Below, one piece after another: positions 1 to 64,000 of a DNA stretch of 64,000 bases (positions within the stretch are counted from its first letter, which is position 1; each line of letters starts with the position of its first letter). This DNA comes from Oopsacas minuta (taxonomy: Eukaryota > Animalia > Porifera). The stretch is from the NCBI GenBank assembly GCA_024704765.1, contig JAKMXF010000110.1, positions 1 through 64,000 on the forward strand, given 5' to 3'. A program made the translations under genes and the position numbers. The notes under the pieces were generated by a model that did not search any database, was not told the DNA's origin, and worked only from the letters and a program-made list of their open reading frames with translations.

Positions 1-2
1 TG

Positions 3-359
3 AAAGATGACCTGATTCATAAATTGAAACAATCTTATAACAAAAGTAAAGATTACATGAAATATATTAATAAAGTTGTCTATAATTCTAATCCTAATGT
101 AACTCTTTCAGCTGGAGCAGAGTATGCAAACTCTCTAAAGTTCGATCTCCCTTACTTTGCTAATATGTCTTTAGGACTCAGAAAATCTGACACTGCCGTC
201 ATACGTAGATTCAGTCCGAGTCAATTCAACCAATTTAAGGAATTATTACGCTTTTTTAGTGACAATTCATTTGAATTATATTTATATTTGCTTGATTTCA
301 TTTATACATACATATTCACTTTATTACACTATTTAGATTTCCCACAACACCAGTGGTAA
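3..359 (+). CDS. Unidentified open frame running off the left edge (possible exon or 3' part of a gene)
   Basis: The frame is open from base 3 (KDDLIHKLKQSYN...) to TAA at 357-359. No recognisable motif. A possible further exon lies at about 337-444 (tttag|ATT...GAG|gttatg). Confidence 0.25.
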   Translation, partial: KDDLIHKLKQSYNKSKDYMKYINKVVYNSNPNVTLSAGAEYANSLKFDLPYFANMSLGLRKSDTAVIRRFSPSQFNQFKELLRFFSDNSFELYLYLLDFIYTYIFTLLHYLDFPQHQW

Positions 360-806
360 TATATTTGTTCTATATTCGTCCATTATTGTGTGTACAGTAA
401 TGAGCGTTGGAAAATGGAGCTCTGGTGCTACCCAATTTCATGAGGTTATGAAACCAGTTTAAACTTATAATCAGATCGCTAATTTACTATTTACTCAGGC
501 AGGGATGGATTAGGTTAATTACAGCTTTGAGAAAATATAATCAGTCAATCGAATAGTGTCGTTTCCACCATTTTCTTCATTATTCCTAGGAGGCTTTGAT
601 AGCTACAAACAATGTACAAACGAATTCTGCTAGTCAAGTATACGTATACGATACGATACAATGGCAATTTTAAGTCCTCATTCTCAAATTTCAATCCTTG
701 AGAAGCGTTACATAACGTATGAACATTCCATGTTTCATCATTTCACAATCTAGATATAATTATTCTAGTTTTTCTCTAATGACAAATACGTAATAACTTT
801 TTTCTG

Positions 807-1627
807 ATGGATAATACAAGTACTTGTATAAGTTCACCAAAAGAACTTTTTGGATTTTCACTTGGGGACCAGAAAGATAAATATGAGAAACGACCTTTTT
901 TAAGTACACCAAGAGGAATAGCACTCGATGAAGATGCCGGTATAATTTATGTGTGTGAAATGGTTGAGAAGAGTATTCATGTTTTTACGATGGACGGTAG
1001 CCATATTACTACATTCGGGAATACATTTTTTGATTTACCTTGGGGAATATTGCTATATGACGGTTACCTATTTGTGACAGACGTTGGAAGATCATCATTG
1101 ATAATGCTTCGAGATTGTAGAATGGATGAAGTTAATCGGGAAACGACACATTTCAAATTCTGTCGCGGAATGTCAATATCAAGTAAAACTGAAGAATTAT
1201 TTATAGCAGATGAAGGTAGAAATCGTGTAGTAGTGTGTACAATTGAACCTCTATGCTTCAAAAGAGTATTTGCTCGTGGGGTAATAAATCCCTTGATGTA
1301 GAGATTTCTAAAACAGACACTGTTTATGTCCTAAAAAATAACAACCCACCGATTCTCAAATACAATATGTCCGGTGAATTGCTAGGTAGTATTTTCCCAA
1401 AAGATGGCGCAATTGATGGAGCATGGTTTTTCTGTTTATCACCCAAAAATGATTATTTTATAATTAGTGATTACAGTGCAATGAAGGTAAGAATATATGG
1501 TCAACAAATTTTAATGCGAACGATTAAATTTAAATCTTGTGTATTTGGCGTGGCTATCACCTCAGATTTAAAGATTATTGTTGGGTCTTACTCTATTAAT
1601 AAGATGATGGTATTTACAATGATGTGA
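807..1627 (+). CDS. Stand-alone NHL-repeat (beta-propeller) protein with a single frameshift at about 1290-1292
   Basis: ORF 807-1301 has NHL repeats (PRGIALDEDAGIIYVCE; PWGILLYDGYLFVTD; CRGMSISSKTEELFIADEGRNRVVV). ORF 1253-1627 continues them (LDVEIS...; WFFCLSPKNDYFIISD; VFGVAITSDLKIIV). One extra C in the CCC run joins the frames as ...GVINP-LDVEISK. Confidence 0.75.
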
Positions 1628-3244
1628 ATTATTTGATTACAATTTCTTTTTGAGATTATATTTATACACCAAAGAATATTTGTTATACACTAGCACTCGG
1701 TTGATACGCATATCTTCTTACAAGCATAAAATTTATTGTTCATTCATTTTAACGCAATATCTATTCAGATTGGACATACACTCGGATAGTTCGACAAGCT
1801 TTGCCGGTGTATCAATTACGTTTCATTATTTCGTACACAGAGAATGATTACGTTTTTACAGCTTACAATATCATTAATACTTGTTTGAAACTCTAGTTTT
1901 CGGTGAAGACACCAAAGCAACAATTTTCCCTGACACCGTAAATAATTAAAGACACCAGAGCAAATATTACTTTTAATAATTATGTGAGAATTTGTGGTAT
2001 TTTATCTGAACTCCATCATACTTAATCTAAAATGTGTTTCTAAGTCTTTATTTCAAGCGCAATAAGACATAAACAAATATTTCAGGTCATGGGCTCATGG
2101 TCCCTGACCCATAGGCGTAACCAATGTATGTGTTTTTGCCCCCGAGTTAGGCCCAAGGCCGCACCAATTGTATTCATGAGCCAAGAAGTGTGTATGAAGC
2201 TTTAGGCTATTGCAAATGAGGCAGATAATTATCTATGCTTACTTCTCAATGAATTTTCAGTCTTAACAATTCTCATCACTATTATAATTTACTATTATCA
2301 TTAGATGATATATTATCTTGGGAGAATATTCTTACTTAAAGAATTCGTTCAGGAGTAGTCTCTCTCTTAGGAAGCGGTCTGGACTGGTCTTTCACAAATG
2401 TATATAAAAGCTCGAGATTTGTTGATATACAGGTCCGAACAATTAGCTTCGATTGTGGATAATATTTAAGAGAGATTAACAAAACCATATAGTTAAAGAG
2501 CTGAAATGTCGTCCAATACGAATACAAGCTATTATTATCGTAGGTTGAAAGTCTACGAGGATTAGAGCTTATGTTCGAGATGAACGTAAACACCATTAAA
2601 ATCTTTCCATTATTGGATTTGTAGAGCAAAATTCCTATTAAATTCTTTAGAACTATTTCTCCAGGTATGACTTACACGATCTTCGGACTTACTATTTAGG
2701 TTTTAACAGTTCCCTCAGTCTGAAATTTCTTAACTCAATCCTGAGTTCTCGATTTCCAGGGCGCATTTTTGACATCGAAAATATGCAAATTTTTGTGTAA
2801 TTTCCTTGAATCCGCGATTTCAAAAATTCTCTGAACTCAAAAACTTTTACTGAAAACTCTATTTCTCCGTCTTTGGATTATCTAACATATGTTTAAATAG
2901 AATAATTGTAATATTATTGCTTTGTTGGACTAATAGTTCCTAGGTGGCCTCAAATGTGCGCGGGACCCCGTTTGTTTTGGCCCACCCGGTATTTAAGAGA
3001 TTCTAATCCTGAGAAATGTCAGGTGTTGCCTCATCTCCCTATTGTAATCGCTATTATATTGAGGCAAATATCCATCCTTGCCTCCTCGCTCTGGGATCTC
3101 TAGTTACGCCTCTCTAGGTGCTATTGAAGAGGGAGTAGTATTCTAAGTAACTATTAAGTTTATTATACTCATTATTTATTATTATTCAATAGTGGACAAA
3201 TGAGTGAATTAACTAATTCTGCCAATAGGCTTTATGTTTACTGC

Positions 3245-3285
3245 TCAAATACAGTAGAACGTCAGTTACGTTCTACTGTATTTGA
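3245..3285. repeat. Perfect palindrome (18-bp arms, 5-nt loop), collapsed remnant of the CAGTAGAAC TA-TSD MITE family
   Basis: tcaaatacagtagaacgt-cagtt-acgttctactgtatttga. The arm core matches the termini of the elements at 54051 and 63643. Confidence 0.8.
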
Positions 3286-4018
3286 AATTTTGTCATGATA
3301 TTATCAGTGTATGGGAAGTCGGATATATACAATATGATGGCCATCCTGATTTTACAATAATTTCCATGATTATCGAGTTATAAGTTTATATTGTCAAAAC
3401 ATGTGCTATCCATGGTATGTGGTATAACTCAGGAACTTGCTTACTTTATCATGACAAAATTATATATTTTGTGTAGAAACGATTTTAGAACATTTCTTAT
3501 TTCAACATTTAATCAAATATCAATATTTAACGTTCTACATGGTTTTAAAGATGGAGCATTTTTTGAAAATTCGCTGAATTATTGATTACAAAATATATAA
3601 TTTGGCTTATTTTGACATAAGTTTTGCTTTTATGCAATGATTACATGTATTTCTAGCATATAATACATCCATTTGGCCCAAAGTGCATTGTTTCTGAGAT
3701 ATGCACTCCAGCATAATAATCCTAAACTCCTTTAACCAATCTCTGGTCAAAGAAAAAAGTTGGTGTCATTGCCTTAGTGTATTAGAATGCTATGCCTCAT
3801 GCAATAGTAGGTATGCGGATAAATAATTCTTGGGTAGATGGAATGACGATACTGTTAAGGACAGTTCAAATCTCTCGGATTGGATTTGCTGATTCCCGGT
3901 AGACTGGGAGGGTTAGCAACCCTATCCAAACCCCCTTGGCCCCATCAAGTTCGGATAATTGACTTCTACTGTAATATCTATTTTATAATTATCACTAGTC
4001 TTAGTGAGATAATTCAGA

Positions 4019-4972
4019 ATGAATGTGAATGGGAAATTATCACAAAAGGCAAAGTGTACTAGTGATTACGAGCTCCTGTGTGCAGTATTCTCTCCTTCAG
4101 GCGATCTGATGTGTGGGGGCTGTCTAGACGGGAACCTTGAGGTATACACACCACTAGACGGTAAGCTACAGAAGAAATGTAACGATAATCCTCCTGAGAA
4201 ATCCTTCCCAATCTCATGTATACGATTCCGCCCTAAACTGAACCATGTACTGGTTTCTCACTCTAGCGGGGAGGTCAAACTCTGGGATATCTCTGCTAAT
4301 GTATGCATCAATTCTACGAAGGAGAATAGACAAGGCATGACTAATTCATGGTCAGAGGATGCCAATTGCTTCGTTACCACTGGAGTGGATAAGAATGTGA
4401 ATATTTATGATGCGAAATCGTGTCAGATTGGCTGTAGCGTGGTACACACTGGTGTGAAGGGAAATGAGATATGTGGTGATCAACCGAGGGTATTTTCCGC
4501 GAAATTCTTACCCGGTGACTCAACTGCGCTTATTACAGCAGGATGGGACGGCACTATAAAGTTCTGGGACCTGAGGAGCCCTGGAAACTTTATCCGCGAG
4601 ATTACAGGACCAGTGATAGCTTCTGATGCTCTGGACGTAGAGCCGACGAGCAAATACATTCTAACAGGCTCATTCAGGAAGTCTAGAGCATGTCAGGTGC
4701 ATGCGTGGGAGGACGGGAAAGAGTTAGCTACACTGGGAGATGGGATGATGTCACAGGGGTATTCCGTGTGCTGGGTGGGGCCCAGTATGGTTATGTTTGG
4801 AGGAGGATATCGTAACCTAATGAAAGTGATAAAAACCGCGGATAACGAAGTCGTCGGAGAGGTCCTGGAAGTTCCTGAGGTAGTGTACAGTGTAGACTAC
4901 ACAGCTGCTGGAGGAAACTTGGTATCCATGGTTACAGGAAAAGATATCTATGTGTATCAGCTGGCTTTGTAA
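4019..4972 (+). CDS. Intronless WD40-repeat protein (317 aa)
   Basis: WD-like motifs (VKLWDIS, VNIYDAK, RVFSAKF...ITAGWDGTIKFWDLR, DALDV). Long ORF with raised GC relative to flanks. Confidence 0.9.
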   Translation: MNVNGKLSQKAKCTSDYELLCAVFSPSGDLMCGGCLDGNLEVYTPLDGKLQKKCNDNPPEKSFPISCIRFRPKLNHVLVSHSSGEVKLWDISANVCINSTKENRQGMTNSWSEDANCFVTTGVDKNVNIYDAKSCQIGCSVVHTGVKGNEICGDQPRVFSAKFLPGDSTALITAGWDGTIKFWDLRSPGNFIREITGPVIASDALDVEPTSKYILTGSFRKSRACQVHAWEDGKELATLGDGMMSQGYSVCWVGPSMVMFGGGYRNLMKVIKTADNEVVGEVLEVPEVVYSVDYTAAGGNLVSMVTGKDIYVYQLAL

Positions 4973-6366
4973 TTTATTGTTCAATTGCTATAGAAAATGC
5001 TTTAGTTTTTAGTTGTAACATCTAGTATACTATGCATTTAAGTTATGTTTGTATTGTTCTAGTAGTTTGGTAATAGTATGCCAATCTCAATCTGATAAAT
5101 ATATAATTCTGTTGACATACTTACTATAGCCAACTCTAATTGTATTGAAGCTTAATGAACCGTGATAATATATACTTCAATATAATCGATGAAATTGACG
5201 GTTTCGGTCCGTATTTACATAATTTAAGACTTCGATATAGAGGGTATTCTCATATATCCGTGTTCGATATTACGGGTGTTGACTGTATTCTCTTTATGTA
5301 CAGCATGAACAGTGGTTGAGATGTCTCCGCCTATTTGGTTGTGTCATTACCAGATTAGTACTAATTATTATTCGCTTAGTTTCCAACCTATGAATTAGAA
5401 ATGGCACTTGTAGTATTTAGTGATAATTTCACCGAAAAGTGTGTCCCGTGCTGACATCATCGATATTCGATACAAATCAACAATTCAGAATGCCTTTCTA
5501 CTTTCAATCAAGTTCTTGTCACTTTATAATCATTACATTTGTACAATCATATATTCTTAATTTTTATGTGAAATAACATTTCTATGTCATTAATTTCGTA
5601 TTCTACCAATAAGGTAATGTAGACAATTCCATTGCGTCAGAACGAAGGCAAGGTTCATATATCATAATCATTTTAAAAATTAATTATAATCGTAGAATGC
5701 AGTGCTCGATGAATCAGTTGGTTTGGTGGCTATAGCCACAAAAAAACCCCCGTGTATTTGGCTTACTTATGAAACCACGGAAATTCAATTCTGTCAACCG
5801 CTGGTAGAATGTAAATCCCTAGTATCCAAATCTTAATGGGATACTAAGGCTATTTCAACAAATATCATACGTTGTCTACGTAGTTATTTCTTGTACTATT
5901 TGTTATTTTCGTGTTTTCATCATTGGTATTGTTCGTTATTACAATAGTTATATTTTCTTTGATTCCTATTCAATTCTATGTATATTCTTTTATTCTTTAG
6001 TTTTGTTTTCTATGTAAGTTTTAGGCAGGACTTTTTCATAAAGGCCATTTACTTTAGTATTAGATAGCCTAATTTCTCACGATTTGAGGGACTACCATAT
6101 ATCTGAGCAAGCAGATTATTAGTACGTACTACGTAGTATATTATATTATGAACTTGACCATAGCTATGACTGTACATATCACCAATACATGTAACAAACA
6201 GTCGTGACCTACGTATTACATCTAATAGTACCCGAGGCGTTTATTCATTGTTACACGTCAAAGGGGACGGAGCCAGATTGAGGGCAATTATTGAGGTAGC
6301 GTGTATATGGAAATAAACGATTAATCTAAAGGGAGTCTGAGGATTAGTTTTATGATATTGTAAGTG

Positions 6367-6525
6367 CAGTGGTTCCTAACTTGGGGTCTATGGACCCCTT
6401 GTTGGTCCACGGACGACAGCAGGTGGCCCACAGGATCTATTGTAGTCTATGGGGAGGGATCCACTCCATAGGATAGGTTAAAATTGGTATAGGGGGTCCA
6501 CGGCTGAAAATGTTAGGAACCTCTG
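6367..6525. mobile_element. hAT-like MITE, older copy
   Basis: TIRs cagtggttcctaac / gttaggaacctctg. Shares ttgggg(t)c(c/t)atggacc with the element at 20975-21076 in the opposite orientation. TSD is degenerate. Confidence 0.65.
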
Positions 6526-6706
6526 TTTTAGTTCGTGTAAGACGATACATTTATTGTTTTCTTTTGAATATATATTCGATATTGTATTTACAATTTAATG
6601 TATACCTGCTGAATAATTGCTAAGGTGTATATTTAACGTGTATTAGGTATAATACATCAAACGCAGGGATGGCTGTTAACAGCTAGATTTCCAAACAATT
6701 ACTATA

Positions 6707-7164
6707 CAGTGGAGTCTCCCAATAACGGACACACTGGGAATTAGATTTTGTCCTTTGTAGGTGAGATGTCCGCTTCTCAGTGATAATTAAGTATTATTTA
6801 CATGCAGGGCTGTATTAACTCATTTTAGATAATGAGTTGGCTGAATCAACTCATTTTACGCATATTTTTCTTTCGGTTTATTATGTTAATGATCTCTGAT
6901 ACGGTAATAGTAAATTGTCTTGTGAAGAAAAACCATAGTTGATTCCAACCATTCAATGTCTATCAGACTGCATTTATATTCCTAATCATGTAACACAATT
7001 TGAGTTGAATGAGTTGGTAGAAAAATATGAGTAAATTTTGCCAACTCAAAATGAGTTGATACAGCCCTGTTTACATGTATTATTAACTTATTTCGTTCGA
7101 CGAGCTTGTCCGTTGTAGAGGTGTTGTCCGCTCTACGGAGTGTCCGTTTTGGGAGACTCTACTC
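6707..7164. mobile_element. Tc1/mariner-like MITE (TA TSD) interrupted by a nested hAT MITE
   Basis: ta|cagtggagtctcccaataacggacac ... gtgtccgttttgggagactctactc|ta. Confidence 0.75.
6805..7069. mobile_element. hAT-like MITE with 22-bp TIRs and a perfect 8-bp TSD
   Basis: TIRs cagggctgtattaactcatttt / aaaatgagttgatacagccctg (1 mismatch). TSD tttacatg at 6797-6804 and 7070-7077. Confidence 0.9.
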
Positions 7165-7679
7165 TAGTTTAGCCTAACTGTCATTTGTTTTTACTCCTAT
7201 TTTTGCTTTTAACATTCAAAATGTTATTGCAGAAATCAGTCAAAATTTACGTCACCAAAATTTGTATACCATACACGTATTATTCGTAATATATTATTAT
7301 CATTGAAAGACATACCAAATCAGAAATTGGATGTTTATTAACTCATTTATTCAATACTAGTCTATAATGTTGCCTCATAACTGTAACAATGGCATAACTT
7401 AGGTCAATACGCATGAGTTACAGAAAACAACATAATTAGTCATGTTGTCCAATTCAGTCCAAGTTTGGCATATACGTAATGAATACATTGAATATGTCAG
7501 ATTACTGGCGGATAATATACAAATGATTAGGCTTTCCTCAATATGAGAATAGAAATTCAATTCTATGACTAACGTGGCAAGTCTTGTGCAAGTATGTATG
7601 AATGTTTCACTTTCGGAACAATGTATGTCGAGTATTTATAGAGAGAGCTGAGAGCGTACCTATACAAAAGTAAGCTTAG

Positions 7680-8828
7680 ATGAATACCAATGCATTATTG
7701 ATTACTTCAAACAATGGTAGTTTGTTCGAAATTCCCAGCCTGGTGGACAAGTGGAACGCGGAGCTAGGGAAATTAGTGACGCTGCACAATCCAGGTCTCA
7801 TAGCTGTACATTTACAAGAATTGGGTGGGAAAGATTGGAAGAGAGATATGAACAAAGTAGATAAGAGTCGTGAGGATCTATTGAAGGCTGATTATCTATG
7901 TGAATACACTCGTAGCGTATGGTATTTCGATAAGAATTTCGCTAACGGCGAAACATTCACAGCATTAGGCAGTGTGTATATGTTTCACAAGAGTCTTCCT
8001 GAAATAAAAATATACAATCTCAAAACTAAATCATTTGACGTCATTGCAATGGGTACCCATGAAATGTATGACAACATTCACATCAGTCCATATTGTCATG
8101 TTATTAGATTCCCAAATGAGTTCTTCCCACAGTGTCCCAATTGGACAAGAAAAGGGTTTATCTATACAAGATGGACGATAGGTGGCAAGCCATTGGAGCT
8201 GATTAACATTCATATATTCCATGACGCTGACAACCGTATCTCACTCAAGGAATCGCCTTCACTATACAGCTACAATAGGAAGAAAGCATTAGAGCACTCT
8301 CTGAAGGTATTCTCTCAAATCAGTCCGTTTGAGTGTCCGTCATTTGTTTTTGGAGATTTTAATTTCCGACAGGACCAGTGTTTGGTCATGAGCCATCTGC
8401 TGGAGAATGGATTTGTTCCTGCAGGTGAGCATAGCGAGGAATCTGTGCAGTTAGAACATCCTAATGGAGATTATCTTAAAGTACAAGTCAAGAAATTCTT
8501 ATTAAAATGTGAAGCTCTAACAAGCAATGGATTTATGAATATGCGCAAATTCGATACGGAATTTGCCTCGTTCAAAGATGTACTCTTTGAGCTACCAATC
8601 AAGTTCTCTCCTTCCTACCCTCTGTCTGAAGACCCAGAAAAACCGGATATCTACAATGAGACACGAGCACCCTCATGGTGTGACCGTATACTGATGAACA
8701 AGCTTGCACATGACACGATTACAAAAGAAGCAAAAGATAGCCAATATTTTAGAGCTGGGAACGGAGTATGCTTGGGTGATCATAAACCTATCTGTCTGAC
8801 GTTTAATCTAGCTGATGTATTGAAATAA
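7680..8828 (+). CDS. INPP5A: Type I inositol-1,4,5-trisphosphate 5-phosphatase, intronless (382 aa)
   Basis: 5-phosphatase motifs FGDFNFR and PSWCDRIL, GDHKPI, and the type I-like segments LITSNNGSLFE, HLQELGGK, WTRKGF, NIHIFHDADN. Confidence 0.9.
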   Translation: MNTNALLITSNNGSLFEIPSLVDKWNAELGKLVTLHNPGLIAVHLQELGGKDWKRDMNKVDKSREDLLKADYLCEYTRSVWYFDKNFANGETFTALGSVYMFHKSLPEIKIYNLKTKSFDVIAMGTHEMYDNIHISPYCHVIRFPNEFFPQCPNWTRKGFIYTRWTIGGKPLELINIHIFHDADNRISLKESPSLYSYNRKKALEHSLKVFSQISPFECPSFVFGDFNFRQDQCLVMSHLLENGFVPAGEHSEESVQLEHPNGDYLKVQVKKFLLKCEALTSNGFMNMRKFDTEFASFKDVLFELPIKFSPSYPLSEDPEKPDIYNETRAPSWCDRILMNKLAHDTITKEAKDSQYFRAGNGVCLGDHKPICLTFNLADVLK

Positions 8829-9043
8829 CCTGACAATTCAATTCTCTACTCAGCTATTTACCAACTCTCGCTACAGATCATATCCTGTCCTAGCTACAGC
8901 TGTTACTAACTAATAGGTTTAGAAATAATATTATTGCTATTAACATTCATAAAATACAATTGTAATTACTCGTCACTATATTAGTTATTCGATAATTCAT
9001 TATTAGAGAATAAGTTATTCTATCTAAAGTCTGCTAGGTAGTA

Positions 9044-12000
9044 TTATTTCAATTGTATAGAGGGTAGCACTGTACCCCTGCACTCTCCGAATCCAACTCT
9101 GTAACCTCCTCCCTGACAGTATCCTGTCATTACAACCTCATCTCCGTCCTTCAGGAATTTCCGTTCCTAAACGATTGAAATTATGAATAATTACTAGTTA
9201 TAATAGTATTGTAAGGCTTATTAATTAATAATTAAGTTCTAGCATTTAATATTACAGAATATAAATCATAAACTTATACGTACGTATATATTCAGTAAAT
9301 AATTTAATGTAACTTAAAATAATTACTAGTTTTTGCAAAGTCTTAATTCAAGCTACTACTGATATTTGTGTATTTTACTGACCTCCTCTGTTTGTACTCT
9401 GATTCCGAAATTACGACATTTTATGGATATATCCAACGAGTTTTCAGAATAAGATAACTTAGAGGAACGCTAATAATAAATTATTTTTGAGCCAAGTTGG
9501 TCTTAATTCCGAGATTACATGGATATATTTCTCTCGATACGGCCAAATGCAAATACTACTTGTATCTTAGTATATCTGTATTCTTATGTGCAAACCTCAG
9601 TATCTGTGAGCTTAACTGTCCTGGTTCCTTTCCAGCAGAGTTCCAGCATAGAGCCCAGTGAATCAGGAGTACTCCCACTGATGGTACCACTAGCTAGCAG
9701 ATCTCCTGGTCTCATGTTACACCCTGTTATGCTGTGATGAGCTAGTTGCTGCTTCATGCTCCAATACAAGTAGTTGAAGTTAGATCTAATGGAGTATATT
9801 ATATAATATCCGTTAGATTAAAAATATTTTACTGGAATAAATACTCAGGCCATAGAATTTGAGATAATTAATACATTTTCAGAGCATTTCTATTTCTATT
9901 ATTTGCATATGTTTGGATGATTTCTTTGAGTTTATTGTAAACTCTGAATATTTCTACTGTATTTCATAAATCCCAATACGTAATTAAGTTACCATTCATT
10001 GTTGGACGATAGCTATTCGGATAAGACATACACTCGGTTAGTACGTACTAATTTTGTTTTCCGAAGGGGTACAACAAAGATTGCGATTGCTATATTCATC
10101 CCAAGGGTGTTGTATATATTATAACTTTTTTAGTCACATATTTGGCATACAATCCTACCTGCAAACAGTAGAAGGTTTGTCCATATTGTCTCCTTTGATA
10201 GCTACCTCTAGGTTAATATTGAATGAGAATGGATCAGAATGCAATAAGTATGGGAGAGGTTTAGGATCTTTCTGTTCTGGATTGTTACATAAGAATGGCA
10301 TCAAAGCATCAATCGTCACTACCCATGGAGAAATACTGGTACCAAAGTTTTTAGCATTGAATGGTCCTAAAGGAACATATTCCCATTTCTGTATATCTCT
10401 AGCACTCCAATCATTCATCAATACCATCCCAAAAATGTGGTCCTGTGCACTTGAAATTGGTATCGGCTCACCTTGGTTATTTCCTGGTCCAACGAAGAAT
10501 GCCATCTCCAGTTCAAAGTCCATGAGTTTACATGGTCCAAATACCTTGTGAAAAAAATTAAATTATATCATTCTTTTAATACGCACAAATATAAAGGTAA
10601 CGATGATATAATTTTAATTAACGCTTAATATTTTATTATTCAAGTCTTTGTGGTTCCCATAGCTTCTAACTAATTCCTTCTTGACAAGATTTGTTATGCG
10701 CTCCTGCGCCTGCACTACACTCCCTAGCCAAAAGTATTGGAACACCATACCATTAATGACACATGTGGCATATGGTACATTACGAGAATATACGTACTGA
10801 ATAATCTGAAATATATCAGAAAAGGCGATTGTAATGATAAAAGTAATGATCGAAATATGATCACAGATGTTTGAAATTAATTTCCGCTTATACAACTAGA
10901 GTAAATTCATATTTGTGCCATGTGTCAATTGTGGCAGAGTATTCCAATACTTTTGGCCAGGGAGTGTATATAAATTGGCGTTTCAAATTGCTAGCGAATC
11001 TAATAATTATAAACTTTGATTTGGTAAATTATGGTAGAAATAACTCAATTTGTTCAATTAGTAACATTCCAATAGAAAGAAATATATCAAGTTAACGTGA
11101 AATTTCGTCAGTAGTAATAATAGATTCAGACACAATCATGTCAATAAGAAACTTTCGAAAAGGAAGATGAACCACAAAGCTTTCAATTTTCAGCTCAATT
11201 ATGAGATTTTAACCAATTGCAATCTTTATCGTGTTTGTTTACGAAATGACTTATCGCATTTTTTGAATATAAAGCTTATCTGATCAGTATCTCACAATTC
11301 TATAATTGGAGCAATAACAATTACCTAATTTAGTACTATTTTACGTACATAGTACTAAATTAGAGATTGATTCAAAAGCAATTTTACTGACTACATACGT
11401 GCTTACACTGTGGATGAATTGCAGCGACCACGAAAATACGAAAAGTTCGAGTTGTATCGCTGGACAACCTTATGTAAAACATACTAGAATATAACGAAAT
11501 GCTCGCTTATATCAAAGTAAATATTGTGGTCCCTGAGTTTTCTATATATGGGAGTTGGCTGTAGTTTACACACTATTAATATAAATTTCCTAGTAATAAC
11601 ATTGACGTTGTTGAGGTTTGTCATTAATAAATCAGCCACTGGCTAAAATTACTGATTAACGTACAGGAGGTTCAGCTTCATTTGGTTTAGTTTGGCCTTG
11701 CGGTCTCCTGATTGGAGTACCAGATATCACTACAGAACTAGATCTACCATGATATCCTACTGGTAGATGCAGCCAGTTGGGCATCAGAGCGTTATCAGGT
11801 CCACGAAACATTGTTCCTACGTTAGTGGCATGTTCCTTGCTTGAATAGAAATCTGTGTAATCACCTAATAATGAATAGTGGATAGTTTATAAATTATTTA
11901 TTGAATTACCGAAATATTTAATTTTATAGAACAAATTAAATTACCTATGTTAGCAGGTAAATGCATAGTAACGTCTCTCTGAGATAGAACTGCTATTTTT

Positions 12001-12968
12001 CTGAGATCATCAGCTGATTCTAGTCTGTTGTCAGAACCAGAGAGAAGGGCCTGAAGCGTAGCTCTGTTTAATTAACATTGTAAAGTATATGCTATCTCAT
12101 TCCAACTGCGAATACAGTAATTACAACTGTATGTTTGACTATATAGCTGTAATATACTTTGTTATAGTAAATTTGAATCTTATGTAGAATCGACCGTGGG
12201 AGGCTGGGAGCTAGTATGAATTGTTTTGTATCTGTGACTAATACCCATATACCATGAGCAGCGAAATGCAGGTCTGATCAGCATTTGCAACAAAAATTGT
12301 ATTCCATATAATAATACATGGTTATGTGACATCTCATTATTGAGAACATCGAATTCAATACAACATTCCACAAATATTTTCCTTGACAACGGACAAACAA
12401 ACTAACAAACACTAACACTAATTAGCACACAACAATCGAGTTTTAATAATATAGATTTGTTGGAATTGAATGTCTCAATCCCATTTATCTTAGTGAATTG
12501 TCAATAATTGTGTGAATGCCTAGTTCTTATATGTATATTTCTTGGAAATAAACTCGTACGTATATCATAGATTAATATTCCTTCGAAGTTATTTCGGCTA
12601 ATTAAGCGCAATAAACCGTACTGGTCTTATAAATTTAATATCGTAAGTTCGAAACAATTTTGAATATATAAGAAGCATAAATGAAAAGGAAATTAATAGA
12701 TAACTCGCCTTGCTTCTGTCCAAGCAGGTTTGCCTAAGCCCATAAACCCGTTCAGGACATTAGAAGTAAACACAGCTTGAGACTTGGAGAGGATAGGGCC
12801 AGTAAATAGATGAGATATTTTGCTAAGATCTAACACATACTCTCCTATAGCTACTCCTATTCTGTGTGTTGTGTCTGTAGCAGTAGAAAACACTCCAAAT
12901 GGCAGATTCTGAATAGGAAAGTCAGTTTTATCGCTACCTTCTATGAAACATTTCAAACTAGCTGCCAT
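9044..12968 (-). CDS. FAH: Fumarylacetoacetase, 6 exons, about 425 aa
   Basis: Exons 12968-12709, 12063-11945, 11864-11665, 10544-10159, 9785-9596, 9166-9044. Phases are consistent. Motifs [70 protein letters not shown]. Intron 1 has a GC donor. Confidence 0.95.
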
Positions 12969-13690
12969 CTAGTAGTTACTGAAAGCAAATAATTATATTC
13001 ATTTTAAATACACAAGAGCGTAACTAGCATTGTTCAGACAGATGAGACAACTGCCTCATTAGGGTCATCGCCGCGGCTCGCCTCGCCTCCCTAGATTGTA
13101 CAGTAGAACTCGATTAGTACGTACTCGGCTTAAGACGCACTTTTCGGTTAGTACTTACATTCATTCTTGCCTCTTCGCTCAACTATTTCTATTTACGCCC
13201 CAGATATAGATAAGAATATTTCACACTTTACAATTACTAATACAGATACTCGTAAATGCAGAATAAGAATATCAAAATCTATATTGAAATCTATTAAAAG
13301 GGATCCCATAGAAGATGTGGCAATTGCATGAGGGGGATCACGGATAAATAAGGTTGGGATTTGGGAACACGATCTAGTGTAATTATCTTACTTATCTATC
13401 ATATATCTGTTTTTATATATTGGCTGATAAATTATGGCAAAGAACTTTAACTCGGCAAAGTATGTAATCTGATACAAATATAATGGAAAGTAATTATTTA
13501 TTCTAATTTCTGTTACACAGAACACCTAATCGCTTAATTATAGGCACTATCTAGGAATTAATTGAATATAACTTATCTCGTGGTTGAAATATCTTATTTC
13601 ATGAATATGTATATCTAAGGGGTTTAAGTTGAGATATAAAACAATCGGCTAACAGTCATAATTAATAATAGTTCTATTAGAAATATTTAA
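12969..13690. promoter_or_regulatory. 722-bp divergent region between FAH and TALDO1 (likely bidirectional promoter)
   Basis: Head-to-head start codons at 12968 (-) and 13691 (+). Small GC-rich patch at about 13060-13095 and a MITE end at 13101. Confidence 0.45.
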
Positions 13691-16028
13691 ATGGCAACCA
13701 ACGGGACAACTCTAGACTGTTTGAAACAATTTACAACAGTAGTAGCTGATACAGGAGATTTCGCAGGTAAGTGAATGAATTAGTACGTATTATCATGTAG
13801 GAAAATTATATCTAGGACCCTAGGGTCCTAGAGTGTATTTTCGCTCTAGGACCCTATATTTAGTGTATTTTAATAACTTATTATATCAGTCTAGTGTTTT
13901 TGATTTTGATTAGTTTTCAAACAGCGTCCCGGAAATAATGCCAGGCCCCTAGGGTCTTGAGAATAACTCCTCTATAATGTATACTGTGTATTTTGTAAAT
14001 GTAACGTTGATGTATTATAGCAATTGACCAATTCAAACCAACTGATGCTACAACAAATCCATCTCTATTACTGGCTGCTGCACAGCTACCAAACTATCAG
14101 CATCTAGTGACGGAGGCTATTCAATACGGGAAAGCATCTTCTCAGTAAGTTATTTGTAGTTTAAACTAAACAAGCATTACACGACTGATTTGCAACAGAT
14201 GAGTTATTAATGCTGTTGGTAATTCTAATAAAAATGTTGCAAGTACTCACATGCAAACTAAATAATTGTGAAATTTGCAAAAAAAATGTAAATCATGTTA
14301 AGTAACAAACCTTGAGAACGGACCTATTCATATAGACAACTTTTTCGAATTATACAGTATTTAGTACGAGTCTAGGAATGGTTGGAATAGGTTCTTTTGG
14401 TTAACTCTTATGATTGTGATTATAATAATTATATTTAGGAATCTGGAGGAGCAAGTGACTGCTACTATGGATAAATTGGTTAGTGAGATTATTGAAACTC
14501 AATAAAAAATACAATTTTATAATCAAATATTTCTTAGTTTGTTCTCTTCGGAGTGGAAATCCTTAAGATTGTACCCGGTAGGGTTTCTACAGAAGTTGAT
14601 GCAAGGTAGTTAAATAGTTCTCTGTAGTATGAAAATGTGTTTACTCCTTAAATACATTATTATTGACTTCCTAAGGTTATCTTTCAATAAAGATGCCAGC
14701 ATAGAGAAGGCTAGGAGTTTCATAAAGCTATACGATGAAGCTGGAATTCCAAGAGAAAGAGTTTTGATCAAACTGGGATCTACTTGGGAGGGAATTAAAG
14801 CAGCTGAGTGAGTGGCATTGTAAAATTATATTAATTATGCGAAATATCTTGTTAATAATCGTTTTATCTTCTCAAGTTATTTTAGGGAATTATATATTCA
14901 CTTTCATAGTGCCTCTCTTATTCGAAATAAGAGAGGCCACACCAATTTAATATTTTTCCAATCTAACTTGAATAAATCTTGTTCTCATAAGGAAATTGAG
15001 ATTTGTATCAAAATCTCATTTCGTTGATTCTCAATTTCGTCGGTATGTCAGTTGCATAACTATTATCTGTACTTAATAAAATTAGAGTACTAGAGAAAGA
15101 AGGAATACACTGTAATCTCACTCTTCTCTTCTCGTTTGCTCAGGTAAAGCTATGAATAAATGTTGCTAAGTGTAGTAACCAATTTATTTGTGATATCCTA
15201 ACTACTTAGGCTGTAGCTTGTGCAGAAGCTAAAGTTACCTTGATCTCTCCATTCGTTGGTCGTATCCTAGACTGGTATGTGAAGAACACAGATAAGAAAG
15301 TGTACGACCCTCCTGAAGATCCAGGTTAGAGATATAGTATCTATTCTATCATTTCAATGATATACCCAATTATAGGTTAATTGGTGAATAATGCTACATT
15401 CCTAGGTGTTGTTAGCGTAACTAAGATCTACAACTACTATAAGAAGTATGACTACAAAACAGTAGTAATGGGAGCATCATTCAGAAACACAGGTGAGATA
15501 ACAGAGTTAGCTGGATGTGATCTCCTAACTATAAACCCAGCTCTGCTGGAGAAGCTCAAACTGTCAGATGAGAAAATCGTCAGGAAGCTAGATGCTGACA
15601 AAGGTAAATATAGTACATTATCTGCTTCAGGGATTCTCAAACTCTCATGGGTTATGGCCACCCTCTGTATAAACAAGTCGATTTGTGGTTTAGGTTTGGC
15701 CACGTTTCGTCTAAATAGCAATAGAAGGTCAGTTTACCAAAAAATGACGTAAAATATCTTTCGGTCAAGTTTGGTCATTTAACTACAAACATACTGATGA
15801 GCCAGTATACCAGTTTACCTCTTATTTCTGCCCCATTATACTTATCATATTTCAATTTTAGCAAAGGAGCAGGATCATAAAAAGATAACTCTGAATGAGT
15901 CTGAATTCAGATGGCTACAGAACGAGGATACCATGGCTAATGACAAGCTGAGTGAGGGTATAAGGAAGTTTGCTGCTGATGCTATAAAGCTGGAGGATGT
16001 TATCCGTGAAAAACTAGCTAACAAATAA
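13691..16028 (+). CDS. TALDO1: Transaldolase, 9 exons, 325 aa
   Basis: Exons 13691-13766, 14021-14144, 14439-14478, 14538-14605, 14676-14807, 15086-15143, 15210-15324, 15406-15603, 15862-16028. All GT-AG, 978 nt in frame. Motifs [65 protein letters not shown]. Confidence 0.97.
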
Positions 16029-16643
16029 CGTATACTTTAGTTAGTCTCTATTAGTTATCTATATTATGAGTGAGAAATTGATTATTACTAACATTTAGAA
16101 TTTATGTGTATGTATTGTTTGAAACTAATAAAGAGATTTAGTTACTAATGTATTATAACAGTTACAGTCAAGTCTTCTGTAAGATAAGTTTCTTAATGTT
16201 CTGAACTGTAGTGTCGATGAATCTCGCTTGAGGGGGTGCACTAGGGTCTGAAATCTAAACGAATTATTAAATAATTACGTCACATCTCCATAACACATAA
16301 TATAGCCAATTGGTCCTAACTAGCCCAATATTCTAGTCAACTCCCGTTAGATCGAACACGGATATATACAAATACAGTCTAAAACCGTCAAAGTAACATA
16401 GAAATGATAGGATATATCGATTTTATTGATTTCTGCTTATAATTAATATATATTCTACACAATAATGTCAGGACAGAGAAATAAAGTCCTATAGTGAATG
16501 TTCTTATATACTTTTAGTATAGTATTTAGATAAGAAGTTTGTATACTTGGTACGCAAATATGCAGATTGCAGATTGCAAATTGGCACAAGATAAACTCTA
16601 GCTATTTCAGTTTTCTGCATTGGCCCTCAAGAATAGATTATTA

Positions 16644-19600
16644 TTATTTGTATGGAAATCTTATAGGCTTGGAGTTAATCAATTTCCATATCCTGGGTGC
16701 TTTACTATCCAAATATTGATATTTATTAATAAATAAATAAATAAAAAACAAATAACAAACTTTGTCCTCAACTTGTTGAAGTTGATTAAAGAAATCATCT
16801 GTTAGATGACACTGTAAATCTTGTTTGAACTTACTCAGTTTACTTTGGTATACCACTAAATGTCTCCATAGTAAGTAGAGTGAGCTCTCTATTATACGGG
16901 TTATCAGTGATAATTCTAACTTGCTCAATTTATCAGATTCCTGAATCTAAGATAGAATATACAATCAATAAGATTGATATGGAGAAACAGTTCGAATCTG
17001 ATTACATGACTACTTAGCCTCTACTACATAATTACTAATATTCTGTCACAAACTACGTATGAGTAGTCCATAGTTGTCAATATATCTATCCGTGAGATTT
17101 GTTGTGTGAAGATCGGTTGAATACAACTATTCGTAATTCGTAAATGACATTTTTGGCGAATAAGAAATCTGCCAACCATGATGGCACTGAATGTGTATTT
17201 CGTTATGAATGAATGTAATAATTTCAATTTCCGCTGGGCAATACTGCGATGGCTGCCACACTTTTCATTAAGGCTGTGACATAGTTATACAATTCAGAAT
17301 CAAACTTACAATAGTAGTGGTGTAATCATTTATTATCTGTAATAATGACCCGATGGAGAGAGCAGATGTATGGATTATCGGAGACATCCCTGGACCTGTG
17401 GAGAGGAAATATGAAAATCATCCAATTCTAGACAAAATCATATCCACGTAAATGGACTCTCGTTATGTAATAATAATTATAATACAAATTCTGGCTAACA
17501 ATTAGAAACATTGACCATCTCTAGAGGTTCGTATTGAGACAATCTACTGTACATGCTTCTTCAATCTACATTTACCTGAAGATCCTATAGGAGATGTGAA
17601 ATCTATATTGAATAAGATCTTTGGTGTCGTAATATCCATATCTAGCCCTAAGAGACAAGTATATAACGTAAAGGGTATAAGTGAAAAATGAAGAGAAAAA
17701 CGTGTTAAGTATGTGATCATGAAATATACGAAATCAAAACTATTATCGTAGTTTCATAGTATATTACCATCTCTATTCATTGTTACAACAGCATATCTGA
17801 GAATAGAGTTAGCTATTTGTAGCGTGAAGAGAGTAGCCTCTCTCTTGACAGTCTCTGCTTCTCTACCTTCTGGTATGGCCAATTGTTTTAGAAGATTAGA
17901 TGTGTTAGATTTGAAGCAGTAGATCGGTAGCATGTTTAGCATGAGACGCTGTACACGTAGACATAGAACTATATTAAATTACAGCAGATTAACATTATAC
18001 ACAGTAATAGCAATGCAGTTGCTTTACGACATAATGCGACTAAGCAGCGAAGCGAGCTATGAAGATTGAAGTAAGTGGTTAGAGTTCTGAAGTGTTGGCA
18101 GTAGGGTCCAAGACCCGTTGGATGTGGTGTTATGTCATTTCGAAGCAGGATTCGAGTTGTTGGTTTGAAATTTGGACTTTGCCGTGACGGCACTTTAAAA
18201 GGAAATTGTTGGGTGACAAAATTACATTGAACCAGGATAGGATAGGATATTATACCTTTGAGAGGCTCTGAAGTAGTTTCAATATCAGGATTTGTAACTG
18301 AGGCCTGTTGCATGTAGTGAGCACAGGAGAGAGACAATAGACTACTAACTAAGCTCATTTCTTGTAGCCTTTCAAGGGTAGGAGTATTCGAGTGAGAACC
18401 GAGAATAGAGAATATTATCTCTGAATGACTGTTCACTAATTTTGTAACCTACATTATATACAATTATTGAAAGGCCATACAAATTTAATCATTTGTTTTC
18501 TGTCCGATTTCCTAGGAATGGCCCGGTGATGAGGACGACATTTATCTAGCTATTTATTGTAGCAGATAGGGATATTGAGTAAATTAGCAATTTGGAGGTA
18601 CATATAAGTATTAATAGTCCGCCTGATAGATATTGTCCAAATTTATGATTTACAATCTGGGAATTTGAAAATATACGAAGTGGCTTAGAGTGTTGGTAAC
18701 GGTACTCAACATTTTCCTAAAAGTGCCGGCAGCAGAGTTGGATGTGGTTTATGGTGTTTGGATGCAGGGCTCGAGTTGTTGAAGTGGGTATTTCCATTAG
18801 ATTAGTGATTATAACCCCTTTAGATGAGGTTTTTGGTTATTTTGGGACAGGCCTTGAGGTATTGGAGTGGGAATGTGGGGTTTTCTGTTGCCGGCACTAT
18901 GAGAAGAAAATTCGGATGCCCGAAACGGCACTTTAGCCACAGCCTTGATATAATCATTAGATTGTTTGTAAATTCTCATCTGCACATATAGTACATTAAA
19001 TATTGGTACAGACGGGGACGATAAATAAGTTTCTTATTTCACATGGACTAAATACAAAGATAAATAATAACTCTAGCTCTGTAAGTTACCTGGAAAATGA
19101 TATTATAGTGTCTCTTAGCTGCGGTAGAGAGTACAGTGAGTATAAGTCTGAGAAGTGGGAACAACAGCTGTGAATATGTTTGCACAGATTTAGAATTTAC
19201 AACAGGTGATACAGGCTGTAGTACACCAACTTCTGGACGTAAGTCTATGAAACTAATAGACTTTAATACCAATTATTCTAAAGCTAATAACAATACAGTA
19301 GACTCAATTAGAGGCCAGATCATTTGATATGATTGATAGGAGAATTTTAAGACTGATTACATGGTCTATATCTGGCCAAGTGACTTGATGCACATACTGT
19401 ATATGCATGGGCGTAGTCCCAGGAGGCCTGGTCCATGAGTTTATCTAGCTGATTCGCTGGAACCTAAAGTACCAATTCAGCAGCCATCAAGGACCCAAAG
19501 TGCCGACAGTGGGGCTCAAATTTGTACAGGATCAATATGTTACCGTCCAAAAAGTGTCACCCTTTCAGTCCTTGCAAGAAAAAGTCCGGAGACAGAATTC

Positions 19601-21186
19601 CTGGAAAAACACCTGGCCTGGCCCCCAAATATTTGTAAAACTGCATGTAAAAAATCAAAAACATCCTTGTACCCCAAATAATCTTTCTCCGGCTGTGTAT
19701 ATGTATAATTGTATTTAAATAAATTGTAAACAAGAATTACCTCATATTAGAAATCGTATAGAATAGGTTAGCTTGAGACAACAACTCAGGGCCTTTAATA
19801 CACATAGCTACTCGTGTTAGGAAGGACTAGTGAATATAATAGATTTGTAAGGTAATACGAATAAGGTTAATATAACAATCGTCATAGTTTGTTCCTCTTT
19901 CTATGAACTTTTAGCCTCTGTGCTTTAGGCTATACAGTCGAGTTCGCCAATTAGCAAGTCTTATAGTACACGAATTTCCCTTGCTGATATGATAAATTGC
20001 TATAAGGCGAATATTGTATTGCTAATAGGTGGGCAGTTAGACCATTGTATTGATTACTACAATCCCCATAGTGAACATTTGTACAAACTCACGATCTTTG
20101 CTTCATAAAAATAAAGCTCCAGAGTTGTTCTACCATGTCTTACACAGGTGACTAGCTGGTTATCCTGTTTCCAAATTGAGTCTACAATGTAGCGTAGATA
20201 TCCTAAGATGTTGATAGTCTTCAGCCAGTGGACATCCCCATCAAACAAAATTATTTGTTCCAAAAGAGAGAAGGACAGATTCTAAATATATAAAGATAAT
20301 ATTATATATGTATGCATATTGTTAGCAATACGTCAGCGGTATGGAGGGGTTCCATGGGTGAATAAGGTTGGAAACTGCTGCAATACGTGATATCAATAAC
20401 TGACCTGTATGATGTTGGTAGAGTCGAATGCATCTCTACAAACAATTTCAATCAATGAATCTCCGTATGAATTGAATAATGACATAGTCATGCTTTCTAA
20501 TGTTGTTATCCTACTCTCTCGCATATAAATATCTAGAAGAAGTAAATAACATAAATAATAGATACATAACAGTGTAATACTATGAGGATTCAATAGCACG
20601 TAGATAAGAATTCAAATTCTTTAATTTACATAGATTTAACGTGGACAGTGCATCTCATCATATTTTTCTCGAAATAACAATACATCGGTGAATGTAAATG
20701 TAATATCTTCAATAATGTTGAACATATTCGTAATTATTCAAATCATGAGTATTTAGGTAAATGTTTTTGAACTTTCTCTTTCGGGAATTCGGTTGCGGGG
20801 TTCAAGCCATTCGTTCAATGAAATTTGTGTTTAAAGTAACAATGTGAGCTTCTATGGACTAGAAGTATTAGTGAAATACTTTTAGATCTCAGCTGCATGT
20901 TGAAAGTATTCATTAGAGAAAAATCAGAATACAATTCAATATAGTTCATATTTGAAAAACAATATACTCTAGGACAGCGGTTCCCAACCTTTTTCACCCG
21001 TGGGGCCCTATCCCAATTTTAATACATCCTATGGACTCCCTGCTCTGGTCCATGGACCCCAAGTTGGGCACCGCTGCTCTAGGACATATTAAGCCAAAAC
21101 AGATTATCAAATGTTTATATCCTTAAGAGACAAAAAAACCCGATTTCGACTGTACAGAGTTTGATTGGTATATTAGCATATTGGTA

Positions 21187-21217
<31 letters not shown>

Positions 21218-24200
21218 TTATATTCTATATTGTGTAAGATGTAATATTATGATACACAACAGTAATATTTATAGACATGACAATCAGAGCACGATATATC
21301 TTCTTCAAAATATCAGTTAAAATGATTACATACACATAGTATACATATGCAATTGGACAAAGATTACATAAGGGTTTTTGTTTGGAATAATGAAAGTGAT
21401 ATACAAAGAAATTATTAATTATTCATATTGTTAGATAGATTATTCAGATAAATAACCTTGGCCTACAGTAGATTGAGTAAAAGACTGGATGATGGATCGT
21501 AATAATTCGGATTATCACAATTTTATAGATACAGTATATGAATATGTGAGCGCAATTTGTGGATGCACGGTTTCGATTTTCCTCTTTCTTATCATGGTCC
21601 TTTCGTTTATTTGGGCAATATATTTTATATTTCGACTAATAAAAGAATATAACTACTTGAAGTACCTCATGAAAATACGAAACTCATTTCTTGAAGATTC
21701 ATGGCTCAGCATAGTGAAAAATAGCAAAAGAAAAATCGTTAAAGCTAAATTCATCATCACCATTTGTATAACAGAATGGACTATAGGGATTTACCTTTTC
21801 ATTTCTGCAATGGCAACAGACTCAACGTATATCACAAGTGAGAAATCACACCAAGGAATCTACCAGAAAAATAATCTCTATTTCCTCATTCATGCAAGTT
21901 TAGATCAGAAATCAGCATGGTCATTTATGATGATTATCATTCTGATCTTGTTAATGCTAGTACGAAGTTTAACAAGATACCTCCGTCAACAGTATTCATT
22001 CTACAAAGATAAATCTTCAGATTTTAGAACAGCACTCAAATACAAATTACCTCTGATATTCTTTATCTTCCTTCTTGGCTTGTTTCCTCAGACAATAGTA
22101 ATTCAATGGATATTATATTTCGGTTCTTTTTCTTATGAATTAGTATGTTACACCAAAGAATGTAATAAACTATGCAACTTGCTATACAACAGGTATTTTG
22201 ATGCTAAAACACATGAATACCAATCTAAATATATTGTCAGGTTTTACAGAGGTGTATACTTAGAATTCAAAATAGGATCATGTATGCTTATAATGTCATT
22301 CTTCTTACAATTAATCAGCAGTATGTCAATGTCCATCCTCTACTCGGTACGATTAATGCTAATTTCTCCCAATAATTGGCTTCAAATCCTATTTATGAAA
22401 GGAAAGATTGACAACTCTCTATCAGCTTACCAACTACAAGAAGTAGACCTATTCTCAAAGTCCTATACTATGGTGCAATTATTTCTTTTAAGCATGAGCG
22501 AGGGTTTGCTAGTTATCCCATATGTTATTGTGTCTGTTAAGATTCTCTGTACTGCAATTAAATCATATTTCAATCAGAACAGAGATTATGAAAATCATGA
22601 CCTGATTCGAAGATTGATTGATAATAATAACAGAGCCTACTGAAATTTTGATGGAAGGCAAGGATTTACTTACTACTATCTTTGTATTTCATCTAAAGTA
22701 TAATGATTAATGAAGTATACTATACAATGTACGATTTAATATATATATATATTGAATAAATAATAAAATTTTCCAAATTTCCTAATATAAAATAGACGGG
22801 CCCAATCCATAGTTTTTCATTGCGAAACCTAATGGTCTTAATTAAATAAATTCAGCCTACTCGACTAATTGTCAGTCAATTTGGTTCGAGGGTAATTTAC
22901 CCAATTCACGGGGAGTCAGTACTAGCACCTATATATCTATTATAATGCATCAGTTTCCAATTTCAGTCACTTTCCATTGACCATCATTTCGACCATTCAG
23001 TAGTCATTGTTTCTCATAGAAATATTTTCCCATAATACCAATATCTAATGTAATATTTGTGCATATTATGAAAATGTACAAACCTTGTGATTCTCCCTCA
23101 TCTACTTGTCTTCTACACATCTGAAAATAGTATAGTAACACTCCATATAAATTAATACGAGTACTCTGTACTGATTTGTCTATATATGACAGCAGATCTA
23201 GGATAGAAGTTAGGAGAGGTTTCATGAGAGGAGTGTCCAGATGAACGGATTTAGAAGGATCAATGTCATTCTGTTTGTGTAGGTAAGCCAAATGAGAGAA
23301 TATAGTGAGTAGAGAGCTGGATAGAGCTGGGATTACTTCGATAATTATATTACGTGATAAGGCCTAGAAAATTGATAGTATTAAAAATTAATAGTATCGT
23401 ATATTCAGAGTATAAATGACCTTTTCTAATATGATAGTAGCTAACTCCAGGAGTAGAGGAAATTTTATTTCTTTTGGGAGGAGTTCTTCTTGACAGGAGA
23501 GGAGCATAGTGTCTGTCATCTGGTGCCAACTCTCAAATAAGCTCTTCTTCACTTCTGTCTGTTCCCTAGCTTGGTTCTGTTCCAAAGCGAATGAGAGGAT
23601 AAGTCTCATCTCCTAAAATACGAACAATACATAACAAATAAGCTAATAAGTATATTTACGTATGCTGGCTATGCTCTATGCTATGGTAAGACAGTACGTA
23701 AGAGAAAATGTTAGCCATTTTTATCACCTATTTCTAACCAACATAAAATGTAAAAATGTCTGGGATTTACATCCTGAATAATTTTAGCGAAATTACAAAT
23801 TACTTGGACCCTGCTCGTATATATATATTGCCTTTGATGGATAATGGGTAAGGTATATCCACCAAACAGACAATACCAAATATTAACATATTACAATAGA
23901 CTAACATCCAAAACATTTTGCCTCTGAGAGAGTCCAATATTTGCCATTGCCATTTCTTTATTAATGAATTTATGTAGAGACTTTATGTCTATGACTCTCA
24001 TTTCCATCAGATCAGACTTAGCTTGATGTTGTTGTATTAGCGTTAATATCTGCTCCTGATTGAAGTAGTTCAGCTCAAGGGGAGGTGGTATGACATCAGA
24101 AATGTCCATCTGTTTTAATATAGCAGATAGCTTCTTTACTGTCTTACCAGGAACAGATGGCTGTAAGATTACTTCCTCTTCTACTGCACGGAAACTCTTC

Positions 24201-27200
24201 ACATCTGTTCTAGCAGGGATTTGAGCTGGTGTTTCCTTCTCTTCTGAAAGTAAGAGGTTAGTGAGCTTCTGTGTATGAGATCTCTGCTGCTTCTTGGTTG
24301 TGATGTGTAGTTCTAATGCTACCATACGGAGTAGCCAGGACTGTTGATGTTGTAGAGAAAGTTCCAGGTGACTCTCTGCTGCACTCGAACTAGCCTAATA
24401 GAAAAAACAATATGTACAATGTACAATATACGAAAATTTTATAATTTTATATCAAAAAGCAATGGAGACAATTATTGAAGACGATGTAATATACAGTAAA
24501 ATCCCGTTATAAGTTATTGGATATAACGAGACTCCTGTTATAACAAAGTGATTCTTTACTCCCTATAGCTTGAAAGTAATTTATTTTAATCCGCACGAAA
24601 ATCCGCTTATAACCAAATGAAACCTGGGTACCAGGCACCAAGTTATAGAGTTCATGTAAATTGGTATAAGTTTTATGTTATAGATGTACGGACCGACGAG
24701 TGAGAGCAATAAAGTGTATATACATACGTAATATGCGTAATTTCACTCTAGAAAGTTAAAGAATTTCTTAAAGAACTTCTAATACTGTTGAGAAGAAATC
24801 GATATCTTGTAGCAAATAAATGTATAGTTGTAGCACTAAGAATGTTCCATCCAATGACCATGTGATGAAATAGAAGTAAGTATATATGTATACTTGATCT
24901 AAACTCGTAGAGAAAAGATCAAGACTGGTGAATTAACAAAATTATGAAATTTAAAATTTTGATATTAGCTATATTTTGCTATATAAATGTGCCTGTGTTA
25001 GGTGAAGACTTTCACCCCATACGCACCAGACTGATTGACACATTTAAAGGGAAATACAACATAAACTATCTGTTTAGAGGAAATATGCCAGTCCTTGATA
25101 ATAAGTTTTGCTACGATAAACTTATGCAAAATCTTGGAGAAGTACTCCAGAAACACAACATGACTCTACCAACAAATAGCTACATGCTAGACATAACCTA
25201 CATCAATAGCTATATCCCAGGGGAAAGTAAGGATTACGGAATTGAAGAGTTATTCTGGGATGAGAATTCGAATTTAGGCCGGCTACTACACTGGCCTATA
25301 ATTGGCTCTACAATAAGACCTCCTGGTGATAATACCGTAATTAAATTCGTCATTAAAGAATATATGGAACGTAGCATTGATAGGCTAGATCTGAAACTAC
25401 CCTCATTACACCATTTATTGACTACAGAGTATGCAGATGTATCGTTGATAATATACACACACTGTGAGGCTGGTGTAGACAGAACGGGAGAGGTTAGCGG
25501 GGCTTATTATATGCAGTTCTTGAATGTGACATTTGAGAATGCTGTCAAAGTGGATAATAGTATAATAAACAGAGATATGTATGTGGATAGTAGGAATGAA
25601 CTGCAATGGTACTGCTATTACCTCAAGTTCGTAAAAGGAGTGAAAAATCTTGTCTGTGTATAGTATATAGTTTGTTACTGTTTTGAGATGTAAAGATTTA
25701 GATTTTATTTATATCGAACAGAAATTCAATAAAATATTTAGTTGTTGATAGTCACAGACAGCTGGAACAAAATCCCGATCTGCTACTTAATGGTGGAATT
25801 TGATGTAAATGTGCACCAAAAGTTCTTCCTGATTCAAATACAGTATAATAGTATCCCTGGAGCTCTTTGCGATGAGGAAACGCATAAGTAATATCGTGCA
25901 AAGTAATTATATTTCATCGAGTTTTCGTCCGAGATTATATTTTTGTCTTAACAAGGACAATCTAAGCGGAATATGTATTTCATATCTAAGTACAATTTCC
26001 CCATTTGAGATTACAATACATGCTATAATTTCGAATAACAATCACTTGAACTTGTCATATGAAGTGAAACGAATAAGTGTAATTATTATTGATGAAAATA
26101 GCAGTGTTACTTTGAATAAACGGATATATATTTGTTTAATTAATAACTGAAATGAAAACTCTCAAAATATGCGAATGAAGAAATCACTGGAGAGATCGGG
26201 CACTGGGTTGCAAGTCATTATGACACGATTATCAGTACATTCTACAAGAGTAAACATTTCCTTTTCTTCTTCTCTTTACCTCCTGGAGGAGTCAGGTAAG
26301 CCAATATTGCCTCATCGAACACATCTTTCAATCCAACTCGAGTTTTAGCAGAGCACTCAAGATACTGTACACAGTGATAACCTTTCCTTTGGAGTTCTAG
26401 AGCTAATTTATGACCAGATGCGGTTTCTATTGGTTTCAAACGACTTTTCGCGAGTGCAGTGACAGTGTTGTTATCATCTCTGAGATCAATCTGGGTTCCA
26501 ACCAATATGAAGGGTACATTGGGACAATGATGTGCTATTTCTGGTACCCATTTCTCACGTACGTTCTCAAATGTTGGCATGTAGATGACTGAAAAGGCAA
26601 CAAGAAAAATATCAGTCATAGGGTAAGTGAGGGGTCGTAATCTGTCGTAATCCTCCTGACCAGCAGTATCAAATAAGCCCAGTATATACGTGTTACCAGC
26701 AATGTCAACATTCACAGCATAATTATCAAACACTGTAGGTCTGTATTCGAAAGGGAACTGGTTTGTAGCATACGTCATAAGCATACTAGTCTTACCAACA
26801 GCACCATCTCCTACTATAACACACTTGATTGCACGCTTCTCCATCTTTTATCTCGTTTAAATGATAATATTGGAGGTATAGAATTTAGTATTTGAATTTC
26901 AGTTCCTAGAACTATGGTTGGAGTATAAATACATACTATACATACAGTAATGGAATATAGGTCTTCTCAATTAAATAAATTGTGGTGTCAAACTGTACGT
27001 CTTATCGGTATTGAATGGTAAAGCTGTGAAATCAACAACACACAAGTTATTCAAATAATATTTCAATAAATTTATCAGTGGCCCATGTTCAATGGTGTTT
27101 TAGGGACGGTAAAAGCTGGTACACTGTAGGTCTGTAGCTGTAACGTCCATTCGTCCAGAAATAGGGACAATAAAAATAAGATGATGTCCCCTGGGCCAGT

Positions 27201-30200
27201 TTCCTAGAAAATCATGAATGAGAATCAAGTAATTTACTTTACATGGCCTTACAAATATTTCAGCTTACATAGTTACATGCCAAAGAACGAATAATCTCAG
27301 TAGTCGCATGTCAACATAGTGAGAGCATTCAATGCGGAGTAGCCAGGATGCAATATAACATGCACTATTGATAAATACTGCATATTGTATTACATCATGA
27401 AAGTGAGTAAATTAGTACTTGGAGGAAATAAACTACATAGAAACTAATTGAAGATTATTTCATAATTAGTTAAAAACACATTCGCTTTTCCATCACCTAT
27501 CCTAGCCTGAAACATATATCCCTAATTGAGAAATATTATTACAGGGAGTAAGACAATTCGCATCACTACAACTCGCACTCACACCAACAACCCCATAAAA
27601 TGCTGCTGATTAATCTGCACTCAAACTGACCTAATATAAATGCTAAGTATCAATATTCCAATAAGATAAATACCACCCAGAGTTGAGAAAATAGCAATAA
27701 GGAAGGTTGTATTGTATTCGTTGTTGTTGTTGGGGCATGTAGCACACTAATAGTATTATTCACTACAAGATACGTTTTGGTGGAACACGACATGAACATA
27801 TGTATTGAAACATTATGCAATTGATATTATAGACTAAGTGCCAGGCTTGGGCCGGGTCATGATTTCCTGACCCGGTGACCCGGTTTCGTTATTTGACCCG
27901 GTTTTTCAAAACATTAATTTTCTATATTACATATCTATATACGTACATAAGAGTATATAGGTATATAAGTATACAGTAGAATGATACCAAACAAGTTTAG
28001 TAAAAATACTAATGATTCATGAAAATGAAACGTCTAACTAATATTGACTGAATCTTTATGATTTTACAAACCGATATAATTAAATTATCTATAAGAATAT
28101 AAACCGGGTCAAGTCAAAATCAGTGACCCGGTTCAGACCCGAAATTTATTGAAAATAGTGACCCGGTTTATTCGTGACCCGGTCCAAGCCTGCTAAGTGC
28201 TACTACCGAAAATAGTATGATGTCATAATGATCATTTAAGAGCAAAATAATAGAATTATGGATATGATATACTAGCTTAATATCTCTCCATATCTTGTTA
28301 CAAATTTAGTTTTGGTATAAAAGGGATCAAATTAATATTATATTTTCATGAACCAACAGTGAAATGTTAGATTTATGGATTAAGATAGCAATAGTTTTAA
28401 TAGTATTGGCAATTATTATTCTATATTGTTTTTTAACAATAGTGTTCTGTTTTTGGTGTATTTACCTTCTTGACGCGATAATACGCAAAAGAAAGTATTA
28501 CATTAGTTCTTCGAGGTGCCTAGAAGGAGAACATAATTCGCATCAGGAATTGTTAGCATACAATGCTAAAACAGAACTTGTAAAGTATGTATTTCTTTAC
28601 TTAATGAATATTCTTGAATGGCTAGGGGCTACTTTTAGCATGATACAAGGTATAATCCCATTAATACATCTATATTATGATCGTGCCAACGCAACTAATG
28701 TACATCATGCGATATTAGGTAATTACAATATACCAGATTTCGATACCTTTTGTATCATACAAAGTATAGTACTCGTTGGAAGCTTGTGTATGTATTTAGC
28801 AGCAAGACAGGCAAAGAAAAGTTGGATAAAAGCAAATAGATTACCCTATATATTTTGCATATTCTTGCTATGCTCAATTGTTACATACATTACGACATCC
28901 TTCTGTTATAACAGTATCATTGGGGAGTGGTTATTCAGTCTACTATTAACAGTTTCGGTTATTTTCGCATTGAAGCAGTATAGAAAGTTAAATATGGTTA
29001 TCAACTGGATAATAGTCGATTTGAAAGTGAGTCAAAGGAAAAAATTGCTAGCGGAACAAATCCGAATGAAAAGAGCATTTAATATAACATTTACAATGCT
29101 CTGGTCAGGAATAATTTTCATTTTAGCATCCGTATATCTATCAGCAGTAACAGAAACACTTGAAATAACTTTCAGAAAATATGATACTTCTGTTTTCTAC
29201 CTATCTCAATGCAAGCATTCGTACGATACTAATCTGGATGTGTACTATATTATCACAATTTTATCATGGTCAGATGTAGTATTATCAATAATAGGTGTGA
29301 ATCTTATCTTCATTCCTTATATCAGCTATGGATTATCAACAATGTTTGTTGTATTGTGGAGACTGTGCAAGGGCAGAACTGGATACAAAACACATTTTCG
29401 CAACCCACTTTATGCTCCTCTGATTTAAACAAGAATTTTGTGATTTTAATAATATGCTACACAATCTACATGTACTTCCTGTGGCCATTAATTATTAATT
29501 GATAATTATTATTCTCTAGTAAATTGAGGGAAATTGTGAATTCGAATTCTTAATTCACAATTAAAGTTTGTTGGTCTGTCTGTATTTTTGCCTGTTGTCA
29601 AGGAAATGATCTATGGTATGTAATTTGAATTGAATATCACAATTCCGAGATGTAGCATAACTATGTCTTAATCATGTTTATAAAGCATAGACTTGCCCCA
29701 ACGACAAATATACGATACGGTTAATATACGGTTATTATACGGTTAATATACGGTTAATATACGGTTAATATACGGTTATTATACGGTTATTATACGGTTA
29801 ATATACGGTTAATATACGGTTATTATACGGTTATTATACGGTTAATATACGGTTAATATACGGTTATTATACGGTTAATCAAGCAAGCTAAATCCGAATT
29901 TTCAGGGTTCTCATTGGTAAATTATGATTTATGATATTAATATCATAATTTTGCTATATTTATAAATCGCTCAATTCAGAGGCAAGAAGTACATGCAAGC
30001 GAAGGTTAATTTCTTAATTTCGGTGGTGCTAGACAAAAAATAGAGGAAATCCTGATTTATCTGACTACACACTCATCTTATAGCCGAAAACTTTGTAGAA
30101 TGCAACCAGGCTTTCATCCAGGAGAACTACGCGCGCCTACAGGCGCGTATTTACAAAAAATTTGTATAGTTAGGAGCTTAAGTTGACTAATTCATAGAAA

Positions 30201-33200
30201 TATCCTCAAGAATAATGAATAATTAATTTTAAATACTTCATAAATCATTGTACTTCATGAAGAATTCATGATAATTTAAGATATGCTAAGAATATAGTTT
30301 GTTGAGTGATTGAATAATACTATGCATCTAAGTTGACTAATGCATTGAAATATCCTCAAGAATAATGAATAATTCAAAATGAATTATTCATTTTTAACCT
30401 AGTGAATAATTCATTATTCATATTCATGAATTATTCATTATTTATGAATTAGTCAACTTAGGTTAGGAGCAAGAAAATTTTGAGAGTTAAGCGCGTGTCA
30501 CGCGTTTAGACTAGGCGCGCTGTATACGCCTAATTTTGACGAATAATGTAATGGTTTACGTAACAATCATAAAGGTCAATTTAATTGTATTATAGTATTT
30601 ATGAAGAATTCAGTTGAATTCATTAATATTGTAAAATATTTTAAAAGGTAAACTATTTATACTTATAGGGAGGAAGCTTGATAAATGATATTTAGGTCGA
30701 GCCCTAATACTACTGGTACTACATAGGAGAAACTTTAATTTTGCTAAGAGAGACAATGAATAGAGATAAATATACAATGTTAGGTCAACAGTTAATTATT
30801 AATGCACAATAAACGTATTTGTTTAGTGAAAGACTCTAGATGACACCTCTGGAATGTAGTATTAATTGTATTATATATAATGGTTATATGTTTTGCTTAA
30901 AATTTAAGTTTGATGCTTCGAAATTCAAATAGTCTAGGCGGGTAAGTGAAATCGAGAACTCATTTAGGCGCGCTGCATATAAAAGCATGAAGAAACCTTG
31001 AATGCAACCTAACGAACAAAAGTGTGAGTAACTCAGTTTGTGACTTGGATGTGCTGTCAATTTATTATAATTATAGAAGTGTATAGTGAGAACAGGGCAT
31101 TTTTATAATTTTTGATGGGGAATTTCTTTATATTTTTACTGGACGCAACAGCATGAAGATACATTAAGATATAATTATTTACTACGTACTCCTGTGTGTG
31201 ATGGTTGAAAGAAGGGTACATAGTTCAGTTGTAAGTAGAAGAAGTCTTTAGAAGAACGTAGGTATCTTAGAGTAGCTGCTGATAAGTCTACATGAGAGCA
31301 AAGAGTGTATAGCACCTGGTAAGCAAGCTGTGAGAATATAGGAGCATATGAATGACATGTAAAGTGGTTGGATGCAGTTGGAGGAGGAGAGATAAGATAG
31401 AGGATAGCGTGTAGACAGGTGCGTTGATTGCCGGCTATACCTGAAAGGAATTTCATTCATAAATTAGATGGCAATTACAAGTACAAGCGTAAGTTCATTA
31501 ATCTATGAGGCCATGGGGTATCCGGAATTGTTTGGAATCGTAATTATCTAACCATAAACCCAAATGTGTAATTAGAAGTGAATTGCCCTATTCCGGCTCT
31601 TCTGTGTTTTGTAAGGAGGAAAAATCCTGTTTTCTACAATGATATTTTCTGGTAAACACTGTCATATAAGGTTTGTAATCAGTCGAATTATCACTTGCCA
31701 ACTTTGACATCATACAAAAATACAAATTCAACGGGCAAATACATATAACTCCCTGATATTGTCGCAATTAGAGCCATTTTGGGTGGGCACGTGCCAGATT
31801 TGGCTCCATCATTATACAAAATTATAGGACGGGTGGGCATGACGTCATATTTCTCCACCCTGACTCATAAGTCCAGTTGCACTAATGCTCCCTGAGAATT
31901 AGTAGTAATCATAATAGAGTAAGAAAAGTAACACAATCAAACCTGGATCTTGCAGTACAGTGTCCCTCACAGGAGCCCTTGTTTCAAACCCCAACAGAAA
32001 GTGAGCTAGATTGGGTGCGGGAGTGTTGATGTTAATAAGGATCAGCTGTAGGATTCTGATACGGATATGACTGCTTGTAATTGAGCTAGTTACATTTCTA
32101 TCTTCTACAAGATGGAATATTAAAAAGGAGTAAACACTCTTACAATTCTAAGTAAGTATATATTATCAAAACATACTTATCAACACATTTACAAATTTCC
32201 CGGGGTTTTACACGAAAATATCTAGAATTTTCCAAAATAGAAATTCCCCAGGACATGGAGTGAAACCCCCGGACGGTTGGCAAGTAGGGCTGAAGTGAAT
32301 TTCGAAATCATTACAAATGAATGTTTTACTAAACGAAATAATACTCGAAAATTCGTTCGTAAGCATATAACACCCTCAACGGAATATCAGATCAAATTCC
32401 AGATATATGTGAGCTTAACGCTATCAAATAGATAATTAGTACTGAAATGTCTACATAGATAATTCTGCTCAGGTGATAGGCAGTAGATGTCAACATGTTC
32501 TGTAAAATATATGAAGATAGGTTGTCTTACTACTTCTACTAATCAATTGACAGTTTTATATTCCTACTCAACCAGAGAAGAATCTATCTCTTAACCACTT
32601 TAAGAAATAAACGAGAAGAGATAAGAGCTAATCAGGTGGCAAGTCAGCAAATGAAGCAACCGTTAGAAGAGACCGCTCTCATGTGATAGGTAAATGTCAC
32701 ACAATCTGCTCCACTACATATCAGATAGAATTATGGTGGAACTCATCTCAAGCACTGAGGTTTTTTGTGACACAAAAGAACTCGAGGAGAGCAATTCCAG
32801 TCTAGGAGAGATCACCAAAAACGAGATCCTTCCCATCCTTCCTATGTCAGTAATCCCTAATTACCTGTATTCCAACAGCCAAATGTTGCTGCTGGGAAAT
32901 AAGGATCAGCTCCTGAGGAGTTTAATGGGGCACGAAGTGTCACAATTAACCTTGAATCTGGACACATTTATGTGGCAATATGTGCAACAGTCATATCCAA
33001 ATATTCTCTCAGACAGGAGTCCATATATCAACCATTAGGTGATCAACATTAGAAACATCCATGGGGTATCCTAATCTATGAGGATAACATTTATGTCACG
33101 GACAGAGAACATCACGCTATCTTCTTATTCAAGCTACCTGACCTAACAATGATAAAGCAAGTAGGGAAGGGAAGATCTGATAACCAAGAATTCAATCATC

Positions 33201-36200
33201 CTAGACAACTCGCCATCTCTTCGAATCAACACCTATATGTGTCAGATGATGAAGACGACAGACTCCAAATCCTAACTACTATCCTGGAATTTCAAGACTA
33301 GCTACAACGCCAAACTATGACTCTACCTGTTGATGTAAAGTTCTCAAACAATGAAATATTTGTGTGAGATTTGATGATAATCCATGCATTCACGTGTTTA
33401 CTATGTCAGGAGAGAATTCCGGTCCTTAGTTACCAGAGGACTAGGAATGCAAGTTGGAGCAGCATTATTCTTCTGTTTATATGGACATAACAACATTCTC
33501 ATAAGCAACCGCTTAGCTCACGATATAAAAGTATATTCACTAGAAGGAGACTTCCTACATAAGATAGCACAGAGAGGACATAAAGCGGGAATGTTTCAAA
33601 ACCCTTACGGCATTACAATACACAACAACAAAAACTCATTTGTATTTCTTCTAACATGAATTACCATGTGTACGCATATTTTCTAACAAATTGTATTACT
33701 ACTATTTCAAACATTAAATTAGCTCATTAACTGGTTTATTAACTACTAGAGCACTCGCTTGCTAGATCGCTGCGTGACGGGTAGATGTATCCTTGAGCAT
33801 TATGCCTTGTTTGAACTTAAGTATGAAACAGCCAGAGCATTAAAGGAGCGCACACACTGCAGCGCGCTACTATATAATTGCAAACAACTTACAAATATCA
33901 TCATGATTCTGCAAAGATTCAGTATTCTTGCTATAAGAAGTGGATGCTGGGACAATTTTGTATAATCTACAATTTATTGAAATGGTTTGATGTTGCACAT
34001 TTCAATGGTTAAATTCAATCCTGATGACTTAAAATACAAATCTAATGAGAATCTGAAAGAATGAAAAGGAGAGAGATTGGAGCGTGTCCATCGCTCTATT
34101 TGGTAATTAGTGTGTATAATAGTAAATTTCTTGCAAAATACGATTAGCTAATAGGGGTTTCCACCGTATTCGTTTAGCTTACTTTCGACAAGTATGAGAA
34201 AATTAATGAAAGTCTTACAAATGAATAAGTTTAATCAATTAAGTAATATTACTATAGAATAAATCATTATATTAATTAATTTTAGGTTTTTGTGATGAAG
34301 AAACTAATCATAATTATAATTTATTAAACTTTCAGTTCATAATAGAAGTTAGATTACATGAATGTATACTAAAACAATTTCTAAAAAAAGTGTGGAATAT
34401 AGAGTAAAAGCAGTCTTGCCAATTTTTTATTAATGAATCTTGCATATATAAATAAGGAGGATGTCACGAATTAGTTATAATTATTGAACAAATGAATTAT
34501 ACAAGCATTCCTGAGGATAAAATCGCAGTACCAATAGTGCTATCTTTAGTGTGTTTCATATTCTGTGTGTTAGCTACAATAGTTTTAGTATATTTTGTAC
34601 ACAGAAGATACTCTTTGTGTTTAGAAATAAAGGAATTAACTTCTGAAAAACTATGGTTTGCTAGCTACCATAATCATATGAAGAATCTTAAAATACAAGT
34701 CATGATATCAAATTTCATTATTCTAATCATCCTTATAGAAATACTGAATAATATTGCAAATATTTTTATTAACGTTGGTTTAGTACTGCCTTACTACCCA
34801 GAAATTATATCCACGGCGATATATGTCAGATGTTACTCACAGTACTGCTATGTACCTCTTCTGTGCCTGCTGTTGAAGGTAATCTGGTTAGCATATTTTC
34901 ATGTTCCGTACAAATACACAATAATGAGATGGATAGCTTATATTGTCCTTAGATCAATACTTATCTACCTTGTATATGGAAGGGTATTAAGCGAGTTAGG
35001 TACAAGTTACGATCTGCCTATATCTATATTTTACTTGAACATGATGACAGCCTTCATAACCGTGGACCTGATTACATATTTGGTATATTCTCGCCGGTTA
35101 TATCTACATTTGAAAAGCAGAGAGTTGGAAGCTAAGTTATTCATGGATAGAACGCAATATCTCCAAAATAAAAACATTCGTATTCATTTCATGGTTGCCA
35201 CTATCCTCGTCGCATTAGCACTTTTCTTCTACAATTTGATGAGTATTTTAAGTAGCATATCCGTTGTAGTAACATGTATTTTGTATCTTTTTTCCTTTAA
35301 AACATTCCTAGATGAATGGTATCTACTTGATCAATGGATAAATACCTACGCCATGGAATCTTGTCAGATAATGTACAGAATACTGTTAAACCTGAATTAC
35401 TTGTATGTATTCTTAGCAATAGTGTATAAGTATTGTAGACAGAAACGCAACCTGAAGAGAGTAAATGATAGTATCAGACCTATTGTCAGAGGATATCAAG
35501 ATAAGCTATACTCCAGATACAATAGATATTATTAAAGGAATCATTGAATTATTAGTAGATTATTGTCCTATATTTATTAAAAATTATAGATTTGTATAAT
35601 ATTTGATATTAATGTGTACACTTTTATCAAGTCAAACAGGTGAATAGGGCTAAAAGAGCTCTTTTATATCCCTGGTTCATGTCTATTTGGTGCAGCTATC
35701 AGTATATATTATTAACAAGATAGAGAATGTACCTTTTGAAAGAATATCACTCTCTTCATAAGTCTCCCAATCCTCTACTTCTACTCTCTGAATGAATCCA
35801 GCTAGAATATCACTAGACACCAGTGGGTCATGTGTCAGTATGAAACACAACTGTTTTGCTATAGAAGGGTTGTTTGAGACTGAACATAGAATGTTAACAG
35901 CTGAGAGAGCTAGTTCTGGGGAGAACAGTTGCAAACTCACAAACCTAGAAAATCAATAGTTAACAAATGTATAAACATATTTCGAGTTCGTTTATCAATA
36001 TATTCATGCAATACAAGACTACAACTGACATAGTGATAACCATGAGATGATCAGCTCGGTTAGTAGTTGGATTCAATCCTAACAGAAGGGAGTCGAGTGA
36101 AGAGAGGAGAGCATGACTTCCTACACTACTGTTAAGCTTCCTGAACACTTCTCCCTTCTCTAGTCCTTCCTCCAACAGCTGTAGACTGAGCAGACAAGCC

Positions 36201-38105
36201 CTGTCTACGTGGTGAGATTTGACAGCTAGACAGCAAATAAATTGAATTAACGTGCAAGCTTTCATATTCCATAATATTAGAATTTCAGGCTTAAGAAATC
36301 CTATAAAAACTAATCTATAAATGAAATGTTGTCAGACTACATTGATTTGCTAATTGCTTAAATATGTCCCCAAAGTTCTACAAATTATTTGTGTGCTCGG
36401 ATGCCAGAATTTCGTTACAGAAATATGTTGAATCGGTTCATTTTCAGGCGCTCCTCTAGTTGTTGGAATGGATTTTTGCCATGGATCAATGCCGAGAAAC
36501 GAAATGTATGAAATCCCTGAGTACTGTATGGATATTAACTGAATTAAGAATAAATGTACGAGTTTTGAGTACCTCTAACATCATCCTCTTCTTTAAGAAT
36601 TTTAAATCCAGAATGCAGAGTAGCTAACAGCTGATGCAAGAAAGGAGAGTCGTGTAGTAAATTCATAAGTACAATAGAACCAGCACTATCAGACATAATC
36701 ACTTCATCTGACATTCTAGTAGGTATTGATTCTGGAGAGTATGCCTTCACAAGTTTTACGATAATCTGTAATACATCACAAAGCATCTCCCACTACATAT
36801 AAGGTATTTATAATTACAGTCAACTCCTGTTATAACCCAGTCCGATATTACGTGATTCTTTACCACCAATAGCTTGAAATTAATAGATTTACTATATATC
36901 ATAATAGCTGGAGATTATCTTACTTTTTCTTCTGGATTATGATAGGTTCTCTTGTTAATATTGAGGTACACTTCGTCAATAAGGAAGTTGAGATAGTTAG
37001 TGAAGTTTAATTTGTCAGGTATTGGGTGCTCAGTCAGCTGGTCTAGAAGGTGTAGAAAACCGCAGGTTTCAGGGTATGTTTCATTTCTAGATTCAACTTT
37101 CTGTAATTCAAGCTAGAAATGTGAAGAGGATAAATTATATCTCAAAAACAATCAAATAATTCTTACAATTATTCCTTGTGTGTATTTAGTAGGCTGTATC
37201 TCTGGCTTAGCAATAATATTAATTCCTTCCAGAGCCTGCCATGTGAGAACCCCAATCTCTGGAGATATGTTCAGATTAGCCAATAAATTGAATATCTCAG
37301 CTTTAAGAGTACAAGGAATTGGACAGGCTACTAGAGAGGTTAATGTTTGTAGAGGCTGCCAGGTAGGATGCTCTATCAATGAGATACGAACTGTTTGATC
37401 CTAAACCAGATAAGAGAATATAACGTAATTAGTTTGAATAAATGTATTATAATGAATAAACCGTTTGTAGCTGTCGGCATTTTCATACTAGGCATATACC
37501 TCTTCTCATAGTGATTATCGTTTTGCGTTTTTGCGGATTACAAAACTCATTTTTGCTTCAGTAATTTGGATAATCAGGAATTTCTGCAAATTTAAGTAAC
37601 GTAGCCCAGTTTATTCACCCTTACAGTTATTTTGCTAGCCATCAAGTATATTTATTGCAGAAAGAGGAAACAGCAGTTCATGAAAAGAAATTGATCCTCA
37701 ATGAATAATTTGAATATACTAAAATGCTACACTAGGGGGTTGACAATTCATATTATCCACGGTATCATGCAAATATATGTTAGAGCTAGTTCAACATACC
37801 CATTTGGCTAAAGATGCCAATAATTTTAATACAGCATTCATAGCTTCTAATTCATTAGATGTCATGTGAGCCTGACCAACTGTTCCGTGTACAGAGAAAC
37901 TATTCGCGTACTGCTTCATAGAGTTGAAAAGATGGTCTAAACTAACATAGCTGCCAGTGTAGGAAGAGAATGCACGTAGCAGAGCGAAGCAATGCTGAGC
38001 ACTTGCAGGGCCACAGGATAATCCGTTCAGCATGGTTAAGTACACAGTAAACATGTCCGGCTGGAGATGTTCTCCATACGAACGCACAAAGTTGAAAAGT
38101 GCGGT
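16644..38105 (-). CDS. NUP205: Nuclear pore complex protein Nup205 (middle and C-terminal exons; 5' exons lie upstream of 38105; exact 3' end unresolved)
   Basis: Phase-consistent exons: 38105-37800, 37400-37167, 37112-36924, 36792-36573, 36225-36030, 35944-35733, 32104-31943, 31440-31190, 24394-23906, 23612-23421, 23363-23084, 20532-20405, 20281-20093, 19826-19741, 19252-19090, 18448-18256, 17968-17768, 17647-17576, 17395-17310, an unresolved exon ending at 17036, then 16946-about 16761. Recalled Nup205-like motifs occur in order: [108 protein letters not shown]. Confidence 0.88.
18717..18936. mobile_element. MITE-like repeat in a NUP205 intron, with a diverged second copy at about 18070-18200
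   Basis: TIRs ctaaaagtgccg / cggcactttag. The internal segment ttggatgtgg...cagg..tcgagttgtt is shared with the neighbouring intron. Confidence 0.5.
20975..21076. mobile_element. 102-bp hAT-like MITE with a perfect 8-bp TSD
   Basis: TIRs cagcggttcccaac / gttgggcaccgctg. TSD ctctagga on both sides. Confidence 0.9.
21489..22643 (+). CDS. Orphan intronless 7TM-like membrane protein (384 aa), nested antisense in NUP205 intron 23083-20533
   Basis: Seven hydrophobic segments by eye, with a basic loop between TM5 and TM6. Shares KF....I..EW and IPY patterns with 28364-29428. Confidence 0.8.
   Translation: MMDRNNSDYHNFIDTVYEYVSAICGCTVSIFLFLIMVLSFIWAIYFIFRLIKEYNYLKYLMKIRNSFLEDSWLSIVKNSKRKIVKAKFIITICITEWTIGIYLFISAMATDSTYITSEKSHQGIYQKNNLYFLIHASLDQKSAWSFMMIIILILLMLVRSLTRYLRQQYSFYKDKSSDFRTALKYKLPLIFFIFLLGLFPQTIVIQWILYFGSFSYELVCYTKECNKLCNLLYNRYFDAKTHEYQSKYIVRFYRGVYLEFKIGSCMLIMSFFLQLISSMSMSILYSVRLMLISPNNWLQILFMKGKIDNSLSAYQLQEVDLFSKSYTMVQLFLLSMSEGLLVIPYVIVSVKILCTAIKSYFNQNRDYENHDLIRRLIDNNNRAY
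24944..25663 (+). CDS. Signal-peptide-bearing cysteine phosphatase (PTP/DSP-like, CX5R), intronless, nested in a NUP205 intron
   Basis: N-terminus [20 protein letters not shown] resembles a signal peptide. Catalytic loop [13 protein letters not shown], with NYLFRGNMP upstream. Confidence 0.8.
   Translation: MKFKILILAIFCYINVPVLGEDFHPIRTRLIDTFKGKYNINYLFRGNMPVLDNKFCYDKLMQNLGEVLQKHNMTLPTNSYMLDITYINSYIPGESKDYGIEELFWDENSNLGRLLHWPIIGSTIRPPGDNTVIKFVIKEYMERSIDRLDLKLPSLHHLLTTEYADVSLIIYTHCEAGVDRTGEVSGAYYMQFLNVTFENAVKVDNSIINRDMYVDSRNELQWYCYYLKFVKGVKNLVCV
26242..26844 (-). CDS. CDC42: Cdc42-like Rho GTPase, intronless (200 aa), nested on the same strand in a NUP205 intron
   Basis: [33 protein letters not shown], the Cdc42-type TQID, ECSAK, and a polybasic tail with CAAX (CLLL). 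Orthologue versus paralogue is not resolved. Confidence 0.88.
27842..28192. mobile_element. hAT-like MITE with a perfect 8-bp TSD and subterminal TGACCCGG repeats
   Basis: TIRs caggcttgggccgggtca / tgacccggtccaagcctg. TSD ctaagtgc at 27834-27841 and 28193-28200. Several gacccgg motifs near both ends. Confidence 0.92.
28364..29428 (+). CDS. Orphan intronless 7TM-like membrane protein (354 aa), nested antisense in NUP205 intron 31189-24395
   Basis: Seven hydrophobic segments. [13 protein letters not shown] and FIPY motifs align with the 21489 paralogue. Confidence 0.8.
   Translation: MLDLWIKIAIVLIVLAIIILYCFLTIVFCFWCIYLLDAIIRKRKYYISSSRCLEGEHNSHQELLAYNAKTELVKYVFLYLMNILEWLGATFSMIQGIIPLIHLYYDRANATNVHHAILGNYNIPDFDTFCIIQSIVLVGSLCMYLAARQAKKSWIKANRLPYIFCIFLLCSIVTYITTSFCYNSIIGEWLFSLLLTVSVIFALKQYRKLNMVINWIIVDLKVSQRKKLLAEQIRMKRAFNITFTMLWSGIIFILASVYLSAVTETLEITFRKYDTSVFYLSQCKHSYDTNLDVYYIITILSWSDVVLSIIGVNLIFIPYISYGLSTMFVVLWRLCKGRTGYKTHFRNPLYAPLI
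29715..29879. repeat. Minisatellite of 15 x 11-bp units, ATACGGTTA(A/T)T
   Basis: Unit order ABAAABBAABBAABA, where A=atacggttaat and B=atacggttatt. Confidence 0.95.
30178..30461. mobile_element. Mutator-like (9-bp TSD) non-autonomous element with an internal direct duplication
   Basis: TIRs ttaagttgactaattcat / atgaattagtcaacttag. TSD gttaggagc at 30169-30177 and 30462-30470. The segment gaaatatcctcaagaataatgaataatt occurs twice inside. Confidence 0.8.
32694..33686 (+). pseudogene. Decayed NHL-repeat gene nested antisense in NUP205 intron 35732-32105
   Basis: NHL motifs across frames (HIQIFSQTG; [17 protein letters not shown]; [19 protein letters not shown]; [13 protein letters not shown]; [10 protein letters not shown]), broken by at least 3 stops and at least 3 frameshifts. 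Confidence 0.85.
34492..35535 (+). CDS. Orphan intronless 7TM-like membrane protein (347 aa), nested antisense in NUP205 intron 35732-32105
   Basis: Seven hydrophobic segments, short N-terminus, [10 protein letters not shown] in TM2, basic loop [10 protein letters not shown], and C-terminal RPIVRGY...RYY. Confidence 0.8.
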   Translation: MNYTSIPEDKIAVPIVLSLVCFIFCVLATIVLVYFVHRRYSLCLEIKELTSEKLWFASYHNHMKNLKIQVMISNFIILIILIEILNNIANIFINVGLVLPYYPEIISTAIYVRCYSQYCYVPLLCLLLKVIWLAYFHVPYKYTIMRWIAYIVLRSILIYLVYGRVLSELGTSYDLPISIFYLNMMTAFITVDLITYLVYSRRLYLHLKSRELEAKLFMDRTQYLQNKNIRIHFMVATILVALALFFYNLMSILSSISVVVTCILYLFSFKTFLDEWYLLDQWINTYAMESCQIMYRILLNLNYLYVFLAIVYKYCRQKRNLKRVNDSIRPIVRGYQDKLYSRYNRYY

Positions 38106-38690
38106 CTAAACAAAAGGAAGAGAGCATATTAACATTTATTACACAATATGGTATAATAAAACTCAAATGATTTATTAAAGGGATAAATTCTAGTAATTTT
38201 TATGGAATTAACAAAATGTTATGCTTTCATTGCAACAATCATAAACAAGTTATGCAATAAAAATTATAATTTTCTATGAATACTGCTAAAGATTGAAACT
38301 ATTAAATAATCTTAGCTGACAAAGTCAATTATGAAAAAATACTAATAAGTATTTTTTTGTTAATTCGTAGGCTGACAGGAAATAATTCGAGAAACATTTT
38401 AAGCGATTTTCGTGCAGCCAAATTTCTATAACCTCACATAATTGCCGTTGACTCACATGTTCCATGACCTCAATTAAGTTGGCCTTAAATAATTCGAAAT
38501 TTGTGTTAGGTGTGTAAGATTAAGTGTACAGACACAACAGGACAAGCAAAAAATCTACGTGTTTGTATAGGTTATGATCATAATATACAAACTAGTGGAT
38601 CCACACAGATAAATATACACGAATAGTCTGAACACATAGAAACTAAAGAGACCGATAACAAATCTATTTATGAAGTAATCATAAGCTAGT

Positions 38691-40712
38691 CTAATCGTCA
38701 GAACATTCCTCATCAGATATTATATCAGGAAGTTCTATATCTTTTGTTGCTGCAAACAGTTCAGTAAGTCCTGTCAAATCCTCAAGGAAAGAAGTTTCAT
38801 TGAAAACCTGCATTAAAAAGTCAAATCCTTCATTCTTGTACTTCTCTATGACAATGCTGGAGCAGCCAGTACATGATGCGAATAGTTCTCCAATCGGCTG
38901 TACAGTTTGGAATCGAGACAGAAACCCTCGTATTTGATGCGGTATAGCACCTAGTATGCATTGTGAGTCTGCCTCCTCTCTCCCATCAGCAGGAGCTCGT
39001 CCCATAAGAGGATGTTGCAGCAGAGATACAGCTAACTCCACTGCGAGAGAAGAAGTGATGTAAGCCATGCCTGGTCTACTCACAGTGCACTGCTGATCTA
39101 GCGTTCTATCTCTAGTTGAGTTGGTAGGAGCTACGATGTCATTACAGAAGTAGCAACCAAGTTTCTCACCAGGAATAACTCTCTTCTCCCTAATGGCCTC
39201 AACTTCATCCACCACCCCACCCCTGACACCATGTCTCATCACTAGATAAGTATCAAACCCCATAGCAGCGTTAATACAAATCTTATTCAAGGCGTAACAT
39301 AGTACAGTAGGTAGCCATCTAGCCTCTCTCGTATCTAGCAGCAGAAATATAATATCATGCTGTTGTACTAAATCCTCCAATTGAGCTACATCAGATTTGA
39401 TAGCTCTTAGCTCTCCCTCACTAACTGGGTGTCCTGGCATAGGTATAGATATATTAAATCCTCTGGAAGATACACCGGGAAATATCCGTTTAAGTGCATC
39501 AGCTGCAGCCTCTGATTTGCACTTCCCCCCATTCAGTGAGTCTTCAAAAGTGAATAAACTTTGTCTTACTGGATTAGAGAATGCTACCTTACCGTTATCA
39601 ACTAATGTTATATGTCGTACACCCCAGCCTAGCAAACATCTAGCTACGTTACAGCCTAGTGTACCAGCTCCTAACAGCAAGCATCTAGCATCTCTCACGA
39701 TATTAAGGTTAAGCTCTGGTACTAGTCTCCAACGCATAAGTTTTAAATTCAAATCTACAGATTGTTCTGATAATCTCTCTGGATTCATTGTAGAACTGAG
39801 ATTGACAGATTTCGGACCTAGCTTCTGTTTGTCGTTACGTTCCCAGCCTGTGCACTTGGGGACCTCGTCCCGCTGACTCAAGTCAGGTAATACAACCTCT
39901 TCTATGTAGAGACTGTGTCCTATGTGTCTCACGCCCTCGTAAGATCTGTCTCTGAGACAGAGAACATCTATACTCTTTCCCTTCCAAATCCGGGCAGCTA
40001 GAATGAGGAGATTCCTCAGCGGCCATCCAGGGTGCTCTTCAGAGGTACACGGATCACAATAGCAGAGTATAGGCATATCTCCCTCTGAATAGAACGTACT
40101 GTGATCTGATAATTTAGCTAAATTGAATTCTCCTGAATTATTCTTGAGTAGAAAAACACCACTGAAATTATGTTGAGGGCGAAAACCATCATAAACATGA
40201 GTGAATTTCTGTATAACCTTCCCATCCCATAATTTCTCTAACATTATACACGATCGTACTGTTATAGGTTCATCTGGCATCAAGGCAGTGAAACCAAACC
40301 AAAAAGTAAAGTTGTGTTTCTTTAGGTCTGCAAAAGCGATCATCAAAAATGAGATCAATAAACTTGGATTATCAATAGCTTTGTTTGATTTTATCGCTTC
40401 CCATTTCTCTACACTTTCCTGTTCCAGCAAACTCTTTTTATCCAGCTGATTGAACTTCTCTACTGTATTAGTATTCATGATATGACCAGGTGCTTTAAAA
40501 TAATTCTGTGGTAATGATGCATCTTCCTCAAACACACTGTAATCTAAAGAAATTCTAGGATTGAATCCGATAGGATCTGAATTGGTGAATGTAGCTGATA
40601 TTGGAATCTTTGATTCATTGAGTTGTATTGTGTCTAGCTTTTTCTGTGAAAATGTATGCCAAAAACTTGAATCAAGACTGCTTGAAAATGGCATAAACTG
40701 TAATATACTCAT
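38691..40712 (-). CDS. ATG7: Autophagy E1-like enzyme ATG7, intronless (673 aa)
   Basis: N-terminal FSSSLDSSFW, VDLNLKLMRWRLVPEL, CLLLGAGTLGCNVARCLLGWG, NPVRQSLF, LGCYFCND, TRDRTLDQQCTV, and catalytic-Cys region CTGCS. Confidence 0.97.
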   Translation of the reverse strand: MSILQFMPFSSSLDSSFWHTFSQKKLDTIQLNESKIPISATFTNSDPIGFNPRISLDYSVFEEDASLPQNYFKAPGHIMNTNTVEKFNQLDKKSLLEQESVEKWEAIKSNKAIDNPSLLISFLMIAFADLKKHNFTFWFGFTALMPDEPITVRSCIMLEKLWDGKVIQKFTHVYDGFRPQHNFSGVFLLKNNSGEFNLAKLSDHSTFYSEGDMPILCYCDPCTSEEHPGWPLRNLLILAARIWKGKSIDVLCLRDRSYEGVRHIGHSLYIEEVVLPDLSQRDEVPKCTGWERNDKQKLGPKSVNLSSTMNPERLSEQSVDLNLKLMRWRLVPELNLNIVRDARCLLLGAGTLGCNVARCLLGWGVRHITLVDNGKVAFSNPVRQSLFTFEDSLNGGKCKSEAAADALKRIFPGVSSRGFNISIPMPGHPVSEGELRAIKSDVAQLEDLVQQHDIIFLLLDTREARWLPTVLCYALNKICINAAMGFDTYLVMRHGVRGGVVDEVEAIREKRVIPGEKLGCYFCNDIVAPTNSTRDRTLDQQCTVSRPGMAYITSSLAVELAVSLLQHPLMGRAPADGREEADSQCILGAIPHQIRGFLSRFQTVQPIGELFASCTGCSSIVIEKYKNEGFDFLMQVFNETSFLEDLTGLTELFAATKDIELPDIISDEECSDD

Positions 40713-42942
40713 TATGTTAGATTGAAGAAGCGAATAACTCTAACCAACAGTACATAATTCCATTAAAATAAGGATAGCTATTCAAAGATTTCTATAACGC
40801 GAAGTCGCACAAATTGAATGAACGTCTGTTATATTTGGCAACAAAGAATGCAGCATATAAACAATGATGATATACAAGTAATACAGGGAGACCTTCTACA
40901 TCTGTCTTTCGTGAATTAAATTCTACAAATCGGCACTACCTGATAAATTACGAAGTATTTATGTTTACCGATCCGATTAGCAGATTAATTGCTGCTTCTA
41001 ACATGGATAAATTATGCAAATTAAGTGTAGGAAAGTCTTATAACATTTCGTAGCAAATAAATCTTATTGATTTCATGCTTGCTACTGCCCCATACATCTT
41101 TCGTTGCCAAGTATGTATTATATAATTATAGTTGTAGTTCGAATTTCGGACAACTCACACAACGAATATATTCCAGATAAAATAATGTAATGCATATAAA
41201 TGAGTTAAACTTAGTAATTGGAAAAGAATTAAATTCTATATGCCTCCAAACTAAATAGTACTTCAATATCAAGTTTAGGGCGTAAGCATTTCTATGGAAT
41301 ATTCAATTCAATTCCTAACTCGAACCAATAGGCTACTCAATATCACACACATCAAATATAATATATAGAAATGAAAGTTATGTTGGACATGATAAATCAC
41401 ATATTAGTTATATTACAGGCGTAATAGCCTCGGACTTGAGCCCATTATTATTCTTGTCCCAACAAATTCTATGTTCCAGATGCTAACAAATTCCAGCATA
41501 TGTACTTCACGTGTGTAATGAAAATTATAGAGTTTACTTATACAGCGATCATCGGTGTCCTATATTAAAACCCCTATTCAACATCTACCGAGGATCGCTA
41601 CATTTCACAGATGAGATCTATAAGTCCAGGGAAAGACACTGACCAGGATTTTGAAAACTGAAAACAAGAAGACATTTCCTGGAACGGAAATTAGGGAAAA
41701 GAGGTCTGATTATTTCTAATGAACTACTGGCGATATGAAATTGCGTGCATGACATGGCTATTGTTTCAAATTCCAACATTATTTGGCTAGCATCTGGATT
41801 GGTGGTCGTTTTCGTTGACAACATCATTATTAATATGGAAATATTAGGTAAAAACTGCAAAACAAGTTCTACTGTACATTCTAACGAAAGTATAAACTAT
41901 GAATTAGGAACTGTTCTGGCCCAAAATAGATCTTACATAATTTGTAATTCTTATACCATAAAATAATTAATAATTTTAATAAATTCTAATTATCTATTGT
42001 CACAATTCTCTGACTAACTACTCGATATGACTGGCACATATTAAATATTATTTATTTAAATTAACCCAGTAATCGCATATGAATAATCTTATCATTATCT
42101 TTGGCGATTCTATGAAAAAATATTAAACAGGATTACTCAATAGATCATAGTTCAAACAAAGTATTGTAAAATTATAAATAATATTAAGTAAGAGGGACAG
42201 GTTTAAAATTAACACAATAATCATAGGACTTTATACGTATAGGGTACGAAGGAAATATTTAGGAAAATGAGATCAGTAATAGTAAGTAAGTAATAATCAA
42301 TATAGACAGTAGCTTTTATAATACTAACTGCAGAAATGCAAGAATGAATCGCCAGAATAAGACCTAATTTGAAGTAGGAATAAGACCTAAAATAATTTTG
42401 AAAGTGCATGCTTACAGTTTGAATCATGGGAATTATAAGAAAAATAGATGCATAATCTATAAATCCCTGTTATTATCCGAATACCGTAAATGGTAATAGT
42501 CTATAATAATAAACAATTCCTGATAAATATTACTAAAATGGCCAGAGCAGAATTAGATAATTTTTCTGATAATTTAATCAAATAATTAGAAATATAGTAA
42601 ACTCTTGCTAACCGGAAATGATATTACAAAATAGCTGTGTAAAAAATTTCCAAATACAGTAAGTAAAAAAATGGCTAAAACATTGTTAGTTTCGAAGTAA
42701 ATATTGTTAGTGGAAATTTCATGATTCGTGTTTAGCAATGATGTGTACCTTGGGGAAAACACGAAATTTGTTTTCAAACTGATCTAGGAAAATGAATTTT
42801 TATTGGACTAGTGTTTAGCTAGCTGTATCTGTTGTAGTATGACTCTTAAGACGCTTGGGAAGCAACTAATTGATATCACATGGCCACTTAATTCGATTTT
42901 GAAGAGGCAGAAACATTTTTGATTGCTCAGTACTTTGCTTAC

Positions 42943-43085
42943 CATAATAGCTGTTCTAGGGTTCCTGGAGGCGCTTCTAAATTTGTGAGTTCTGACAAAT
43001 ACATTCTACAAAATTCAGATCTTAGCTGTTTGTATAATGTATGCGCTTCTTTGCACTCTTTACTACTTCCCAGAGATTCTACCAT
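42943..43085 (-). CDS. Candidate exon, possibly NUP205 N-terminal region
   Basis: Open frame ESLGSSKECKEAHTLYKQLRSEFCRMYLSELTNLEAPPGTLEQLL ends at a strong donor (TG|gtaagc). Weak resemblance to the recalled Nup205 segment KQLRN..ARM..EPP..LEHL. Junctions are not resolved. Confidence 0.4.
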
Positions 43086-44109
43086 GATATTAAGTCATTT
43101 TCCTACTTCGCATATTTCTTTAGGAGAATTTCAACCTTGTTTCTTGGTCATTTACCTAATTTTCAAATTTCTCAGGTCAATTATTTACTCATCAATATGT
43201 TTGTTAATTAGGTAAATTACAGCGTATCGTTCCTGGATATTAGTAACATGCTTACTCATATGCTAGAAATTAAATAAGATTATCTGATTTAAGTAAGGTA
43301 GCAAATCATATAAGTTCCACATCATTATCATGTTAGTAATGTTCGAGGAATCAAGTCTGGAAGCACTAATTAGTAACTAACATCATTTCATGTTTATTAA
43401 TAAAAAAAAGAAGTAATAGACAGAAAGTAAGATTATGTGACAAACAAATTCATGCAATTAGTTGAGGTAGGACAAAACATTTGCAACATAAGTAAATGCT
43501 TACAAATATCAGGTGCTTTCATGTCTGATAGGTATGCCAGCATTACACAAAAACTCCGGAATATGTGGCGAAAGCTATCTAATAGTTCAATCTGACCGTA
43601 GAATTTGTAGTCCAAATGGCAACAATTAACGTTCAGTGTGACGTGCATGTATTCACACTTTTTAAATCTGTTGATAGATATGTCCATTTGTACGCGTATC
43701 TTGCCAACCATAAGCTCACAATACACAATGAGTTGCACCGTGTATGGCAGTTGCATGCAACAAATTTACATCGTGTATGGTAGTCTTAAGAATTTGTAAA
43801 TTGCAACCTGCAAACACATTAGGGGTTCATAAAGTGCAGATAGTAAGACTCAAATTTGTATATGATTATGTTTCCATCTAAAAAGTGTTCATGCAATATA
43901 ACAGCCAGCCCAGAAATTCTTGGATAACACTGAAATACATGTGCCTCCTATAATAGCATACATCAGAGAATTTTTTGTATAATTTCTATGCTTATATGGT
44001 TTAGGCATAAATATATTCTATGAACCGGTCAGATGTAACCGTAGTAAATAGTGTCGTCTCTAAAATGAGCAGGAATAACAGCTAGCAGGAATTGATTTTA
44101 CATACTTAC

Positions 44110-44262
44110 AACTATTCTGGTATTTAGCACTTTAAGTACAGTACGTAGGAATATTTTTTCGGTTTCAATAGTATCAATTAAAGGATCTGAAAGAAATGTG
44201 GAAGTATCAGTGACAAGATTATCCCTTGGATAAAGTCGAATATACACTGAAATCATTGATTC
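44110..44262 (-). CDS. Candidate 153-nt exon (phase 0/0), possibly NUP205 5' region
   Basis: ttatatag|GAA TCA ATG...ATA GTT|gtaagt. Open frame ESMISVYIRLYPRDNLVTDTSTFLSDPLIDTIETEKIFLRTVLKVLNTRIV. Confidence 0.4.
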
Positions 44263-44429
44263 CTATATAATTGAAAATCCAATAATTAACTTAGCATGAT
44301 TAAGATACATCCAATACAAACTGAAAGCATTCAAGAAATTATAGAGTATATATAGATAGAAGGAATAGACTACAAAAAGTAAGAAAAGCAAATTGTCAAA
44401 AAAGAAATATAATAACAATCTTATACAAA

Positions 44430-45449
44430 ATGTGCGAAGAAATCAACACAACAAATCTTGAAATATTATCCACTGACATCCATCAAGATTACAGAATATT
44501 ATGGCACAAACGTTTGGGCAAGGGAGCAACACAAGATCCCATCTACCTAGCTACACACATCAAAACAAGGAAGAGGTTTGCAGTTAAGATGGTACTAGAC
44601 AGTACACAAGCCAGAAGAGAGATCAGTCTACAGAGGAGGTGTCAACACTCCCCACATGTCCTCTCCATTGTAGACGTGTACAGCAATGCAGCTAGTCGCA
44701 TCTCCTCCCAAAGCAGAGAGGAGCAGTATCTGTACATCGTGTTAGAAGTGATGGAAGGAGGCACTCTCTTGAGTCTCCTCGAGAAGTTTAACATCATCAC
44801 AGGAGAGAGTGGTTTGTCGGAAGTTCTTACAGCTGGCTACTTCAGACAGATTCTACTCGCTCTCTCCACTCTCCACCAACAAGGAATCATTCATAGAGAC
44901 CTCAAACCAGACAACATCCTCCTCACACACGACTACTCTATCTACGATCTGGAAGATGAAGAAGTCTGTGCAGACTTCCAACTGCAGTTAGCAGACTTTG
45001 GCTTTGCAGTGGAAGAAGCTGACAGACCCACCAAAGCTATGTACACACCCTACTATGCAGCTCCAGAAGTGCTACTCAATGATCCTCATCTAAATGTTCA
45101 CCACTTACAACATCACTCAGACACTGTTTCTACAACAACAACAACAACAACAACACTGGCCAGTTATGACTCTCGTATCGATCTGTGGTCTCTTGGTGTC
45201 ACTCTCTACATACTACTCTCCAGCACTGCCCCTTTCACCCCAGAGAGTCACACTCGCTCTGGTATAACTCCCAGTATGTATGAGTGTATCGAGAATGGAA
45301 AGTTCTCTTTCTACCATGAGTGCTGGGAAGAAGTGTCTCTAGAAGCCAAAGATCTTATAACTGGCTTGCTACAGGCAGATCCTGACAAGAGACTATCTCT
45401 ACAACAAGTCTTAGAACACCCCTGGCTTAATAATAAAATCGAAATTTAA
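44430..45449 (+). CDS. MAPKAPK5: MAPKAPK5 (MK5/PRAK)-like Ser/Thr kinase, copy A, intronless, no C-terminal regulatory tail
   Basis: YRILWHKRLGKG, FAVKMVLD..ARREI, MEGG, HRDLKPDN, DFGFA, YTPYYAAPE, DLWSLGV, HPWLN. The FTPYY-type P+1 loop is MK5-like. Confidence 0.85.
   Translation: MCEEINTTNLEILSTDIHQDYRILWHKRLGKGATQDPIYLATHIKTRKRFAVKMVLDSTQARREISLQRRCQHSPHVLSIVDVYSNAASRISSQSREEQYLYIVLEVMEGGTLLSLLEKFNIITGESGLSEVLTAGYFRQILLALSTLHQQGIIHRDLKPDNILLTHDYSIYDLEDEEVCADFQLQLADFGFAVEEADRPTKAMYTPYYAAPEVLLNDPHLNVHHLQHHSDTVSTTTTTTTTLASYDSRIDLWSLGVTLYILLSSTAPFTPESHTRSGITPSMYECIENGKFSFYHECWEEVSLEAKDLITGLLQADPDKRLSLQQVLEHPWLNNKIEI
44474..45432. repeat. Left arm of a 959-bp inverted repeat (partner 51190-52148), 3 mismatches
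   Basis: Line-by-line comparison by eye found only TCC/TCT, GTG/GTC and TTG/CTG differences. Confidence 0.95.
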
Positions 45450-46086
45450 TATTATTGTTTAGTCTATACAATTATCGTTTTAACTTCTTTTTACTTAAAT
45501 TGCTTAGTATTTCAATAAAGTCAAATATTTCAATTGTGTATTTAGTTCTATAAAGGAAAAGCTTTATCAATTGATATGTATAATGTCTGGACATGTAACC
45601 CTATATCTTTGGTTTGTAATTTACTTACAAATTTTCTTAGGACCGAACTATATTGGCAGAAACGAATAGAACTAAAGAATTAAAGTTTAATATTAACAAA
45701 TCTAGGAATTTGCGCGAATTTCTATTCGCTTTAACCATTACATTAACATATACCGTATTGCTCCGAATAAGCAAGCCCTGGCGCATAATGGTTTCGTGTA
45801 AATATTTCTTCACTTTTTGAAAATACAAAAGATTTCAGGTAACTAATTGCATAGTAAAATGTGCGTAAAATTCAACAAGGAATTGTTTTAAAATTGGAGA
45901 TAAAGTTTTATTCACAAGTTTTGGGCGTTTTTCTAGCCCAAGGAGCATATTTAGGGAAATATGCTTTTCAATTGGTGGTTGCATTTTAATACATGTCGAT
46001 AAGCCAATAACCCTTTAGCAGTGTGGGGGGTAAAAATCTTTGAAGCTATCTTATTTTTCGGATAGTAGCAAGGACGAATAATATTT

Positions 46087-46157
46087 TTTAGAAACCTTCA
46101 AGGGCGAGCTACCAATCTTGATTCTAGAATGATAGCTCGCCCTTTAAGGTTTCTAAA
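46087..46157. repeat. Hairpin with 25-bp arms (1 mismatch) and a 21-nt loop
   Basis: tttagaaaccttcaagggcgagcta ... tagctcgccctttaaggtttctaaa. Confidence 0.85.
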
Positions 46158-47812
46158 TATATTCTCAAAGGTTAGGGAAGCGCGGACAAATGACAACAAA
46201 TGAACCTTGAGAAAAGAGTGGAGAAGACAACAACAAATATTTAAATAATATAATAAATACAATATAGTATCTATGTATTGTGATTATGTAAAGTACATAG
46301 TTTAGAGCAGCAAAGTTAAACATGCTTGAGTTAAGGAGCCTGATGCAGTGATAAATAACAGATACACTGAGATAGTAAACAGAATATTATTTTAATGAGA
46401 ATGACTAGATTATGATTGGTAGTGGGTATTAGCCACAAGTAGTTTATAGAAATATTAACGCAATATAACTCCTTACAGCTGTAATTATTTCGTACGGGGA
46501 CGAGATATCGCTTATTTAGTCATGATAATCAAATTATCATTGAGTTGGAATAGACAAGGAAGAATAATTATAAAAGAGACTCAAGTCGAAAATAACACAT
46601 CACCGATTTACCAGTATTCAGTACAATATAATCACTGTATAAACGGCTAGCGGTAATATTATCTGAATTGGAATTGTTTCATTTTACATTCTGATGAATT
46701 CTGTGAATAGTATGGACGCAATAGGAAATAGAAATAACTTAATGGCTTCAAAAGTCTAGAAAATCTCTTGCTATCAATCAGTCATTTGCTATCTGTGTTT
46801 GATTAAGTACATGTATAGGAATATACTTGTTTCTCACAATCATCCTTCCAGAAATATTTTATCTGTATTTCAACAAAATTATGGATAATATAATATATTC
46901 TCGGATCAAAGAAAGTGTAATCCATATTTTACTACTTGTATAGTTGAAATATTCAATTTATATTTAGAGAGGGAATATAATGAGACAATCTAAGCATATA
47001 CAAACTAAAAGTATATACCGTCTGCTGTCCCAACTTTCGAGGAAATTACAGATTTATTTTAGGTGGCGAATATCCTACTATACCGCCCGCGGCAATTAAC
47101 ATGATATTTAGAAGATATAATTCAAGAATAATTACGTGTCCTGAATGTGTAATAATAGCACAATCACAATACTCCATGCTCCATTATGGAAAGCTATCCT
47201 ATTTTGAAAAGTGTTACAGTTAGAAGGTCAATGAATAGCGAATTACAGTTGCAAGATAGTAAGTTGTATGAATAGAAGAGTGTGTAGTTAATTTTTATAT
47301 CGTAATTAATGGAAAGGAGTGGTATGAGAAATCAATTCAAATAAATCGTTTATACTACTTGTTAAACCATATGTGATATTAGAGACAAATCTCCAAAGAC
47401 TTGTGATGTGATTTAGGATTGAATTACTGCAGCTTATTCAGTAGTTAACCAATCATTATCAAATAATTCAAATTAGTCTAGCACATATCTCCTCTCGTTG
47501 CATAACTAACCGAATTGAACAAATATACAGTTTAGTTAAACATATACAGTGCATGTGTACTATGTCATATTTTGCTCGTTAACACTTACTAATAACCATA
47601 AGCAAAATTGTAACACAGCAAAACTTCGCAGAAAACGCTTATACGCGAATTAACCAACAAGTCTAATTAGACAAATTCAACAAGAAATTTATTCAACAAC
47701 AGTGAAGTTCAGTCAAAACTGATGAAAGACACCTTTATATCAGTACCAGGTCCTACCCTTGATGCGAGTCAAAAAATTACCGCCTTAGGACCATGCCTCA
47801 ATCTAAATAGTA

Positions 47813-48205
47813 CAGTATATGCCGGATATACGAACACCAGTTGTAAGGACCTTAACTTGAATTACGAAATCTTTCGTATTCTAATCCATGGAATTTTTAC
47901 CGGATATAAGAACATTCCAGCTGGTTATAAGAACATGGCGGATATAAAACTGGAAAACGGTTGCCATACGCCCAACTATAATTTATGTCGGTTATAATAA
48001 CACTCTTAGAATAGTAGTAAAATTGTTTTTTATTACCTGTTTGTTTGTAGAATTGGCATACATTATATAGTATATATGAGAACAGTTTTCCATAATATTG
48101 TTCTCACATCCAAGTCTGGTTATATGAAGTGTTTTATACCAGGCACTCACAATTTACTACATTATGTCCAGTTCCTGACGATGTTCTTATAACCGACATC
48201 CACTC
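47813..48205. mobile_element. Tc1/mariner-like MITE (TA-flanked), degenerate
   Basis: ta|cagtatatgccggatatacgaaca ... tgttcttataaccgacatccactc|ta, with internal ggatataagaaca / ggttataagaaca repeats. Confidence 0.6.
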
Positions 48206-51181
48206 TATAGTGATTCTTATATTATAATTTCTTTATATATAAAATATCTCCACAAAAAGTGCAGCTTCAGGCAATCGCATAGTTCGCTTTGCCTGTATAC
48301 GACAAATGCTAAACTACTGCAAATGTCCGATTTGCAATTATACGTATATTTCCTGTCATAATGTATTGATTATATCCTACGTGGTTACGTTATGTTGTAA
48401 CTTAAAGGAATTTTATTCATATATGTTGAATAATTAATTTTATAGTTGGAAAAGCAGCAGAGATTCAGGGGCATGTAAATCATGTTATTCTTATGTAAGA
48501 GGAATAAAACAAAAATCAAAAATACACAAATATGCTCACACAACATTGGTTGTTTCAACATATATAATTCTTCTTTGAATTCAATTAGAAAATGAAAGGT
48601 AAGTTGAAAATAACAATTCAGCATTTTAAAATTACGTTAGAATATATTAAAAATTGGAACTGAAAATAATAAATTTTGTAAACTTATCAGATTAATTGTA
48701 ATAAAAGAATTAAATTATCACAAACATATTATCTGCATGTGTAGTATATATATAGCATGTGTAGTATATATATAGTATATATGTAGCATGTATAGTCGTG
48801 AACACAAATTGACAGCTAAGTAAAATGTTAAGGACTGAAATATGGCACGAATATTGATCAGAATCACTGTGATAATCAGCTAATGATTAGTGGACTGTTG
48901 TATCCAAAAAGGAATAACAATTCTTTTTGTGTGGACATATATTAAAGATAATTCAACCTACTAATTGCTATTAGCGTAGGAAATGTGATCATTAAGTATA
49001 ATAGCATCGTTATCAAATATTTACGAAACAAAGTAAGTCATCCCTTGAACTAAGATAAACCAAATATATTATTCCTATAGTGACTACAGAATTTAAATAT
49101 TGTTAGCAAAATATTGGGATCTAATTATCTGATAGTGATATAAGGGCTATGTAAACATTATCCAATTACACATCATATAGAAGTAGCTTCTTTACCAGAA
49201 AAGTATCCAAAAATAAACTAAACCAATTAATGTAATCATATATATCAACAGTAAGTGGAATAAACAAACTCTGCTGCTATATTGGTAAAAGTGTATATTA
49301 AGAGTTTCACTTTCAACGAACTTAACCTCGATTAAAATAGAGGTAGTAATATGTTACATCGTGATTAGTTTGAAACGTTGCGATTATTCAGCTAGTTTTG
49401 CATTCTAAAAATATCTTAAACTGGATGTTATACTTTGGAAGCTTATATGAAGGGACTCGAATTGGTAGTCGAATTATGGTTATGAATTTTATTAAACTAC
49501 AAAAGGCCAAATCACAGGTAGAGTTTGTGATTCTATAATCCAAAATACAGTTTACATTCAGTTATCATTTTAGAATATGAGTATGATCAAAGATTTCGCT
49601 CCTTTTCTGCATGTATCAACAACTTATTTCCAGAATATATCTTATTTGCATGGATAAATATTTAAATCAGGATATTTAAGCCATAGATATATTATTTTTA
49701 CTCTTGATTATGGACTAAAAAAATTTCCAGAATAAAAAAATGAAAAGAGAAGAAAAGAATTGCGTAAATGATCAAAAGTGGTTGGTCTTACCCAAGGATC
49801 AACTATAGGAACACTGTTGTAAGATATGGTAATAAAGTATTGTGAGACACAATAGTGCTGACCTGCTATGTGAAAAGAATCTTAAAATAGAATGAGCCAC
49901 ATTAAAGAGATAGGAAGTATACATGCAAGCTATAATTACAATTAATAGATTTGAATTTCCATGTGGACAAATATGCCATTCCAGATTTAGAATTTGAGAC
50001 GAATTAATTGCAGTTACGTAGATTATAGTAATTGCATCAGAGATCTACTCAGAAATATGTCAGAGAGATGTTGAGGTCAGACAACTAATATCTACGTATA
50101 TAACAAGTAGGAAATGAGAACAATCAATTTGCATGAAATACTAACTTAATTAACGAAATGATATATTCAAATTATGACAATTTTTGTGATTATTTCATGA
50201 TTTCTCATAAACAACTAAGAATCAACGCAAATGACTGAAATTAGCTGAGAAAACCTGAGATAATGGGTAATTTGGAACATACACTTTCCGAGGTAGATTT
50301 TGTCGAAAAGTGAAGAATTAATAGTCGAAGAAATCAATTTTATTCCATTTTTCAATGAATTCGCTATCCTAGATTAGTTAACCGAATACTGCCTGGAATT
50401 ATTATCATATTTTATGAATTCAAAAGCTACTAAAATCTCGTTTTTGGTTCGGGAATTGTTAAAACGAAGTGAAATTTAGTGTTCCTTTTCATTACGAACG
50501 TAACACTTCGGCCGTAAACGGTTAATTACAATTTTAACAAACTAGAAAACGTGTGTGCGAGCATACAATTAAACTTTTAAGTAAACATAAATAAGCTTCA
50601 ACAAATGTTACGAAATTGCAATCATAAATGATAACAAATAGAACTAACACAATTAATTGAAAAATCAGATTTGTTCAAGTGATATATTGTCAGCAAATAA
50701 AGGAAAATTTCTCATAAGTACTAGATGCTAGGTAAGTTAACAAATCTAATTGGCCGCAAAAATGTAACAAACACGGATTAGACACTATTGCAGATGTCTA
50801 TTGATGATATGGTATTTCATAGAAAATCTAGAGAGTGATTAATGACCTAAGTTAGCAGTTTATAAAAGATAACAACACAAGGAATAATATGCTAGAAAAT
50901 CAATTTCATTTCACACAACCTCCAAATTAGTTTGAACAAAAGAATGATTAGAATTAAATTAAGAATTAATTAATAAGATTTCGTTAATAAATTTGAAAGA
51001 TGAAAATTAATAAAACAAATTTTTTTGAATTTAATAAGACATGACGTCATGTATACTATATCCTACAAATGTCAACAAATAAATGAAATTAAAATAATTA
51101 GTTGGAAAACATTTTTACATATGGATAAGCAAGAAATATACTAGAATCTATGAAATAGCATGCTAAACACTAATAAATTAG

Positions 51182-52198
51182 CTAACTGCTATTAAGCCAG
51201 GGGTGTTCTAAGACTTGTTGTAGAGATAGTCTCTTGTCAGGATCTGCCTGTAGCAGGCCAGTTATAAGATCTTTGGCTTCTAGAGACACTTCTTCCCAGC
51301 ACTCATGGTAGAAAGAGAACTTTCCATTCTCGATACACTCATACATACTGGGAGTTATACCAGAGCGAGTGTGACTCTCTGGGGTGAAAGGGGCAGTGCT
51401 GGAGAGTAGTATGTAGAGAGTGACACCAAGAGACCACAGATCGATACGAGAGTCATAACTGGCCAGTGTTGTTGTTGTTGTTGTTGTTGTAGAAACAGTG
51501 TCTGAGTGATGTTGTAAGTGGTGAACATTTAGATGAGGATCATTGAGTAGCACTTCTGGAGCTGCATAGTAGGGTGTGTACATAGCTTTGGTGGGTCTGT
51601 CAGCTTCTTCGACTGCAAAGCCAAAGTCTGCTAACTGCAGTTGGAAGTCTGCACAGACTTCTTCATCTTCCAGATCGTAGATAGAGTAGTCGTGTGTGAG
51701 GAGGATGTTGTCTGGTTTGAGGTCTCTATGAATGATTCCTTGTTGGTGGAGAGTGGAGAGAGCGAGTAGAATCTGTCTGAAGTAGCCAGCTGTAAGAACT
51801 TCCGACAAACCACTCTCTCCTGTGATGATGTTAAACTTCTCGAGGAGACTCAAGAGAGTGCCTCCTTCCATCACTTCTAACACGATGTACAGATACTGCT
51901 CCTCTCTGCTTTGGGAAGAGATGCGACTAGCTGCATTGCTGTACACGTCTACAATGGAGAGGACATGTGGGGAGTGTTGACACCTCCTCTGTAGACTGAT
52001 CTCTCTTCTGGCTTGTGTACTGTCTAGTACCATCTTAACTGCAAACCTCTTCCTTGTTTTGATGTGTGTAGCTAGGTAGATGGGATCTTGTGTTGCTCCC
52101 TTGCCCAAACGTTTGTGCCATAATATTCTGTAATCTTGATGGATGTCACGTAAATTTATTCTGAATTCCCGTAGGAAATAAGTATGGAGAACTGACAT
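51182..52198 (-). CDS. MAPKAPK5: MAPKAPK5-like kinase, copy B (core protein identical to copy A; N-terminus may instead be spliced)
   Basis: ORF is identical to copy A from DIHQDY to HPWLN. Termini are unique (MSVLHTYFLREFRINLR and SS*). Confidence 0.85.
   Translation of the reverse strand: MSVLHTYFLREFRINLRDIHQDYRILWHKRLGKGATQDPIYLATHIKTRKRFAVKMVLDSTQARREISLQRRCQHSPHVLSIVDVYSNAASRISSQSREEQYLYIVLEVMEGGTLLSLLEKFNIITGESGLSEVLTAGYFRQILLALSTLHQQGIIHRDLKPDNILLTHDYSIYDLEDEEVCADFQLQLADFGFAVEEADRPTKAMYTPYYAAPEVLLNDPHLNVHHLQHHSDTVSTTTTTTTTLASYDSRIDLWSLGVTLYILLSSTAPFTPESHTRSGITPSMYECIENGKFSFYHECWEEVSLEAKDLITGLLQADPDKRLSLQQVLEHPWLNSS
51190..52148. repeat. Right arm of the 959-bp inverted repeat
   Basis: Reverse complement of 44474-45432 with 3 substitutions. 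Confidence 0.95.
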
Positions 52199-54050
52199 AT
52201 TTTGAGTTATTTGAAATGTTATTTAGGTATTTTTAAGATTTATCTATAATTATAAGCGCTGGTATATATAGATGGCGAAAATTCGTACACGATATAGTCT
52301 ATGCGTATACAAATTGAAATTTGGCTAAAAATAGAACTTAGTGAGTTTATCATTGAGTTTCGCCTAATTCTAAATATACTTCTAGATTCAACTGAGAAAA
52401 GTATTACGTGTAAGTAGATAATTTGACTTAGTTCGAATAATTATACTATTTATAATGACATGAATAATGTGAATAATAGCATTGAGGAAACAACAACACA
52501 ACAACAACAAAAATAATGTTTAGATATTTGATCTAGTATTACATAGGATTAATGAACCTGTAAAACAGATGCGAAATAAAATTTAGGAGCTAAAATCACG
52601 TAATTTAGTGATAGACTATTTTTACACAGTTCAAACCTGTGCAAGCTGACGGTATCAGAGTATAAAACAGGTTGAGATGTACGTTGTAACTAATTTTACA
52701 GGCAAAAAAATATAATATATATGTTCTATATTTATATATCCGATAGGCATAAATAAGCAAAGTAAACAAAGTAAGTACGTAAACAGATGTAAATTTATAA
52801 CACCTCCATATTTGATAAATTAAGAAACAGCTGGGACTGGAATCAGCAGTGTTTTATGAAACAATGTTGCAACATCTACATTGAACTTTTGCGAATCAAA
52901 TAATAGCTGATAAACATGTCAATTATTGCCAGAGCAATTAATGACACGCAAAATCTGATTTAAAATATCTTGAGGATAATGTGTAAAATTATTTCTAAAA
53001 TTGGAGATTTAGAATTTCTTAACATTCGAGGGATGTGGTGTAGAATTATATAAAATTTCCTAGTTTTACATAAATTAATATTCTTATATTTCTTCATGAC
53101 AAAGTATTTTAGGTATAAATTGGTATTGTGTATGCTCCCAAAAATGGGGTTGAATTGAATCGAAGATTAATGGAATTAGAATACTACTACTCGATGTAAT
53201 TACGTTACGTACACTTTTAAGAGATTCAGGTTGCAAACTAACCGAAATACGCAGATAATATGTAAATGATTTCAGAATCAGGAAACCAGGGATAATAAAT
53301 TAAACGAATACATAATCCGTTAAATTATGAAATTCTCTAGTATCCTTAGTTTTTGTTGTTTTGATCAAAAATGATACACAAAATGTATAAATGTAATAGA
53401 AAGCAACATGAATAGGTATTTATGTTGATCTGAGGTAAGTGGATGAAGAACATAATCAGTGATACCTAGTAGGCAATGGGTAGGTTCATCTATGACCTAT
53501 GCTACTGCCTACCCTTTGATCTCCAGTTCCCATTTAAATCCCTTGTGTGAATTAATTAAAATATAAATAATAAATAGAAAATATTAGCATGCATGTACAG
53601 ATTATTAAATAATCTAGGCATATATATATCGCATATGAAAAAGTTGACAGCAGTTCACAGTGAAAGAAGTTCTACTTATGTTTATACAACTGGGGATCTA
53701 CTGGATCAGGCTAAGTTTGAGTCTAGCTCAAACATCACCAAAGGTAATATTGTAATAGGTATGGTATGTAAAACTACAGCTATACAGCAATAGTCGTAAA
53801 TTTGGCTCATTGTTAACCGCTAAGTATCAACACAGATTCATAAGTTCATACTCATTCAATACTTATCCTTGGTTGTGATTGTGGAACTTCTTTACGTGAC
53901 TGTAGCTTGGGTGATATTTGAGAGAATGTAGCTTAGGTGATCAGAAGCAGGCCCAAACACCTCTGTATGGAAAACCAGGTGTTAAGTTCCTCTATCTCAA
54001 TCAATTTATGAAAATAATGTATGCAAATATGAATACACACAAAAAATTTA

Positions 54051-54333
54051 CAGTAGAACTCGGATAAGACCTACCCCTTAGGGAAACAAAATTAGTATGT
54101 ATTATCTGAGTGTACATCTTATCCGAAATGGATTGTATTATAATGATGGGAACTAAATTTGGTTTGAAAGAAATCAGTATAACTCAGTTATTACGTACTA
54201 GGCTATAAAACGGATTTCTATTCTTGTATTAATTGCACAGAAAAATTAACGATAAGACGCAGTACTTCGGTTAGTAGCTTAGTACGTACTAATTTGTATT
54301 CTCCAAGGGCTACGTCTTATCAGAATTCTAGTG
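54051..54333. mobile_element. Tc1/mariner-like MITE, CAGTAGAACTCGGATAAGAC family
   Basis: ta|cagtagaactcggataagac ... gtcttatcagaattctagtg|ta. The internal ttagtacgtactaatt motif is also at about 10037 and 13115. Confidence 0.75.
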
Positions 54334-54759
54334 TATAATAAGTTTCTAATAAAATAGACTAAAGATTGCATAATTCAATATACAGGTAAGGAAATATTTT
54401 AAATTTTTTCTCGGACTAATTAACTCAATCTAAGGAATTGGATGATTAACAACCATAATTTTACACACATAATTAACTTTTTGAATATTTACTATCTAAA
54501 ACAAACTCAAAAGTCACGAGATTAATAAGCAAATATTTCCGATGTAAATTTCGCTTAGTGATCTGCAGTTTGAATGGAATCATAAACAATGAAGGAATGA
54601 AATTATTTGAGACATATTGAAATGTAAGCATTGGTAAGATCGCTGCTTCCATTGTATAATTATGATTAGAGGAATATATAATGTACAGCTAATCACCAGC
54701 TTATTAATTGGAATGAGAAAAAACAAAATACTACTTATTTTAAAGGAAGAATTGAAGTA

Positions 54760-54903
54760 CAGTAGACTCTGCTTAATTGGGTCACATCGGGACCAGCTAA
54801 TTTGCCCCGATTAAGCAGAATAAAGGTATCGGCCCGATTAACTGGAGTAAATTAACACTGGGTTGGCCCAGTCAACTCTGGCTCTATTATAAGGAGTCTA
54901 CAG
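54760..54903. mobile_element. Short TA-flanked MITE (CAGTAGACTC), with a related fragment at about 60328-60385
   Basis: ta|cagtagactctgcttaattgg ... gagtctacag|ta. ctctgcttaattgg...cacatcggga recurs at 60.3 kb. Confidence 0.65.
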
Positions 54904-56067
54904 TATCTAGATAGGTGATACAGGTATACATACCGCCAAGGCTAACCCACCTCCCCCCAACTGTCTGAGCCATTGAATGTAGGCATTATCGTTATCACTT
55001 TTGTAGCGTCGAAAGGTCTCCGTTGGGTAACTAGTAACTACACTTCTAGAGATAAACAATTAGTCTCATAGGTACAGATTGGGGAACATTCAAAACAAAA
55101 TATTCTACGCATAAGGAAAGAAGACAACTTGTATATAATTCATACTCTAAGCATCTTCACGAAATTATTCGATAACTCACGATATTACTAAAAATTAATT
55201 ATATTTCAGCTGGAAGATATGACACGAAATAAATTAGCATAATCATTTATATGTATAGTGGGAACGCCTATTAGCAATTTGTCTAATAGCAAATCCACCA
55301 ATTAGCAACTTTTTTCATAGACAAAGAGTTTAGTTCTGTATGGTACGTAAGTAATGTGCATTATTAATAGCTAAATTCGCGTACTAGCAAGGAAAATTCT
55401 TAAAAAATACTATCTGCTAATAGGCGGTTTCCACAGCAGTCCTTCTGAAAGGAAATTTTAAGAAATTATTTTCAACTGAGTCAGGCACATTAATGACAGT
55501 TAACAAATAATACAAGATTCCACCACTTTAAATAATCTCAAATATATTGACATTATTGCAAAAAATGTATCTAGAAGTACGTATGTGCTGACATCAATAG
55601 AAGGTATCAATTTTAAGTAACATACGTATCCACTTGTAGCAACATTTGAATACTGTACCCAATTAATATTTTATGATTGCTAATTATCCAGGTATTCAAC
55701 TTTTCAATAATCATTACAGATAGCATGTGAAGCTCACATTAGATGGAAGAATTACAAAAAATGGTCACAACTAAATTTAGAAAAATATAATTATATATTT
55801 TGTAATAGTAATCTAATATTGCATTCTGTTTAGTAATACAAATCAATTTTTATAATCTCAGCACAGAAATCAGTAATCAGTCTTGTGATCAAAGGAAGAG
55901 CTTATGTAAAGAGGGGTTATTACTTATTGATAAGGTTGATGTTACATCATTAATATACATTTATCTCTCATTGGTAATAATCATGTTTAGATGCAGAATT
56001 TGGTAGAAAATAAAAGAGGTTTCAGGGTCAGGAATTTCTGAATATGTCATGAGAAGAAAGAAAGAAA

Positions 56068-56153
56068 TGATAACCAATAGTCAATATTTAAACAAACAAA
56101 TTAATCTTGTTGATAACCAATAGTCAATATTTAAACAAACAAATTAATCTTGT
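56068..56153. repeat. Perfect 43-bp tandem duplication
   Basis: tgataaccaatagtcaatatttaaacaaacaaattaatcttgt x2. Confidence 0.9.
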
Positions 56154-58659
56154 TAATAATCAAACAGACCACATTAGAAGATTTATATTGCGCTATATGC
56201 TAAAACATTCAATTACACATGTTTTACCTTACCTTTATGATAACATTTCTCATTATACTTCAATTTCTACCATTTGGTTAAGACTTATATTTCTTCGATT
56301 CGTGAATACTTAATTATTATTTTGCAAGTGGTAGAATGAAGATATGTTTATAGCTAGTTTCATAGCCTGCTTTGGATCCTAGATAGCTTATGGGCAGTTG
56401 CAACTATCAGATTCAAGGATGGGGCTAGACTTTTACACAAATAATATATTGACATAAGATTAATATGCATAATCTAGCTGTACCAGTAAAATTGTAATAT
56501 TGACGAAGCAGTGGGTTGTATTCTTTAAAAAGGTATTTGAAGTAGAAATATCAAAGAGATGAGGAAATCACTGAATATTTATTAAATTTAGACAATTTTA
56601 GGAGAAATTAATAGTTCAGAATCATATTTTGTAATCTGAATATATCTTTGGAATCACTTACATATGATTACAAAAAGAAAAATAATTATGTTCTAATAAC
56701 AGATGATACTAATTACAAATCTAATATTAATTATTCCAAAATAATCACGTTTTATCAAGAATTACAAAACTGATATTTGTTAATGATTCCAAATATTGTG
56801 CGAGATAATATTAATAAAGATTGATAATATAACTCCAATAATATAATATTATGTAATCTATATTATTGTAACATGAGTGTTGTCTGTTTATTTCCGATTG
56901 TAAAATTTGAATTTAGGTGTGGTGAATGCGTATATATTTCAAGTAAAGTAAAGTACTAGCGTATTATAACATCTGTGTATAGATTATTGGTAAAGCACAG
57001 AGGAAATACACTGAAGAATCCTACATGTGAGAATCCCTTAGCATTATTGTGTAAATTCTACGTATATAGAAATCTATTCATTTATTCTTTGATATGTGTC
57101 TATTAAACAGAAGAAGCAGTCAAAATAAGAAATATCGTTTTAGAAAAATTATTTTAATGAACCAGCAAATGAAAGCTCAATTATTTGTTTTCAAAAGTTA
57201 TCAGTCACATTCTGTTAGAACAATTGGACGGTATTGAATACAATTGATCAGGAAAAGTAAAAACTGGTCAGGTCATGACTCAGGCAAGCCTGACCGTTTG
57301 TAATTGCTTGAGAGGCACTTTTGTCACACAGGGCTCTAAAGTCTAAATAAAATGATTTAAATTTTTGGTTATACCAATAATAAAGCCCAAATACATACAA
57401 CAGTCAATTTAAATATGCCTGATAACTGGTAAAGTATTAATCGATATCTCGTTTAGCATTGATAACATTCGATAAGTACTAGTAATAAATTTATGGGATA
57501 AGTGAATAGATTTATTGACTGTAAAGTTAAATACATACGTATGTAGTTATTTCTCATTTGTGAATACAGACATATGCATGCTGAAAATACTTGACTCGAC
57601 ACAAAAGGATGAAACCACCTCCAATATTTCTTACAATACTTCAAATATTATAGATTGTTCAGGTTGCTCTCATGATAATTTACTTACCATTGCCTAATTA
57701 GAATTTTAGATAGTATGTATTCATGTTGCATGTAGTTAAGGGAGAAACATAGGCAGGCCTTCCAGCTTATCTTCTCTAAGGTCAATTCACTAAACAAGCA
57801 TTTATCCCATTGTAATCAATAATAATACAACAATAATTGAGTTGGATAGTTAAGATGACTTGGTAATGCAACTGTTTGATTTAAGTAAGCCAATATTTTT
57901 GAATGTATAGGAATATTTTATAATAAATTTCTCAGTAAAATTTTTCACATATCAGGATTCCAATAAAAATGCTCTGAATCAATTCAATAGTCTCCTAACA
58001 ATTTGAAGGGAGTATGAAGATAATTACTGATATAGCCTTCTTCCTAGATCTGAAAAAAGATAATTCAATTTATAAGTGATTAAGGTATTTACGTCTTTTG
58101 ACTATTTTAGTGATCAAATTATATTTAGAAATTATCAACAATCATTTAAATCTAGTCAGAATAAATAATAAGATTGCCAAATATGAAGACAGGAAAATCA
58201 GTTTACGTTATCATTATGTAATTCATTTTTGTATTTACTAAACTCGTAGGCATCAAATATTTGTTGGTTACACAAAAACCTTCACAATTGAGTAGCTTAC
58301 AAATTTGTGGCGAAATTTAACACTACGTACGTAACTAATGTCATTGAATCAAAAAATTAGTAGAGGAAAATATAAGAAATAATTTGGTGATATTATACAG
58401 TAGAATTGAACTCAAATAACTTATGATGAAGGTTTATAGAGAAGGTATTGTCAATGAATATATTGTGGTGAAAAGTACAAAATATGAGCTAAACTTATAA
58501 AAACGGAGATATCCATACACTATACGAATGTAGCCATAAGATTAAATTACGTGTATATTTAGTTTCAACTTGCATACTCTCGATCATTTACTATAAATAC
58601 AGTAAGGAGTTAATGAACTGATCAATACACTACAACTTGTACTATATAAACTGAATAAG

Positions 58660-59850
58660 ATGGACTCAATCGAAATAAAAACAACAAAACTTGAAGATTA
58701 CTACAGGATATTCTGGAGTGATAAGATTGGCTCTGGGGCTAATGGAAATGTATATTCATGTCTGTGCAAGAAGACATGGAAAAACTATGCAGTAAAAATT
58801 ATACCTGACAGGCCGAGAGCTAGAAGAGAAATAGAAATGCAAATGGCATGCCAAAGCTCCAGATACGTCGTCCCGATTTTCGATGTATACAGTAACTCCT
58901 GTGAGAAACTAAACAAAAATAAACGGAACAAGTACATATTTATTATCATGGAGAATATGCGAGGAGGAGAGCTATTCAGTTTGATAGAAAATCACAGTGA
59001 TGTTTTGAATGAGGCGCATTGGTGTAAGATCATAAAGCAAATAGTGTTGGGGCTAAAAGATATTCATGAACTAGGTATCATACATCGAGATTTAAAACCA
59101 GAAAATATATTTATAAAAGACGACTACAGCATTAATCAATTCTCTTCAGTAGATGAAACTGTCAACGATATGGAGATTATGATCGGGGACTTTGGCTTTG
59201 CTGTAGAGGCACACACCAGACCATGTGAAGCTCTCTTCACTCCATATTATGTAGCACCTGAAATATTAGCAAACGACCTGAGATATCGTGATGAGAGTGA
59301 AGATAAGTTACAGACGCCTTATGACTCAAGATGTGACATGTGGTCCCTGGGTGTAGTAATGTACGCATTAATCTCAAATATACCTCCCTTTTATCCGGAA
59401 ATACATTCCAAAACAATGACAAAACGAATGTACAATAACATACTAACGGGTACATTCCATTTCCAGTACAATATATGGAAGAGCATATCCTATGAAGTTA
59501 AAGAGCTCATTTCAGATTTAGTACAAGTCAATCCTGATGATAGAGTGACAATGGAAGAAGTGATGCAGCACTCTTGGTTCAAAAACATGGGTAATGCATT
59601 CGAATCTGAACAATCAACCTTATCTGAAGTGTCGTTAGGGGGTTTATGTGGAATTCACGACAAAATGCTGAAATCAGGTAGCCATACCGATAGCGAAACA
59701 AAAGAGTACAATTTCAGCTGGATAGCAAGTAGCTCAAATGACTCAGAGAGCAGTGACGTAGAATTCACAGACAATGGCAAATACACTGTTAGACTTATAA
59801 TACAATTAGACAATACATGGGCACAAAGGAGGTTACCTATTATCCATTGA
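58660..59850 (+). CDS. MAPKAPK5: MAPKAPK5-like kinase, divergent copy C, intronless (396 aa)
   Basis: YRIFWSDKIGSGANG, YAVKIIPDRPRARRE, MRGGELF, HRDLKPEN, DFGFA, LFTPYYVAPE, DMWSLGVVMY..PPFY, followed by a Ser/acidic tail. Confidence 0.9.
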   Translation: MDSIEIKTTKLEDYYRIFWSDKIGSGANGNVYSCLCKKTWKNYAVKIIPDRPRARREIEMQMACQSSRYVVPIFDVYSNSCEKLNKNKRNKYIFIIMENMRGGELFSLIENHSDVLNEAHWCKIIKQIVLGLKDIHELGIIHRDLKPENIFIKDDYSINQFSSVDETVNDMEIMIGDFGFAVEAHTRPCEALFTPYYVAPEILANDLRYRDESEDKLQTPYDSRCDMWSLGVVMYALISNIPPFYPEIHSKTMTKRMYNNILTGTFHFQYNIWKSISYEVKELISDLVQVNPDDRVTMEEVMQHSWFKNMGNAFESEQSTLSEVSLGGLCGIHDKMLKSGSHTDSETKEYNFSWIASSSNDSESSDVEFTDNGKYTVRLIIQLDNTWAQRRLPIIH

Positions 59851-62800
59851 ATCAATACATCGCTCACAATTTTAATTACGTATCAGCATATTGATACATT
59901 AAATTATGTATTTTTAAGAAATATAATGAAAACTATAAATCTATATTTTCGAATAATGCTTTAAGGGTGGGGCATAACACAGCTAACAATCTAATGTACC
60001 TATAATATGCAGGAGCAGATTATAGACAAACCACTTAAAGTAAGGTGTATTTCGTTGCATCATATGTTGGGTAGTTAATAGGGGACAATTTAACTGATTG
60101 ATATATATTGGGACAAGATCAATTAAGTGATTATCTTGTGTAAGTCACATATGTAATTCAATCTCAAATTGGATAAAGTGTAACATGAAGTCTGAGGTCA
60201 TAAATAAACTATTGCGGGTGCTGCTTATAAAGTGCTTCGATAAGTATAGTGAAATATTACCTTTCTATACAAAAACTTTACAGTTTACAATACTATACAA
60301 TAAATTGTCAGCCGTGGAAATTCTCTGACTCTGCTTAATTGGAGGATCACATCGGGATCAGGTCATTTTGAGCCGGTTAAGCGGGATAAATTACCACAAT
60401 TTGTAAGGTTCTGTTTCTGGCAACTGTATGTTAATCAGACAACCTGTTTTAGGAGTATACATTCTCTGCATATGAATAAGAAACCCTGATCATATAATTT
60501 GCATAATTAACTTAAGCTACCTGTCTTTACGGATCATAACTGATTCAACCTAATTAAGCCTTATTAAGAAGTACATTATAAAATTATTGTACGCTTGATA
60601 GCCACTTGTGAGTGCAAGTTCTATATTAGGGTAACATTATAGGAATATCACATCTCCAGGAAGTAGGTGATATGCATTGGAAATATTACTATAGTAAGGC
60701 AGTGATACCAGTTAAGTACAAGCATATTAAAGAAACATACTCTAAGTGCTTCTTTGGTGTATATTTAAAACTAGACACAAGTATTCATTAGTGAAAAAAA
60801 TATGGCATGCGATGAAAGAATCCCAGTAATCTCAAATACTAGCCAAAGGCTTCCGTTCCAAGAGTTATATCAAGAAAGTAGGATAGAAATTAATCTACAA
60901 TCGGTTTTGATAAGGATTCATTCAAAGCAGAGAAGTTGCGCAGAAATCAATTGTGTCGACTGAGAAAAATTACTAATAAATACTTATTAATCGTTTGCGT
61001 ATTATTATGATAAATTATAATTCACGAAATACCAACATCTTTAGAGATGACTCGAAACGGAAAAATTGAACAGATGAGTGTAATTATTCCCCAATCTTGT
61101 CTCGTGGTATAATTCAATATCTAACAATTGAATATTCAATAGGAATGATGTGTTGAGACATAATACATAAAGTTGAATAGGGATTAGATCTCATTAGCAA
61201 ATAGTGAGAACTATTTTATCAATTAAATACTATCAAATTAATATTATTAATTCAAACCCAAATTAGCTGTAAGGCAATACATCTTTTCATTACAACAAGA
61301 TGCATTCACTGACAAGTTAGTTAAGTACTTTTACAGTGACGTGATACGTACTATCAATTATGGGTGATTAATAAATTTGTTAATATCACAGTTTACTAGT
61401 TTTGATTTAATTAACAAATAATCACAAGATAAAGTTATAAAGTTACCAAACATTAGGCAACTAGATACGCACTATCAAATATTATGAGTCAATGGCTACA
61501 GAAAGTACCCGTAATTGCGTATATGATACCATAAAGCAACTAACTTGCAATTGTAATTTTAACAATAGCATATACGTAGTTACTGTATTTCAAAATAGGA
61601 TTAGGTAAGTAGGGGGGCGGTTCTATGTCTGTGATAACGATAAAGTATTCTCATCACAAAATAATGTCAATTATTAGTATATTACCAATACAATAAATCT
61701 AAAGTATTACGTAGAAGTTGATTAGGCAATAAATATTTTATGAAATGTACTTATATGGAGATTGTTTATAAGTTAGTTTTTCAATAAAGTGACTTGAAAG
61801 TGATAATTATATTCTAATAATTATTCTAGTAAATGCAGTTTTTCAATCCTTTCCCAATTAAGTTAGTATAGCACATTTACCTGAATTGACTTCAGGTTAC
61901 GAATTGTCAAATCAGAATTTTTGGGGGTCCGAAGGAAATATAGCGGTACTAAAATACGGGTGAATAACGCTAGTATCATATACTTGTGGGTCCACAACAA
62001 TGATACTCAAATCATGTTAAGTTATAATTATGATAATAGTATTGTTAATTAGAATGGAATCAGTAAGATCAATCAGAGGTGTTGATTGGATTGGGAATAC
62101 AACAGTTAAGAGTTAATTTAGATTCATTGGTTAGGAAATTAGATTATTGAATGGTTAAATAATGGCAGGAGATAGTATTGACGGAATAAGTGTGATGATT
62201 GTCCCAAAGTGAGGGAAAACACTTGAAATTATCGAAGTCAGAGTATAAGCAGTGGAAATAATTAAAATTATCAACTAAACAATGAGACTATTTTCAATAG
62301 AAAATGGCAGAAGTTCTCGCTATCACTACCAATGTAGGCTAAAATTAAGTGAAGAAAGTTAAACTATTAATATGTGTAACTCTGTCACAAATCGTCCTGG
62401 GAAGCACTTGGAAAATGGTTAAATTTGGAGCAACCGATATGATAATATTAAACGGATCTACAGTGACCATTTTCATTAGAATATTTCGGGTGGAATTCGG
62501 TTAATATAAATTTTAATAAAATGACCTAATTAATGAATAGTATTATTGCGACTTCTAATAACCACAATTCTATATATATTTAGGATAATTAAAAGGACAG
62601 TAGAGATAAGCAGATAATTTTGTCTGGAAAAACCATGATTATTTAGCTATTCAATAATAATAGATAATTTCTAAGGATTTCAACTATATATTATCAACAT
62701 ATATATTCAATTCCTGTGGGTTTATGTAAATGAAACATATGACACTTTTGGTGTGAATAAGAAAAAAGATAATTTCGCCTAAAAATCAACCAACAATCTT

Positions 62801-63642
62801 TGACATGTGATTAAAATTGATATTATCACCAGATCTATGAATGAATGAATGTCATATGCGTAAATCACAGATATCGAAATATTAGAATAATTCTCAGTAT
62901 TATTTCTCTCAATATCCGTTTCGCAAAGAACTTTCAAATTGTGTATAAGTAACCGTGTTATAAGTCTAAAGAGCGTCAGAATGAAATTCTACGTCTAGCA
63001 GGACTAATTTTATGTATTTATGTCTAATCACAAAACCCTACAATCTGATTGGGCTAAAATACGGAGGTGTGAAAAGGTGCGAAAATATATACCCAAGAAT
63101 AATTTCAAATGTATTTGCATAGTCGGAACAGTAAAAGATTTGTAACCTGAATGAAACCTAAAGGGACATAAACTTGTCTAGCACCTGATTATTTTATCAC
63201 CACAAAGATAGTTTGTTTACATATGTTCCCTTAATCATATAGTTGTACACTTTAGTTATTCAAGGGAAGTAAATAACTACACACACGTCGTATGATAGAT
63301 TTGAATAGGAAGTAATATAATGTGTCAGGAAATGAATTCAATACCGAAGTGGTTATAACCAGACAGAAGTTAATATTAAATTATAGGTTAACCAATCTTA
63401 GTTTTGTAACATTGAAAAGCTATCACTAAGTTGAAAAATCTTGCAATATCAAATATCTCTTAACTAATATCAGGGCCATCTCGAAGATTATCAACCAGAC
63501 ATTTTCGCGGAAAGAATAAAGGTAAGCATCTATAGAACAGATTTTTACAACTGTAACATGAATAATTATTCTTAACACCAAGGAGCCAAATTCCATAATT
63601 TGAACAACCACGATTTACGCATTCGTATATTATATTATTATA

Positions 63643-63811
63643 CAGTCGAACTCAGGTAAGATGTACTCGGCATAAGACGTTACTATTTCTTAAATCTCAA
63701 AAACTTAGTCATCATCTTTATAACACAATACCTATTCGGATAAGAGGTACTCTGTTAGTACATACTAATTTTGGCCTTGACGAAGGGATATGTCTTATCC
63801 GAGTTCTACTG
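63643..63811. mobile_element. Tc1/mariner-like MITE, same family as 54051
   Basis: ta|cagtcgaactc ... gtcttatccgagttctactg|ta. Confidence 0.75.
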
Positions 63812-64000
63812 TACATTACAGCACTACCTTTTATGGGTATCATAGAATAGCGAATTTTGCTCACCTATAAATATCGCATCTTCACACATAGACCACGAAT
63901 ACAAATATTAATCATACTAAGTTGAATTAAGGCAGATTACTGGTCTATATTATGAGAGAGGAAGCAAAAGTTAGCTTTTAGTTCGGCAAAATATATACCG

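What the first reader, a model, noticed from the sequence alone, without database searches (positions are those of the whole stretch)
16644..40712. NUP205 acts as a host gene with at least six, probably seven, genes or pseudogenes in its introns
Seen: phase-consistent NUP205 exons flank introns 23083-20533 (7TM-1), 31189-24395 (phosphatase, Cdc42-like, 7TM-2) and 35732-32105 (NHL pseudogene, 7TM-3). The exon join across the 6.8-kb intron (…PSHTG|[22 protein letters not shown]) keeps frame and Nup205 colinearity. Guests are all intronless, mostly antisense, with Cdc42-like on the same strand. Inference: introns of an essential nucleoporin serve as landing sites for young or retroposed genes. 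This raises questions of transcriptional collision and of how the host reads through same-strand guest polyA sites.
Basis: partly seen in the sequence, partly recalled or inferred. Interest (0 to 1): 0.75.

Follow-up and report, generated by a model that had tools for sequence, protein, structure and literature searches.

The report
Glass-sponge NUP205 hosts many nested genes
In a glass sponge, the single gene for the nuclear-pore protein NUP205 spans about 80 kb because four of its introns hold some fifteen other genes; this is an extreme, evolutionarily old case of the gene-within-gene layout already reported for glass sponges.

Summary
The core observation holds. Minus-strand NUP205 exons flank three long introns (2,551, 3,628 and 6,795 nt) with canonical GT..AG sites and matching phases. 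These introns hold five intact intronless ORFs and one NHL-family pseudogene.

Two corrections:
- The ORF at 38691-40712 is ATG7, not NUP205.
- NUP205 does not start in the window. Its N-terminal exons (residues ~7-496) lie 54 kb upstream, at 91.9-97.2 kb of the same contig and strand.

The predicted junction 91902>38105 is phase 0 on both sides and implies a 53,796-nt intron. That intron holds ATG7, seven kinase ORFs and a TM3-like ORF. Both splice sites and this layout recur in several other glass-sponge assemblies, and one of them links both halves on a single contig about 58 kb apart.

Guest content turns over between species. Rho, the phosphatase and ATG7 are old and under purifying selection. 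TM1, TM2 and the NHL remnant are missing from one relative. TM3 is missing there but is shared with a closer relative.

There is no sign of retroposition. No RNA evidence was reachable, so splicing is inferred.

The genome statistics match Oopsacas minuta. Abundant nested genes in glass sponges are already published (PMC10282587). The scan holds other nested-gene notes for this genome.

The parts
16644..38105 (-). NUP205, 3' three-quarters (about residue 490 to the stop). At least 17 exons, approximately: 38105-37800, 37400-37167, 37112-36924, 36792-36573, 36225-36030, 35944-35733, 32104-31943, 31440-31190, 24394-23906, 23612-23421, 23363-23084, 20532-20405, 20281-20085, 19252-19072, 18448-18256, 17968-17787, 16946-16644.
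   Evidence: Nup192 profile positions 470-1619 are colinear. tblastn of P0007, P0008 and P0012 is colinear. Splice sites were solved with phases. Exons are 66-93% identical to those of other glass sponges. Boundaries of the last five exons are approximate, and small exons may be missing.
38106..64000 (-). 3' part of the predicted 53,796-nt NUP205 intron (38106 to C110:91901), which continues beyond the window.
   Evidence: The donor AAACAG|GTTAGA has its last exon base at C110:91902. The acceptor TTTGTTTAG|ACC has its first exon base at 38105. Both are phase 0. Both sites are invariant in the other glass-sponge assemblies compared (four for the donor, three for the acceptor), and conservation collapses inside the intron. 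Splicing itself is inferred.
38691..40712 (-). ATG7 (autophagy E1-like enzyme), 673 aa, intronless. Same strand as NUP205, and its stop codon is 585 nt upstream of the NUP205 exon at 38105.
   Evidence: Pfam ATG7_N 6.7e-86 plus ThiF 2.2e-39. It is 83-88% identical to orthologues at the same position in relatives, with pN/pS 0.11-0.14.
44430..45449 (+). Intronless protein kinase ORF, a guest in the giant intron (antisense to the host).
   Evidence: Pkinase 1e-50. An orthologue sits beside ATG7 in relatives.
51182..52198 (-). Intronless protein kinase ORF, a guest in the giant intron (same strand as the host).
   Evidence: Pkinase 9.9e-51.
58660..59850 (+). Intronless protein kinase ORF, a guest in the giant intron (antisense to the host).
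   Evidence: Pkinase 6.7e-58.
32105..35732 (-). NUP205 intron of 3,628 nt (phase 1) holding TM3 and the NHL pseudogene.
   Evidence: GT..AG with matching phase. The orthologous intron is 376 nt with no guest in ERZ25072740.
34492..35535 (+). TM3: intronless 347-aa multi-pass membrane ORF, antisense to the host.
   Evidence: Intact ORF. At least 8 intact paralogues are dispersed in the genome. An orthologue lies in the same intron and orientation in ERZ25071281 (55-57% identity, pN/pS 0.42). No Pfam match.
32543..33632 (+). Pseudogene of the expanded NHL / six-bladed propeller family, antisense to the host.
   Evidence: tblastn of an intact 427-aa paralogue gives 51-71% identity, with several in-frame stops and at least two frameshifts. 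The family has more than 150 matches in the genome.
24395..31189 (-). NUP205 intron of 6,795 nt (phase 0) holding TM2, the Cdc42-like GTPase and the phosphatase-like gene.
   Evidence: GT..AG with matching phase. The orthologous intron in ERZ25072740 is 3.8 kb and holds the Rho and phosphatase genes but not TM2.
28364..29428 (+). TM2: intronless 354-aa multi-pass membrane ORF, antisense to the host.
   Evidence: Intact ORF. At least 9 intact paralogues at 33-56% identity lie elsewhere in the genome. Absent from the orthologous intron of ERZ25072740. Atlas hits to GPCR-like clusters score only 0.84, so they are a lead only.
26242..26844 (-). Cdc42-like Rho GTPase, 200 aa, with a CAAX end. Same strand as the host.
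   Evidence: Ras family 8e-43. The best solved-structure match is Cdc42 at 276 bits, against Rac1 at 255. It is 88% identical to the orthologue in the same intron of ERZ25072740, where it is antisense. pN/pS is about 0.10.
24944..25663 (+). Phosphatase-like ORF of 239 aa with an [10 protein letters not shown] (CX5R) motif and a hydrophobic N-terminus. Antisense to the host.
   Evidence: DSPc 7.7e-5, below Pfam's cut-off. Single copy in the genome. It is 66.5% identical to the orthologue in the same intron of ERZ25072740, with pN/pS 0.23. No match among solved structures.
20533..23083 (-). NUP205 intron of 2,551 nt (phase 1) holding TM1.
   Evidence: GT..AG with matching phase. The orthologous intron is 278 nt with no guest in ERZ25072740.
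21489..22643 (+). TM1: intronless 384-aa multi-pass membrane ORF, antisense to the host.
   Evidence: Intact ORF. At least 9 intact paralogues at 25-41% identity lie elsewhere in the genome. No Pfam match.

Best explanation
This is the single NUP205 (Nup192-family scaffold nucleoporin) gene of a glass sponge whose genome statistics match Oopsacas minuta. It runs on the minus strand from about C110:97.3 kb to 16,644, a span of about 80.7 kb with at least 24 exons. Most of its introns are 54-900 nt. Four are long (2.6, 3.6, 6.8 and 53.8 kb), and each is long because it contains other, independently encoded, intronless genes.

The most likely mechanism is ordinary cis-splicing. RNA polymerase II transcribes the whole unit, the spliceosome joins the conserved donor and acceptor across each gene-filled intron, and the guests are transcribed from their own promoters. 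Nine guests plus the NHL pseudogene are antisense and six are on the host strand.

Guests arrive by insertion or duplication of members of expanded intronless families and of transposons. Some persist for very long periods and others are lost or decay.

Shown here: the exon map, splice-site sequences and phases, conservation of sites and layout across species, guest identities, and purifying selection. Inferred: that the long introns, above all the 53.8-kb one, are actually removed from one pre-mRNA, and that the guests are separate transcripts.
For: - The Nup192 profile matches occur only on this contig. They are colinear, and each part of the protein is encoded once.
- Three full-length NUP205 proteins align colinearly. 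Residues 438-496 end at 91884-92069 and residues 487-604 start at 38117, so nothing is missing or duplicated at the 53.8-kb gap.
- All four long introns have GT..AG sites with matching phases.
- The donor (CAG|GT) is invariant in five glass-sponge assemblies and the acceptor (TAG|AC) in four. Similarity vanishes immediately inside the intron.
- In ERZ25072740 both halves lie on one contig, same strand and order, about 58 kb apart.
- The N-side layout (Mpp10, NUP205 N exons, kinase) recurs in five other assemblies. The C-side layout (ATG7, then the exon at 38105) recurs in at least four.
- There are no N runs in 101 kb.
- Both halves are under purifying selection, with pN/pS 0.07-0.18.
- Orthologous introns that are short and empty in a relative prove these positions are introns.
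- Glass sponges are reported to have about 12% nested genes (PMC10282587).
Against: - No transcript evidence could be reached. No hexactinellid full-length NUP205 protein appeared in the 1.84-billion-representative search.
- A 53.8-kb intron is about 160 times the reported mean intron of this genome (341 bp, PMC10280926).
- It contains five same-strand genes whose polyadenylation sites the host polymerase would have to ignore.
- The exon at 38105 has a conserved in-frame Met 17 codons in.
- Spliced-leader trans-splicing is reported in another glass sponge (PMC10282587), so a separately expressed C-terminal gene is not excluded.
- My exon model sums to only about 1,765 codons, so some small exons are unplaced.
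Confidence: 0.75

Rival explanations
1. Gene fission: glass sponges express NUP205 as two separate genes. One is an N-terminal protein of about 500 aa from 91.9-97.3 kb. The other is a C-terminal protein of about 1,300-1,500 aa from 16.6-38.1 kb, perhaps using the acceptor at 38105 for a spliced leader and starting at the conserved Met 17 codons into that exon. ATG7 and the kinases would then be ordinary intergenic neighbours, and only the three shorter introns would hold nested genes.
For: The gap is 53.8 kb in a genome with 341-bp mean introns (PMC10280926). It contains nine intact ORFs, five of them on the host strand. The Met codon in GACATGTTT is conserved in the relative compared. Spliced leaders are reported in A. 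vastus (PMC10282587). No RNA evidence is available either way.
Against: The donor at the end of the N-terminal part is invariant in five assemblies, although the read-through peptide and stop are not conserved. A conserved donor needs an acceptor. The break falls at a phase-0/phase-0 junction inside the N-terminal solenoid, with no residues lost. Order, strand and linkage are kept in O. minuta and in ERZ25072740, the one relative where both halves could be placed, across synonymous-saturated divergence. An in-frame TAG sits directly before the exon in all four assemblies compared, so there is no longer genomic ORF.
Confidence: 0.13
2. Intermolecular trans-splicing: the two halves are transcribed separately, the C-terminal half possibly as read-through from ATG7, which always sits 0.5-2 kb upstream on the same strand. 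Their pre-mRNAs are then joined at the conserved donor and acceptor.
For: It explains the conserved donor and acceptor without transcription across 54 kb. ATG7-to-exon adjacency on the same strand is kept in every assembly seen. The only AATAAA hexamers after ATG7 lie 35-70 nt before the acceptor.
Against: There is no positive evidence. From general knowledge, genic trans-splicing is rare in animals. Microsynteny is generally high in glass sponges (PMC10282587), so the adjacency needs no special explanation.
Confidence: 0.05
3. Artefact or decay: a misassembly joined unrelated pieces, or NUP205 here is a broken pseudogene.
For: The O. minuta assembly is a draft of 365 scaffolds. Its public annotation is reported to handle nested genes poorly (83 nested genes against 2,432 in A. 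vastus, PMC10282587).
Against: The same layout occurs in independent assemblies of other glass sponges. There are no gaps. It is the only Nup192-family locus in the genome. All exons have open frames and pN/pS 0.07-0.18.
Confidence: 0.02

Closest known systems
Nested (intronic) genes of glass sponges, as reported for Aphrocallistes vastus with comparison to O. minuta (Francis et al. 2023, PMC10282587)
   Same: Single-exon genes lie inside introns of multi-exon hosts in a small, compact genome. Many are conserved between glass sponges. The O. minuta annotation under-reports them.
   Different: That paper does not mention NUP205 or nucleoporins. This host carries about fifteen ORFs plus a pseudogene in four introns. 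One intron of 53.8 kb holds nine ORFs, and guest coding sequence (about 14.8 kb) is nearly three times the host's (about 5.3 kb).
Classic host/nested gene pairs in large animal introns (for example Drosophila and mammalian intronic genes; from general knowledge)
   Same: Guests lie wholly within one intron and have their own promoters. Antisense orientation is common. Guests are gained over evolutionary time.
   Different: Here the genome is 61 Mb with a mean intron of 341 bp, so the long introns exist essentially because of their guests. Six of the fifteen guests share the host strand.
Metazoan NUP205 / fungal Nup192 (Pfam PF11894)
   Same: Colinear match over profile positions 45-1619 and to full-length animal NUP205 proteins of 1,948-2,033 aa. 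Single copy.
   Different: The gene structure only. Nothing suggests a different protein function. The complete spliced protein was not assembled or searched here.

Membership tests
NUP205/Nup192 family (PF11894) | Significant, colinear match to the family profile along the protein | tested here: met
   Nine exon-wise matches cover profile positions 45-1619 in order on one strand. Six pass the cut-off (five alone, one with its neighbours in frame), and the best is 8.6e-18. tblastn of three full-length NUP205 proteins is colinear.
NUP205/Nup192 family (PF11894) | One continuous mRNA and protein of about 1,900-2,000 aa | not testable with these tools
   No transcripts were reachable. Exons were searched one by one and never joined. 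Summed exon lengths give about 1,765 codons, so some exons are unplaced.
Host gene with nested intronic genes | The guest lies wholly between two exons of the host that are consecutive in the protein | tested here: met
   GT..AG sites, matching phases and consecutive residues occur across all four long introns. Two of these introns are short and empty in a relative.
Host gene with nested intronic genes | Host exons are spliced together across the guest | not testable with these tools
   Supported only indirectly, by conserved donor and acceptor sites.
Host gene with nested intronic genes | Guests are functional genes, not chance ORFs | tested here: met
   Pfam domains are present for ATG7, Rho and the kinases. 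pN/pS against orthologues is 0.10-0.42 for Rho, the phosphatase, ATG7, a kinase and TM3. TM1 and TM2 have intact ORFs within families of intact paralogues, but no orthologue was examined for them. The NHL copy is a pseudogene.
Retroposed gene copies | Intronless copy of an intron-containing parent gene | tested here: not met
   Most paralogues of the TM and NHL families, and the closest Rho paralogues, match as single uninterrupted open frames. About 60% of the transcripts in this genome are single-exon (PMC10282587).
Retroposed gene copies | Poly(A) remnant downstream of the copy | tested here: not met
   The maximum is 9-11 A in any 15-nt window within 800 nt downstream, equal to the background mode of 10-11. 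Target-site duplications were not searched.
Cdc42 subfamily of Rho GTPases | Closer to Cdc42 than to Rac or Rho, with a CAAX end | tested here: inconclusive
   Cdc42 chains score 276 bits against 255 for Rac1. The CAAX-like end is CLLL. Two paralogues at 64-66% identity exist, and no tree was built.

The most novel reading that the evidence does not exclude
Glass sponges no longer make NUP205 from one pre-mRNA. Either the scaffold nucleoporin is assembled from two separately encoded polypeptides (about 500 aa plus about 1,400 aa), or its mRNA is made by trans-splicing two transcripts whose genes have been held about 54-58 kb apart in cis, in the same order, across a synonymous-saturated divergence. 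In the trans-splicing case the C-terminal transcript possibly rides on ATG7 transcription.
Probability: 0.15. Interest if true: 0.8.

Novelty: new member of a known kind. Interest (0 to 1): 0.42.

Why it matters
Nested genes are a published hallmark of glass-sponge genomes, so the principle is not new. This locus is a clear and extreme example. An essential single-copy gene has introns that hold nearly three times more coding DNA than the gene itself, including a 54-kb intron in a genome where introns average 341 bp.

The layout is old and shared among glass sponges, while individual guests come and go. It therefore offers a natural series for asking three questions:
- How guests are gained and lost.
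- How a host transcript passes six same-strand genes.
- How automatic annotation breaks such genes.

Tried and rejected
- Looking up the window's own proteins in public contigs gave nothing, because the genome's own records are withheld.
- The big representative search with the exon at 38105 returned no full-length hexactinellid NUP205, so no transcript-level evidence was obtained. Its second hit, P0002, is a 3,397-aa repeat protein with no real similarity.
- The word search with that exon found only exon-sized ORFs from genomic assemblies.
- Poly(A) hexamers downstream of guests occur at background frequency, so they say nothing.
- No inverted repeats flank the Rho gene to explain its inversion between species.
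- No Rfam families or tRNAs lie in the window.
- The Atlas search for TM2 gave only sub-threshold GPCR-like leads.
- The phosphatase has no relative among solved structures.
- No further convincing ORFs were found in the gaps of the giant intron.
- Misassembly and pseudogene readings were rejected on cross-species conservation and selection.
- The third word search and structure prediction were not used, because the TM family is the subject of a separate finding.
- The contig is not human (61-Mb glass-sponge genome), so the human-contig rule did not apply.
Full report
**Source of the window**

The window is G000:C110:1-64000 of a genome of 61,460,524 bases in 365 contigs. It has about 33% GC. 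These statistics equal those published for the glass sponge Oopsacas minuta (61.46 Mb, 365 scaffolds; Table 1 of PMC10282587). An earlier scan note also called it a glass sponge. It is not human, so the human-contig rule did not apply.

**Check of the observation**

A six-frame search with the Nup192 profile (PF11894) found matches only on this contig. All are on the minus strand and in profile order:
- 37764-38102: positions 470-606
- 36918-37400: positions 595-760
- 31965-32081: positions 987-1027
- 31217-31447: positions 1032-1107
- 23939-24355: positions 1145-1257
- 23118-23618: positions 1273-1419
- 19087-19269: positions 1556-1619

tblastn of three full-length animal NUP205 proteins (P0007, P0008, P0012, obtained) gave the same colinear map.

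| Junction | Intron length | Phase |
|---|---|---|
| 35733\|32104 | 3,628 nt | 1 |
| 31190\|24394 | 6,795 nt | 0 |
| 23084\|20532 | 2,551 nt | 1 |

All have GT..AG, pyrimidine tracts and matching phases.

The guests are as described:
- TM1 at 21489-22643 (+).
- A phosphatase-like ORF at 24944-25663 (+), with a CX5R motif. Its Pfam DSPc match is 7.7e-5, below the cut-off.
- A Cdc42-like GTPase at 26242-26844 (-), with Ras family 8e-43. The best solved-structure match is Cdc42.
- TM2 at 28364-29428 (+).
- TM3 at 34492-35535 (+).
- An NHL-family remnant at 32543-33632 (+). Compared with an intact 427-aa paralogue it carries several in-frame stops and at least two frameshifts.

The ORF at 38691-40712 (-), which the finding's span includes, is a complete intronless ATG7 (ATG7_N 6.7e-86, ThiF 2.2e-39). 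It is not part of NUP205.

The first quarter of NUP205 is missing from the window. The profile and the full-length homologues place residues ~7-496 at C110:97244-91884 on the same strand. The exon that ends ...RRPSAKQ at 91902 is followed by GTTAGA. The exon that begins [13 protein letters not shown]... at 38105 is preceded by TTTGTTTAG. Both are phase 0.

In the homologues these two exons abut, at residues ~496 and 487. The simplest reading is one intron of 53,796 nt.

That interval holds nine intact ORFs:
- ATG7.
- Seven intronless protein-kinase ORFs: 44430-45449 (+), 51182-52198 (-), 58660-59850 (+), C110:71185-72066 (+), 81264-82244 (-), 86879-87871 (-) and 90140-91096 (+).
- A 383-aa membrane ORF related to TM3, at C110:65877-67028 (-).

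No other convincing ORFs lie there. There are no N runs in the 101 kb examined.

The locus therefore spans about 80.7 kb, with roughly 5.3 kb of host coding sequence and 14.8 kb of guest coding sequence. The first conserved exon (…DFTNAFWSPFKELL…) has no in-frame ATG in any species, so a small upstream exon remains unplaced.

**Evidence from other glass sponges**

Exon-sized ORFs from ENA assemblies of related sponges were found and their contigs were read.

In ERZ25072740 the N-terminal exons and the exon orthologous to 38105 lie on one 843-kb contig, on the same strand and in the same order, about 58 kb apart. Mpp10 lies upstream, kinases lie inside the gap, and ATG7 sits directly before the exon.

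- The N-side layout (Mpp10, NUP205 N exons, antisense kinase) recurs in ERZ25766962, ERZ20067936, ERZ25072730 and ERZ25069837.
- The C-side layout (ATG7, then the exon) recurs in ERZ25071281, ERZ26869290 and sponge metagenome scaffolds.
- The donor CAG|GT is invariant in five assemblies and the acceptor TAG|AC in four. Similarity collapses immediately inside the intron.
- Against ERZ25072740, synonymous sites are saturated (pS 0.69-0.87). pN/pS is 0.07-0.18 for NUP205 exons of both halves, 0.10 for Rho, 0.23 for the phosphatase and 0.11-0.14 for ATG7.

Misassembly and pseudogenisation are therefore excluded, and the arrangement is old.

**Turnover of guests**

- In ERZ25072740 the introns orthologous to those holding TM1 and TM3/NHL are 278 and 376 nt and empty.
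- The Rho and phosphatase genes are in the same intron there, but Rho is inverted (antisense there, sense here) and TM2 is absent.
- A 466-aa sugar-transporter gene sits in an intron that is only about 500 nt in this window.
- Of the two ~98% identical contigs from that assembly, only one carries a DDE transposase inside a NUP205 intron.
- In the closer relative ERZ25071281 a TM3 orthologue lies in the same intron and orientation (55-57% identity, pN/pS 0.42). An LRR/EGF gene occupies an intron that is 85 nt here.

TM1, TM2 and TM3 each belong to dispersed families of intact intronless paralogues. They are not orphans within the genome, although no Pfam family matches them.

The NHL family has more than 150 matches. 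The phosphatase is single-copy.

**Test of retroposition**

- Poly(A) remnants do not exceed background.
- Most paralogues match as single uninterrupted open frames.
- Most genes of this genome are single-exon (PMC10282587).

The 'retroposed' label is therefore unsupported. 'Young' fits TM1, TM2 and the NHL remnant at most.

Orientation counts are as follows. Over the whole gene, nine ORFs plus the pseudogene are antisense and six ORFs are sense.

**Mechanism**

I commit to one cis-spliced gene with independently transcribed guests (confidence about 0.75 for the 53.8-kb junction, higher for the three shorter introns).

What is shown is sequence-level: the exon map, the splice signals and their conservation, the linkage, and the selection. 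What is inferred is the splicing itself and read-through of same-strand poly(A) sites. Poly(A) hexamers occur at background frequency and decide nothing.

The main rival is fission into two genes. It is possible because spliced leaders exist in glass sponges (PMC10282587) and a conserved Met lies 17 codons into the exon at 38105. The conserved donor at 91902 argues against it.

No transcript evidence was reachable. The exhaustive search found no full-length hexactinellid NUP205.

**Comparison with what is known**

Francis et al. 2023 (PMC10282587) report 2,432 nested genes (12.4%) in A. vastus, many of them conserved. They attribute the count of only 83 in O. minuta to annotation settings. NUP205 is not mentioned there or in the O. 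minuta genome paper, which gives a mean intron of 341 bp.

The finding is therefore a new, extreme member of a known kind. The scan also holds other nested-gene notes for this genome.

Noticed in passing
window:29671-29921: A minisatellite of about 16-17 copies of an 11-nt unit (ATACGGTTAAT/T) inside the 6.8-kb NUP205 intron, between TM2 and the upstream exon.
   Followed up: no
L013:11733-12593 versus L014: In the relative ERZ25072740, one of two ~98% identical contigs carries a 286-aa DDE_3 transposase ORF inside a NUP205 intron. The other contig lacks it. This looks like an insertion polymorphism showing how intron guests can arrive.
   Followed up: partly
window:26242-26844 versus L014:17785-18384: The Cdc42-like gene is on the host strand in this genome but antisense in ERZ25072740, within the same intron. 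No flanking inverted repeats were found here.
   Followed up: partly
window:33384-33659 and genome-wide: The NHL / six-bladed-propeller family is hugely expanded: 553 first-look candidates and 150 scored matches, mostly intact ORFs of about 420-460 aa, several on this same contig. Another weak family match lies at window 909-1328 (+).
   Followed up: partly
C110:65877-67028 (L009:1877-3028, minus strand): A 383-aa multi-pass membrane ORF with no Pfam match is a distant relative of TM3 (about 23-26% identity over most of its length). It lies in the giant intron on the host strand.
   Followed up: partly
L022 (ENA ERZ26869290 ctg294339): This contig repeats NUP205 exons (those orthologous to 38105-35963) several times in alternating orientation. 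It looks like a palindromic assembly artefact and was not used as evidence for layout.
   Followed up: no
C110:97092-97259 and orthologous loci L015, L019, L020, L027: The first conserved NUP205 exon has no in-frame ATG in any of five species, and a stop or non-coding sequence lies just upstream. A short unplaced 5' exon (or a leader) must supply the start codon.
   Followed up: partly
window:38106-38690: After the ATG7 stop, the only AATAAA hexamers lie 515 and 551 nt downstream. That is 35-70 nt before the NUP205 acceptor at 38105, so the ATG7 3' end and the host splice site are crowded together.
   Followed up: no

Follow-up and report, generated by a model that had tools for sequence, protein, structure and literature searches.

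A tail-to-tail pair of MAPKAPK-like kinase genes in glass sponges, very likely ancient and kept in concert by gene conversion limited to the coding core

Introduction

Rozen and colleagues are said to have described, in 2003, primate Y and X palindromes whose inverted arms are >99.9% identical as a result of intrachromosomal conversion. Concerted evolution has also been documented for the Amy-p/Amy-d genes of Drosophila (Hickey et al. 1991; Shibata & Yamazaki 1995, as reviewed in PMC3924832), and Drosophila carries the palindromic pairs Hsp70Aa/Ab and Hsp70Ba/Bb (Bettencourt & Feder 2002, as presented in PMC3924832).

Here we report a locus of this kind in the glass sponge Oopsacas minuta. It lies in a stretch of 64,000 nt (contig JAKMXF010000110.1, positions 1 to 64,000), hereafter the window. 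We put at roughly nine in ten the probability that the locus is an ancient tail-to-tail pair of intronless MAPKAPK-like genes whose core of ~0.95 kb has been held in concert through repeated non-crossover ectopic conversion. This mechanism is one that we infer from the pattern across genomes, from sequence comparison. An original prediction, made on the letters of the window, had proposed an old paralogue pair homogenized by ongoing arm-to-arm conversion and, in addition, a possible flip-flop locus. The first proposal receives strong support from the contrast between the core tree on one side and the flanks, N-terminal tails and synteny on the other; the second does not.

Materials and Methods

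The window was compared with the corresponding locus in six further glass-sponge assemblies (ENA ERZ25069837, ERZ25071281, ERZ25766962, ERZ25072730, ERZ25072740 and ERZ20067936), giving seven genomes. Judging by their differing contig-name styles, the seven assemblies were produced with different assemblers. Two pairs of haplotig-like contigs, L020/L021 and L024/L025, were compared as well. A Vazella contig (L016) considered as a further example proved to be a zig-zag of perfect nested palindromes and was excluded as a probable assembly artefact.

Results

The kinase genes and their inverted arms

Gene A (44430..45449, + strand, 339 aa) and gene B (51182..52198, − strand, 338 aa) are intronless MAPKAPK-like ORFs, each matching the Pkinase profile with E 1e-50. 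Repeat search and alignment agree with the predicted 959-bp inverted copies: the left arm, the very probably converted core of gene A (44474..45432, +), and the right arm, its counterpart in gene B (51190..52148, −), which also came up in a genome-wide copy search, differ by three mismatches (44705, 45011 and 45366) and no gaps. As the ORF translations are identical from DIHQDY to HPWLN, all three differences are synonymous, as had been claimed (3 synonymous, 0 non-synonymous). The (ACA)8 Thr microsatellite, said to have the same length in both copies, indeed does so (45132-45155 and 51467-51490). The limits of identity had been placed near DIHQDY and HPWLN; at base level, the first identical base is the last of the codon preceding D and the last one lies 1 base past the N codon. 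Each arm spans positions 5-263 of the 263 of the Pfam Pkinase profile, so that the description of an identity stopping at the kinase-core edges is accurate.

Homogenization is limited to coding sequence, the block ending inside the ORF at both ends. Beyond it lie N-terminal codons specific to A (44430..44473, +) and to B (52149..52198, −), which alignment and comparison of tails and flanks found unrelated to each other, and flanks that share ~40% identity between the paralogues, which is background. Both had been described as unrelated, correctly, and the non-coding spacer between the arms (45433..51189) has the announced 5757 nt.

Two other origins were considered for the arms or their edges. 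A mobile element was ruled out: the genome-wide search found the arm DNA in two copies only, and the only dispersed repeats belong to two short, old families, both located in the spacer (47808-48229 and 50372-50528). Splice sites were rejected as the cause of the block edges, the ORFs being complete and intronless and no splice-site dinucleotides having been noticed at either edge in the arm alignment.

The kinase domain encoded by both genes is of the CAMK type and closest to MK2/MK3, according to the Pkinase match, solved structures and named homologues. The best solved-structure relatives of gene A are human MK3 and MK2 (E 1e-41). Human MAPKAPK2/MAPKAPK3 (PDB 3r1n, 1kwp) are the top matches of the sponge kinase domain at E 1e-41 to 1e-39, although identity is only about 33-37%, and the named metazoan matches in the protein search are annotated as MAP kinase-activated protein kinase 2. 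The C-terminal regulatory region of MK2 comprises an autoinhibitory helix, NES/NLS and a p38-docking motif. It is absent from the sponge ORFs, since these stop 2-6 residues past the kinase domain (HPWL coincides with the end of the Pkinase profile). The sponge kinases further differ from MAPKAPK2/3 in carrying an insert of ~29 aa with a Thr run after APEVL. In MK2, p38 phosphorylates an activation-loop threonine, Thr222; near the equivalent position, the alignment with MK3 places a gap or Lys, with a Thr two residues upstream (RPTKAMYTPYY).

The pair in seven glass-sponge genomes

The tail-to-tail order A(+)-spacer-B(−) was found in 7/7 genomes, with spacers of 5.3-7.0 kb throughout. Each of the 6 related assemblies contains both copies; absence of one copy from relatives, named beforehand as an observation that would speak against the proposal, was not seen. 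A complete 341-aa type-A ORF also occurs in the Vazella pourtalesii transcriptome. In every genome, A and B share a block of 903-959 nt at 96.8-99.9% identity between unrelated flanks, the near-identity extending to synonymous sites, and its edges fall at the same codons throughout, from [D/N]IH to HPWL. Between taxa, the core DNA is 69-95% identical, third-position distance is 0.10-0.45 and amino-acid distance is smaller than third-position distance. A young segmental duplication was discarded, given that identity stops inside the ORF and that both copies occur in all the related assemblies. In L019, extension of the locus revealed an additional copy, A1, upstream of an ordinary tail-to-tail A2/B pair, every copy being intact; the earlier reading of this locus as a tandem (direct) arrangement that contradicted the conserved orientation was dropped.

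Near-identity of two arms might be produced during assembly, the arms being truly more divergent and having been collapsed or cross-polished. The Oopsacas minuta assembly was indeed polished with short reads using Pilon and GapFiller (PMC10280926), and the related contig L016 shows what is probably an assembly artefact of palindromic form. Yet the same bounded block recurs in seven assemblies from different assemblers, and the three remaining SNPs together with the unique flanks show that the two arms were assembled separately. Short-read polishing could have erased a few true differences between the arms; it cannot have created the pattern in six other assemblies. We consider an artefact extremely improbable.

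Purifying selection or codon bias acting alone, with no exchange of DNA, would be another way to keep the cores identical. The kinase domain is constrained, as the low amino-acid distance between taxa shows. Against this stands the homogenization of synonymous sites, by which selection alone is excluded: A and B of the window differ in 3 of 318 codons, compared with a third-position distance of 0.24-0.45 from the window to the other taxa. The arms do not differ in the length of the variable microsatellite insert, and the core tree described below groups sequences by genome and not by gene type. Hence this alternative, too, is given next to no credence.

Core and flanks group differently

Outside the core, the genes fall into two orthologous types, A and B, which have diverged in promoters and 5′ regions, in the N-terminal 15-17 codons, in the C-terminal 2-6 codons and in the 3′ flanks. 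The type-A N-terminal tail (..EILS.DIH) and the type-B tail (MS..H.Y.LRE.RIN..DIH) are each conserved in other glass-sponge assemblies. Flank alignments are type-specific, A with A and B with B, and the region upstream of B in the window aligns with those of L017 and L023 to ~180 nt beyond the start codon.

Gene order provides a second set of markers. On the A side of the window lies a homologue of ATG7 (38691..40712, −, a 673-aa ORF) with 74-79% nucleotide identity to the genes of L017 and L019, where 673-aa ATG7_N+ThiF genes adjoin gene A; ATG7 thus neighbours A in the window, L017 and L019/L025. On the B side lies kinase C (58660..59850, +, 396 aa), a non-converted paralogue with 42% amino-acid identity to gene A. 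Next to gene B, L023, L020 and L024 carry its orthologues of 390-402 aa, and L018 has a 394-aa kinase there; at the DNA level, kinase C of the window shares 70-72% identity with the L023 and L020 counterparts. Wherever the fetched DNA reaches the side in question, ATG7 is found next to A and kinase C next to B, with the exception of L022. This most distant taxon has different neighbours (an ABC transporter), and its B-type N-terminal tail is not recognizable. Identity of the single-copy ATG7 gene is 78.6% between the window and L017 and 73.8% between the window and L019, against ~81% and ~76-77% for the core. ATG7 therefore diverges about as much as the core, and the divergence of the core between taxa is ordinary orthologous divergence.

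In the maximum-likelihood tree of the cores, the A and B copies are sisters in 7/7 genomes with 100% support, and forcing all B-type cores into one clade costs 1698 lnL units and is rejected (p-AU 0.0002). By contrast, the sequences adjoining the block (160 nt upstream, 200 nt downstream) cluster by type across taxa, requiring one change on the tree, and none of 500 label shuffles gave a value as low as that observed. Support for the A|B split in the flank trees is moderate (43/26 upstream, 80/88 downstream). The 5′ and 3′ flank types remain linked in all taxa. In two haplotig-like contigs of one related assembly (5 sequences), 2 sites of A2 are polymorphic, and each state also occurs in another paralogue. 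The comparison with relatives proposed beforehand, of paralogues within a species against orthologues, thus gave the predicted outcome: core paralogues are closest within each of the 7 genomes, and flanks, N-terminal tails and the available synteny are orthologous by type.

A tree of the cores by itself would also be obtained if each lineage had made a fresh inverted copy of the core, by birth and death, identity then reflecting youth. Within-genome identity is very high, and the extra tandem copy A1 in one taxon demonstrates that duplication does occur at the locus. Such independent duplications would nevertheless have to reproduce, lineage after lineage, identical codon breakpoints and orientation, a spacer of similar length and the same pair of flank types, and they are contradicted by the orthology of the type A and B N-terminal tails and upstream regions across taxa. 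We regard this scenario as very improbable. The duplication is older than the divergence of the window lineage from no fewer than five other glass-sponge taxa, and probably older than that from the sixth (L022) as well; an independent duplication in L022 would be the other reading of its differing neighbours and unrecognizable B-type tail.

Base composition sets the pair apart. The GC content of the left arm is 0.457, versus 0.30-0.32 in the flanks and spacer, and GC and GC3 of the pair are the highest among 13 family members in its own genome. GC3 of the pair exceeds that of neighbouring genes in L018, L020, L022 and L024, which is not the case in L017 or L023. GC-biased conversion may have raised the GC and GC3 of the core as a side effect; expression level, instead of biased conversion, could also account for the GC3 excess.

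The spacer and its orientation

In comparisons with other taxa, tblastx detected no protein-level conservation of the spacer, and no Rfam match was found in it; a functional element was rejected on these grounds. A 35-nt hairpin (46087-46157) occurs nowhere else in the genome.

When two inverted repeats undergo crossover, the sequence between them is inverted (PMC3924832). At a flip-flop locus as suggested by the original prediction, the 5.7-kb spacer would be flipped regularly by crossovers between the arms, with the two kinases exchanging C-terminal tails and 3′ UTRs, and both orientations would coexist. Physically, such an invertible cassette could exist, since two arms of 959 nt that are 99.7% identical make a good substrate for homologous crossover. 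The comparisons do not support it: a single orientation was seen in 4 informative between-taxon and 2 haplotig comparisons. Three colinear patches of the spacer (48502-48731, 49060-49324 and 49402-49434, within 48502..49434, +), the only parts it has in common with the Vazella-like loci, fix its orientation relative to them, with plus-strand matches of E 1e-11 and 2e-9; summed plus-strand bits were 334 and 236 and minus-strand bits 25 and 0. The window, L017 and L023 all agree with one another in orientation, L018 agrees with L020, and L025 with both of these, with essentially no minus-strand signal; the haplotig pairs L020/L021 and L024/L025 are colinear. Spacer comparison between the deep clades (window/L017/L023 versus L018/L020/L022) gave noise only and is uninformative on orientation. 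At a 50:50 equilibrium, the observed result would have a chance of ~6% (4 independent between-taxon comparisons). The linkage of 3′ to 5′ flank types in all taxa also speaks against regular inversion. Moreover, all that an inversion would exchange is 2-6 C-terminal codons and the 3′ UTRs, neither conserved coding sequence nor a known RNA lies in the spacer for it to regulate, and no candidate recombinase ORF is present, the largest other ORF within 41-55.5 kb being of 107 aa. A flip-flop locus is accordingly improbable.

Discussion

Under the conversion reading that we favour, a break in one arm would be repaired with the other arm of that chromatid or of its sister as template, in most cases without crossover. 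The tract could not cross the points where homology had vanished before these lineages split, and purifying selection on the kinase domain would preserve homology sufficient for further conversion. The outcome would be one catalytic core expressed from two distinct contexts of promoter, UTR and N-terminal tail.

A bolder version can be sketched, of which we are more doubtful than confident. Conversion would have continued uninterrupted, with fixed, codon-exact edges, over the whole sampled radiation, a span of perhaps hundreds of millions of years; the edges would be held by selection for two N-tail and promoter contexts; and inverted pairing with conversion would be a recurring habit of the expanded family of intronless kinases. 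Including the present one, this genome has three inverted pairs with identical blocks, the other two lying on C33 at 862-872 kb and on C110 at 87-91 kb. If true, the pair would be among the longest-lived two-copy concerted-evolution systems known and would offer a natural test of theories of conversion persistence.

For annotation, the pair is a practical warning concerning the expanded family of intronless MAPKAPK-like genes in glass sponges: gene trees and orthology calls for these kinases wrongly suggest recent lineage-specific duplications unless flanks are used. It also provides a clean multi-species case, from outside the Bilateria, of palindromic genes between which conversion is limited to the coding region. 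Because its edges are codon-stable and its core is GC-enriched in an AT-rich genome, it can serve the study of how long concerted evolution lasts, how tract boundaries become fixed and whether conversion is GC-biased in sponges.

How does the pair compare with the systems described before? With the primate palindromes it shares inverted arms around a unique spacer and an arm identity that is greater within than between species. Their arms, however, measure 9 kb to 1.45 Mb and contain non-coding DNA and whole genes, whereas the sponge arm is 0.96 kb long and stops within the ORF, leaving the two genes with different ends and promoters. The Hsp70 pairs, as far as PMC3924832 presents them, are likewise palindromic, older than speciation and homogenized by ectopic conversion, and the argument made there, that inverted orientation favours conversion over copy-number change, applies to the sponge locus. 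Silent polymorphisms common to paralogues, reported for Hsp70 in the same account, have at most a thin counterpart in the 2 sites of one related taxon. Unlike in the Hsp70 case, nothing in the sponge pair suggests that selection for high dosage drives identity.

In the account of PMC3924832, Amy-p/Amy-d resembles the sponge locus most fully: linked palindromic paralogues a few kb apart, a duplication older than the species, paralogues closer within species than orthologues, and a coding region that alone is homogenized while the flanks evolve independently. The sponge genes differ in being tail-to-tail kinases and in a block that omits the first 15-17 and last 2-6 codons, with the same edges in all sampled taxa. 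Their time span is probably much deeper than that of the melanogaster subgroup, third-position divergence reaching 0.45. The kinase pair involves no new mechanism: it is a clean example, in a little-studied animal group, of a well-known process.

An inverted pair of MAPKAPK-like kinase genes

A repeat search within 42-54.5 kb returned a single long inverted repeat, with arms of 959 nt each (44474-45432 and 51190-52148) separated by 5757 nt. Pairwise alignment of the arms gave three mismatches (window positions 44705, 45011 and 45366), all three synonymous, and no gaps, so that the (ACA)8 run is equally long in both. Outside either edge, the alignment drops to background identity. The original prediction had described the arms in these terms and was right in every detail. 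The left arm is contained in the ORF of kinase A (44430-45449, + strand, 339 aa) and the right arm in that of kinase B (51182-52198, - strand, 338 aa). Their translations carry the same residues from DIHQDY to HPWLN and are unrelated N- and C-terminal of this stretch; each includes a full Pfam Pkinase domain (profile 5-263 of 263, E 1e-50). Only two DNA copies of the arm were detected in the genome (61.46 Mb, 365 contigs searched).

ENA assemblies, together with a glass-sponge transcriptome in EukProt (Vazella pourtalesii), supplied the nearest proteins (83-69% identity). The more remote matches that bear a name (33-37%) are to MAP kinase-activated protein kinase 2 of metazoans, and the top solved structures are those of human MK3 and MK2 (E 1e-41). 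The genes belong to an expanded, intronless MAPKAPK-like family with at least 13 members in the genome (37-46% identity), six of them on the contig of the window. Canonical MK2 has a C-terminal regulatory extension. The A and B ORFs terminate 2-6 residues past the kinase domain and therefore are without it; they are best termed MAPKAPK-like rather than MAPKAPK members.

The locus in related glass sponges

The matching locus was taken from six other assemblies: L017 (ERZ25069837), L023 (ERZ25071281), L018 (ERZ25766962), L020 and L021 (ERZ25072730), L022 (ERZ20067936), and L019, L024 and L025 (ERZ25072740). These six assemblies keep the window's gene order: kinase A (+), a spacer of 5.3-7.0 kb and kinase B (-). 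ATG7 (-) adjoins A in the window, L017 and L019/L025, the remaining loci ending short of that side. An orthologue of kinase C, the unconverted paralogue, adjoins B in the window, L018, L020, L023 and L024, the remaining loci again ending short, except L022, where synteny is unconfirmed because the B-side neighbour is an ABC transporter.

A direct tandem layout in ERZ25072740 was ruled out: the longer locus has a usual tail-to-tail A2/B pair preceded by a third copy, A1, in tandem upstream of it (arrangement recorded at L019:10001-11020 and L019:15715-16743, and in L024 and L025). A1 adjoins a DDE_3 transposase ORF and a 420-aa ORF without Pfam match. Its core is 98-99% identical to those of A2 and B, so conversion would act between direct repeats there as well. 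A2 carries two polymorphic sites, every state of which is common to another paralogue, and there are four fixed B-specific sites, a slight sign that exchange continues, though incompletely. The V. pourtalesii contig with the type-B gene (L016:1-11280, ERZ26869290 ctg358034) was left out as most likely a long-read fold-back assembly artefact; it is a zig-zag of nested perfect palindromes whose arms measure 2791, 1545 and 797 nt and match at 100%.

Concerted evolution of the kinase cores

Within each genome, the A and B copies have one common block of 903-959 nt at 96.8-99.9% identity, between unrelated flanks. Its edges are the same in all genomes, starting at the [D/N] codon of [D/N]IH and ending at HPWL. 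Between taxa, DNA identity of the cores is only 69-95%, with third-position distances of 0.10-0.45. Divergence of the single-copy neighbour ATG7 is about equal to that of the core: nucleotide identity between the window and L017 is 78.6% for ATG7 and about 81% for the core, and between the window and L019 73.8% and about 76-77%, respectively.

In a maximum likelihood tree of 14 cores from seven genomes, the two copies of a genome pair in 7/7 cases with 100% support, and constraining the B copies to be monophyletic lowers the log-likelihood by 1698 units (p-AU 0.0002). Trees built from 160 nt of upstream and 200 nt of downstream flank, counted from the block edges, each require a single change of A/B label, equalled by 0/500 label shuffles; their branches have moderate support (upstream, 91/96 for a group of five B flanks; downstream, 80/88 for the B group). 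The N-terminal peptides likewise form two conserved types (A, ..EILS.DIH; B, MS..H.Y.LRE.RIN..DIH), and across taxa upstream DNA aligns A with A and B with B. Since flanks group by type and cores by genome, the duplication predates the split from at least five of the six other taxa, and probably from L022 too, the core having been homogenised repeatedly in each lineage. The comparison proposed originally thus gave paralogues closer within a genome than orthologues, between flanks orthologous by type, and bore out the view of an old pair homogenised by conversion.

Independent recent duplication in each lineage is very improbable, as identical breakpoints, orientation and flank types would be needed every time. 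Selection alone, as the force keeping the cores identical, is more remote still: it cannot account for identical synonymous sites and microsatellite length. We give equally little credit to arms made alike by an assembly artefact, which cannot recur across seven assemblies; separate assembly of the arms is also shown by their three SNPs and by flanks unique to each. Concerted evolution of the A/B pair by gene conversion is thus strongly supported by these sequence comparisons.

A Thr-run insert of ~29 aa, partly encoded by the (ACA)8 microsatellite, sits between APEVL and SYD (45075-45161 and the mirrored right-arm stretch). It varies among taxa in length and sequence; four of six A/B pairs have matching inserts within the genome, and in L023 and L022 the two are of unequal length.

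Among the 13 family members of the genome, the pair ranks first in both GC (0.445-0.451) and GC3 (~0.447; others 0.30-0.44). Arm GC is 0.457 versus 0.30-0.32 in the surroundings (window ~33%), and converted cores appear as GC-rich islands (0.46) on a background of 0.30-0.33. GC3 of the pair is 0.60-0.64 versus 0.41-0.51 for neighbouring genes in L018, L020, L022 and L024, and 0.49-0.50, not above neighbours, in L017 and L023. The pattern fits, without proving, GC-biased gene conversion, which may have left its mark on these sponge genes.

Two further inverted kinase pairs were observed in the genome. On contig C33, a tail-to-tail MAPKAPK-like pair ~7.6 kb apart (862982-863602, +, and 871252-871872, -; L010:1787-2407 and L012:1503-2123) has a common 621-nt block of 100% identity spanning the 3′ two-thirds of the genes, with an in-frame TAG in the (+) copy; this looks like the same conversion process with a partial tract. 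On the contig of the window, a head-to-head pair (~87.1-87.6 kb, -, and ~90.4-90.8 kb, +; L007:1738-2207 and L008:1661-2127) has an inverted block of 470 nt at 98.3%.

Orientation of the spacer

Were the arms to cross over, the spacer would be inverted and the 3′ ends exchanged, and the locus had been proposed as a possible invertible cassette of this sort. This is unlikely, and the proposal found no support. With respect to A and B, alignable spacers all point the same way, and minus-strand signal is almost absent: the window shares three colinear patches with L017 and L023 (plus strand, 334 and 236 summed bits; minus, 25 and 0), and orientation is the same between L017 and L023, between L018 and L020, and between L025 and both L018 and L020. 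Two haplotig-like comparisons (L020/L021 and L024/L025) are also colinear, and 3′ flank type is linked to 5′ flank type across all taxa. Under a 50:50 equilibrium of orientations, the four between-taxon comparisons alone would give this result with ~6% chance. Frequent flipping is therefore disfavoured; rare or somatic inversion in O. minuta may still occur.

Neither coding sequence conserved with other taxa nor known RNA was found in the spacer. It carries two families of old dispersed repeats, at 47808-48229 (~400 nt, at least 30 genomic copies, 70-80% identity) and 50372-50528 (~150 nt, at least eight copies, 82-83%), and a near-perfect 35-nt hairpin (46087-46157, 89% complementary, 1-nt loop) unique in the genome.

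Comparison with known systems

The locus offers a clean, deep example of conversion, of moderate to low interest as to mechanism, and a warning for orthology calls in the MAPKAPK-like kinase family. The Amy-p/Amy-d and Hsp70 pairs of Drosophila are linked palindromic paralogues whose duplication predates the species and which are nearer to each other than to their orthologues; in Amy, concerted evolution is limited to the coding region while flanks evolve independently (PMC3924832). Inverted orientation promotes conversion over copy-number change, according to the same review. Every one of these features is shared by the sponge pair, which differs in taxon, gene family, tail-to-tail arrangement and terminal codons lying outside the block; its block edges also appear fixed over a depth that is probably much greater. 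It adds a case to a known kind, that of palindromic conversion as in Amy and Hsp70.
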